64,000 nt of DNA from Magallana gigas (GCF_963853765.1 NC_088861.1:13950001-14014000); one strand, 5' to 3'; numbered from the stretch's first letter, positions 1-64,000 are shown. Made by a program: numbers and translations. The notes: generated by a model from the sequence alone, not told the origin.

Positions 1-1102
1 TTTTTAGCCTAAATTTTCAAACAAATTTTCGTCGAGGATTTTTCAGCAACTTCTAATTGCAGATGCTTGAAGTTTTAAGACACTATTTGTTTAGGCGTGC
101 CATATAGTAGGGTATTTTTTTTAACAATCGGACGTCAACTTCCTGTAAAATGACGATTTTTTTTAATTTTTAGCCTAAATTTTCAATCAAACCGTCAAAG
201 ATTTCTCCGCAACTATTTATCTCCTATGCATTAAAGTTTTAATATACTATTTTTTAAAACAATTTTTTTGTCAAAGATTTCTCAGCAACTATTTATTGCA
301 GTTGCTTGGAATTTTAACACACTATTTGTTTTTGCATTCCAGATAGTATGATATATTTTTGAACCAATTAGACGTCAACTTCTTGTTAAATGACTACTTT
401 GTTTATTTTAAGCCTAAATTTTCAAACAAAGTTTCGTCAAAGGTTTCTCAGCAACTATTTATCGCACATGCTTTAAGGTTTAACACACTATTTGTTTATG
501 CATGCAATATTTTGGGATGTATTTTTGTACCAATCGGACATCAATTTCCTGTTATAGGACAACAAAAAATTTCCAAAAAAAATCGTCAAAGATTTTCCAA
601 AAACTACTTATCGCAGATGCTTGAAAGTTAAACATACTATTTGTTTAGGCATGCCATATAATAGAATATATTTTTTAACTAATCGGACGTCAACTTCCTG
701 TTAAATAACGACTTTTTTAATTTTTAACTCTAATTTTCAAACAAAAATTCGTCAAAGTTTTCTCAGCAACTATTTATCGCAGATGCTTGAAGTTTTAACG
801 CACTATTTGTTTAGGCATGCCACATTGTGGGATATATATTTGTACTAATCAGACATCAACTCCCTGTTAAATGACGACTTTGATGATTTTTAGTCAAAAT
901 TTTCGTAAACGATTTCTCAGCAACTATTTATTGCAGATGCTTTAAGTTTTAATGGACTATTTGTTTAGCATGCCATATTGTGGATTATATTTTGTTTAAT
1001 AGTTGGACGCCAACTTTCTGTTAAATGTCGACTTTGCTTAATTGCATATTCACATAGGACTGGAATATCACTAATGAGCATTTGCTCAAAGATATTTTGT
1101 TT
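1..1102 (+). mobile_element. 3' part of a Helentron-associated non-autonomous (HINE-like) element carrying a ~166-bp satellite-like array
   Basis: About 6 degenerate tandem units. The marker GAC(G/A)TCAAC/T recurs near 131, 371, 537, 686, 852 and 1006. The array ends in a terminal box ATCACTAATGAGCA-TT-TGCTCAAAGATATTTTGTT containing a short hairpin (1075-1088). It resembles, from memory, oyster Cg170-like arrays carried by HINEs. Runs off the window start. Confidence 0.7.
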
Positions 1103-4100
1103 AGTCTATGGTTGCGTATTTAAATTCACTTCATCTCTTCGCTTGTTTCCTAGAATTGCATGACCCATTAAACAACAGTTGACCTGACACCATGCTTTAT
1201 GCATGTTTATCATTTTAGCAATAGTACACACTGGACTTGATCCTGTACCGGTAAAAAACTGATCTTAAGGATAAATTCTCTCCAAGTGGACCCTTCAACA
1301 TAAAAACGAAGAGAACACAAAATCGACTCTACACTAGAGACCATACCAAAGTTGTCTTGTAATGAAGCACAAATCGAAGGAATAAAAATGGGAAATGAAA
1401 ATGTACTAATTAAAGAAAAACAATTAGTGAACATAAAAGTCAAAGACAAGGGGTTGAAAATGATTTTGATTCATTCAATACAGTAAAAAGTGTTGAGTAG
1501 CACAAACTGCACATGTTTCTCTTATATAAGCAATGCATGTAATTAATTTAACTCATACATTTTAAATTTGCGTAAAATAGGAATCACAATTGCCAATCAA
1601 GTTTCCTATTATTTAGTTTGAATAAGGGTTGTAGTACTGATTACGAAATCAATCTCCTGGTTTTATAAGAACATATACAGAGGTATTTTTATCCTGAGAT
1701 AGGGACAATTTTGTTTGATTATTACTATGAATTTCATTTCAAAATGCATAATTTTTACTTCAAAGGTATTCGTCAAAATAACATGCATGTGAATTGTGAA
1801 ATGAGATATTTTTAGTGAGTGGGTAGAAAAAATTAAGACAAGCCAATGATACAGCAATTACTTTTTATCAGTTATAAAAAAAAAAGGCGAACCATTTTAA
1901 CCAGAATTACATTGTAGTCATATGTACTTGTATCTGGTTTATTTCCACCATCCGCTAAGTTGATTAGTTTCAACTACTAGTAAAAGGAATAATCTATGCA
2001 TATAGGAATTTTGTTTTCATTTAGAATATTTTTTTTTATTTCTTTATTTTTTTCTTTTTGGTAGATGTTTTAAGAAGCTACCAATATATACACTTCCTGT
2101 GCACGTACGTCCTAGTTTATGCTACATGTCCATGTTATTTTTATTGTAGATAAGAAAATGTTAATTTTGATAGCAGTAAAGGAATCTGTTAAAGTCGATT
2201 GTTTTATACAACGGAATAAAGTTCTGCCATTCTTAGGAACCTAATATCACTTTTGTTAATTCAATTAAAGAGTCTTGTCAGTTTCCAAATAAATTAAGAT
2301 TATAGACTGTGATACAATAAACTCATTCTTTGTTTTTCTTCTTACAACTTTTGAAAAAAATATAATTTTCGCTATTCTTCCTATGATAATATAAGATTGA
2401 TATTTATTGCATGGAAGGTGGATTTGACATTATCAGAATGGTACTAGAATTAGACTAGCATGAATAACAATGCTATGTGATCACGCTTCTACCATAGTCC
2501 TTTCTATTCTAAATGGTACAACTATACTATACACTATGGTTTCAACAAGAAACCACGCCCATATAAGTACAGAAGACTTTAAATCAATGCTTGACAACTT
2601 AACGTGTTGAAAGTCATTGTCCTAGTTATACATTGTAGCACATAACATTTTACCTTACACGTCACGTTATATAAGTTTTATTCACAAAGTTGAGAAATCA
2701 CGAGGTGAATTATGATATTCAACATGTATCAACCTTTAGTTACAACAGAGAAAGAGAAAGTAAACTGAAAAAGTTTTTTTTACTTATTTAAACCATGAAC
2801 ACATGTTTGTCAATTGTTTACAAAACTTAAAAAGTGCAAATATACAACTACTGTTAAACGGAGAACAATAGACATACATGCGCTGACTATGTATGAAGTC
2901 ATGCAGTAAAAAAGTGTGCGTGTGTGTGTGTGGGAGGGTCTCATTATCGTATGGAGATTCAAGAAATCGTGATGACCTCCGCCTATGAAAACATGTTTGT
3001 ACTTGGCAACAACATACTTTTATCTAACGAAAATACGTAAAGTTGCAGTTTAGATGTTGACCATTTCTGCAATTGTAAGAAAAAAAAATATGTTAATAGT
3101 CTATTTTTTTTTTTTGAAATAGTGCATGTCCTTAAGTGCAGTCATCATTTGAAATATTTAGAATCAACACTGCAGTATAATATTCTAACCTCGTGTTACT
3201 TTTGCTTATCTCATTTGCAAGCATGTCCCTTCATTTAAATATAACCTGATAATTTTGTATTCAAAATTTTAATAGATTTTCTTTACCCTTAATCAGAACA
3301 AATGAAACCAAATTAAAACATATTGAAAATTTGCCGTAAAAAGATCTTTACAATTACTTGGTAGGCAAGGAAAACCAAAGGCACACTACAACCTGTAAAT
3401 ACATGTACATGCTTTGTAACGAACATCAAAATCAATCATTCTCTGGTAAACCACTCTATATTGAGTGCAAAAGCGCTCGTAAATGAACTTTATTTAACAA
3501 GTCTCTGAGTAAATGAAATTAACTATCAGAAACTAACAAAGTTAAATACGCAAGGATAAAAAACTGTGAAAATACATACAAAATTATTTTTTCGACTGTC
3601 GCAGTTTACCTCCCTTTATTTTTTTCATAATGTCACATGGAGCTATCTATTCAAAAATAAGGTTAAAGATAGTAGGGGTTATATCAAAAATAAGTAATTA
3701 AAATGTTTATCACCCCAGTGATATAGAAGTTATACCATAAACATCTTTTTTTGATAATTTGATGTTTGGAGGCAAAATTTTCGGAATTTTTTCGACGGTT
3801 TCTTGACTGGAAAACATAGAGCGCATGTCTGCGCAAGTACTATTTTAAACTATGATGTATATTATCACGTTGCAGGAAGTAGCCATTTGATGTAAACAGC
3901 TACTGGACATTGATGACGTATCAAGACTTATGTGATATATATCCTCTGTGTACTGTTTTAAAAAGATTTGATTGTTTTTTTATCAATAACGCAAATGACT
4001 TACTGATGCAGCGCAAGCGCAGTATTTATACGAAATACAGATAACATGAAAAATAAAATGTCATTTATTTAATATTTAGTAGTATGGAAATTCTTTGAAT

Positions 4101-4872
4101 ACTATGCGGTCATAATTATGATCGGGGCGAAATCAAATCTATTGACAAAAATTGATATTCAAAGAATTATTCCCTTTCCCTTAAATCATTTGCAACAATT
4201 TGATTTAATATATTTCCTCACTTTGATTACAGTGTTTTCTTTATTATATGTTTGTGTATATATTAATTAAAAAATTAAGAAATTAAGAGTTTCGTGAATG
4301 TTGCCGAATAAACTCCGAGAGGAAATACTCAGCGTTATGACCAAAACTAGGATGTGAATTCAACGTCGTTTTCAAAAATACGTTTTGAAGCTATTTTCTT
4401 AAGTTACATCCCTATAGAAGAAATAGAATGCTTTTTTTTTTGGTGATCCATGCAAGTTATGGTAGCAATCAATGCCATAGAAAAAAAGTAGATTATATAA
4501 CCAGCTAAAGCAGTTATGTATTTTTACTGCAATTTCGCTACCTTTATATTCCGAATGAATCACCTAAAAGCATTTGGTCATTTTAATAGTGTTTTTGATT
4601 TGAATAAATTTCACAGGAAACACTTAAAATTTCCGAGAGTGATTCATTGACTTCTGTACCTTAGTATACTAGAGGAATTGGGGTAAAATTGACTAATTTA
4701 CTTTTTCAACTTTGGACCTAATAATGATCAATTAAAACCTTTATACTGTACAAAGTTAAAGCAGTGAGTGTTACAAACTGTTAGTTTCAAAATAGTTCAA
4801 ATTATATTTCAATTGTATATATTATGCCTATAAGGAAATTAATATGCTTTTGCTTTTTATTTTAAGCGTTGC

Positions 4873-6509
4873 ATGAAGTTTTGTTGTTAATATCTCTTTG
4901 TATTATTTCATCATATTTTAAGCGATGATTTATATCTTTTAACAGATGTATCAAAGCAAACTGTTCTTGTAAAACATCAATGTAATGTATATGTAATGCA
5001 AATTCGTAGTGGAAACGCGAAAATATATACTGTACAAATGTATTTTCATCAAAATTGATTTTTAATTTAAGTATCATATACTTTCTATGATTTTTTCTAG
5101 GAATATAAATATTTGTTGTTTTGGATTTAACTGGAATGACATTATTGTAAATTGAACAGGCATTAATATGATATCATGTTTTAAAAACATATGTTTGCTA
5201 TTTATATGAAAGCTTATCATACCTTATATGATATTTTCTTAGTGGATCAATGTGTTGTACTGGATCTATCTGGAATGATACCATAGGAGACTGTACAGAT
5301 ACATGTTCTACATGAAATGTTTTCTGGAAACAATGGACGTTATGAGATTTAACAATTGTGCTACATCATAATCGTAATTTGTTTTCATGTTACATGTGCA
5401 AAATTTTCAAAAATAGATTCTTTGGAGATAACTGCTCTACAAAGTATCCTGCAATGTATTTTGGTCCAGGCTGTTTATTACAGTGTAATTGTATCACAGA
5501 ACAATGTCACCACGTTATCGGATGTTTGCAATCTTCTTCTAAAGGTGCATGGTGAACTCTCTTAACTGTTCCACTTGCTATATACGAATACATTTTAAGA
5601 ATGTTTATGTCATGCATGAAATTTTACACAACCTATCATAAAAACATAATGAATACAAATGAAAACAATATTGACAAAACGATGCATGTCCCCTGCAACA
5701 CCCTAAATTTTAAAACAATTCTTGTTGTTTAATGGGCTAAATATGTATGGAAAAAATCGGAGCTAGATTCTTAATGGACGAATCCGACTAGCTTAAAACA
5801 TTTTGCATTATTTTTGGGCTCATTCGGGTTCCTTTGGAAAGATCAACGCATCGCCGTAGCACATTTCCGATCATGTTTGTATATACGTAAATACCTGTAA
5901 ATTAAAAGTAAATGAATTTAAACTTTATATGCACACCATTATGAAGTTGCACAGGAAGTTTGAAATCAATTCGTTATAACATAACAAAACATGACTGACA
6001 TATTGCTATTAAAACTATAAATTCACCCACCCACCCTCACCACTTCCGGTTTCACTGTTAGAGGACTTAAAATAAACTCTTATTGTGTCAGTTTAGTACA
6101 TTTAAAAACATCAGTGTTTTACAAATATATTAATATTTCTAGCCGGTGAAGACACGCTTCTTACCGCCACAAAATGTCGAAAATGTATCAACAGATAAAT
6201 CTTCATCATCTAAAGTATCAACTTAGATTGCAACTACTGAAACTTATTGCGAGACAGGATCAGTAAGAATTATTATATATACATTTGGCTGTTTCGCGTG
6301 ACCTAACAACTATCACCATTTTCACAGATAGTTACATATGCACTAAGAAGAAAACAAAACATAGGGATTATTCGTCATAATGGTTCGACAACTATTATAG
6401 TGTTAATAGTGTAATGATTGTCGTAGCTGTTTCAAAATTGGTTTTAATTTTGTATAGTAAAAAAACCAATTGTACCGCGGAGTTTGCGAAACAATTAGCT
6501 GATCTATGA
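4873..6509 (+). pseudogene. Subfamily D EGF-like receptor pseudogene, copy D1
   Basis: Signal exon from ATG 4873 is frameshifted and its donor is deleted. Exon 5243-~5299 encodes GSMCCTGSIWNDTIGDCT but is followed by AT instead of GT. The EGF exon ends at 5544 (FFGDNCSTKYPAMYFGPGCLLQCNCITEQCHHVIGC) and has lost its acceptor. A decayed stalk exon lies at ~6143-6260. Terminal exon 6328-6509 reads DSYICTKKKTKHRDYSS*WFDNYYSVNSVMIVVAVSKLVLILYSKKTNCTAEFAKQLADL*, TM-like with one internal stop. Confidence 0.75.
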
Positions 6510-7690
6510 AAATACATATGTTAAAGAATAAAATTAAATTCATTATTTCACTGCCATAATAAAATTATGTTTCTTTTAAACATTTTTGACAGTTTTAATC
6601 GTTGTTTTTCTGAGAGTGATTCATTGAAATAACTTTCGTTCCTTAGTATACTAGAGGAATCGGGGTAAACATGACTAATTTACTTTTTCAACTTTGGACC
6701 TAATAATGATCAATTAAAACCTTTATAGTGTACAAAGTCTAAACCAGTGTTACAAACTGTAATTTTCAAAATAGTTCATATTTGTATATATTATGCCTAT
6801 AAGGAAATTAATGTGCTTTTGCTTTTTTTTTATTTTAAAGAGACAGTACAGCTGAAAACATATGTGTCAGTAATTTCAGATTTACCTATTGTATAGTTAG
6901 GAAATAAGAAATAACGTGTATTGTAATAGTTGTCATACATGAAAATCCCTTTCACATACTTAATTAACATAATTATGAGCTTCCGGAAATTCAAGGGTCG
7001 TACAAACCGGAATAATCTTATATCGTTTATTTGTATCATGTGGACTTTGATTGACAGTAATTGACACGTGCTGGAAACTACAAGATCTTCGTCCCACTAC
7101 GGTCATCAAGGAAAAAGAGGTTAAGGCGATTCTCTAAATGAAACACATCCTTACTTACTCGATGATTCATAAACGGTTTACCAATTTAGGTTCATTTTAA
7201 AATGAATAGACATAAATATGTCAAATAACCCCTCAAGGGGCCTCATTTATAAAAATAAATTTAGGTTGTAGAACTCCTATGATAAACATGAAAAATACAT
7301 GCTTACAAAATAATAATTGTGGTTATTTTAAAAACTTTGAACAGTTATATATGAGAAGTAGAAAAGACATATTTTCATCAACAAACCTGTCCAGGAGATT
7401 CTTCGCGAGCCCTGCATGTGTTTTGTTTACAGTGAATACGCATGCGTAATAGTATAGAAGGCTGAACCCCGAACACGTTGCAATGTATTTATGTGATAGG
7501 TTATACGTAATTATTAATTTCAATGAAACAATTAGATTTATTGCATGGAGAACTTTGTAATTTTCTGAAAGTTTTTACATTCATGAGTAGTACAAAACTA
7601 CCAAACCCGATCGGAAAAATTTTTCAAGTCAGTTTTTTGATAACATGTGCCGTACTGTCTCTTTAAGTGTTGCATTCGATATATCTGGCA

Positions 7691-8380
7691 ATAAAAGTTT
7701 TCTTGTTAATTTCTTTTTGTATTGTTTCATCATATTCTAAGCGATGTGGCAGGTATGATTTGTTTTATATCTTTTAACAGATGTATCAAAACAGACTGTT
7801 CTTGTAAGACATTAATGTAATGTATATGTAATGCAAATTCGTAGTGGAAACGCGAAAATATTTACTATACAAATGATTGCCCATCAAAATTGATTTTTAA
7901 TTAAAGTATTATATACTTTCTGTGATATTTTCTACGAAAAAAAATAGTTGTTGTTTTGGATATAACTGGAATGACATCATTGTAAATTGAACAGGCATTA
8001 ATATGATATCATGTTTTGAAAACATATGTGTGATATTTATATGAAAGCTTATCATACCTTATATGATATTTTCTTAGTGGATCAAGGTGTTGTACTGGAT
8101 CTATCTGGAATGATACCATAGGAGACTGTACAGATACATGTTCTACATGAAATGTTTTCTGGAAACAATGGACGTTTTAAAATTTAACAATTGTGCTTCA
8201 TCATGATTGTAATTTTTTCTTTATGTTACATGCGCAAAGTTTGCAAAAATAGATTCTTTGGAGATAACTGCTCTACAAAGTGTCCTGCAATGTATTTTGA
8301 TCCTGGCTGTTTATAACAGTGTAATTGTATCACAGATCAATGTCACCACGTTATCGGATGTTTGCAATCTTCTTCTAAAG
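7691..8380 (+). pseudogene. Subfamily D EGF-like receptor pseudogene, copy D2 (local duplicate of D1 exons 1-3)
   Basis: Exon 7691-7752 reads (ATA for ATG)KVFLLISFCIVSSYSKRCG with a GTATG donor. Exon 8078-8133 reads SGSRCCTGSIWNDTIGDCT with the same AT donor lesion as D1. Exon 8240-8380 reads CKNRFFGDNCSTKCPAMYFDPGCL*QCNCITDQCHHVIGC, with an in-frame TAA. Confidence 0.78.
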
Positions 8381-10078
8381 GTGCATGGTGAACTCTCTTA
8401 ACTGTTTTACTTGCTATAAACAAATGTATTTTAAGTATATTTATGTCATGACATGAAATTTTACACAACATATCATAACAACCTAATGAATATCACGTTG
8501 TTTGTTCATTACATTGAAAATCCAATCACAAGACACTTTTGTAAATAACATGATTACTTACTCAACATGTATTGCAAGAAAAGGAAAATTTTCTTTATTA
8601 TGTGAATTTTGGTTCTAAAAATACTTAAATGCAAAGAATCACCAATACCTTAACTAAACAGTTAATCTTTTTTTTTTTTTTTAATAAAATGTTTAACCAC
8701 ACGCTCTCTCTAGGCAAGGCTGCGTTGCATAAACAAAGCATCAAACTAAACTAGACTTTCGTAATCGATGCCGCCACAGAAACGCACAGCTACTTTTTTT
8801 AACCGACCGTTATCTTGTGGCCAGTGATGGGCATATTCAATAACCATCTTAAATTTGTTTCAAAGTTTTAAGCAAGTCGTTGATGTGTATGAAAAGGAAA
8901 CTTTAATAAGGAGTGATTTATTTGGTTAATTTTATAGGAATAAAAATATTTTACTTTACGTTTAATCGCCGCCGAGGTGACAGTTTCTTGTGGATTTTAC
9001 GAACCTATGCCTAGATGCTACTCATTTTGTGCAATTTTAAAAGGTAACACTAGCATTATTAAATCTAGGTGTTGTTTTTTTTTTTTTTAATTTCCAACAA
9101 GACATTTTGTATTAAGCTGTCTTTATTGATTTAATTTGAATTTGCCACATTGAGTCGAGAGTCGTTAACATGCATATCTGCTTGCGATTAATGTCGAAAT
9201 CACACTTATACATGTATAATCATTACGTTTGAAAGGTTTTACGTTTAGCTGGACCATGTAAAAAAGAAAAAAAAAACTACTAAATGATGGTACAATAACG
9301 ACTTAACAACATTTCGGAATTTTGCAGATTAGATCTAAGTTAATTTCTTGGGCGCTTTCTTTGCTTTCAACATTTAGTTTTAATGTGTGCTCAAGTTCCT
9401 GACTACTCTGATCGAGTTCGGTTTCAAACGTTTCTGCTTTTACTTTAATTAATATGGTATGTTAATACTGCTTCAGCAATTTTCCTATTTGCTCAACTTT
9501 AATATTAGGATACAGCAGGAAAAGACGAATTTACCCACAGAAAACCAAATGGTTAGCAAACTAATATGTCTTGTTTTTCGTTATACAACGTAACTTCAAA
9601 TCATGTTATTTCCCATATAAATGTTTAAGGTTTCAAATTGATTCGTTTTAATAAAGTGCTGGTTTCTTTCTATTGCGCTGAGACGCTATGGAATTTTCTT
9701 CAATTGATTGGAAAGGAATGGGAAGTATGCAACAACTTTAGCAAACTTGAAATGTACCTGTAATTGATAGGATTGTTTACAAATATAACATTTTTTAGAT
9801 CGAGTGATTTTATCAATTCTGGCGCCAGTAATTTGCATAATTTGTTCCCCCAAATATGCTTGTCTTATTAGATAGGCAGTAATCTTGTCAGCTGATTCCG
9901 GTATAAAACTCAAAATGTTCAGGAAAGCGTATCATTGACATCAACTTTGACGATCTATGTAGAAAAGGAAGTGAACAGGACGTATGAAAAACTTGAAAAT
10001 AAATGATAGAAAGTAGTTATTCACTTGATAACGTGTTGCAGGAAATTAGCTTGTTATTTTCTTGTCACGAACGAAACT

Positions 10079-11629
10079 ATGAAGTCATCTCCATTGGTAG
10101 TGAAAGTAGTGCAGTTGATTTTCTTGTGTATTGATACCTTACATGCAAATCTCTGCAGGTGAGAAATATTAATTTTTTTTAAATTTTAAATTGTGATTGA
10201 AAAAAGTGTTACTGGATAAATGCATGCATGAACATATATCAACATACATGCCAGCACTTTTTATTTTTGTATATCAGTACGGGAGGAATAGTTGAGTGCT
10301 GTCCTGGATATTTCTGGAACAAAATAGAAAATAGATGCATAGGTCAGTTTAATGCAATATTTTGAACATATCATTTCAAGCCCAAGTTCCAAATGTTGTT
10401 TTTAAACAAATGAACATAAAAATCATGCATCTTTCCTCGTGTAAATATCAATCTAAATAATCAGGATGCCTTGCTGGTACATTTGGACCACGTTGTGATA
10501 TGCCATGTCCGTACCCACAATACGGACACAACTGCTTGTCAAAATGTTCCTGCACGAAGGATCATTGTGATCCCGCTGACGGTTGTCCCGGTAAGTGACG
10601 TCTATGATAAGTATAATAAGTATGTCAATGACTTTTTGAAAATTTTAATAATTTTACCAAGAATCATAAAACAGTATTAAACCAGCGAGATCTAAATGAA
10701 ATACTGCTTTATTATTTTTAGATTGGACTAATAATTCAACAACGTTTCCACAGACCACACACATTTTAATATCTTCTGTGAAGATGAAAAATGGTATGCA
10801 TTATTTTTGTTGTTGTTGTTGTTATTTTGAAATATTTATCACAGAAATATAATTTAAAAAGAGTAATGACACAATCAAATAAAAATTAAAACGAATATAT
10901 TCCACATTGTTTGACATAATCAGTACCTTTACCATTGCAACAATACATCTGAATTATCGTATACACTGTACATAGATTTGGACTGTCAAAAAAACGGCAA
11001 TAAAATTAACACAAACATGTGTTTTAAATTTCACTTTATGAAGTTTGATTCATGATTCGTTTTGATTAAGTTTGTAATGTAAGCTAAAAATTTATAAACA
11101 TCCTTGTTTCTAGATAAAATATACCCACTTAGTGGGAGGCACTTGTGATCACCTGCAAAACAGTCCACGATTTTCCTGTTATTACATGTGTAAATATATC
11201 AAGTGTTTTGTTATTAGTGGAAATTGTATTCCTTTTATAGTTCGTATCACACCTTATCACTGTTTTTTAAAAAGAAATTTCATTCATATTAATCAAAATA
11301 TGATCCGCTTTTAAATATTGAGTTCCTTGGGTAAATATAGCATGTATCATTTGAAAATGTTCATTTATTTTCTTATAGATCTTGATTCAATTACAAAAGA
11401 TGTATCGACTCAGTTCATCCACCATAATGATACTCACACCTGTCAAGGAATCAAAAAACAGAAGCATGGGAGCGCTCCTCTTTTCCGGAACACGCTTACG
11501 GCGATTATCAGTCTCTTTTCTCTGGCTGTATTAATGTGTATTTTAAACACAGGATTAGTTTGTTACAAATCAAAGAACACACGTAATGGCCCATTATCAA
11601 AAAACATCATTTGTTATAATTCAGTATGA
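10079..11629 (+). CDS. Gene A1: small type I membrane protein (CCPGY module, EGF-like, stalk, TM, ITIM-like tail), Nimrod/Draper/MEGF10-like; ~197 aa
   Basis: Exons 10079-10158, 10278-10342, 10465-10590, 10722-10793 and 11379-11629 are all GT-AG and total 594 nt in an open frame. Protein: MKSSPLVVKVVQLIFLCIDTLHANLCSTGGIVECCPGYFWNKIENRCIGCLAGTFGPRCDMPCPYPQYGHNCLSKCSCTKDHCDPADGCPDWTNNSTT...TLTAIISLFSLAVLMCILNTGLVCYKSKNTRNGPLSKNIICYNSV*. The model requires skipping the frameshifted exon-like segment at 11114-11187. Confidence 0.8.
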
Positions 11630-12451
11630 TTGTAGTCATTGTTGATTAATCAATATTGTAAAGATCGAAATTGTCTATATTTAATTTGTATATCCAATTT
11701 GAAGCTTTTTGCCTCAAATAAACATTAGTACATGGGTATCTTTTTTGTTCAAGAAACCGGCGTTAATCAAATGAATTTGTGAAAATGGAATAAGATTTCT
11801 TTTTCCTATTTTGTTTACACATGTTCTATGTGAAGTTTTGTTTTACATGTACATGCTTTTCTGAACATCATAAACATAGGCATAACTCTACATGTACATG
11901 CACACAAGAACCATAGATATCGCTAATTTATCATATAAACAGATTTTTTGAGAATGCATTAAGATAATATAATAATGATTGCATAATCTTCTGACTATCC
12001 TAAAAATGTATAATCGCCTGCGCGCATTTAAACATGTATATTTGTACGCTCCTTCCGATTTTAAAAAATAAAATTGTTTTTAAATGATTTTTCATGTAAG
12101 CTTAGCATTTAAACAACATGCGTTCATTGACATGATTTGTCTTGATATAAACTTTAATAACATTTTCATTCATTTGGACCAAAATAAATTGATCGACTTG
12201 ACAATCGACTTAAGTAAGCATTACAAAAAATATATTTTTAAAGAGGATTAATTTTTATATTTACATTTTCCAGTGTCTTTGCCTTTGATAACACTATGTA
12301 TTGATTTTGTACTACATGTATATAACCCAAAAGTCAATTGACGCCAAATTTAGGCGCCAGCCAAGTTTGCTTATTTATATTCAAATATTTAATCGTACGA
12401 TGGCTTAAAATTATATAAATATAAGTAATGAGAAATCATTCCTTAAATATT

Positions 12452-12550
12452 ATGAGGTGATAATTTCGGTCGGGGCGTGATCGCATCTAGCATAGACCCC
12501 TTCGGGCTTTATTGGATTTGATCATGCCCTGACCAATTATATCGCCTCAT
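12452..12550. repeat. Imperfect long palindrome centred on CCC-TTC-GGG; likely terminus of a non-autonomous DNA element
   Basis: Arms ATGAGGTGATA..GGTCGGGGCGTGATC and GATCATGCCCTGACC..TATCGCCTCAT. A degraded relative lies at ~4085-4190. Confidence 0.6.
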
Positions 12551-13522
12551 GTTACTATCTCAACGTTTGCCCTGTTGTGTTCATAGTGTACAACATTCGC
12601 TAATTTTTACAGCATTTTGAATAATTTCAGTTGTTTGTAGACAGTGTATACTGTACTTTTTTCGTGAAGTTCAAAGATTAGTGAACAGTCATGTAATGCT
12701 ATAATAATTATGCTTATTTTGAAGAATGAAAGCAACCAACGCAATTGGTATGTTTAAGCGTAGGTTGTCAACGTTAGCTGAAACAAATGTGGACAGTTAA
12801 TTAGATTTCTTTAAAGATTTCAAAATTGAACAAAAAGTATTTTCTCTAAACAAAAAAAAGTTATAACAAATCACGGAACAGTCGAGGTATATAATTACAC
12901 GGAAGTGAAAAAAAGCGTTTTATTTATGTTGTAGACCAATTATGTTTTGAGTAGGCTAATTGTTGGGAATTATTAATTTCTAAAAAGGGTTGTTTTGTTG
13001 ATATTTCGTAAATACGCTACACATAATAACAATGGCGTGTGGTGTAGAATATATATTACAATGTTGCAATTTCTTTCTTTCTTTTTTTTTTTTTTGGGGG
13101 GGGGGGGGTGTTATTTATTGGTTAATATGGGGCGCCCACGAAAACCCTTCAAATGTATGTATCCGTAAGCCATCCATTAGCAATAAATGATTAAAAATCC
13201 CCTTGATTTGGAATTTAAAAAATCCCAAAAATAAGTAAAAAATTAACGTAAAACAATAAACTTATTTTGAGATAAAATACGACAAATTATATACATAATT
13301 AATCGATTCAATTTTCTTACAAGTCATTATTTCCTAAAGTTTTGGTTTTCTAAAAATTAAGTGAAAACGAGGAAAAATATCGTGTGTTTCTGAAATTAAT
13401 AGCCTTAAGTGTTTCCAGTTTGAACGTGCCATGAACATGTTAGTGCACTATATTTGGAATGTTATAATAAGGAAAGAATAAAATATTTGTTCCATATAAT
13501 TGATAGTCAATTTTTGCAAACA

Positions 13523-15712
13523 ATGATTCTGTTATATTCAATTATCTGTTCTTATTTTAGTGTTTCATCTTGTTCGGAAATATGTACAGGGTAAGTTAGT
13601 TTTGATGTTAACTTTAATAACATTTCATACGTATGTGAAAAGATATATAATAACAACATTCGACCTGAGTAAGTTTAAACGTACAGTACCGATCAGACCC
13701 AACCTAACACCAGAGTAAACCCCAACTGAAATCCGGGTTAACTTTCGGGGGTTACTGGGCTTTACTTTTTGAAAATTTAAGTCCAGTTGAGGTTAACTTC
13801 GGGTCCACTTTGGGTCTACTCGCAGTTTGCTTTTGGGTACCTCATTCAACATTGAAATGTGAAGTAGACCCGTCTTTTATCTGATTATCTTATTGTCTCC
13901 CATCCCTTTTATAAGATACAATTTTAATAAGACGCATTTTTTTTCATCACAACTATTAAGGAGTTTTTTTCCGTGTAAATACATGTTTAATTGATTGTGT
14001 ACTTTCTTTAACATGTAGTTCATATGTTACTGACCACGTGTATGTAATGCTAATGAGAATCGTTCAAGAGAATAAAAACTACCAACACAATTTATATTTT
14101 TGAGTGTTCAAATACAGCACAAAATCACAACGAGATAATCTTAATATCCGTATTAATCCGTTGATGAAGATTTCAAATATCAACAAAAAGTGATGCCATT
14201 AAACTAGGCAATTGCATGGCTATAAGTACACGGAAGATTAATTACTCTTCATTTATACTGTAGGAAATTTGTGCGGGATAATTTTTTTTATAAATTGTCA
14301 ATTCTAAAATGGGCTGTTAGGATGACATTTTGTAAATTCGCCACATATGCGAAACACGGGGTCTTGAAAACTATACAATACAATGTTGCAATTTTCAGTG
14401 GAAATTTTATTTCGTAGACAGTATGGAACACCCACGAAAACTCTTTACATATCTGTAAAACATTCCACATCAACGAAATGATAAAATTCACTAAAATGTT
14501 TATTTAACATTAAAAAATTGTTACTTGTTAGTAAAAGTATAATGATCTTGCTTGAGAATTACTTTTTATTCAAACGTTAGATATTAAGACATTATTATCC
14601 CAATTAAAATATTTAGCATTATTCATGTATTTAAATTCTAAATATCATTTTAATCAGCAGGCTACATCATTTATTGGGGATATTATATCGTAAATTCCAT
14701 AAGAAAATCAAATCCAATGCTCCATCAAATCTCTGTACAACATTCCAAACCATATATGATACATTGAAACAGATTTTCATTTAATGAAATACTCTTTAAT
14801 ATAAACAAATATTCTAAATTTAGATATGACGGAACAACAAAATGTTGCCTGGGATATGTTTGGAATGAGACTCTTGGAGAATGCTTAGGTACTTACAAGC
14901 TTTCTGTTTACTTTTGACATAATGAACATTTTCCATGTTTCTTGATAATGAGTGTTAATTTTATTTTTTTCAGTCTGCAATGATGGTTATATCGGAGAAA
15001 ACTGTACAACAACTTGTCCTGAACTGTACTATGGTCGGGAATGTCGACTTAAATGCAATTGTAACAAAGATCAATGCAATCATATAGCTGGATGTTCAAA
15101 GTCTGCAGTATCAGAAGGTATAAATTTGTAATCACAGTGTAACGTTTTTATTTTTTTTACTAGTGACATTAGATATAGTATAGTAATAGTAAAAACGTTG
15201 ATCACATAACTGCTGAACCTATACCCCGATCCGATTTTTATTTTGCAATCAGTTTTACATGTACATGTATACTGCTTTGCATGACAACACAAATAAAATA
15301 TTGTTTTTTGTGTGGTTGGAATACAGTGTTATATTGAATAAATGTTTGTTATGTTTCAGTATTTTAAGATTATAATAAAACAAGAACAAAAAACTCAATT
15401 TATGTAGTAAAAATGTAATCCAAGAGCCGAGAAAAATTAGTTTGCATGACTCTTGAATTTTACACACCTTCTATTTCATCAACTAAAAAGGAATTTGGTG
15501 GGTTTTATATTGTTATTCCTATTAGACTCATACTGTATGGGGTCATTCTTATTTATGTAGGGACGATGAACAATGTTACTTCACCATCGAAACTAAATCG
15601 AATTTTAACCATCAAATCATCAACATCTAAAGTGCTAGGTAAAATATCTTCCACCACTTCCACAGAATTTAACCTTTGCACAGGAGAGCAAACTAAAGAA
15701 CTTGGTTATTAA
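13523..15712 (+). CDS. Gene B1: predicted secreted CCLGY/EGF-like protein (stop before the ancestral TM); ~142 aa
   Basis: Exons 13523-13590, 14824-14888, 14974-15117 and 15561-15712 are GT-AG and total 429 nt in an open frame. Protein: MILLYSIICSYFSVSSCSEICTGYDGTTKCCLGYVWNETLGECLVCNDGYIGENCTTTCPELYYGRECRLKCNCNKDQCNHIAGCSKSAVSEGTMNNVTSP...CTGEQTKELGY*. A decayed TM-coding remnant follows to ~15819. Confidence 0.8.
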
Positions 15713-16938
15713 TCACTAATGCATGGCATGTACTACATGTATGCTATTTTTAGTTTTGTGAGTGTTGCAGCTTTTTTGCCGTGTTATGTATAGCTTTGTT
15801 TTATTTAGCTAATCGTTAAAGTTAAATGTGCTGAAGTTTTCACATTGATCAATCAAAATCCAAGTAATCAATTCAATCATGAACTCTTTCTGGCAACGGA
15901 TCCCATCTCTATCTTTTTAGAGGTCCGGATTTGCTCCGCTATGATTTTCTTTTTCGCTATATTGATTTTTGAGACGGCTCACAGTTTGTTAAAAAGCAAG
16001 ATATTTTTTTTTGTAATTGTTATTCAATAATAAATATATTTAATATTAGAATTGTTGCATACAAGTTTACACTAAGCAAGAGGTCAAAAGGCCACTTCAT
16101 TTCAATCAAATCAGGGATTTTAAAGGTTTCAATAATAAAATGACGGTTTGTGTTTTAAATGTCAATATTTAGAAATCAAAGTCAAATTCGCACATATAGG
16201 TAGCCAAACGATTTATGCGTTTCTATGGTTTTGAAAAGTTAGTTTTATAGAACAACAAATATATTCAAACAACGAGTAAATGGGCATACCGCTAACTACA
16301 AATTAAATCAGCCTTAAATAGTGGGTTTTCTACTTGATTAAGGTGTCTCAAAATACAAATGTATGCAGGTGCCAGTCTTTCGTAATATTCTGAGTACCTG
16401 AAGGTGCATATGTATATCTGTGGCATCCATCGAAGCTACATACAGTACCGAGTGGTGCTCTGTTTTGGCCGTGATAAAACGAACATGGGTTTGGCGCATA
16501 CTTTAAACTGAGAGCGAAGGAACAGTATTAGTAATGTACATGTAAGCTAGTAGAAAACTACAACATAGTGAGAAGATATATGCAGTGATATGTCAATCAG
16601 TAGTACATGTATTTGGAATACATATATTTCATCGGCACTTGCATGGAGGAATATTAAGCCTCAAGAGAGACTATCAACCCTCACCTTCATAGACAAATAC
16701 AAAGGAACAACGAGAACGATACGACAGATTCAATTAAATTTCAGTGGACAAGCTAAGGTTTGTAGTTAGTCATCTTGTAAACAGGTTAAGAATTTCATAG
16801 TTTTTCATAATATTGGTATTACTGTAGTTATACCAAGTGGTTGCAGAACAGTAAGACAATTTTGTGATTATAAAAGGCATATATACATGTACTTAAAATT
16901 TTAGGTGTGTAACAATCATATACTAGTGCCAGTCTAGA

Positions 16939-17030
16939 GTCTGTTTGTTATATCTGTAACTTTTTTCAGTACATACTTGTACCTCAAACTCAGAAAGAAA
17001 CCAAACGTAAATGTGCCAGAGACTTTGTAA
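16939..17030 (+). pseudogene. 3' fragment of the last exon of a subfamily C gene (cassette 1)
   Basis: Reads ..LFVISVTFFSTYLYLKLRKKPNVNVPETL*, nearly identical to C1 36660-36751. No upstream C exons are visible, so this is a deletion breakpoint. Confidence 0.8.
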
Positions 17031-18861
17031 AGCTAATAAAAGTATTTTATTTACAGTTATGATTAATGGTGTATTTTTCATTAATTTTATCTTTATATAT
17101 TTGCAAATAAAAGCAATAACTGTGGTCAAAGAAAAAAGAAAATCTCAGGTTTTAAATATCATCAACATACGTTTTCCGCATTATTTGAGTTTAAATATCA
17201 TCAATATAAGTTTTCCGCTATTGTTTTATTGGGAAAAAAATATTTCCTCCTTTCTATTAAAGTTACGAGAGTATGTTTGTTATTTCAGTGATATATTTGG
17301 GCATGTTTCAGGTCATAGCAGATGTTCGTCTATTGCTGGGGCTTAGATTGTGTTTATCATTTAAATTGTTTTCTTAAGTAAAAGCAAATAGATATATTTC
17401 ATGTTTAGTAAATTCATAAAGTAAATATTTTGACCAAATGATCATATTTAAGTCAAATAGCGATGACTGATTAAATGTCATCACTATGTAATACCTACTT
17501 CTGGTATATACAATGTATCTCCGATTCAAACATTGCATAAGCTTTTCTGCTATTAAAGAAATAAATAAATTGTTTTTATGATATATTAAAGTATAAAATT
17601 ATATACATTATACGATTTTATTATCCCCAGGATATTATTCGAACCATTGGCTGATGTTTTACGTCTACTTTAGGAGTTCCAGTATATGCCCCTAATGTAT
17701 AGCATCAAAATTTTGTATATTATCCAGTATTATTTGGTTTATGGGCAAGTTCCATATTTTAACAATCAGAGTCACTTGGCCCTGTCGTCAACAACATTGA
17801 CATTAAAGAACTCAATTCAATTGTCAACTCAAATTCTTAAAAAAAAAAGAAAAAAAAAGAGGAAAAAACATGTCCGTTGGTGACGGCGGATTGTTTCTTT
17901 TTTTAATCTATTAAAACTTCAAAAGAATTGTACCATATATGCATGTATACATGTCTATAATTTTCTTAAATCAATAGTATAACACCACAGGGACTGCGCC
18001 GCTCACCTGAGTAGCATTTGCCATAAAATTGTCCATTGGCAAGCAAAGCAGATAAATTTAATCAAAACCGCTTTATGAACTCAAATACAAATATTTAAAC
18101 CAGTTTGTTCTAGTTGTTGTTTTGTCAAGAATTAAGAAAGTTGGATGCTTTTAAATAATCATTTAAAAAATGTATCAATGCAATTCTAAATAAGAATATT
18201 TTTTCAAAAATGTTAACCAACACATTCGTATACTGAGTTATAAACCTCTCCTTGTACCCATTACAATTTTGGAGGGGTGGTGGTTTAAAACAAATTATAT
18301 TTCTATAATTATAAAACTCGTTTTTCCAACGGTTTTTTGACTGAAAAACATTAAATGTATGCTTGCTCAAGAACCATTTTTATCTAGGATGTGTATAATT
18401 ACATGTATATTAACAAAATTCTTTCTTATTATAAATGACAAGCCATCGTTTGAATGATCGGACTGTAAAAAAGCTATTAATTTCTTGAATTTAGTGGGCT
18501 GTGTATCAACCACCCAAAAAAAATAATAAACAAGTCACTGGCATATTTAGCAATAAACTGTATAGTTAATACCAGCAAAAACGAATGAAATTAAGGAAGG
18601 TTGTTATATTATGTATATGCGTAGCTGTACAGTTTTTCTTAAAATATCTTCAATATAAAGATAAACGAATTTTGTAACCTTGCTGATAAGGGAAATTATT
18701 TCTATGATAATGATGCAATGACTGGCATAATAAACATATAAAACAAATTTGTGATTGTAACATTCAATATCAATAGAAGTTCATAAATAAAGCATTTGAA
18801 TAAATTAAACAACCTAAAATGAATATCAAAGAAAATATTATACTGAAGGTTTTACTCTTAA

Positions 18862-19030
18862 AAATGATTCAGTAGCGCACAGTGGGGTACAGTGCTTATC
18901 AGTGCTCTGTACAGCGGCGTACAGTCGGATACAGTGGAAGTCAGTAGTGGGGTACAGTGCTGTTCAGTAGAATTGTATAATAGGGTGCAGGGGGTACAGT
19001 GGAAGTCAATAAAATGTACAGTGAGGTACA
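18862..19030 (+). repeat. Degenerate (TA)CAG/CAGTG-rich low-complexity repeat (second copy ~38839-39010)
   Basis: TACAGT and CAGTG motifs recur many times in ~170 bp, in both duplicated copies. Confidence 0.6.
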
Positions 19031-19887
19031 GACAATGTACAGAATATGTCAGCCAATGTACAAAAGATGTTAGCCAATGACAGTCAATTTTTTGGAGTAT
19101 CAGTAAATTTTGAATTCAGTAGTAATTACAACATACAAATATATTATAAGTAGATTAAGTTCATAGCATAAAATTTCACTATTATAAAAACATTATTGGT
19201 AGATATAATGAATAAAAATAAGAACAATATTGAAAAAGCAATACATGTCCAATGCAACACCCTAAACTTAAAAGCAATTATTGTATAATGTGCTAAATAT
19301 GTATAAAAATATCAGAGATAATTTTTTTTAATGGACAATTCCAACTAGTTTAAAACACATTCTGTATTAAATGTGTGTTCGCTTCGATTCTTTCGGGTAG
19401 ATTGACGCACCGCTGTAGCACTATTTTGATCAAGATGTGTAAATTGCCATAAATTTTGTTGATAAAATAAAACGAAAGTCAAACTGGATATTAAGTGATA
19501 ATTACTTTGTTTGATGCATTGGTACATTGGGACCTGCACAATGACGTGCGGACTTCTTTTTTCATTGGACTACTTGAGTGCAGAGCTAGCCAGTTGTAAA
19601 TAAGAGTCACATTTAAGATTTATGTGTAAATACCTGTTTATTAAAAGTAGATTAATTTAAACTTTATATGCACGGCCGGCATCATTATTATGTTGCACAT
19701 TTTTGAAATTAATTTGTCTTACCATAATTAAAAATGACTGACATATTGTTAAAAGAGTATAAACCTACCAACCAACCCTCCCCATCTTGGGTTTCACGCT
19801 TAGATTGCTTAAAATAAACTTTTATTGTTTCAGTAAATATGTTTTAAAATATCAATGTTTTACAAATATATCAATATTTTAAACCAG

Positions 19888-20232
19888 GTGAAGACACGCA
19901 TGTTACCGCCACAAAATCTCCCGGTTTTACCAGATACATCTTCATCATCAAAAGTTTCAAGTGAGATTGCAACTGCTGCATTTAATTGCGAGAAAGGATC
20001 AGTAATAATTATTATAATTATATTTGGGGTTTTTTCCCACGTGACCTAACAACTATTACCATTTTCACAGATAGTCACATTTGCACTAGGGACATATTGG
20101 TTTGACAAATATGATAGTGTTGTTAAAGTAAGTATTGCTGTTCTGATTGTCTCATAATTGGTTTTAACTATTTCTAGTAAAAAAAAACCTTATTGTCCCA
20201 TGGATTTTGCGAACCAATAAGCTGATCTATGA
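19888..20232 (+). pseudogene. Remnant of subfamily D stalk and TM exons (cassette 2)
   Basis: Homologous to D1 6143-6509 (GGTGAAGACACGC.. through ..GCTGATCTATGA). Frameshifted, and the 5' D exons are not visible. Confidence 0.65.
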
Positions 20233-21099
20233 AAATACATACTGTCATATAATTAAATAAAGTTCATTTTTTCAATGCCAAAATATTATAATTTTTCTTT
20301 TTTAACATTTTTGACAAGCTTAATCATTGTAAACAAAATTCTTCAAAATATGTGTGTTGCCAATATAAATGAGTTTTCTGTCAAATAGTTATAAACATTC
20401 CTGATTGCTTTAGGCGCAGATTTTATTATGTAACTTAATACACCTCCCCTCTTATTAGCAATCACTTTTTTACCATGTTTGCATAATTATATGCAGATTT
20501 TGGAGAAAAATATTCAAAGGATGAAGTTTGTTAAAGGAATTGTCACGTTCATGATAGAAGTAGAATATGAATGAAATAGATAAATGATATGGGATTTAGA
20601 AGAAGAGAAAAAGTCAAATGTTTTAATAGGTATGTTGGTTTCCTTTATGCATGTAAACAAAAGCTTCCTTTTCAAATCGATGGAACATTAGCTTTTTTTC
20701 AATAAACTACACATAAGAACATACTAGTATATATGATTCATATAACGTGCTGCAAGAAATTTATGCAAACGTCAAAAGAACGACCCGTAATTGATAGGAG
20801 CGTTTATAAATATAACTGTTTTCACATCGAGGGATTTTGATCGACTCTGGCGCCTATAATTTGCATAATTTACCCCCACCCCAAATATGCTTGTCTTATT
20901 AGATAGGCACTTGTCAGCTGATTCCGGTATACAACTCAATATGTTCATGAAATCGTACCATTGACATCAACTTTGACGATCTATGTAGAAAAGGAAGTGA
21001 ACACTGCGTATTAAAAACTTAAAAATAAATCATTGAAAGTTATTCACTTGATATGTTGCAGGAAATTAACTTTTTTTTAATCTTGTCTTGAACGAAACC

Positions 21100-22411
21100 A
21101 TGAAGTCGTCTGCATTGGAAGTGAAAGAAGCGCAGTTGATTTTCGTTTGTATTGCTGCCTTACATGCGAATGTCTGCAGAAGGTGATATATTTTTGAAAT
21201 AAGTGTTACTGAATATGCGCATGCGTGTACATATATGAACAGATATGCCAACACTTGTTTTGTTTCCTTTTTTATATCAGTACGGAAGGAATTGTTGAGT
21301 GCTGTCCTGGATATTCATGGAATAAAATAGATGCATAGGTCAGTTTAATGCAATGTACTCTTTATATATCTTTTCAAGTCTAAGTTCCATACGATGTTTT
21401 AAACAAATGCACGAAATGTCATGCATCTTTCCTATTTTAAATATAAATCTTAAAATTCAGGATGCCGTGCTGGTACATTTGGACCACATTGTGATATGCC
21501 ATGTCCGTATCCACAATACGGACGCAACTGCTTGTCAAAATGTTCCTGCACGGAGGATCACTGTGATCCTGCTGACAGTTGTCCCGGTAAGTCACATGCA
21601 TAATACGTATAAGGAGTATGTCAATGACGTTTTGAAATTTTTAATAATTTTACCTAGAATCATAAAACAGTATTTAAACAGCAAGCTCTAAATGAAACAC
21701 TGCTCTATTATTTTTAGATTGGACTAATAATTCAACAACGTTTCCACAGAGCACACACATTTTCATTCATCTGTGGAGGTGAAGAATGGTATGCATAAAT
21801 AATAAAATTAACAGAAACATGTGTGTTTTTAATTTAACTGTATAAAGTTTGATTCATGATTCGTTTTAATTAAGTTTGTATTTTAAACTAAAAATGATTA
21901 ACATCCTTGTTTCTACATAAAATATATTCACCTATATACTGGGAGCCACTTGTGATCAACAGCAAAGCATTACCCGATTTTCCAGTTATTACATGTGTAC
22001 ATATATCAAGTGTATTATTATCAGTGAAAATTGTGTTCCTTTGTTAATTCGTATCATAACCCATCACTGTTTTTTTTTTAATAAATTTCATTCAAATTAA
22101 ATAAATTGAATTCCGTTGGTAAATATTACATGTATAATTTGAAATTGTTCAGTTATTATCTTATAGATCTTGATTCAATTACAAAATAGGATCGACTCAA
22201 TTCATCCACCATAATGACACTCACACTTGTCAAGGAATCAAAACACAAAATCATGGGGGCGCTCCTCTTTTCCGGAACATGCTAACGAGGTTTATCAGTC
22301 TCTTTTCTCTGGCTCTCTTCATGTTTATATTATACACAGGATTGTTATAAATCAAAGATCACACTTAATGGCCCATTATCAAAAAACATCATTTGTTATA
22401 ATTCAGTATGA
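21100..22411 (+). pseudogene. Gene A2: pseudogene paralog of A1
   Basis: Exons at 21100-21182, 21281-21338, 21461-21586, a stalk exon from 21717 and a last exon from ~22168 to 22411. Exon 2 lacks one of the two AAAATAG units of A1, giving a 7-nt frameshift and a TAG. The last exon has an early TAG (ACA AAA TAG) and a further TAA. Confidence 0.85.
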
Positions 22412-23790
22412 TTGTAGTTATTGTTGATTAATCAATATTGTTAAGATCGAAATTGTCTATATTTAATTTGTATATCCAATTTGAAGCTATGTGCCTCAAA
22501 GTAACATTAGTCTAAAACCAGTCACAAGACTTTAATATCATGGCAAAACGTCGTTAATCGAAGGAAAAAAAATAATAAATTGTGAATATTCGTTTATTTC
22601 ACGTAATGTGTGTACATACATGTACGTAAATATTTGTGTATAATATAATTGGTACAGGCATAACCGCTTTTTGAAATTTGAACGATAATAACAGGGTACA
22701 TTTACGGTTTCTTACAACAATAAACTCATTATGCACATATGTCTTTTATAGCTAGATTTCTCACAATATTCATTTATTAATAATTATATAAATCTTTAGT
22801 ACAACTTTACAAAAAATAAATTTTTGGAGATACTTTTTTCTGTTGACTCAACGGTTTTGCTCTTGTTAATTTAACATTTGTTCTATTGTGTTAATACTGT
22901 GCTACATTCGGTAAAATTTACAGCATTTTGAAAATTATTAGTTGTTTGTATATAGCGTATACTGTACTTCCTTTTTCGTGAAGTTAATAGAGTAGTGAAC
23001 AGGTAATGCTTTTATGCTTATTTTGGAGAATTAAAGCAATCAACACAGTTGGTATCTGTAAGCGTAGGTTGTTGAATTTAGCGACAAAATGTCGAGAGTT
23101 GGTTAGTAATTATTTGAAGAAGATTTCAAAAATAATAAAAAAAATTCTAAACTAGCAGAGTTCTTACTAAAACAAAGGACAATAGACGGATATATTTGCA
23201 CGGAAGTAAAAAAAAAGCTTTCGGTTCATGTTGCAAATCAATTAAATTTGTGTAGGCAAATCATTGTGAATAATCAATTTTAGAAAAAAAAGTTGTTGAA
23301 ATGATATTTCGCGGATTCGCCACACATAATAAAAACGAGTTCGTGTAAAATATACATGACAATGTTGTAACTTCCTCAGGACTATCATTTCGTGTTTAAT
23401 ATGAGACACACACGAAAACCCTTCAAATACATTTATCTGTACCTGTAGCTGTACCTGTCATCAATAAATTATAAAAATCCACTAGAATTGGAATTACAAT
23501 TCTTAACAATAAGTAACTATGTAAAAATGAATGAGATATAATACAAAAATTTACATGATTTATTGATTAATTTCCTTACAAGTCAATATTCCCTAATCAT
23601 TCGTTTTTTCAACCAAAAAAAAAAAAGTGAAAACGAGGAAACGTATCACGTCTTTCCAACATATACAGCTTTAGTGACATTTCCGGTGTGAACGTGTCAT
23701 AAACATGTTAGTGTACTATATGTAAAATATAATAATAAGGAAATAATTTAATAATATTTCCAAATAATTGAAAGGGCAACGATGCAAACG

Positions 23791-25347
23791 ATGATTCTGT
23801 TATGTTCATTGTTGTTCTCTTATTGTGGTGTATCAACTTGTATTCAGATATGTAAAGGGTAGGTTTGTCTTGATGTATACTTAAATAACATGTTCATGCT
23901 TTCGTTAAAAAAAATACTTGATTATAGCAATCGACTTGTGTGAGTTTAATCCTAAAATAAGAAATAATTTTAATAAGCCACTTTTTTTTCATCTGAACGG
24001 TTTAGGATTGTCACTCATTTATTTGCAATACAGTGTACTTCATTACCTTAATCTTAATTTTACAGCATTCTTGTCAGTACATGTATGTTCAGTTGACTAC
24101 ATACTTCCTTTACCATGCAGTTTATATATTATTGACCACGTAAATCTAATGCTAATTAGGATCGTTTAATAGATAAAAAGCAACCAATGCAATTGTAATT
24201 CTTAAGTTATCAAATTCAGCACCAAAGTATAAAACGATAGTATTATTATTCGTATTTCTCCGTTATTCAGATTTCAAATATCAACAAAAAGTGATATTTA
24301 AAAGGTCGGCAATTCCATTAAAAAACGCGGAACAGACGATTTTCAGTGCAGGAAAGTCAAATTAAGCTTTTCATTGACATCGTAGGCACTCGTTTTGATA
24401 CAATTTTTGGGCTATTTTTTGTAAAGTGTGAATTTCAAATGGGCTGTTGGAATGACATTTCTTGAATTTGACACACGCACTAAAAACGGGGCCTTGTAAA
24501 ATATACATGACAATGTTGAAACATTCAGTGAAAGAGGTACCCGCGAAAATCCTTCAAATATCTAACGACATTCAACAAAATCTACTAGAATTTAAATTTT
24601 ACTTTAAAAAGTCTTACTTCTACATAAAAATATGATGATCTTGTCTTTTTGGGTTACTTATCGAAAATATTTTAGCATTCATTATATATGTAATTTCTAA
24701 ATATTACTGTAATAAGAAGGCTTCAACATTTATTAAGATGTATCATATCGTGAATACTATAAAAAAAATCACCAAAGGCCGCCATCAAATCTCTGTACGA
24801 AATTCCATATCATAAATGATTTAGTCCACCTTAACAGACTTGATTTATTGAAAGCTTTATTTATATAAACGAATATTTCTAAATTTAGACAGGACGAAAA
24901 AACAAAATGTTGCCTGGGATATATTTGGAATGAGACTCTTGGAAGTTGTTCAGGTATTCACAAGTTTTCTTTTAATTTCTGACGTAAGGACATTTTCTTG
25001 ATAATGAGCGTTTATTTTCATTTTTGTAAGCCTGCAGTGATGGTTATATTGGGGAAAACTGTACAACAAATTGTCCTGAACTGTACTATGGTCGGGAATG
25101 TCGACTTAAATGCAACTGTACCAAAGATCAATGCAATCATATAGCAGGATGTTCAAAGTTTGCATCAGAAGGTATTCTTTTTTAAGTATTGTGTAAGTTT
25201 ATTTTTTTGGCATAAATGATAAAATACATGTATATGGTATGTGTGATTATTAAGACATATTGACGACGTAATCAGGTAACTAATACTGCGATTTATTATT
25301 TTTTTTATAATTTTTTTTTTTGACAAAAGCACACAAACCGAATGCCG

Positions 25348-25385
<38 letters not shown>

Positions 25386-26169
25386 CGGATACTTTGTTAA
25401 AATAAATAAAATAGCTTGTTTCATTTTGCGTCGCAGCTGTCGCTAGGATTTGAATCACCGTGAAACCCTTGTTAATATGTACGTATTCTGTATGTATTGT
25501 TTGCACAGATGTACCGATCATAGTTGCTAGCATGACTTAAAAATATTAAACAACTCGAAGTTGCATTATGATTTGAATCACCTTGAAACCCTTATTAATA
25601 TGTACATGTACGTATTACATGTATGTACGTATTGTTTGCACATAGTTGTTGGTATGACTTTTAAATATTAAACAACTTGATGTTACATTAGTATGTGCCT
25701 GACATAGATAAATAGTTTTGCTGATTTTACTTTTTATTACTTTAATATGTTTTGATTGAGATTTTTATTTGATTTAAGAAAATTTGAGCATTTTAATTCC
25801 AACGTCGAAAACTATTCGAGTTTCAACTATTAAATAATCAACACCCAAAGTCATTGCTAAGTATTCCAAAGTTTGGTATAAGAAAAATATTTAAAGTTAT
25901 GTTATACCTGTAATACAATTACTATCCAACTAATATTTTTCGGAGCCAATATGCAAACCGATGAGCTAGTTTTCTAAATATTTTTTTTTACAGATAATAC
26001 ATCCACTACCCTTTTGGCAGAACAAAACCCTTGCACAAGGAAGAAAGCAGAAGCACTTGGTAATCCATCGTTACTACTTGGCATGTACTATGCTGTTGTT
26101 AGTCTTGTGATTTTTTCAGCTGTTATGATCATATTATCTATAGCTTTGTTTCTATTCGCTAAACGTTGA
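23791..26169 (+). CDS. Gene B2: tail-less type I membrane CCLGY/EGF-like protein; ~149 aa
   Basis: Exons 23791-23858, 24889-24953, 25031-25171 and 25994-26169 total 450 nt in an open frame (in-frame upstream ATG at 23782). Protein: MILLCSLLFSYCGVSTCIQICKGQDEKTKCCLGYIWNETLGSCSACSDGYIGENCTTNCPELYYGRECRLKCNCTKDQCNHIAGC...NPCTRKKAEALGNPSLLLGMYYAVVSLVIFSAVMIILSIALFLFAKR*. Confidence 0.85.
25351..25382 (+). repeat. (GT)n microsatellite in B2 intron 3
   Basis: Direct reading of the sequence. Confidence 0.95.
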
Positions 26170-26559
26170 AAGTCAACATTGATTATTTTCACACGAAAAT
26201 TCAAATTTTTGGAATAAACAATGTTGGAAAGGAGATTCTTTATATCAATGTTTTAAACATCATTATGAGTTTATATGCATTTATATTTTCACCTTTAGAA
26301 TTGATGCATTGTTTTTTAAACAAAGAAAAATGCCCAGGAGCCACTTCTGTCATTTGATTAACAATAGTCATAACGCCAATCAAATAAACTTTTTAGTATC
26401 ACATACAAATGTAAACTATCTTCTCAATTAAGTACAGTATATCATATTTAGTTGGATCTCATTTTTTTTTAATTTTTATGTTAACATTATTTAAAAATTC
26501 TATGTAAGCTGCTTGCCAGATCCTACTACTCCCAAAGTTGATGTTTTTAACAAACCTGA

Positions 26560-29050
26560 ACCCACTTTTTCCTAACGATGATTCCACAAAAGTAATTGCT
26601 TTTCTGGCCATATTGATTTTGAAAAAAAAATAAACGTACTAAAGATATTGTACTAATGTTTGCCTATGTTAAGATTCCCCTATCGTGTCCACACTCTTAC
26701 CAAGTAATTTGAATAAGCTCAGTTCCTGAGAATGCTCTCACACTTCCTGGTCGAATATTTTTTGAATAGAATATCTTTTAAAAATTTTTTCTCAAATTTA
26801 ATGTTGAAACTTTTACACCCCCACCATTGCGGCCCATCTGTGATTCTGAGGATTATAATCATAATTTGAACAAAATTACATAGTCATACTATCTCAGGAG
26901 GTTCCACATTTTTTTAGTTTATCTGGTGTATGAAAGTTTTTCAATATTTAATGATATTTAATGATTTGTAAAAAAAAAAAAAAAAACGAAACAAAAAGTT
27001 ACCAAAAGTTTAGCACACACCTACCCTCAATAATAATGATTTGAACTTATATCTACATGACCAGAACTTGATGCTTCCAACCAGTTTAACAAGATTAAAA
27101 TATTCGGACCTAATGACTTTAAAAAAGAAGATTATTTAAAATGCTAATAGATTTTTTATAGTTATAATCATCTCTCTTTGAAAAATAGTGACTATTCAAT
27201 TTTACAAACTTGAATTGTCTTCAAAAAATGCTTTCTGCCAAGTATCGTGAAAGTTAACCCATTGGCTTTGGACGAAAGGCAAACGTTTGAAGTGATTCGA
27301 ATATACTAGTACCCCTCCAGCAGAGGGTACATGTATAAGAGTTTGATATTGTAAAATGACAGTATGTGTTCAAAATGTCGATGCCGAAGATCAAGATCAA
27401 AGAAATGATAAATCAGAGCATTTACTGATAATTCAAAGCCGATCTGTGTCTCTCTAAAAGTTGGTTTTATAAAACAGCAAATATGTTTTAAAAACGAGTA
27501 AAGAACATAACGCTAAAAACAAATCTCAGCCTAAAATAGTGGGTTTCTTCTTTAAAAAGGTGTCTTAATTTCAAATGCATGCAGTGGCCAGTCTTCTGTA
27601 TTAATTACATGTATGTGTATCTGAAGGTATCTACGACGTTCATCAAAGATGTACTTATACGAACTGATTGCAGATTTTAAAAAAAAATGTCTTTCTCTTA
27701 GAGACAAGTATACTTCAAATATGAGGTGTTTGACAATCACTTGTAAACTTGTACCAGGCTTTAGTTGTGGTCTTTTAAGTTTTGGGAGTTAATTTTAATC
27801 AACTCTCCTATGCAGTTACTCTGGCAAAGCGGAATTGAAACAGTATTTGGACCTAACCACGATATCCGCGTTTGTTCGTCATCATGTGTTAACTTTTGAG
27901 CATTTTGGTTTCTTCTCTGAAACTGCAAAGGATATCTTTACAATATTTGGTGTGTAGCATCTGCTGAAAAATGAATTTATTTAATACTTTCTGATCTGAC
28001 TAGAAGCTTACAAGATGAGACAACACATGTATTACGAATTTAGTCATATTACTAAATGACTAGAAATTAACCAAGATAAGGGGAGATTATTTTACATCAA
28101 CTTGCATAAAATTTACGACAAAAATCTTAACCCTTCAGCTAATAATCTCCCCTGTTAATACTGAGTATGAAATACCAGTTTAATACAATAATACAAATAA
28201 AACTTTAAGGTTATATTAAACAAAAAATAATAATTTTGAAGATAAATTCTGTTCGTTGACACTGAACACTAAAGTCCGCCAAATTGACGCTGAAACTTGT
28301 CACGCGTACAGGCCCACAAATTTGATTGGTCAACAAGCATTGCGGGTAACCCCTGATGCTGAACCCCAGAAGGCACTATACATACTAATAAATCACATTA
28401 AAAGAAATCTCATTAAGTTTACATAAATGTTATTATTTAACAATAATGATGTATAAAATGAATTTTGAAATTCATGACCCCAACCTCCGAAGGACCATAA
28501 ATCATTATGATAGGTAAAAACTGTAAAAAAAAAAAAGATGCAAGTTTCAAAATGTATAACCTACCATTGAACATGCAGCAAAGACACATAGTTTATGGTA
28601 AGCAGGGAAACTGAAAAAAAAATTAGAAAAATATGAAAAAAAAGCGTTCTACCAAAATTGTGTGTACATGGTCCCTTTGTCAGGGGATCAGGTGCAAGGG
28701 CTGGGTCATTATACACGTATCAATACAGCGCATTTTTTAAAATCAAATATTAGAAAATGGTATTTTCTACTTCTACAGCAAGGGGGGTATAATGAATTAA
28801 AGGCTATGATGTCCACGAAGCGTTCTGCCAAAATTGTGAAATCCATGGCTCCCTGGATCAGAAATGCAGGCCTTTGGGTAGGGACAATATGACTTCAGAA
28901 TAATAATGCATACAAAGTTAGAATTTTCACAAATTACCTATTTTTATTGCAGATTATATTTTTCTTAAATTGTGAAATCCAATGCGCAAAGTGTGGATTT
29001 AGACATTTTTGGGGATGGGGGAACAGATAAGGCCATATAGCTGGTGGACA
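26560..29050. mobile_element. Old degenerate HINE/satellite-like remnants
   Basis: Segments at ~28450-29050 resemble the reverse complement of the 168-bp unit at 45960-47280 (e.g. TTCTACCAAAATTGTG..CATGG). Segments at ~26600-27250 resemble a related decayed unit. Boundaries are uncertain. Confidence 0.4.
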
Positions 29051-30889
29051 TATATTTTTAAGTTTAGTTACTCTGATAACATCTTATGTTGGTTTAAAGT
29101 TTCGTCCGTTCAAGATTTTTTTTATCTTCGTTTGAAAAATACAAGGTAAGTCATCACCTGGCAATATTAAATTAATAAATGTGTTCTGTTTTTAGGAAAT
29201 ATTTTTTTTTTAAAATTCGGTGCATGGTATGCTTGTAACAATAATATGTATGCATAGTGTAAGCATTATAGATAAAATTGTGACTTTGTTTTAAAGGAGT
29301 GACCAAAATCCTTTTTACCAAAAGTTTACAATCTACATATTTATAATTTAAAGAAGGTATTAAACATTTACGAGCCTTGCCCCTCTCCCCATCATAAATT
29401 GATGTTAACAACGTCAAATAATAACATGCAGGAGTAAAAGCCAGTGGAGTCTCGGAAAAGGGTTTAGACCCCACAATGAAGCAGAAAAATGATCACCGTA
29501 CAGGCCCACACCCGGACTATGTTCCTTTAGTGACCGCCAAGACCTGAGGGACTTTAAGGGTTTTTTTTTCCAAAATTATTCACGGCGTAATATCCTACAT
29601 TTAAAACATCGGCTGATGCAGTAGTAAATGTATAGATATAAATATGGGCCAGGATTCATTAAGAATTTAAGATTTTTTTTACACTGCACATTAATTTATG
29701 CTTAATAAATTTTCAGTTAAGGAAGGAGTGTTTTTTAAGGGACCTACTTATTATAATAAGAAATTTATGAAATGTTGACACAGTTCAACCGATCATACAT
29801 GTATAACCAAACGATTTAATCAGTTTAATCAAATTTGATTATCTTAATTTCGCATCAAGGTCAGGAAAAGGTCAATACTTTTTTTTTAACTTAAAGGATG
29901 ATAAAAATAAATATAGTAATCTGCAGTCATGTAGACATCTGTTTAAGATATTAGATTTCTATTATTCAATGAAAAGATGTGATATCAGAATGTCTATCGG
30001 CTAATACTACTAAATTGGAAAAAAAAAATATTTAAACTAAAATCAATATCGCTTAGCCCGCATTACCTGTATTTTTTCTTAAAGTTTATAGATTTTTATT
30101 ATTATTTTTTATGCTTCCAATATCAAAATATTCCTGATTTTTACATATTATGAAGACCTTATATAAAGATATATATTCGCAGAAACGGTACTGTATTGAC
30201 CATTTAATAAGAGGAAAAATCCGATTCTGAATTGCAAAAAAACATGTTTACTAATTTTTCTTACGCCAATGTTCGGCCAAAAACATAGTCCTTTTTAGAT
30301 TCTGCACTTTGATTACCATTTCTATGTCAATTTGTATGATAGTAAAAAAAATGATATTTTATTTTATTTTTATCTTGATTTTATGTAATTTTGTTTATTT
30401 TGATGTCAACAAATTTACGTTTGACAAGTCGTTAACCAGAAAAGACTCCTTCCATAAGGAAAAAATATATTCATCAAAATACTCAGCATCGTTCTTAGCT
30501 AAGTATTAATATTAAGTTCGGCGTCATAGTAACAAAGAGCGCTCTTTTGGAAAGGAGGTCAATTTTGTTGTGTTACGTACATGTAACACTGCAGACGGGT
30601 GTAAACAAAGTCGTTTGGCAGTGTCAAAGTGAAAGGGAAACAGACAAGTATTCCTTTTAAAGGAATTATTGGCATGTAATATTGTATCATTGGTCAGCTC
30701 TGTTAATGTAATGCAAAACATTATTTATGGTAAATGCAATCAACATGATATAAAAGCTATATTGCACCGTTTTGTTGATTTCTGAAATTTAGCGAGGCAT
30801 GAATAAATTTTTAGTAGGCGAATGGTGTTTCCAAGTAATATTTCTACGCATGTACGGTCAGTTAAAGCATATCTTTTACAACATACAAC

Positions 30890-31215
30890 AAAGCATAGCA
30901 TAGCACTGAAATCTCATACCATAGCATCGGAATCTCATACCATAGCATACAATCTCACAGAATCTCATTCGTAATAGCATAGCATTCAACATGATTTTTA
31001 ATTTGTTTTTATTTGAAATAATAAATGTTCACAGTGCTTATTAGTAATAAACTTCGGCTTCTTATCATTTTACTTCGAAATATGTGGAACTCTTATGTGT
31101 ATTGAGACGTTTTTGATTAAATTTCATATTAGCATACCATAGCATAGCATAGCATACCATATCATTAGGCCCTTCATTTCAATTTCTCATAGCATAGCCT
31201 ACAAATATCATAGTA
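30890..31215 (+). repeat. Interrupted (CATAG/CATAC)n low-complexity repeats
   Basis: AGCATAGCAT and ATACCATAGC runs at 30893-30985 and 31128-31200. Confidence 0.7.
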
Positions 31216-31427
31216 TTGCATTAAAATGACTGTAACTGAATAAATGTTTACTCTTAAGTCAATCGCATTGAAACAACGTTTTGAGTTCTCTACATGCAAT
31301 TTAAGGTTTACATTAAGCTGTCATTCCATAGTAAATAAAGTACTACAAGGCACAATGCGTGTGCAAGTAGTAATATTTGCCGGAAGCCTCATATGGACAC
31401 AACTGTGATCGGCTACGGCCGATCACA

Positions 31428-31679
31428 AAAAGGGAGCCAAACTGGAACGGACGAATTTCTTGCATAAGCATTGCTTGTTGATGATTATAAACATAATATA
31501 CTGGGAAAATATAGTCATGCGCTAACGTCGTTATAAAGACTAAAGCATGGAAGGAGGTAGCACAGAAGATGGGCCCGAGGGGAGAAGGCCCAGCAGAAGT
31601 AAAGCAAAAATGGCCCAACATCTTTTCAAACATCAGAAGCGAAATATCGAACTTATGGAGGACAGTTTCTGGCACAGGT
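31428..31679 (+). pseudogene. Decayed Myb/SANT-like DNA-binding ORF, PIF/Harbinger accessory-protein type
   Basis: Joining three frames gives KREPNW..DEFLA*ALLVDDYKHNILGKYSHALT..KTKAWKEVAQKMGPRGEGPAEVKQKWPNIFSNIRSEISNLWRTVSGTG. The Trp spacing and the terminal TG(GG) are typical of Harbinger Myb/SANT proteins. Confidence 0.65.
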
Positions 31680-33049
31680 CAGTTGGTCATTGTTCTCAAC
31701 AGTGCTATACATTTGATCGGTTATATAAAGCTTACAGTAGATTAAACAGACGTTCCAAACTATTTTACTAAGCCTTACATTTGTTGGAATGTAAATGATC
31801 ACAAATATATATATTCCAAATTGCTTAATTTTCATAACAAACAGAGCAAACCTTCTTATAAATCTGAGTGGCGGTGGTATCTCATTTAACTTTCAAGATC
31901 AAGGTAATTCTCCCTATGGCTCTTCTGCAATTTGTACATTTTCATAATTGTCATATAGTGTTAATGCATTCAATGTTTAAAAATCGCTTTCAGTTCTTTA
32001 CTTTTGCTGATACTGAACATAAACTGACTGCATATATAAAAAAAAGCAAAAGCCGTCTATCATAATTTCACATTTCATGTCTCCCAATACAAGGATTTGA
32101 ATCCGGGGCGGGGTCAAAACACTCAAATAGTGCTTAGGGCAGGGTGTGGCCAAAATGGTCATTTAGTGTTAGTGTATATATTGTTTAAAATTCAGAATAA
32201 AAACTGACTGCATTTTTAGAAAAAAACATTCAGCCATCATCTTTGATAATTTTTCATATCATCTTCATGTAAAGCAAGGGTTATGGCTTGGAAGGGGGTA
32301 TATATTTGTCTTACTATATTTTTCTGCTCAGGAATTTCAATGAAATAAATCAGTAAATGCACATGCACATATTTAGAAAAGAGCGGTTTCTCAAAGTAAT
32401 ATATCGTGAAAGCACAAAAAGTCCAAAGGGGAGGGGATGGGGGTGGGGGGTTACAGTTAATAGAGTTATCTTCCCGTGTTTCTTCATAATGAAGTTATCG
32501 TCATTTGCTTGGTCATATTTAGTAACTAATCAATATAATATACTAAAGTAAGATGTATCATAGAAATAGTTATGCAAGTTTCTTTTTTTCATTTGAAACA
32601 AAACCAGTTCATGAACTTTCTAAATAAACAAATATATTTGTTAATAATAAAGTAACAATAAGATTACCCACATCTGATAAGCAGTACCTGTAGAATGGTT
32701 TTGTATAAATGCCAGATGGTGAATTCAAATTCTGGAAAAGGAGAAGTAAGTAACTCATGATGGTTTTTAAGCTGTTTTTGTTTTTTTTGTTTGTTTATTT
32801 ATTTATTTATTTTTTGCTTTAATGCCCACAGGTAGAGCTACTGTCCGCCCTGGGGAGATAGGAGGTTGTTATAAATAGCCCACGCATGCCAGCCACCTTG
32901 TATTAGTTTATCTATGAAAACATATACACATTAAATCTATCTTGAGAGTTAACAAATATGAGAACATTATTTTCTATCAGAGTATTGCACATTTTCAATA
33001 TCAGGTTATGCACTGTATAATGATCTTTTAAGTTTTTCGCTAAAAGTAT

Positions 33050-33221
33050 AGGTTTTCTAGTCCTCTCTTAAACGATTTAAGGCATGGGGTGGTCGTCATT
33101 ATAATATTATGATTTTTCTACTCCGTAATTGAACTTAATTCAATGCGTATATAAGACTCCTTGACAAGTTTGTGTATAGGCTTTCTATGGTACTCAGGTG
33201 ACCGTTAAGACCCATCTTGTT
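33050..33221 (+). mobile_element. Decayed end of a HINE-like element of the same family as 45607-47457 (opposite orientation)
   Basis: GACAAGTTTGTGTATAGG..TACTCAGGTGACCGTTAAGACCCATCTTGTT matches the reverse complement of 45607-45690. Confidence 0.65.
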
Positions 33222-33896
33222 ACTTCAATGGTAGTATTCAAAGAAACATACATGTAAGTAGAAATAGTGTTTTTGTGAGTAGGTTGATAAATTCATGACA
33301 AGACAATGATCTCGAAGTTACCTTATCTTATCCGTTATAAATATGGCGAACTCTTTCAACTGAAAATACATTGGATTGAGAGCACACATGTTGTCATATA
33401 CTTGTATCTGTTTTTTAAGGTGTAATATCCCTCTGCTATTAATTTTGCCATAATTTTTTAAAAAAAATTTTATATTGATTTTCATCAAAGTCAATATCAA
33501 TCGATTCATATGAAACAAATTTTAAGTGATGAAGCGCTGCTAGATTTTTTAAAAATTGATAAACTGTCTAATCTTGATATGAAGAAAACTAGACATAGTG
33601 ATTAGAAAAAGCAAAATTTTACCATCGCAGCATAAAATTAAAAATCCAAAATGTATATGAAAATAATATATAGTTATATACATTTTCAATTCATATTACA
33701 AAACAATTTGAAGCGCTGCATTTTAGTTCAGAATAGCACTTTGTTGTATAGGTTTGTAATAAAAATTGCTTCAATAAGCAAGTGTTATCTTTCTTTATCA
33801 TATACTATTGAAGGTTTTACATACATGTTTTACATACAGTGCAAGAAAAATTGCCACAGTTTCTTAAATTTCAGAAAAGGTTTTCTTTAAATTTGG

Positions 33897-34024
33897 NNNN
33901 NNNNNNNNNNNNNNNNNNNNNNNNNNNNNNNNNNNNNNNNNNNNNNNNNNNNNNNNNNNNNNNNNNNNNNNNNNNNNNNNNNNNNNNNNNNNNNNNNNNN
34001 NNNNNNNNNNNNNNNNNNNNNNNN
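33897..34024. other. Assembly gap (N run)
   Basis: 128 N. Confidence 0.99.
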
Positions 34025-35504
34025 AACCAGAGCATTTTGTTATGTAACACAAAAAGGGGATCAAGTGAATAATCTTCCCGTAATTGGTATGATATCAATA
34101 CAGGGATATACTGTCTTGAATCAAATGAGCTTAGATATTAGGTTTTTTTTTTCAATTTCGTTTTCCCATATCTGCTCCCTCAGAATAGAAAAGCTTTATT
34201 CATGTTTTAAACATTTGAAATGTTATAAGTTTTAATTGAACGATTTCAACTAAGTCTAGAATTTGTAATTGTCTTGGTCACATTTTCCCCATTTATAATT
34301 CATTCAGCTCTGTGAACGAGCTATAGATAGAGAAATAAAAATATTCAATCCAAATATTCTCTGGCCTAAAACATCAAACATGTACCGTACATGTACTGAA
34401 CAAGTACATAAAATTTAGTTATATTTAAAAAAAGAATAAATCCATCGGGAGGGGGGAGGGGAGAGGGGGAGGAATAGTCATGTAGATATTGCCTAATAAA
34501 TACTTTATCATTATGATACATTTTTTGTAATATTTTGTAAAAGTTTTGTTTACTTTTTTGCCCCCCTGCTTCAAAAGAGCCATGGGGTTCAGTTCTAATT
34601 TTCTTTTTCTATCTTTGAATTCAAATAAGTGTATCGCCTTCCAACATAAATTGGGACCATGCACCACCTCCCTTGTTGTTACATGCATTAATAATTGTGA
34701 GTTTACAGAAACAAAGTGATATTATTTTCTACAGAAGTTATATCTCTTATCAGAGGGACATTCCACCTTAAGCCATCCACTAGTCTGGTCAGTTCCGACT
34801 GGTAAAAATTGTCCATCCATATAGGAATTAATTTTTGTTTCTCTTTTGTTTCTCTCTAAATATTTTTTCAATCCAGCTTAACTTTGTTGTAGCTGGTTTT
34901 ATCTTGAGATATTTGGATATGCTCATATTGGTATATGTGATTCCTGTTTTATGATACATGTCCATGTTATTTTTATTGGAGATAAGACATACAGTGGCAC
35001 CTCTTGATAGAGTAGCTGAATAGAAATGTGATATTATCGCTTTATGTACATCGAGATAAAGCCATGTCAGTCTCTGGTAAGTTGACTGAATGACAGAAAT
35101 TATTTCTGTGTACGGTTATTTATTGATAACATTTGATCAATGAATTTCGGTGGAACTGGAAATATCGAGTTGATGAGTTATGATACGTGCTAGTAACTGT
35201 TGGTTAAACTGATTAAACTGTTGATTTAAAGTTTTTTCATGATTTATAAATGTGTAGTCTTTGAAATAAAAAAAGTGTTCAATAACAAAGCGATATAGAA
35301 ATAATGACGTGCTAAATGAACTTCATTGTCATGTTCCTCTTCACCGGAAAGAGACAATTAATATTTTTTCACGAGAAAAAGCCAGTGTAATATGTCTATC
35401 AGACGGGAAGTAGACTCTACAAGCTCAATTACTTTAAATATAACTCGTGATGAAAATTTTATTTAATACATTTGATAAGAATTCTCAAAATGTATAGAGA
35501 AAGT

Positions 35505-36751
35505 ATGGACATAACCATGATTATATTCATTTTTTACCTTGGATTTTCCAATTCAAAGTTTTGTGAAAGGTAGTATTATTTTATTATCGTCTTGTTTTCT
35601 GTCTGGCTATATGTCTGTGAAAAAGAGTTATATAATTTAATATAAAAAAATACGCACATTTCATTTAACCGAATTAGCATTAATGTGTTTTTTTTTTATT
35701 TTTATGCAAATCTCACTTGTATTTCGTGACATTATAAATGCATTTGACATGTAATGTACATAATCACAACTGTTTATCTAAACGATCAATATATTACGTT
35801 TGGTTTTATACGTTGTCGAGTTTTCTAACATATAAATATAAAGTGAAAAATAATTTCATTAAGATCCGGAGTTCTGGAATGTTGTCTTGGATATATTTGG
35901 AACAAGATAGAGAACAGATGTATTCGTAAGTTTAAAATCAAAAGGACTTTGGCCGTTCATTAATTATTTGTATGTATTTTTGCCGGTGCTCATCGTTATT
36001 TGTTTTAATGGACAGCATGTGGCAAAGGCTATATTGGTCAAAACTGTAGTATTCCCTGCCCTTCTCCGCATTATGGTCAGAAATGTATGTCACTGTGCAA
36101 CTGTGCTGATAACCAGTATTGTAACCACGTTCATGGATGTATAAAACCACAAGGTAAATGTCTCGAAATAATATGTTTCCTCCTTTTTTACATACTAAAA
36201 TTGTTTCACTAATTTTGGTGGAGATTAATTTTCGTGGAAAAAATTAAAATCAGTTTTAAGAATCACAGTTTTAAAGAGGCTTAGTCGATAATTTCAACAA
36301 TGCATATTTTATTAGAAATTGCACTTCAAAATTCACTGACATCTAATTCCGTGGATCAATTCAAAAACGAAATCCACGAAAGTTGTATTCTACAAATATT
36401 GATGAAAACACAGTATTAGAAATAGTACATGTATACATTTCGTAATTTCAACATTGCGTCCGTCATGCGCTAAAACATTTTGCACTGCGTAATTTCATTG
36501 TCGTTCTGTAATTTCAAAATAATCTTTTTTTCTTCCTAATTGACATAACAAACAAACATTTCAAAAATATTCATCTTGCAGGGGATGCCTGTCAAAATCC
36601 AATGCTAAAGCCAGAGGAATACATGAATACCACGTCTCTTATGTGGACTGTTTTAGTTTGTCTGTTTGTCATATCTGTAACTTTTTTCAGTACATACTTT
36701 TACCTCAAACTCAGAAAGAAACCAAACGTTAATGTGTCAGATATTTTGTAA
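35505..36751 (+). CDS. Gene C1: type I membrane CCLGY/EGF-like protein with a short Tyr-free tail; ~144 aa
   Basis: Exons 35505-35569 (in-frame ATGs also at 35490 and 35517), 35864-35925, 36016-36153 and 36582-36751 total 435 nt in an open frame. Protein: MDITMIIFIFYLGFSNSKFCERSGVLECCLGYIWNKIENRCIPCGKGYIGQNCSIPCPSPHYGQKCMSLCNCADNQYCNHVHGCIKPQGDACQNP...SLMWTVLVCLFVISVTFFSTYFYLKLRKKPNVNVSDIL*. Confidence 0.85.
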
Positions 36752-38207
36752 AGCTAATAAATTGTTTTATTTACATTTATGATTAATGGTGTATTTTCCA
36801 TTAATTTTATTTTTATATATTTGCAAATAAAAGCAATAATTGTGGTCAAAACAATATAAACATCTTAGATTTTAAATATCATCAATATACGTTTTCCGCT
36901 ATTGTTTTATTGGGAAACGGATATTTCTTCCTTTCTATTAAAGTTAAGAGAGTATGTTTGTTATTTCAGTGATATATCTTGACATGTTGCAAGTCATAGC
37001 AGATGTTCGTCCTTTGCTGGGGCTTAGATTGTGTTTATCATTTAAATTGTTTTCTTAAGTAAAAGCAAATAGATATATTTCATGTTTAGTAAACTCATAA
37101 AGTAAATATGTTGACCAAATGATCATATTTAAGTCAAATAGCGATGACTGATCAAATGTCATCACTATGTAATACCTACATCTGGTATATACAATGTATC
37201 TCCGATTCTAACATTGCATAAGCTTTTCTGCTATTAAAGAAATAAATAAATTGTTTTTATGATATATTAAAGTATAAAATTATATACATTATACGATTTT
37301 ATTATCCCCAGGATATTATTCGAACCATTGGCTGATGTTTTACGTCTACTTTAGGAGTTCCAGTATATGCCCCTAATGTATAGCATCAAAATTTTGTATA
37401 TTATCCAGTATTTTTTGGTTTATGGGAAAGTTCCATATTTTAACAATCAGAGTCACTTGGCCCTGTCGTCAACAACATTGACATTAAAGAACCCACTTCA
37501 ATTGTCAACTCAAATTCTTAAAAAATAAAAAAAAAATTAGGAAAAAATATGTCCGTTGGTGACGGCGGAGTGTTTCTTTTCTATCTATTAAAACTTAAAG
37601 TATTGTACCATATATGCATGTATTAAGAATTAAGAATTAAGAAAGTTGAATGCTTTTAAATAATCATTTAAAAAATTGTATCAATGCAATTCTTAATAAG
37701 AATATTTTTCAAACATGTTAACCAACACATTCGTATACTGACTTATAAACCTCTCCTTGAACCTGTTACAATTTTGGAGGGGTGGTGGTTTAAAACAAAT
37801 TATATTTCTATAATTATAAAATTCGTTTTTCCAACGGTTTTTTGACTGAAAAAAAAAACATTAAATGCATGCTTTCTCAAGAACCATTTTTATCTAGGAT
37901 GTGTATAATTACATGTATATTAACAAAATTCTTTCTTATTGATAATGACAAGCCATCGTTTAAATGATCGGACTGTAAAAAAGCTATTGATTTATTGAAT
38001 TTAGTGTGCTGTGTATCAACCACCAAAAAAATTAAATAAATAAACAAGTCACTGGCATTATAAGCAATAAACTGTATAGTTAATACCAGCAAAAAATAAA
38101 ACGAACGAAATTATATTATGTATATGCGTAGCTGTACAGTTTTTCTTAAAATATCGTCAATATAAAGATAAACGAATTTTGTAACCTTGCTGATTAAGGA
38201 AATTATT

Positions 38208-38669
38208 TTTTATGCCCCCCTTCGAAGAAGGGAGGGCATATTGCTTTGCTGCTGTCTGTCGGTCGGTCTGTCGGTCCACCAACAGTTTCCGCTCATTTTC
38301 TTCGCAGAAGATGAACATATTGAAATGAACCTTGGTATACAGGTTTATCATGATAATATCTAAGTCAAGTTCGATATTGGGTCGAACAATTTTTGACAGA
38401 GTTATGGCCCTTGGACTTAGAGAAATTCTAGTTGTTTGCAGTTTCCGCTCATTTTCTTCGCAGAGGATGAACATATTGAAATGAAATTTAGTAAGCAGGT
38501 TTATCATGATAATATCTACGTCGTTTGATTTTGGGTATGATAGAGCAATTTTCGACAGAGTTATGGCCCTTGGACGTAGAAAAATTCTAGTTTTTTGCAG
38601 TTACCGCTCATTTTTTTTGGTGGATGATTCCAAGGGAGGAGGGCATAAGTGTTTCACAAACATCTTTTG
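38208..38669 (+). mobile_element. HINE/pearl-like non-autonomous Helentron-type element
   Basis: Starts TTTATGCCCCCCTTCGAAGAAGGGAGGGCATA, followed by a (GTCG/CTGT) microsatellite and about two internal ~155-bp tandem units, and ends GGGCATAAGTGTTTCACAAACATCTTTTG. It is absent from the paralogous site at ~18700 (AATTATT^TCTATG): T-run target, no TSD. Confidence 0.85.
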
Positions 38670-39889
38670 TTCTATGATAATGATGCAATGACTGGCATAA
38701 TTAACATATAAAACAAATTTGTGATTGTAACATTCAATATCAATAGAAGTTCATAAAAAATCATTTGAATAAAATAAACAACCTAGAATGAATATCAAAG
38801 AAAATATCATACTGAAGGTTTTACTTTTAAAAATGATTCAGTAGCGCACAGTGGGGTACAGTGCTTATCAGTGCTATGTACAGCGGCGTACAGTCGGATA
38901 CAGTGGAAGTCAGTAGTGGGGTACAGTGCTGTTCAGTAGAATTGTATAAAAGCGTGCAGCGGGGTACAGTGGAAGTCAATAAAATGTACAGTGAGGTACG
39001 GACAATGTACAGAATATGTCAGCCAATGTACAAAAGGTGTCAGCCAATGACAGTCAATTTTTTGGAGTATCAGTAAATTTTGAATTCAGTAGTAATTACT
39101 ACATACAAATATATTTCAAGAAGATTTAGTTCATGACATAAAATTTCACTTTTATAAAAACAGTTTTGGTAGATATAATGAATAGAAATAAGAACAATAT
39201 TGAAAAAGCAATACATGTACATGTCCAATGCAACACCCTACACTTTAAAGCAATTCTTGTATAATGTGCTAAATATGTATGACAATATCGGAGATAGATT
39301 TTTTTAATGGACAATTCCAACTAGAGCATAATACACATTCTGTATTAAATGTTCGTTCGCTTTGATTCTTTCGGGTAGATTGACGCACCGCTGTAGCACT
39401 ATTTCGATCATGCATGTTTATAGGAAAGATGTGTAAATTACCATAAATTCCGTTGATAAAATATAACCAAAGTCAAACTGGATAAGTGATAATTACTTTG
39501 TTTGATGCATTGGTACATTGGGATCTGCACAATAACGTGCGGACTTCTTTTTTTCATTTGACTACTTGAGTGCAGAGCTAGCACGATTGTAAATAAGAGT
39601 CACATTTAAGATTAATGTGTTAATACCTGTTTATTAAAAGTAGATTAATTTAAACTTCATATGCCCGGCCGGCATCACTATTAAGTTGCACATTTTTGAA
39701 ATTAATTTGTCAAACCATAATTAAAAATGACTAACATATTGTTAAAAGAGTATAAACCCACCAACCAACAACCCCCCCCCCCCCCATCTCCGGTTTCACG
39801 CTTAGATTACTTAAAATAAACTTTTATTGTTTCAGTAAATATGTTTTAAAATATCAATGTTTTACAAATATATCAATATTTTAAACCAG

Positions 39890-40276
39890 GTGAAGAGACG
39901 CATGTTACCGCCACAAAATCTCCCAGTTTTACCAGATACATCTTCATCATCAAAAGTTTCAAGTAAGATTGCAACTGCTGCAACTAATTGCGAGAAAGGA
40001 TCAGTAATAATTATTATAATTATCGTTGGGGTTTTTTCCACGTGACCTAACAACTATCATCATTTTCACAGATAGTCACATTTGCACTAAAGAAAAACGA
40101 AACATCATGAACATTCGACATATTGGTTTGACAAGTATGATAGTGTTGTTAGTATATTGATTGTTGTTGCTGTTCTGATTGTCTCATAATTGGTTTTATA
40201 TTTAGAGTAAAATTTATTTATAGTAAAACAAACTGTTGGTCCCATGGAGTTTGCGAACCAATCAGCTGATCTCTGA
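39890..40276 (+). pseudogene. Remnant of subfamily D stalk and TM exons (cassette 3)
   Basis: Homologous to D1 6143-6509. Contains CAG|ATAGTCACATTTGCACTAAAGAAAAA (DSHICTKEK) and a frameshifted hydrophobic stretch (VVSILIVVAVLIVS). Confidence 0.65.
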
Positions 40277-42583
40277 AAATACATACTATAAAAGAATTAT
40301 ATAGAATTCATTATTTCAATGCCAAAATATTATAATTTTTCTTTTTAACATTATTGACAAGTTTAATCGTTGTAAACTAAAATCTTCAAAATATGTGTTG
40401 CCAATATGAGTTTTCTGTCAAATAATTATAAACATTCCTGATTGCTTTAGGCGCAGATTTTATTATTAAACTTAATACACCTCCCCCCTAGATAGCAATC
40501 ACATTTTTTATCATTTTTGCATATTTTGAGAAAAATATTGAAAAGAAAAGTTTGTTGAAGGAATTGTCATTTTCATGAAAGAAGTAGCATATGAATGAAG
40601 TAGATAAATGATATGGGAATTTATCAGAAGAGAAAAAGTCAAATGTTTTAATAGGTATGTTGTTTTCCTTACTTTTCAAATCGATGGAACAAGTGCTTTT
40701 TTCAATAAACTACACATAAGGACATACTAGTATATATGATTCATATAACGTGCTGCAAGCGTCAAAAGAACGACCGCAAACCATTTGGTTTTCTTAAGAA
40801 AAAAATATTGGAAATTCAAAATATCACGTTGTTTTGCATTACACGGAAAATCCAATCATAATAAGAACTTTCTTAAATTACATGATTACTTACTCAAAAC
40901 GTAATGGAAAAAAACCTTCCTTTATATATATAAATATATATATATATATATGACTGCCGTCATGAGAAAAGGGCCCTTATCTTTTGACGTCACAATGCTC
41001 AGAAAACGACGTCAAAGTAGCGGCATTATAAACGCAGTTTTTCTATTTGCTCTTTCTAATTTTTTTTCTGCGTTTGTGTTTTGCTTTTTGGACAACTAAA
41101 GTCTGGCCTTGTTTTTATACCGCGATTAATATTTTTTCAATCAAATATTACATGTTAATTTTAAAAATAAACATTTAATAAAGATTTAATAAATGAAATA
41201 TACACATGTAACGTCAAAATCTACACATTTCGAACGCGTAATATTGCACACAAGTTGATGCTGAAATATCATAAAAATGCTGCTTTTGCATCAGCTATGA
41301 AACTTAAATACCATATTTTCCATTCTGGTGTGTGATGAAAATATATATGCTCTAACTGGGATATCAGTTTAATAAATCGAAACCAAAGTCCCGTCTCGCA
41401 TACGCTTACTTATTGCGTATGAATGAATGCGACAGATCGTTGATTTACGTTGATGATCAATAAAATACTCTAGTTTGCATTATAAGTGAAATACAAAAAC
41501 TACACTGCATACTCGTTGTTGATAAGAGGGGTTGAAGGCATACCGAATCGATGCAGAGCAGTATTTTTCAAATCAAACAATTATCTGCGCAGTAATTACT
41601 GTGAACAATACAAGTTAAATATTTCAAAAGATTTTTTTTTTAATAATTTTCCTCACGGGAGACGATTTTACACCACTTCTTAAATAAGTCAGAAGGAACA
41701 CGAGAGAAGCGGCTATGTCTCAATTATAGTGCTACGACCAATATACAAAACAAATTCTCGTATCATTCTATTACTAAAGAATTTGCGATCAAATTTTGAA
41801 TTATTTAACGAATTAAAACGCATACATGTAACTAACGGATTCGAAAAGTTTGAGATTTTTTTTTACAGCTTAAAAATCTTCTCTGATGTATTGCATTTGA
41901 TTTCATGGGAAAATCTAATTCTTAGTGACATTTTCATGTAAAGTGCCTTTAATGAAACAACATAAAATTATATCTGCCTGTACGATTGAAAAACTTGTGT
42001 ATTATTTGAGGGCAGCATATTTTATTTTCTTATGCAATTTAACAACCAAAATCTACGTGTTGTGTGTACTTTTTGAGCTATTTTACATAAAATTTTAAAA
42101 AAAAATCAATCATAGCATGCCTGAAAACTCACCACATTATCATGGATTTCTAGCATTTTTATATGATTATTAATATTCATCTCAAATCAGTAACGTACAA
42201 GATTCAAAATTCCTTAAAACTAAACAGGTTTGTGAATACAGTCATTATACTACTATACTTTTGATATCAAGTCGAAAAAATTGCTGTTTTATGAATAAAC
42301 AATTCATGTTTATCGATAAATATAATTTAAACACTAGATGTGCGACACTTACAATTAATAACATGCATGGACGTACAATTCATCTTCATAGATGATAGTT
42401 TCTCATCTTTTCTTTTTTATACAAGAAACAAATTACGATGATACTGAAGTCAATGTTTATGTGTGTATGTTACAATGTACAATGTACAGCAATAAAACAA
42501 AATCCGAGAATCGCGATATTTTTTTACTTTTATTTATTTTTCATCTTTTTTTTTAAATTGATAATCACTCGGCCGATATTCGT

Positions 42584-42587
<4 letters not shown>

Positions 42588-42640
<53 letters not shown>
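42588..42640 (+). repeat. (GA)n microsatellite
   Basis: Direct reading of the sequence. Confidence 0.95.
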
Positions 42641-42644
<4 letters not shown>

Positions 42645-44093
42645 AATTAGTGCAGATACATTTATTCATTTATAAGAAAATTAAATTAAGTCAACATGTA
42701 AAAATGTTACTACTCACTGAATATAAGCTACGTCTATCGGCACTATACTATCGATTAGTGTAAAAAAAAATGGACATAATAAATGCAGAAGTCTTATTAA
42801 AAATCTTGCATTTTGAAAAAAAAAATGTAAATAATGCTTATATATAATTAAATATTTTAACGATTATGGTTTATAAAAATCGCATCACAAAAATACAACG
42901 GTACGCATGAACTTACAAAGCGATTGAATAGAATTGTAGATTCAGTACTTTGAAAGGGGGGGGGGGGGGTGTTGTATTTAGTTGGTCTGTCGTATTTGAT
43001 TAGGTGTGTATGAGTATGTTTAAACAATAAACATAAACAAAAGGTAGCGATCAATACCGAAAAAATTAACGTAACCCATGTTCTGTAATGTGGATGTCTC
43101 TATAGCCCGCATGTATCACCGAAGAAAGCATTTTATTGTTTATATTTACATCTTTCTTTTAACAAATTAATGAGTTGAATTGATCGTAATAAGTAATTAA
43201 AAGTCACTAAATTATTGTTAATGTACACCAGTACGTTAGATGAAGCGTCTTATATGGGAATTTGAGTTTGGCATCATCATGATTACTTCGTGCAATCCGT
43301 GATATTTCTTAGGTTGCTGAAGATTTCGACCGATCGATAAACTGCATGGTTAAAACTGGACCGAGGAGATTTCAGTCTTGTCTGTTTCTACACAGCTGTG
43401 AATTACAATCAATTTTCGTAAGAAAAAGAGGGAATCATTCTTGGTGGATGTAAATTTAAATCTATAAATATTAGATGCCATTTTTGTTAAAATCTTTTCT
43501 CCACATTTTTGTAGTTGGAACTTTTCAGTGAGACAGTCAAAGCGATTTTTTTCACCGCGGTAGTTTCATAAGAATTAAGTATTGATAACGAATAAAAGAG
43601 AAGAGAAATCGGGAAAGTAAATTAACACCATATAACTTCTGAGTTTCAAAAACAGCTATTGATTGATTTTAAACTTGCTTCAGAACTATAAAGATACTTA
43701 AAAAGTAATATCGGTAAATAAGCGATTTTCCGCGCAAAAGGTTGATCAAAATGAATGAACATTTCTCCTTTTGAAAAGAAACTCGTGTATGCCCCAAAAT
43801 TGTGGAAACATATGAATTGAATTTGACAATCTTTATCTTTGTTTGTTACATGTTTGTAAATTTGCCTCTCTGCAGCTTAAATAACTTTGATGCATTTAAA
43901 GGTTGGGGAGAAGTTGATATTTGTTTTCTTTAAATATCCCTTATCTATCTATTTATCTAGGTTGGGGGGGGGGGGGTGCATGTGGATTTATCGGAAGTGT
44001 ATCTGGATTAGCTGCAGAACTTTAACTATATCTGGATCTTCAAATAATGAACGCTAGGTTTCGTTTGTTATCGAAAGCAAAATTTTTTGTCTT

Positions 44094-44215
44094 GCCTAGA
44101 TAGTCGAGTGGGGAGCGCGGTGGCTCACTGCTGGGAGAATGGGTTCCAGAGGTCGTGAGTTCAAGCCTCGGTCGGAGCGGAAGGTGGAGCTCCAACAAAA
44201 GTGAATTTCTCTGTG
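44094..44215 (+). mobile_element. tRNA-derived SINE-like head with Pol III A and B boxes
   Basis: A-box TAGTCGAGTGG at 44101-44111 and B-box GAGTTCAAGCC at 44157-44167. GC-rich island followed by (TA)n. No clean cloverleaf or anticodon arm found. Confidence 0.55.
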
Positions 44216-44218
<3 letters not shown>

Positions 44219-44265
<47 letters not shown>

Positions 44266-44317
44266 TTCACAATGGGCAGGTACATGTCAGTTTGAGAGTT
44301 ATTGCAATGTTTGTGCT

Positions 44318-44368
<51 letters not shown>
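44219..44368 (+). repeat. Two (TA)n microsatellites (44219-44263 and 44321-44368)
   Basis: Direct reading of the sequence. Confidence 0.95.
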
Positions 44369-44372
<4 letters not shown>

Positions 44373-45606
44373 AATTCTGGTTTAAAAATGCTTAAATGCA
44401 AAGAAACAATATACTTTCACTAAACTTTTTTTAAAATAAAATGTTCATAATTTAACCACACGCTCTCTCTGAGCAAGGCTGCGTTGCCTTAACAAAGCGT
44501 TAAACTGACCTAAACTTTCGTAATCAATGCCTTATTAATTTGGTTTAATTTTATGGGAATACAAATATTTTACTTTACGTTTAATCACCGCCAGGCTTAT
44601 ACTTTCTTATGAGTTTTACGAACCTAGGCGTGGATGTGACACATTTTGTTTCAGTAGCATGGTAATATTAATTCAATTCAGAAGCATGGTAATATTTATT
44701 CAATTCAATGGTTTATTGACATCACCATGTTGGTATACAGTAAAAATGGAATCAAAGTAAGTAAACACATATACATTTTGTAGTATTATAATCAAATTGA
44801 TTAACAATTTCTTTAACGGGATCAATATTAATACTAGAATTTAATTCATCATTAAAAATATCACAATAATAAAATCAAAGATCTCAACATTGTATTGAAG
44901 ATTTGTTAAAATTGTCTGTATTTATATATTCTTGATCAATCTTCATCGAGAAACAACTCAATGATTTTTTTTCTCATTTGCCTTACGTTGTAAATTGAGG
45001 GGGTTGTCAAATTTAAATAAGGATATTACCAGAGTGACTAATGCAGACGTCATTTGAGAAACCAGCTGTTTAAAGGGAGCTGTATGAAGACCTCTTTACC
45101 ATTGCTAATGTTAAAATAATAGCATTTATTTTCTTCCATAGAAAATAGGTGCCTTTATTTCACGAGAAAATATTTGAATTACTGTATATTGTATGCAAAA
45201 CATAAATAAAATCGGGATCGGTTGGGGTCCCCCCCCCCTTTACAACTTATTGGGATCGGGTTCGTCCTTTCAAATCATCACTCTTGGATGAAAACATCCA
45301 AAAAAGGCGGGCAATGTATTTTCCAAAAAATTAAGCTCATTTTATGCATCTGTAAAAAAAAAAATTATAGTGTAACATATTAAATTAACCTTATTTCTAT
45401 ACATATTTCATAAAAGTTTGATACGTAAAGCAAATTGTTGATGAGGATGGTTTGGATTGCACAAATGTAGATTAGGCTACAGTTCGTATGCATGCTCATG
45501 ACGGCATACAAAAAGTGACAAAATATTGAAATTTTAGAAAAATATAAAATATATTTTAATTATAGATATTTTAAAACATGTTTATGAGCGAGAGATGCCA
45601 CCTAAG

Positions 45607-47420
45607 AACAAGAGGCCAATTGGCCTTAACGGTCACCTGAGTAGCATACATCCCATACACAAACTTGTCACGGAGCCTCATATATGCATCTAATTAATTA
45701 GGTTTCATACTGGAGTAGAAAAATTATAAATTTGTAATGACGACCACATTTGAAAAAGAACTGTGAAACCTATAATTTTGGTGAAAAACTAAGATCTGGT
45801 CTACACAATCATGAATTCAGTTTTCCTTTCAGGTGTGTGAGAGTAAAGAAGATAATTTTTTAATGTTATATGCATTAACATCTATACATCCATTTTGGCC
45901 CTGTCCTAGAGTCAAAACCCATCCTTGAGGGGACATGAAAATTAAAATTTCAGTAGAGGACTTCCTGGTAAACATAATTATTAGTCAGTTTTTTTAATAC
46001 AGATGTGAGAGAATAGAGAAGAAAATTATATATGCATTAACACTATATTGCCATATTGCCCCCCTCCCCCCCTTTCATGTCCTGAACCCCTGACCAAGGG
46101 GCCATGAATTTCACAATTTAGGTAAAGGAGATTGTGGATATCATAACCATGTATTCAGTTTTTTGCCCACATGTGTGGGAGTAGAGAAGAAGATTTTTTA
46201 AGATTTAAAACACTTTTACTATATGGCCATATTGGCCCCACCCTAGAGCCTGAACACCTAACAAAGGGGTCATGAATTTCACAGTTTTAGTAGAGGCCCT
46301 CATGGACATCATAACCATGTATTCAGTTTTTTGCTCACGTGTGTGGGAGTAGAGAAGAAGATTTTTAAGATTTAAAACAGTTTTACTATATGGCCATATT
46401 GCCCCCCCCCCCTCTAGAGCCTGAACATCTAACAAAGGGGTCATGAATTTTACAATTTTGGTAGAGGGCCTCTTGGACATCATAACCATGCATTTAGTTT
46501 TTAAAAAATATATATGGAAGTAGAGAAGAAGATTTTCTAAGATTTAATACATTTTTACTATTTGGCCACATTGGCCCCACCCTAGAGCCTGAACCCCTGA
46601 CCCAGGGGTCATGAATTTCATACTGTTAATAGAGGGCCTCATGGACATCATAATCATGCATTTAGTTTTTAACAAATATATATGGGAGTAGAGAAGAAGA
46701 TTTTCTAAGATTTAATACATTTTTACTATTTGGCCACATTGGCCCCACCCTAGAGCCTGAACCCCTGACCCAGGGGTCATGAATTTCATAATTTTGATAG
46801 ACGGCCTCATGGACATCATAATCATGCATTTAGTTTTTAACAAATATATATGGGAGTAGAGAAGAAGATTTTCTAAGATTTAATACATTTTTACTATTTG
46901 GCCATATTGGCCCCACCCTAGATCCTGGACCCCTGACCCAGGGGTCATACTTTTCACAATTTAGGTAGAGGGCTTCATGGATATCATAATCATGCATTTA
47001 GTTTTTTTAAAATATATATGATAGTAAAGAAGAAGATTTTCTAAGATTTAATATATTTTTACTATATGGCCATATTGGCCCCACCCTAGAGCCAGAACCC
47101 CTGTCACTGGGGCCATAAATTTCACAATTTTGGTAGAGGGCTTCATGGACATCATAACCATGCCACTGGTTTTTTCCTCACATGCGTGGGAGTAGAGAAG
47201 AAGATTTTTGAAAATTTGGCTTTTTTTGCATATTTGGCCCCGCCCGTGGCACCCCAAGGGTGGTAGAGCCATGAATTTCACAATTTTGATTCTTCTTACC
47301 ATAGAAATGCTTCACACCAAAAATGATAACGATTGGCCTGGTAGTTTTCAAGAAGAAATTAAAAATGTAAAATTGTTCACGCACGACGCACAGACGCACG
47401 ACGACGGACGAAGACCAATT

Positions 47421-47457
<37 letters not shown>
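45607..47457 (-). mobile_element. HINE-like Helentron-associated element with a ~168-bp satellite array (~8 units), inserted in the Ngaro gag
   Basis: One end reads AACAAGAGGCC..GGCCTTAACGGTCACCTGAGT. The other end carries a perfect palindrome TAGGTCACCTGAGT-G-ACTCAGGTGACCTA (47425-47453) next to a (GAC)n stretch. The unit marker GTAGAGAAGAAG recurs at ~46181, 46349, 46520, 46688, 46856, 47024 and 47192. Confidence 0.9.
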
Positions 47458-48832
47458 GAGGAACCAAGCGGGGCCGATAGGGTCATGGACAACCGGAACC
47501 ACGCGGCCCAAGAGGAAAGGGATAGAAGCGCAGCACGGACTATCCTAGGATGCTGAGAACCGTGTACAACAACCTAGTCCCTCTCGCCAGGCGAGGCCAT
47601 CCCAAAGTCACAATGTACCGGGGCCATCTCAAAGTTGCAACGTACAGGGGCCATCCCAAAGTCACAATGTACCTGGGCCATCCCAAAGTTACAACGTACC
47701 GGGGCCATCTCAAAGTTACAATGTACCGGGGCCATCTCAAAGTTACAACGTACCGGGGCCATCCCAAAGTCACAATGTACCGGGGCCATCCCAAAGTTTC
47801 AACATACCGGGGCCATCCCAAAGTCACAGTGTACCCGGGCAATCCAAAAGTCACAATGTACCAGGGCCATCCCAATGTTACAACGTACCGGGGCCATCCC
47901 AAAGTCACAATGTACCGGGGCCATCCCAAAGTTACAACGTACCAGGGCCATCCCAAAGTCACAATGTACCGGGGCCACCCCAAAGTCACAATGTACCAGG
48001 GACGCCGGCAGGACAAGAAACAGGTACATGTATGAATGCATGTGCTCTAAATGTTGCATTACAAAATTGTCCCTTGCCAATAGAGAGTTTTAATTCCAAT
48101 CTCTCTAGCAATGTTTCTCAAAGTCTCAAAGCCAAGATTATCAGTTCTGCTTATATTGACTTGTCCCTGCTTCTCGACAATACATCCCTCCATGAGGATG
48201 CTGAAAAACAAATATGTTTCAATGAAAAAGGGGAATTGATTACAAAAGGGTATTCCAAGGCTAATGCTAAGACCAACTCAATTAGCAAGTGGACAGATGC
48301 TTTTATTTTATACAGCTGTATATACACTACTGCCCACCCAAATTCATTTCAAGGACTACTTAAATACATGCATGATGTCAGATTAGGGGCCTCGCGATGT
48401 AATGAGGGGGACAATGGTTAAAAAAAGTATGATGAGCAGTTTAGGCTAAGGCGAAGTGTTGATACATCAATCTCCTGGTCAAAAATAGATTATGAATTAT
48501 GGTTGATGTTTATGCAACACAGTACTCAACCCCGTACAATCACTAGTCTTACAAATGCCACTCACAACAAATGCTACAATTTTAATTTCCAAGGTAACTG
48601 CGATAGGCTAGGCTGTCAATACATGCATAAATGCATCAGATGTGGGGAGGGTCATCCTCAATACTCTTGCCCCCTGTCAAGTTCTAGCTTTCAAGCCCAA
48701 AGGGGGACCCATCCACCACATTTTATAGGACAGAGTCGACCCCGTTTTCAGCCTCCCCTCCCCATCTCTACCTCATTTCGGCTAACTTTTCGACCCCAAA
48801 GATTTATAGGCACTAGGAAGAACACCTATTAG
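47457..48832 (+). pseudogene. Ngaro gag-like ORF1 (first codons at 45595-45607)
   Basis: A single reading frame with two in-frame stops (TAG 47546, TAA 48419). It contains WTDAFILYSCIY..LLKYMHDVR..G*KKYDEQFRLR..SWSKIDYELW and a C-terminal Cys/His knuckle CYNFNFQGNCDRLGCQYMHKCIRCGEGHPQYSC. Confidence 0.8.
47594..47998 (+). repeat. 27-bp coding minisatellite, 15 units, within gag (GPSQSHNVP-type 9-aa repeat)
   Basis: Consensus GGGCCATCCCAAAGTCACAATGTACCG. Unit starts at 47594 and 47972 are exactly 14x27 apart. No spacers. Confidence 0.95.
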
Positions 48833-48854
48833 GGTTCAAAACCTTTCAAAATAC

Positions 48855-50030
48855 TTGGATGAGTACCCAGATGTTAGGGCAGCATGTTTTCTCAGGAATG
48901 GTTTTGCAAAAGGGTTTCAGTTAAATTACACTGGACCTCGGTTACATGTCACATCAAAAAAATTAAAGTCAGCTTTACAACATCATGATGAATTACTAGA
49001 TAAGGTTTGTAAAGAAATAGAACTTGGTCGTATAATGGGTCCATTTGATAAATTACCATTAGCCAATTTACACTTGTCACCAGTAGGAGTTGTTCCAAAA
49101 TCAGATGGGGGTGGCGTATGATTACTCATTTATCATACCCAGACTCGGGTGGAATAAACTTTTTTATAGACCCTGAATTATGTACGGTCCAATATGCTTC
49201 ATTTGTTGGGGTTGTTGATATGATATCAAAATTGGGAAGTGGGGCCTCATTAGGAAAACTAGACGTCAAGAGTGCATTTCGTCTCATTCCTGTTGATCCA
49301 GCAGACTTTGATCTATTAGGTTTTTTCAATTGATGGGCTTTATTATGTGGATAAATGTCTTCCTATGGGCTGCGCTATAAGTTGTTAAAATGGGAGACAT
49401 TTGCATTGGCTAACACAGTATAAGACAGGATTAGATACTTTAGATCCTTATTTAGATAATTTTATTTTTGCTGGTAAGGGGGGAAGTCCGGACTGTGCAA
49501 TTCTGATGACACAGTTTACATCACTGACCAATGAAATTGGAGTACCATTAGCTGAAGACAAAACTGCCTCAAAGTGACCTCAAGATGTGGCTTATGTTTT
49601 TAAATAGTTTTAATGGCATAACATATTTTCCAGAGACAGATTGGTGTGATTTAAACATTTTAGAATTTTTTACTGATAGTGCTGGATCAATTGACATGGG
49701 ATGTGGGGCATATTTTCAGGGTAGATGGTTTTTTCTCCCTTGGCCTAACCATTGGAAAGATCAGGATATTATGAGGGACCTGACATTTTTAGAGCTTATC
49801 CCAGTGGTAATAGCAATAGAGTTATAGGGGTCATGATTTACAGAATAAAAAAGTTTCATTCAGAGTAGATAACCTATCATTTGTTAGTGTTATTAATAAG
49901 CAGTCTTCAAAAAATAAGCGGGTCATGGATTAGTTAGACATTTCGTGTATAGACTAATGTTGCACAATGTCCTATTTAAAGATAAACACATAGCTAGTAT
50001 TGACAATAACATTGCAGACTCTCTCTCTCT
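48855..50030 (+). pseudogene. Ngaro reverse transcriptase / RNase H, frameshifted
   Basis: Motifs KEIELGRIMGPF, SPVGVVPK, ITHLSYP, KLDVKSAFRLIPV, LPMGC and YLDN (for YLDD, 49449-49460). RNase H motifs FTDSAG..GCGAY, LELIPVV and DN..NNIADSLS. Multiple stops and frameshifts. Confidence 0.9.
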
Positions 50031-50138
50031 CTCGCAAGCAGTGGCAGCAATTCAGGAAGTTGGCACCAAGCGGAAACAATTTTCCAGAGCCAATACCAAG
50101 ACCATTAGTCAGCATGATCTACAACTTCAAATAAACAA

Positions 50139-51035
50139 TTGGCGGCATCTATTTCAAAAAGCACAAAGAAGTCATATGAAACTGGATTGACAGCTTTTGA
50201 AAATTTCCGCCTTGACCTTGGGTACCAGCAAATCTGGCCTCCACCCCTTGATCATGTAGTGCAGTTTATTGCATATTTATCCTGTAAAGATAACACTTAT
50301 TCTACAGCCAGGGCCTATGTATCGGCTATTAGTTTTCAGAGTAAAATTCACAATATTGCAGACATTACAAAAAACTTTATAGTGAGTAAGCTTCTCGAGG
50401 GTATGAAAAGAATTAAGAAAAGCGTTGATTCACGGCTACCAATTACATTGTCTTTGCTTACAAAAATTTTTCAGATTTTGCCAGCAATTTGTTATAATTC
50501 CTATGAAATAAGGTTATTTAGAGCTGCGTATGTATTAGCCTTCCATGGGTTCTTTAGGGTTGGAGAATTTTCTTTGTCAGTAGGCAACAGCGTACATTCA
50601 ATTCTTCAAGTATCTGATGTACAGTTTGAGTTGAATTTCTTTAGCGTCTGTATCAGAATAAGAAGTTCAAAGTCTGATCAACATAGCAGAGGTGTAACAG
50701 TGGCAATAAATAAGATTGGTGGTATTTTATGTCCAGTTGGGTGTTTAAATGCTTTCTTGTTAGTTAGAGGCAAAAGTGATGGCCCACTGTTCATCCATTC
50801 AGCATGTTCAGGAGGCAGGGCTTTAACTATGTATCAGTTTTCTTCCGTGTTGGAAAAGGCGTTGAACACCCTTGGGATACAAGGAAGGTTTAAGGCTCAC
50901 TCCTTTAGAATTTGGGCAGCTACAGCTGCATTTGAGGCTGGTTGTTCTCCAGAAGCTATAATGGAAGCAGGTCGCTGGAAATCTAAGGTGTACAAATCAT
51001 ATATTCGTTGTCCAGTCTTGGATTCATGTCAATAG
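50139..51035 (+). CDS. Tyrosine recombinase (integrase) of the Ngaro element, open frame, 298 aa
   Basis: Catalytic motifs present: FFRVGE (R), SKSDQ (K), HSFR (H-x-x-R), GRW (W) and YKSY (Y). The usual HSFRIG is HSFRIW here. Confidence 0.85.
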   Translation: MAASISKSTKKSYETGLTAFENFRLDLGYQQIWPPPLDHVVQFIAYLSCKDNTYSTARAYVSAISFQSKIHNIADITKNFIVSKLLEGMKRIKKSVDSRLPITLSLLTKIFQILPAICYNSYEIRLFRAAYVLAFHGFFRVGEFSLSVGNSVHSILQVSDVQFELNFFSVCIRIRSSKSDQHSRGVTVAINKIGGILCPVGCLNAFLLVRGKSDGPLFIHSACSGGRALTMYQFSSVLEKALNTLGIQGRFKAHSFRIWAATAAFEAGCSPEAIMEAGRWKSKVYKSYIRCPVLDSCQ

Positions 51036-51191
51036 CTGCTAAGTAGCATTAAGAGAGAAAAGGATATCGCATTAGTAAGATTACATGTTTTCATTGCTAA
51101 AAAAAAAATAATAAATAATAAAAAAAAAAAATTAAAAAAAAAACAAAACTCCATATTAACTTTCTAAAGTATTGCAGAAATTGATGTTAAG

Positions 51192-51709
51192 GTCTGGTGT
51201 GTTGGTTCGTCAATCATCAAACATGCATTTATTCTGGATTGAAATTTCTACATCTTAAGAGCAAGCTGCATTTACTCAGAGAAATTGAAGCTGCTCCAGA
51301 CTTCCTGGTAATGCATGCTGGGGGTAACGATATTGGTCTTAAACGTATTCCATTATACGAGTTGATTGAGATTGTTTGTGATCACTTAGAAATTATTAAG
51401 CAACGATTTCCTAATTCAGTATTGGTTTGGTCTCAGATACTTCCACGTAAAACTTGGAGGTATTCGCAGGATGTTCAGGCAATGAACAGGTCCCGTGTAC
51501 GAGTTAACAGAGCAGCTGCTCTGAAAGTTTTAGCATTAGGGGGTTGCTACATCAAATACCCAAACTTGTTGAAAGACATTAATCAGTTTTTGAGATCTGA
51601 TGGGGTTCATCTCACTCAGTTGGGTTATAAACTTTTTCTGAACAACATTCAGGGGGGACTAGAGTATTTTGCTCTGAAAATGGGACATGTTTATCCTAAC
51701 GAATTCTGA
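51192..51709 (+). pseudogene. SGNH/GDSL hydrolase ORF of the Ngaro element (5' frameshift)
   Basis: Block I VWCVGSS (51192-51212) lies in a different frame from the downstream HAGGNDIG and RSDGVHL (DxxH) blocks of ORF 51197-51709. Confidence 0.8.
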
Positions 51710-52904
51710 ATAGGCGAGATTGGTCGTGGGTCAGTTGATTGGTGGCTCCCCCCCCCCCCCCCCAAGTGTGGGATGACTGCGAGTTTCCTCAGGCAATTTG
51801 CAGCCATGTGGCGTTCGCGCGCACCAAATCAACTGATGCCTACGTATTGTTGTGCTGACTTATTGAAAAACATTGTGACAATTGATTTGTGCATGTGAAG
51901 TTGCTGAACTGTTGAACCAGTGAATTGTGTAAAGTTGTACTTGTCTTATTATATAATTTTCATTTAACAATAATTCAACATATAATTAAATAAGTTTAAA
52001 GTACTTAAATAGGTGACCATCCGCGGTAAACCTGGGGTGGTCAATTTCAAACTGTAATATTGATGATATGTTGATTGTTGATGAATATTTGTTGTGACTT
52101 TTGTTTGAGTGGGTTTGCCCAGGTGTTGTCAATGGCATCCCACATTTTATTTATGCCACGGCCAATACTCGCCAAATAAATCTTTAAACATAATATGTTT
52201 TGGGGTAAGTTTTCTCTGTGTGAATAATCAACTTCACTCGCCGCCATCAAAACTTTTGTCACGCGAAGTGTGCGAACTAATCCGGCAACTATGACATTTC
52301 AAGAATTAAAAAAAATATCATTTGCAAAAGATTTCGAAATTAAATGACATAACTTTATTACATTAAGCTTTTATTATAAAACCATCAATATATTTTGATA
52401 AATAAAACAATAATTACGAGTTATCGGAGCCTTAACAGTCAACAACGAAAAGTGCGTTAAATTGCGTGATTGCAGGGAAAATGTATGTGTGTCAATATGC
52501 GTAATTGTGGGGCAACGGTATATGCGTTAAAGAGCGTTACTGCGGGAAGGGGGTTAAGGTTTCAAATTGATTCAAGCGCTGGTTTCCTCCGAATGCGCTA
52601 AGGCGTTGTGGAAATTTCTTCAATTGATTGGAAAGGAATTGGAAGTATGCAACAACTTTAATTTGGCGAACTTGAAATGTACCCGTAACTGATAGTGATA
52701 AAACTGTTTTAAACGGTTTTCAAGGATACAAGTAAGCCTAATATTGTAACAGCATGTGTCTAACGACATGATTAGTCTTTATGACCTTGTCAGCAAATAC
52801 AATACATGTACTCCACTGGATCGCATGCTGACTGTCGTTTTTCAAACTAATTGTTAGACCGTAACTAATCACCTTATTGTCTACGGAGTTTTCCGTTTTT
52901 TCCA

Positions 52905-53090
52905 CCGATTACGACAAAGAGCACACGGCGGGAGTGACCAGTCAGCAGAGGATGCTCACTCCTCCATGGCACCTTATCCTACCTCAATCTTTTTAGAGGT
53001 CCTTGTTGCTCTGCTTTGACTTTGCATTTCGTTTTATAGATTTTTGAGATGGCTGACAGTTTGTTCTTGTCTTTTTTTTTATTAAGAGAA
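52905..53090 (+). mobile_element. Interspersed repeat resembling a bivalve non-LTR/SINE 3' end
   Basis: CACGGCGGGAGTGACCAGTCAGCAGAGGATGCTCACTCCTCCATGGCACC..TTTTTAGAGGTCC..GATTTTTGAGATGGCTGACAGTTTG. Related 3' fragments lie at ~15885-15995 and ~57660-57785. Family identity is from memory and not searched. Confidence 0.55.
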
Positions 53091-54197
53091 ATCACTTTTT
53101 GTTGATTTTTGAAATCTTTAAGAAATACTAATCTACTCTTGATATTTTCTGCGCTGAGTTTGATGGCTTTAAGTTTGCTTTTCTTTTCCAAACTAAGACT
53201 ATTAGCATAACATGTTCCCTAATCTATGAACTTCACGAAAAAAGAAGTACAGATTACACTGTATACAAACAACTTAAATATCATTAGAAATGCTGTAAAA
53301 ATTAGTGAATTAGCAAATGTAATAATTATAAACACAACAGAGCAAATGTTTCAGTAAGTACCAAGCCTAAAACCGTTAAAATAGATAACGGCTCTCTAAA
53401 GATATATTTCCTCCCAAATTAAATGTTTTTAAGGATAAAGCTTACTCAAGTAGATTGTTGCTATTATGTATTTTTATCCAAAGGTATGAAAATGTTATTA
53501 ATGTCTACATCGTATTGACCGTAGAACTTACAAAAAGATGACTTTAAACGAGAGCTAGAAAATTTCATAACAAAACACGGAATAACAGACATATATAATT
53601 ACTAGGAAGTAAAATAAGCTTTTGAGTCATGTTGTAGATCAATTTAATTTGTATCGGCAAATTATTGTTAAGTATCTTTTTTCAATGGTTGTTGGGATGG
53701 TATTTTGTGGATTTGCCACACGTAATAAAAACGAGTTCGTGTAAAATATACATGACAATGTTGCAACTTTCTTTGGGAATGTTATATTTCGTTGATAATG
53801 TGGGGCACCCACGAAAACCCTTCGAAACGTATACATGTATCAGTAAGCCATCCAACATCAATAAATTCTATAAATTAATAAAAATCCACTTGAATTGGAA
53901 TGTTAATTAAAAACAATAAGTACAAACGTAAAAAATGTACTCCTTTTGTGATGTAATACGACAAATTATTTACAAAATTCATTGATTCAATTTCCTTACA
54001 AGTTATAATTTCCTAAACATCTGGTTTTGTAAAAATAAAGTGAAAACGAGGAAAAGTACTACGTATTTTTGAAATACATAGCCTTAGTTGTTTCCCGTTT
54101 GAAAGTGCCATTTACATGTGCACTTTTTTTGAAACGTAATAATAAGGAAAAAGTGAAATATTTGTTTCATATAATTGATCGTGAATTACTGCAAACA

Positions 54198-57100
54198 ATG
54201 ATTCTGTTATGTTCATTAATTTTTTCTTATTGTGGTGTTTCATCTTGTTCGCAGATATGTAAAAGGTAAGTTAGCTTTGATGTTAACTTTGATAACATAT
54301 TCATACTTTTATGTCAAAATAATAAAATTACAACAATCGACTTGAGTAAGTTTAAATGTACAGACAGATAAAACTTTGTAAAAAAAATTATGATCACATT
54401 TGAATTCTTGGTCTTCGGATCCTAGGCAGAAAAATATTTGGGGCGAGCGAACGATTTAATAACTTTAAAATTAAAATAAAAGAAAGTTTGAAAATGTTGA
54501 AGCCACATAGAAAAAAAATAGAGGCGAGCAATTACATTTTATTTTAAGATATCATTTTTACCTTGAAATACAAGCAAAAAGAAGTAAAAAGTTGATGACT
54601 GTATTCGTCATTGTACCAGACCCCTCCTGATCGCTAATTCTATCCACACATACAGGCATTAATTACTTGTAAACCTTGCTCACAATTTACCGGAAAATTT
54701 TTGGTAAAACCAATGTAAAAAAAATCAATTAAGCACAATCATAGCAAATAAAAAGAACCAAAAATGTAGCGGGAAACAGAGCAGAAATTTCCGGGTGCAG
54801 GATTTATTTTCTAGTATTATTTTTTGGAAAGCCCTTCTGCACGTGCGCACGGATTTGGCGACCAAGAAATCAAATATGTGTCGCCTAAGCCACAATTTTT
54901 ATTTCATCTCAACGTATTAGGCTTGCTACTTTTTCATTTGCACGGTGCACTATATTCTCTTATTCTTAGTTTTACAATATTCGTGTAAGTACTTGAATGT
55001 TCTCGTTTGTTTAGTTGATTATGTACTTCCTTTATCGTGCAGTTCTTTTATCACTGACGTAAATGTAATGCTAATGAGAATCGTTCAAGAGAATAAAAGC
55101 AACCAATACAATTGGTATTCCTAGTCTTCAAATTCAGAACAAAAGTACAGAGATATGATATTTACATCCATATTTATACGTTTAAGCAGATTTCAAATAT
55201 CAACTAAAAGTGATATCTCTAAACTATACAACTGCACAAGAAAACATGGAACAACATACGGAAATAAGTACACGAAAGTCAAATTAAGCTTTTTATTTAT
55301 ACCGTAGGTACATGTATATTGAAAATTGTGAGGGCTAATTTTGTGAATTGCCAATTTTAAAAAGGGCGGCCCGTGAATTCACCACATACACTATAAACAG
55401 GGTCTTGGAAATGATACATGACAACGTTGCAACTTTCAGTGGAAATGTTATTTCTTGCACAATATGCCCATGAAAACGCTTCAAATTATTTGTTAGACTT
55501 TCCATATAAAAAAAATGATAAAATTTACTAGATTTTGAATTTTACTTTAAAAATTGTTACTTATTAGTGGAAGTGTAAAGATCTTGTTTTTGGAGTTGCA
55601 TTTTTTTCAAACATTAGATTTAATAAATCAGTAATTAAGGTCAAGATCTAGTAAATGAAAGTTGCCTACAGGTTCATAAAATTCAAGATATAGATTTTGT
55701 TCATACATGTAACAATAGCTTTGTTTGATAGGGTGTACCGGGGCTAAAATGTTTGGTAAACACAATGAACAATCATGTTATAAACTGTTATTTTCAATGA
55801 AATATAAAGGAATTGAGGCACAAATTTAGGAGTTTTGTCCATTTTTTGCTAATAAAATACGTCTAGAATGCCTACAGTCTCCCCAAAAAAGGAAATAAAG
55901 ATGCTTTTGACTCCTCTTTAAAATGTTGTCAAATAGAGTATCGGGATTACTTTTCTCATGATTTAACAAATAATTTAGGAAATTATTTAGTTTTCTACAT
56001 AAAGCCTTTTAAGCCATAAAGTACGGGGGAAAACATCTTCAAATCAATTATGACGTAATGATAGTTTTAGCACCGAAAACACACTATGAAATCGTTTACT
56101 AGAATTTGACCTGAAGGCATTATTATCCAAATTAATATATTTTATTATTTATATTCATGAATGAATTATGCAGATTGTGAATATTATTTTAATCAATGGG
56201 TTTCAACATTTATTCTTAGACACTGAAATCGCATCAAAATCTCTATCAAATCTCTTCGACGACATTCCAAATCATATGTTTTGAAATAAAACAGTCATTC
56301 ATTTAATGAAAGCTTCCTTACAATTAACAACAATTTCTAAATTTAGACATGACGAAACAACAAAGTGTTGTCTGGGATATATTTGGAATGAGACTCTTGG
56401 AGAATGCTTAGGTACTTACAAGCTTTTTGTTTACTTTTGACATTATGAACATTTTCCATGTTTCTTGATAATGAGCGTTTATTTTATTTTTTAAGCCTGC
56501 AATGATGGTTTTATTGGGGAAAACTGTACTGTAACGTGTCCTGCACTGTACTATGGTCAAGAATGTCGACTTAAATGCAATTGTACACAAGAGCAATGCA
56601 ATCATGTAGCTGGATGTTCAAAGTCTGTATCAGAAGGTATTTTTTTTTTATCAAAGCTTAACTTTATTATGTTGGTACGATTGGCATTTAATATGATATA
56701 GTAATAATAAAAACATATTGACGACATAATTCGGAACCTGTACCGCAATCAGATTTTTTCTTTTTAAAATCAATTTTACATGTATATTTCTTTCCATAAA
56801 AACAAAAATATTTTGTCGGGTGGTGTGTGATTCAAATACGTTGTTAAATTGAATAAAATGGTGTGGTTTTTCTGTAATTGTAGTATCACGCAATATTTTT
56901 CCTTCTAAAAACCGAGTAAAAATACTTTGCATTACTCTTAAATTTTCAAAACTTTTTTTTTTTTCAAGATTCGGTGGTTTTTATTTTCAGCTATTCTATA
57001 TAACTCAGTTTGTTTTGGGTTATGTTTTATGTAGGAACGATGAGCAATGTCACTTCACCAACGAAAACAAATCGAACTTCGTTATCAACATCTAAAGTGA

Positions 57101-57597
57101 TAGGTATTATATCTACACCCATTTCCACAGAATTTAACCTTTGCACAGGAAAGAAAATTGAATAAAATGTTGTGGGTTTTTTTGTAATTGAAGTATCATG
57201 CAATATTTTTCCTTCTAAAAACCCAGTTTCTAGAGTAAAAATACTTTGCATTACTCTTAAATTTTCACAACTTGTTTTTTTTTATGATTCGGTGGTTTTT
57301 ATTTTCAGCTATTCTATATAACTCAGTTTGTTTTGGGTTATGCTTTATGTAGGAACGATGAGCAATGTCACTTCACCATCGAAAACAAATCGAACTTCGT
57401 CATCAACATCTAAAGGGATAGGTAATGTATCAACCCCCATTTCCACAGAATTTAACCTTTGCACAGGAGAGAAAACTAAAGAACTTGGTTTTTCATCACT
57501 AATACAGGACATGTACTATGCTGTTTTTAGTCTTGTGAGTGTTGCAGCTCTTTTTGCCGTGTTATATATAGCTTTGTTTTATTTAGCTAAACGTTGA
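54198..57597 (+). CDS. Gene B3: CCLGY/EGF-like protein with duplicated last exon (membrane form ~172 aa; putative secreted form ~134 aa)
   Basis: Exons 54198-54265, 56347-56411 and 56496-56636 are followed by either 57035-57165 (stop, no TM; 405 nt total) or 57353-57597 (TM MYYAVFSLVSVAALFAVLYIALFYL then AKR*; 519 nt total). All junctions are GT-AG and both frames are open. Confidence 0.85.
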
Positions 57598-57844
57598 AGT
57601 TAAATGTGCTAAAGTTTTTACATTGATCAATCAAAATCCAAGTTATCAATTCAATCATGAACTCCTCCTAGGCAACGGATCCCATCTCTATCTTTTTAGA
57701 GATCCGGATTTACTTTAATATAATTTATATTTCGCTATATAGATTTTTGAGACGGTTCACAGTTTGTTATTGCCTTTTTTTCATTGTAATAAATCATTTT
57801 TGAAAAAGCAAGATATTTATTTTTGTAATTGTTGTTCAATTTTA

Positions 57845-58530
57845 TACAAATATTGACTGGGGTTGAGGGCAACATTGATTATATTAGCCCCCCAGGGACG
57901 AAATATTGCCCGACGCGAAGCGGAGGGCAATATTTTTGTGCAAAGGGGGCTAATATAACCAATGTTGCCTGAAAAACACAGTCAACATTTGGTTTGTTAT
58001 ATGAAGAAAAAAACTAAAATTTAAGAAAGTAATTGAAAACAGATCGCCGTAACTTTTTCAGCTCAACAAAAAATTCACGAATTCAATTTTGTGCAAAGTT
58101 CATTTCCAAAATATCCTAATTATCAAACAGTGACTGGTGATATTCCGCCGACCGTACGAATTAGCATACAGCTGTTCTACCTGATTTTCCCTCACAGTAA
58201 TTCGGAAATCCTTATATCCGTTATGATAGCAAACCGTCGCATTGCGCGTCGGTTTTTTTTACTTGCCTTGACTGACTGTCTTTTATGACGTCACCTTGTT
58301 TTGGAGTCGCGAAAGGTATTTACGTCATTGTTTACAAATCAACAAATCAGAGGCGATAATTTGAGATAGAGGGAATGTTCTCTAGATATTATTCCTAGCC
58401 GGTCAATATAAAAAAAAATATCAACCGGTCAATTTTTTTTTTTGACGAGCTAATATTACAATTATTGCCTATTCGTCTATGTAGAGTTATATAGTGAGAA
58501 TATACTACTGAATATCACAAATCAATATAA
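57845..58530. mobile_element. Palindromic non-autonomous DNA element with nested inverted repeats and a CGC-GAA-GCG loop
   Basis: Arms 57868-57892 and 57945-57969 match 24/25. Inner arms 57901-57911 and 57925-57935 match 11/11. The block is absent from the paralogous B1 3' flank (~16030). Confidence 0.7.
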
Positions 58531-59082
58531 CTAATATCGGAATTGTTGGAAATACAATATTTCACTAAGTAAGAGGTCCAAAGGTCACTTCATGTTCATC
58601 AAATCAGGGATTTTAAAGGTGTCAAAATATAATAAAATGACGGTTTGTGTTTAAACTCAGAAGGTTGACTGAATGACAGAGCTTATATCTGTGTACGGTT
58701 ATTTCTTGATAACATTTGATCAATGAATTTTAGTGGCACTGGAAATACCGAGTTGTTGAGTTATGAAACGTGCTCGTAACTGTTGGTTTAACTGATTTCA
58801 CTGGCGACTAACTGCCTTTTTATGAGTTATAAATTCGTAATCTTGAAATTAAAAAGTGTTTACTATCCAAGCGTGAAAGACATAATGACGTGCTAAATGA
58901 ACCTAATTGCAATGCTCTGCTCCACCGGAAGGAGACATTTGATATTTTTACACGGAAGAAAATCAGTGTTATGTGGCCATCAGACGGGCAATAGACTCAA
59001 CAAGGCAAATTCATTAATAATAACACGTGATGGGAATTTCATCTACTAAATTTGATGAGTTTTCAAAATGTGTGGAGAAAAA

Positions 59083-60312
59083 ATGGTCATAACAATGATC
59101 ATATTCATTTTTCATCTTGGATTTTCCAATTCAAAGCTTTGCGATAGGTAATTATTGTATGTTATTATCATCTGTTTAATTGAATCGTTTGTTTATCTGC
59201 TTATCGATTATAGTAAAACAATTTAATATAAAAAATTGCGCACATTTCATTTAACGAATTAGCATTAATGCGTCTTTAATTGTTATACAAATTTCACCTG
59301 TATTTTACAACATCAACCGCCTACATTGTATTTTACATACCCAGTATATAATTATAACTTTTTATCGAAACGTTCAGTATATTATTGTTGTTTATATGCT
59401 GTCCAATATTTCAACATATAACGTGAAAAATAATTTCATTAAGATCCGGAGTTCTGGAATGCTGCCTTGGATATATTTTGAACAAGATAGAGAACAGATG
59501 TATTCGTAAGTTTTAACTCAGACTCTGGATATTCAATATGTATTTGCATGCATATTCACTGTCGCTCATATCTATTTGTTTTAATGTACAGCATGTGACA
59601 AAGGATATATTGGACACAACTGTAGTGACCCTTGTCCTCCTCCATATTATGGTCAGGAGTGTGCGTCAACGTGCAACTGTACTGATAACCAGTATTGTCA
59701 TCACGTACATGGATGTATACAACCACAAGGTAAATGTCACGGAATGATGATCCTTCCCCTTTTTCTACATACTGTTATGATTTCACTTATATTCGTGGGC
59801 ATTAATTTTTGTGGATAAATCGAAAATCACAGTTTTAAGGATACTCTGCCAATAATTCCAGCAATACATATTTTATTAGAAATTGCATCACAACGTTTAC
59901 TTACATTTAATTTCGTGAATAAACTCAACAACGAAATCCACGATTCTTTTTATTTTACAATTGTTGATAAAAACCACTATCAAAAGTAGCATATATTTTT
60001 ACTTCCAAGTATATTAGAAACTTCCGTATATCTCGCTCATAAAATTTTGTTTTTTATTTCATTATTGTTCTGAAAATTCAATATCCATATAGTTTTATAT
60101 TTAAGGTAATAAACAAAGTGTTTAAAAATATTTATCCTGCAGGTGATGCCTGTCAAAAAACAAAGCTAAAACCAGAGAAACACCCAAGTGTCACTTCTCT
60201 TATGTGTGCTGCAGTAGTTTGTCTGTTGATCATATCTGTAATCTGTTTCACTTCATATGTGTACATCAGATTCAGAATGAAACAATATGTAGATTTGCGA
60301 CAAGCTTTGTAA
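59083..60312 (+). CDS. Gene C2: type I membrane CCLGY/EGF-like protein with a YxxL tail; ~144 aa
   Basis: Exons 59083-59147 (in-frame ATG also at 59068), 59444-59505, 59592-59729 and 60143-60312 total 435 nt in an open frame. Protein: ..SGVLECCLGYILNKIENRCIPCDKGYIGHNCSDPCPPPYYGQECASTCNCTDNQYCHHVHGC..SLMCAAVVCLLIISVICFTSYVYIRFRMKQYVDLRQAL*. Confidence 0.85.
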
Positions 60313-63131
60313 GAACTAATAAATTCGTTTCATATACAGCAATGTGTATGAGTGTAGTCTTCATTAATACATGTATCTTTTAATATACCGGTACCTGTAG
60401 GTGCACTTGTAAGCAATAAACGTGGCAACGTTAAAAAGACATCTCTAAGGTTTTAATTATCGTAAACAAGCGCTTTCCGCTAATGATACATCAGAACGAA
60501 CACTTACATTTTGTTCAAAATAAGATTAAGATGATGTTATAGAAACCGGAATTTTCTAATATATAATTTTAGATTCGTGTGTTAAATTTCACTTTAGATT
60601 ATTTGTAACTCAATGAGGGTACTATATGTAAAAGATATTAATATATAGGCAATTATACTAGTCAATTGTAAACAATGCACTTGAATGTCTACATAGCTGT
60701 TTAACCAAAACAACTGGACAGTTTGCATGTCATAGCAGATATTACAGCCCATTGCTAGAGCTGTTTATTACTTAAATAGTTTTGATTAGAAAAAAGAGAT
60801 GTGAATTATATTGATACATATTATGTTAAGTTATTTAATGTTTGATCAATTCATAAAGTAAATATACGGACCAAATAATCTTATTTTGACCAAATTGGGA
60901 TGCATATGATGTCATAAATAACCTACGTCATACATGTATATACCATGTATAAACCTCTCATTTCAGAAATACTAAACACTATAAAGTCACAAACAACTTA
61001 TAACATCATAATTTGTGTTGTTAAATTGTTTCTATGAAAAACATTTTTTTAATGGCACCAAATTGTAATAAATATCCAAACAAGGTATGTAACAATACGA
61101 CATCATTATGTAAACTAAGAACAAAATTCTGTTACATTTAATATCAACAACATTTCCATGATATAGGATAAACAAAACAGAAGTGACAAAACACGTATTC
61201 AGAATGCTAGAATTTTCAAGTAAGGAAAGGTAAAAAGAGTTTATTTGCCATAAATTAGTCTTCATTTATTAAGGTATCCCACTCCTCAATGTTCGTGTAT
61301 CAAGAATTTCTTGAGAAGTATATCATTGAAATCTGACGACAAAACATACTTAAAAAATACAAAGATAAAGAGATGTCAGTTTTCAGCCCTCTGATTTATG
61401 GCCAATTTAATTTTACCTCTTTGAACCCAAAATGCTATTTCAGCCTGATTGTGATTTCTTGTCAGTATTTTTGATTAAGCAAACTTTTTTCTTGAGGTAT
61501 TGTTTTTAATAATGCACAATGGTCACATTGAATAGAAGATTACGACAAGAATTTTCACGAATCTGCATAAATTTTTGTGTGACCTTTTTGCACTTAAAAT
61601 AGACACTTTCTATATTATTTACAATTTAACTTGAATAAAATCATTTTGAATATCAAGAACTTTATAAGATTAATCAGGTTTGCCTAGATAAGTATTCAGC
61701 ATCATTTTGACATAATAAAACATGGAGGTCAGTGATGTCAAATTTTAGATATATTGCTTCAAAGGTAGAATTTTTGCAAAATTTCGCTAAAAAAATTCAG
61801 ACAATACTTATATATATATGCATGATTTTATGATACACATCTATCATTCTCTCAAAATTTAGTTTTGTACAAGTCACATAGGACCTAAAAAACATGTCAC
61901 AAACCTATCAGATGTTAAAAATGTTAATATTGAATAAAGTATAATAAAAGAAAAGTATATTGAAAATTCATAAAATTGCTTGTATCCAACATCTTAGACT
62001 ACCTTCCGCACACAAAAATAGTTCCCCCAAAACTTGATTGTTGATTGAAATCAAATATATTTTCTTTATGAATAATGTTAAATTATGAAATGATGATCTT
62101 TATGTGAGGTTTAAATTAATAAAATCATATTCCATTAAAATATTATGGACATTTGCGCTATGAAATAAATATGTGAGCAGTGAGATACCTTAATAACAAA
62201 ATCTAGAACATTCATACAACATCCCATCTCTTTTTAAATGGTAAGAAACTATAATTATGTAGTACAATTATTCATTTAATTAACATCTACTGTATAAAAA
62301 ATTTCTAATCATTGTCCATGTTTTCCTGGTTTCAATACTATATGAAATCATGAAAATACAATATAATAATGTGTACAATATAACTATTTCAATCACTTTT
62401 CGTTGATTTTCTTAATAAAAACACATATCTGTCATCGTAAAACAATTAAAACAAGGGCACCGCTAAGCGGAGCATCCCCTCGCGACAAAAGTTATTGTGT
62501 GGGGGATGCATTGTTTAGGAATATATAGTTATATAAATGGCAGACCACATTCTACTAACCCTCCATTACTACAAAAACTACTTTTTCTTTAACTGTACTC
62601 GATCTAAATTCAAAAAATTTCACGTTGTTGATTTAAACTGCATACTTTCACTTTGGTTTCACAGAAGAGACGCAGAAGTAGTTAAAGTCAAGTCATATAA
62701 AATTTGAAAAAATTGTGTTATTTTAACTCACCGTATCATTGTTCTGTCACGCTACTTTCGCTCTGGGTGATTGATAACTCTTACTCAGAAATTTCGGTTG
62801 ATAATTCGTATACAAAGTTGATTATGACATTGATTTAATGAAATAATAATTTGTAATAGTATTAATGGTTTGGAAAGGCGTATGCATTTTTTATTTGTTA
62901 TTTTACAGAAGTGTGCAATCTATGATAAATATTTTTAGTTTTGAACGAAATTTGTAACAATGTACAATGTATACCCCCCTCCTTTACAATGGTGTAACTT
63001 TATCCAAGTTTTTGCATAAAAACTTGACTAATTAATATGACATTGCATTTGTTTTAATCTTTTACAATGAGGCATATTTGTGCAATGGTTTAGGAAATTC
63101 TTTTGGAAGGTTCTTTTTCAATTTACTAGAA

Positions 63132-63332
63132 NNNNNNNNNNNNNNNNNNNNNNNNNNNNNNNNNNNNNNNNNNNNNNNNNNNNNNNNNNNNNNNNNNNNN
63201 NNNNNNNNNNNNNNNNNNNNNNNNNNNNNNNNNNNNNNNNNNNNNNNNNNNNNNNNNNNNNNNNNNNNNNNNNNNNNNNNNNNNNNNNNNNNNNNNNNNN
63301 NNNNNNNNNNNNNNNNNNNNNNNNNNNNNNNN
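63132..63332. other. Assembly gap (N run)
   Basis: 201 N. Confidence 0.99.
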
Positions 63333-64000
63333 CGGTAGTGATGCTATATCCCCTTTGCAACAGGTTGTGCGAGGGGATAACTAATAAAGGCAAACGTTCT
63401 TAGATTTGCCTTTAACACTTCCCCTCTTTTTCCCCGGAAAACGAACCTTTCACAGGAACAAAAATATGTTTCCTACAAAAATGTACGTATAATGGGAGTA
63501 TATCTATCGATACTACTATATTAAAATAATAAACTCGAATTTTTGGGCTTTAATACCGAGAATTTGGAAGAGTACTGTCTTTTGTTTTATAAAATTTAAA
63601 CATCATTGGTACTTGAAGATTACCAATTTGTTTTTTATTTGTTCTCATGTAATACGCATGCGCATTACATTCACGCTAGATCACGGGAGCTCTATAGTTT
63701 ATGTTTCCATTATGTTTCCACAATATCACATTAACATGGATAAACTCAGAAACTATATTACAAATACATGTAAATTTTCATTGAAAATCTGTCATACATT
63801 CTGTTCATAAAAGAAAATACGGGAGATAACCCTTACTACGTGCATTTGATATGAAAAAACCCGAGAATTTTGAATGTCAACATCATATGTAAAATCGAAG
63901 CTAGTAATAAACGTTGATGAAAAAGTGTTGAATTCTTCATTGATATAAATTAAATTTTTGGATGAAAGATATTTACAGCCTCAAAATGGTTTGTTATGTT

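Follow-up and report, generated by a model that had tools for sequence, protein, structure and literature searches.

A window of nine single-EGF membrane glycoprotein loci in Magallana gigas belongs to a large array of an oyster-expanded gene family

Bivalves lack adaptive immunity and depend on expanded families of innate receptors. Draper, CED-1, MEGF10 and PEAR1 are type-I membrane proteins in which about 15-17 EGF repeats follow a CCxG[YW]-type motif; Draper, CED-1 and MEGF10 also have an N-terminal EMI domain and carry NPxY and YxxL/ITAM engulfment motifs. SCARF proteins combine many repeats with a long cytoplasmic domain, and both SCARF1-SCARF2 and MEGF10/11 work via trans interactions of EGF repeats. 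Paired immune receptors join near-identical ectodomains to opposite tails; the vertebrate KIR, LILR, SIRP and Siglec genes, with Ig or lectin heads, lie in tandem clusters subject to birth-and-death turnover, and their tails vary among members. In the Nimrod superfamily of Drosophila and Anopheles (NimA, NimB, NimC, Eater), a signal peptide is followed by CCxGY and EGF-like repeats, among them NIM repeats of consensus CxPxCxxxCxNGxCxxPxxCxCxxGY, and membrane and secreted members are mixed in one genomic cluster (PMC4073527).

We analysed a window of 64,000 nucleotides of Magallana gigas DNA (GCF_963853765.1 NC_088861.1:13950001-14014000), in which the original prediction, made from the sequence alone, had seen at least ten copies or remnants of a small CCxGY-EGF receptor gene with one exon plan. 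The pattern CC.G[YFS].[WL]N has 11 matches on the + strand (shuffle expectation 0.015, mean of 200 shuffles) and none on the - strand across the window. By our count the CCxG motif marks nine family loci; the common plan itself holds in boundaries and phases, with all introns GT..AG. As predicted, the CC exon measures 62-65 nt (entry phase 2, exit phase 1) and the EGF exon, one per window gene, 126-144 nt (phase 1 at either side). Five loci are intact (149-197 aa), with complete frames, 12 of 12 head cysteines and canonical splice sites, one is stopped before its TM segment and three are decayed (Table 1). The six open spliced frames of the prediction were all recovered (g10k, g13k, g23k, g35k, g54k and g59k; 142-197 aa) and represent three gene types, namely g10k, g13k/g23k/g54k and g35k/g59k.

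Table 1. Family loci of the window, with positions counted from its first nucleotide.
Locus	Label in original prediction	Span	Strand	State	Exons	C-terminus or other features
r5k		4876..5655	+	decayed copy		two CC-type exons (motifs 5114, 5253); EGF-like exon lacks one Cys
r8k		7695..8492	+	decayed r5k duplicate		no ATG; stop within EGF exon
g10k	A1	10079..11629	+	intact, 5 exons, 197 aa	10079-10158, 10278-10342, 10465-10590, 10722-10793 (stalk), 11379-11629	..NIICYNSV; stop ends 11629
g13k	B1	13523..15712	+	142 aa, premature stop	13523-13590, 14824-14888, 14974-15117, 15561-15712	..ELGY*; stop ends 15712
g21k		21100..22411	+	pseudogene copy of g10k		broken in three exons
g23k	B2	23791..26169	+	intact, 149 aa	23791-23858, 24889-24953, 25031-25171, 25994-26169	..FAKR right after TM segment; stop ends 26169
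g35k	C1	35490..36751	+	intact, 149 aa from ATG 35490 (144 aa from 35505)	35490-35569, 35864-35925, 36016-36153, 36582-36751	..KLRKKPNVNVSDIL, tail without Tyr; stop ends 36751
g54k	B3	54198..57597	+	intact, 5 exons, 195 aa	54198-54265, 56347-56411, 56496-56636, 57035-57103, 57353-57597	..LAKR; stop ends 57597
g54k extra stalk exon		57035..57103	+	69 nt, phase 1-1		Ser/Thr- and N-glycosylation-rich; in RNA contigs
g59k	C2	59068..60312	+	intact, 149 aa from ATG 59068 (144 aa from 59083)	59068-59147, 59444-59505, 59592-59729, 60143-60312	tail holds YVDL, ..YVDLRQAL*; stop ends 60312

The predicted gene models were right in their core exons and overlooked a symmetric stalk exon in g10k and g54k. 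For the g13k/g23k/g54k type they did not place the first exon, which precedes the CC exon by 1.0-2.1 kb (signal exons at 13523, 23791 and 54198). The 72-nt stalk exon of g10k is validated by the C. angulata protein P0002 (198 aa), whose exon structure agrees with that of g10k; the 72-nt exon is skipped in P0003, a 'draper-like' protein of C. gigas. That of g54k originated in a tandem duplication of ~320 bp (56846-57165 / 57155-57483). RNA-derived contigs were checked for two window genes, g54k and g59k, the tissues of the runs being coded. All four junctions of g54k (runs X1, X2, X11) and all three of g59k (two studies, some contigs with 0 differences) are present, so that seven junctions are seen in contigs from two studies; intron bins have no coverage in these contigs. 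In minor forms of g54k either the CC exon is left out, shifting the frame, or the stalk exon is.

Two members had been expected to lack a TM segment. A TM-less alternative form of g54k was not seen. g13k does lack the segment, because a nonsense mutation is directly followed by a frameshifted fossil of it, the TM-coding sequence being in decay. The orthologue in C. angulata has the same stop and another one upstream of it, and exons 1-3 are open in both genomes. g13k is an old nonsense truncation that may or may not serve as a soluble decoy.

Among the decayed loci, r5k has a stop in its signal-like region and is 90% identical to r8k; a double-CC remnant like it was found again in two array pieces (L014, L019). 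In g21k, 7 nt are deleted from the CC exon (21281-21338) and 1 nt from the stalk exon (21718-21788), and the last exon is frameshifted; the orthologue at its position in C. angulata (the gene of P0002) is intact. In the same species, g10k and g23k have damaged orthologues. In g23k, an in-frame ATG at 23782, 9 nt upstream of the listed one, is a possible alternative start.

The window genes encode small type-I membrane glycoproteins of a family expanded in the oyster lineage. Each consists, in this order, of a predicted signal peptide, a head, a stalk, one TM helix and a cytoplasmic tail of 2-22 residues, which is short, unlike the tails of Draper, CED-1, MEGF10 and PEAR1. The head of ~65 residues contains 12 cysteines and is formed by the CCxGY hairpin exon and a single EGF repeat of MEGF10/SCARF/Tie2 type. 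The stalk is disordered, rich in Ser/Thr and N-glycosylation sites, and lengthened in some copies by the extra symmetric exon. An AF2 model gives the head a pLDDT of about 90-97, a disordered stalk and a single TM helix. CC.G[YF] follows the hydrophobic N-terminal exon in every intact window copy and is located near residue 30 in 75 of 153 family proteins, and the pattern of MEGF10/SREC/Tie2-type EGF repeats (C..G..G..C...C......G..C...C.C....C....G.C) is matched by 161 of 177.

Pfam recognizes no domain in any of 68 family members (EMI or EGF models, E<=0.01). Profiles against the PDB and fold matches place the repeat in the MEGF10/SCARF/Tie2 type. The whole-protein family profile finds 6u11 with E 1.7e-12 and the head-only profile with 2.7e-8; Tie2 EGF repeats are found at about 2e-6 and 2.6e-7, and the N-terminal EGF repeats of SCARF1/SREC-I at 1e-4 (head-only profile). 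The best Foldseek matches are MEGF10/11, PEAR1, SCARF1/2, Draper, CED-1 and Tie, with E-values (5e-3 to 0.1) that are weak because the domain is tiny; they align with internal EGF repeats, not with EMI, and residues 389-438 of SCARF2 share 43% identity with the oyster protein in the fold alignment. Profile and fold matches thus bear out the predicted kinship of the head with the Draper/CED-1/MEGF10 group.

The oyster proteins share with that group the repeat type, its position after the CCxG motif and the type-I topology, but they carry a single repeat where that group has about 15-17, and Pfam finds no EMI domain in them; of an EMI-like segment there is just the CCxGY end. None of the six window proteins has NPxY, which is found in only 4 of 177 family proteins; YxxL is found in the window only in g59k. 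Neither the many repeats nor the long cytoplasmic domain of SCARF proteins is present. With the Nimrod superfamily they have in common the order of signal peptide, CCxGY and EGF-like repeat and the mixture of membrane and secreted members in one cluster, but the NIM repeat, by strict or relaxed pattern, is matched by 0 of 6 window and 0 of 177 family proteins.

The window locus makes up about 6% of a head-to-tail array of ~1.1 Mb (C9:13.30-14.42 Mb) with at least 64 CC exons and at least 150 scored matches to the EGF-exon type across the region. This array holds at least 60 small single-EGF genes of the family, and the gene types and remnants of the window were found again in sampled pieces of it. 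It arose as a cassette of about three genes was duplicated again and again. Its evolution is of the birth-and-death kind, the broken copies not being the same in M. gigas and C. angulata. The C. angulata locus is syntenic (DNA identity 88-92% in best-aligned stretches), but its set of intact copies is another one.

In databases the family comprises 966 representative clusters, the best 150 of which are nearly all 85-390 aa long. All 20 named relatives looked up come from oysters (Ostreidae), the family is present across Crassostrea/Magallana, Saccostrea and Ostrea, and relatives have 1-4 EGF repeats. RefSeq counterparts of 137-198 aa (e.g. XP_052708147.1, XP_052708149.1, XP_019919210.2, XP_011420847.1, LOC128183230) from C. 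angulata and C. gigas are direct orthologues or paralogues with like exon plan, sizes and tails. The annotation lists them as small proteins under the names "MEGF10", "draper-like" or "uncharacterized", and the orthologue of g35k as 'draper-like'/MEGF10 of 149 aa (P0060, P0159); the first two names overstate what these proteins are. The original prediction had left open whether the locus was already described: automatic annotation lists its members, and we found no literature description of the family and no published functional description of these RefSeq relatives. Both the RefSeq entries and the 1.1-Mb array were beyond what could be seen in the window. Together they define a very large, Pfam-invisible, oyster-restricted family of miniaturised membrane proteins of the MEGF10/SCARF/Draper type.

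As to function, these are probably oyster-expanded mini-receptors whose single-EGF heads serve cell-surface binding, by analogy, and whose short tails serve trafficking rather than ITIM/ITAM signalling. By analogy to class F scavenger receptors, MEGF10 and Draper, the heads would be binding modules, probably on haemocytes, for ligands or other EGF-repeat receptors. The tails most likely carry trafficking signals, judging by their resemblance to C-terminal YxxPhi and terminal Ser/Thr-Val or Ser/Thr-Leu motifs. In circulating agranulocytes of C. virginica, 27 'draper-like' transcripts are enriched, which may come from larger genes (PMC13070813). If the family acts in haemocyte recognition, it would be a sizeable unstudied share of the oyster immune repertoire and a natural experiment on the limits to which a module of engulfment receptors can shrink.

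Non-immune recognition or adhesion between cells, e.g. by homo- or heterotypic EGF-EGF contacts, or modulation of large multi-EGF receptors, is a less likely role. The repeat type, that of MEGF10/11, SCARF1/2 and Tie2, the trans action known for such repeats and tails too short for signalling alone are all consistent with it, but a huge, lineage-specific expansion with fast turnover is commoner in defence or environment-facing genes than in developmental adhesion genes. Comparably tentative is the idea that the whole array could act on haemocytes as a complex for immune recognition peculiar to oysters, its head diversity providing the ligand range and its tail classes (which could be ITIM-like/YxxPhi, tail-less and truncated/secreted) tuning uptake versus inhibition; it would then be a functional analogue of the leukocyte receptor complex, built from a Draper/SREC-type module.

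The original prediction had favoured a paired-receptor or allorecognition-like locus with ITIM-bearing inhibitory, tail-less activating and soluble decoy members of one ligand specificity, which we consider unlikely. The contrasting C-termini on which it was built are real in all six open copies, and tandem arrangement, tails varying inside one cluster and birth and death with reciprocal losses between species are typical of immune receptor clusters such as those of KIR, LILR, SIRP and Siglec. The oyster head, however, is neither Ig nor lectin, and it differs between tail classes, which share only 33-44% head identity, unlike the near-identical ectodomains of vertebrate paired receptors. CC exons of the g10k and g13k/g23k/g54k types are 33-38% identical and EGF exons of the three types 39-44%; only between the CC exons of the g10k and g35k/g59k types does identity reach 70-75%. 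Lys, Arg, Asp and Glu are absent from the TM segments of g23k, g54k, g35k and g59k, so that the tail-less copies are without any charge in the TM segment. The predicted ITIM of g10k (..IICYNSV) does fit [SIVL]xYxx[ILV] and is kept in the close relatives P0001, P0002 and P0004, but its single Tyr lies at the extreme C-terminus and fits YxxPhi equally well. ITIM-like strings occur in 15 of 72 TM-bearing family members and YxxPhi in 29, and by our estimate about 6% of the tyrosines in tails would give an ITIM-like match by chance. The YxxL of g59k is not a shared feature, YVDL reading CVDF in the C. gigas orthologue. The supposed decoy g13k is a truncated copy with a decaying 3' end, and positive selection leaves no overall signal in dN/dS.

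That the array consists mostly of decaying duplicates of little or no function, with transcripts as noise, is improbable. Four of nine window loci are broken or truncated, damage extends to C. angulata orthologues of intact genes (g10k, g23k), and dN/dS is about 0.4-0.9 in the g13k/g23k/g54k type. Against this stand the five complete window copies, a head dN/dS of 0.16-0.44 with every Cys kept in the two other gene types, correct splicing in two independent studies and persistence across the oyster genera named above. Part of the array may nevertheless be non-functional, because of the high ratio in the third type and the several dead copies.

A single long multi-EGF gene made up of these exons, as UniProt/Ensembl models of 289-315 aa that join adjacent units (P0006, P0157, P0160) and the NCBI range of LOC128183230, which extends into the next unit, would have it, is very improbable, since every unit starts with an ATG and signal exon and finishes with a TM exon and stop of its own, two TM segments would result in P0160, CC exons have a phase-2 entry yet preceding units finish in a stop, and RNA-derived contigs contain only within-unit junctions, with no splicing between g54k and g59k. 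The predicted separate small spliced genes are thus borne out by these junctions and by the small RefSeq orthologues, and some public gene models fuse neighbouring family members.

The assembly gap at 33897-34024 is crossed by no gene model, every family exon is over 1.4 kb away from it, and the 1.5 kb around it contain no Cys-rich frame resembling an exon. It sits in a stretch (~33420-34767) that is missing from the syntenic C. angulata locus, where the flanks of this stretch are collinear and in the same orientation.

The window holds part of a real, expressed gene cluster which is much larger than the original prediction had seen. In a six-frame scan, CC.G[YFS].[WL]N matched 11 times, always on the + strand, against 0.015 matches in shuffled sequence. 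Each motif lies in a CC exon of 62-65 nt (phase 2-1) with AG/GT boundaries, and ~85-125 nt 3' of it comes an EGF exon of 126-144 nt (phase 1-1), whose product follows the pattern C..G..G..C...CP...YG..C...C.C....C....GC. The predicted succession of a CCxG-motif exon and an EGF-like exon is thus real. Comparison of the window with itself revealed three paralogous gene types and one decayed type (Table).

Last exons, comprising stalk, transmembrane (TM) segment and tail, were located by phase and hydrophobicity, and signal exons by ATG-to-GT searches, those of the g13k type being placed from a 169-aa gene of C. angulata. In this type (g13k, g23k, g54k) the signal exon stands 1.0-2.1 kb 5' of the CC exon, leaving a long first intron. 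When the spliced frames were rebuilt, the C-termini listed in the original prediction proved correct. Its model of g10k had the right C-terminus and lacked a 72-nt stalk exon, present in the five-exon model that matches P0002, a 198-aa C. angulata protein; in the C. gigas 'protein draper-like' P0003 this exon is left out. The assembly gap is intergenic and no gene model depends on it; the stretch containing it is missing from C. angulata, where its flanks are collinear. A further N run falls outside the loci described here.

Table. Features of the window and their positions
Feature	Window position	Gene type	Description
g10k		g10k, g21k	197 aa; fully open, GT..AG introns
g21k		g10k, g21k	broken, three exons affected
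g13k		g13k, g23k, g54k	142 aa; stop directly before frameshifted fossil TM
g23k		g13k, g23k, g54k	149 aa; fully open, GT..AG introns
g54k		g13k, g23k, g54k	195 aa; fully open, GT..AG introns
g35k		g35k, g59k	149 aa; fully open, GT..AG introns
g59k		g35k, g59k	149 aa; fully open, GT..AG introns
r5k, r8k		decayed type	decayed copies
g10k stalk exon	10722-10793		72 nt
~350-bp loss in C. angulata g10k counterparts	10117-10473		L001 1049-1052, L002 9974-9977 (compared DNA stretches)
g54k junctions	54265|56347, 56411|56496, 56636|57035, 57103|57353		RNA-derived contigs
g59k junctions	59147|59444, 59505|59592, 59729|60143		RNA-derived contigs
Assembly gap	33897-34024		intergenic
Second N run	63132-63332		
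~4-kb repeat unit	16939-20785		after g13k
~4-kb repeat unit	36660-40775		after g35k
Tandem satellite	45796-47217		directly 5' of mobile element
Mobile element	47549-51900		between family genes
Upstream ORF	47549-48418		'PGPSQSxNV' repeats
Tyrosine-recombinase ORF	50118-51032		Phage_integrase and SAM-like N-domain
GDSL/SGNH-hydrolase-like ORF	51191-51706		

Next, RNA-derived contigs of two studies were compared with window positions 54190-60189, which include g54k and g59k. They delivered the splice junctions of both genes, some contigs showing 0 differences from the window and intron bins being free of coverage, and they confirm the g59k model. In g54k they uncovered a 69-nt stalk exon, which arose by tandem duplication, and minor forms skipping either this exon or the CC exon. 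The latter form is represented by one contig from run X1 with the junction 54265|56496, joining signal exon to EGF exon; loss of the 65-nt CC exon shifts the frame and brings early stops, so that this isoform is probably unproductive. That the exons belong to one long multi-EGF gene can be dismissed, since no junction between g54k and g59k occurs among the contigs over this region and NCBI annotates separate genes (137-198 aa) at the C. angulata locus. Raw reads of the polyA run X20, sampled at ~1%, gave no coverage of the genes. Contig depth reaches hundreds to thousands at 55590-55989 and 57790-58589, against ~5-40 on gene exons; loose contig ends are frequent there, as are fixed differences relative to the window, and these segments are probably dispersed transcribed repeats outside the genes.

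A CC-exon profile found 67 matches in the window's own genome, 64 of them, nearly all on the + strand, at C9:13.30-14.42 Mb, where the window itself occupies 13.950-14.014 Mb. For the EGF exon, the profile yielded 1,799 candidates, of which at least 150 were scored; these scored matches include clusters on C10, C2 and C3. We sampled the 1.1-Mb array as 20 alternating 10-kb pieces, in which the three gene types and the double-CC remnant of the window were met again, together with further subtypes; this recurrence indicates that a cassette of several genes has been duplicated repeatedly. An exhaustive HMMER search with P0002 returned 966 representative clusters at E<=1e-3 (136 at E<=1e-10), and the best 150 of the 966 are almost all 85-390 aa long. 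All 20 named relatives looked up come from Ostreidae and are called 'uncharacterized', 'MEGF10' or 'draper-like'. Three UniProt models of M. gigas (P0006, P0157 and P0160, 289-315 aa) fuse two or three adjacent family genes; P0160, with two TM segments, runs through one complete gene including TM and tail into the EGF exons of the next genes. Members are already listed in sister-species databases, and we found no description of the family in the oyster literature under Nimrod, CCxGY, draper-like or MEGF10.

What kind of domain forms the head? Pfam detected no domain in 68 full-length members, neither EMI nor EGF, and translations of individual exons reached DSL and stabilin-EGF only below threshold. 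Profiles of the family pick out PDB entry 6u11 (a protein with an EGF-like domain, for which no literature was found), the EGF repeats of Tie2 and the N-terminus of SCARF1. These profiles alone were informative, a phmmer search of PDB sequences with P0002 having returned only picornavirus polymerases, dismissed as chance. AF2 predicts the head with pLDDT ~90-97 and, C-terminal to it, a disordered stalk and a single TM helix. Foldseek matched this model consistently to MEGF10/11, PEAR1, SCARF1/2, Draper, CED-1 and Tie, always on internal EGF repeats; E-values were weak, also for a head-only model, and it is the consistency of the match list, no single score, that speaks here. The NIM repeat consensus published for Nimrod (PMC4073527) is absent from the family proteins and NPxY nearly so. 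The oyster proteins thus resemble Nimrod, Draper and SREC receptors, yet miss defining features of each. Among receptors of the MEGF10/SCARF/Draper kind, the family stands as an oyster-specific, miniaturised variant.

The paired-receptor locus originally proposed as a candidate is not supported, and its strict form is rejected: heads of different tail classes are only 33-44% identical, the TM segments carry no charge, and YVDL of the g59k tail is CVDF in C. gigas. The stop of g13k, the putative soluble member, also occurs in the C. angulata copy, to which a further stop has been added. Head dN/dS was 0.16-0.34, 0.24-0.44 and ~0.4-0.9 for the three gene types. As for the ITIM-like string, it consists of YxxV at the very C-terminus. 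LAMP1 and CD63 bear C-terminal YxxPhi as lysosomal sorting signals, which, by analogy, the terminal YxxV may also resemble. Of 72 TM-bearing relatives, 16 end in Val and 10 in Leu, an enrichment of these two residues; Ser or Thr often precedes them, -SV, -TV and -TL being common endings. This pattern hints at a conserved motif for trafficking or docking, which may matter more than Tyr. A role in haemocyte recognition (PMC13070813) is plausible, if unproven.

The C. angulata locus, whose proteins were retrieved with a stop-free sequence spanning the last exon of g10k, is syntenic with the window (88-92% DNA identity in the best-aligned stretches), a level of identity that places the window in another oyster species. 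From its g10k counterparts ~350 bp are missing, a segment that runs from the last part of the signal exon through the CC exon into the EGF exon, and RefSeq consequently models a 137-aa protein, P0001, starting inside the EGF exon. In the g23k counterpart 1 nt is inserted within the EGF exon; g21k, broken in the window, has an intact counterpart. Copy turnover is evidently reciprocal between the two species.

Repeats accompany the family genes. The two ~4-kb units are 87-92% identical and may belong either to the duplicated cassette or to a transposon; Pfam gave no match for two of their ORFs. The satellite comprises ~8 copies with a period of ~169 bp and 69-82% identity. The adjoining mobile element, with GC up to 38-43%, resembles Ngaro/DIRS- or Crypton-type elements.
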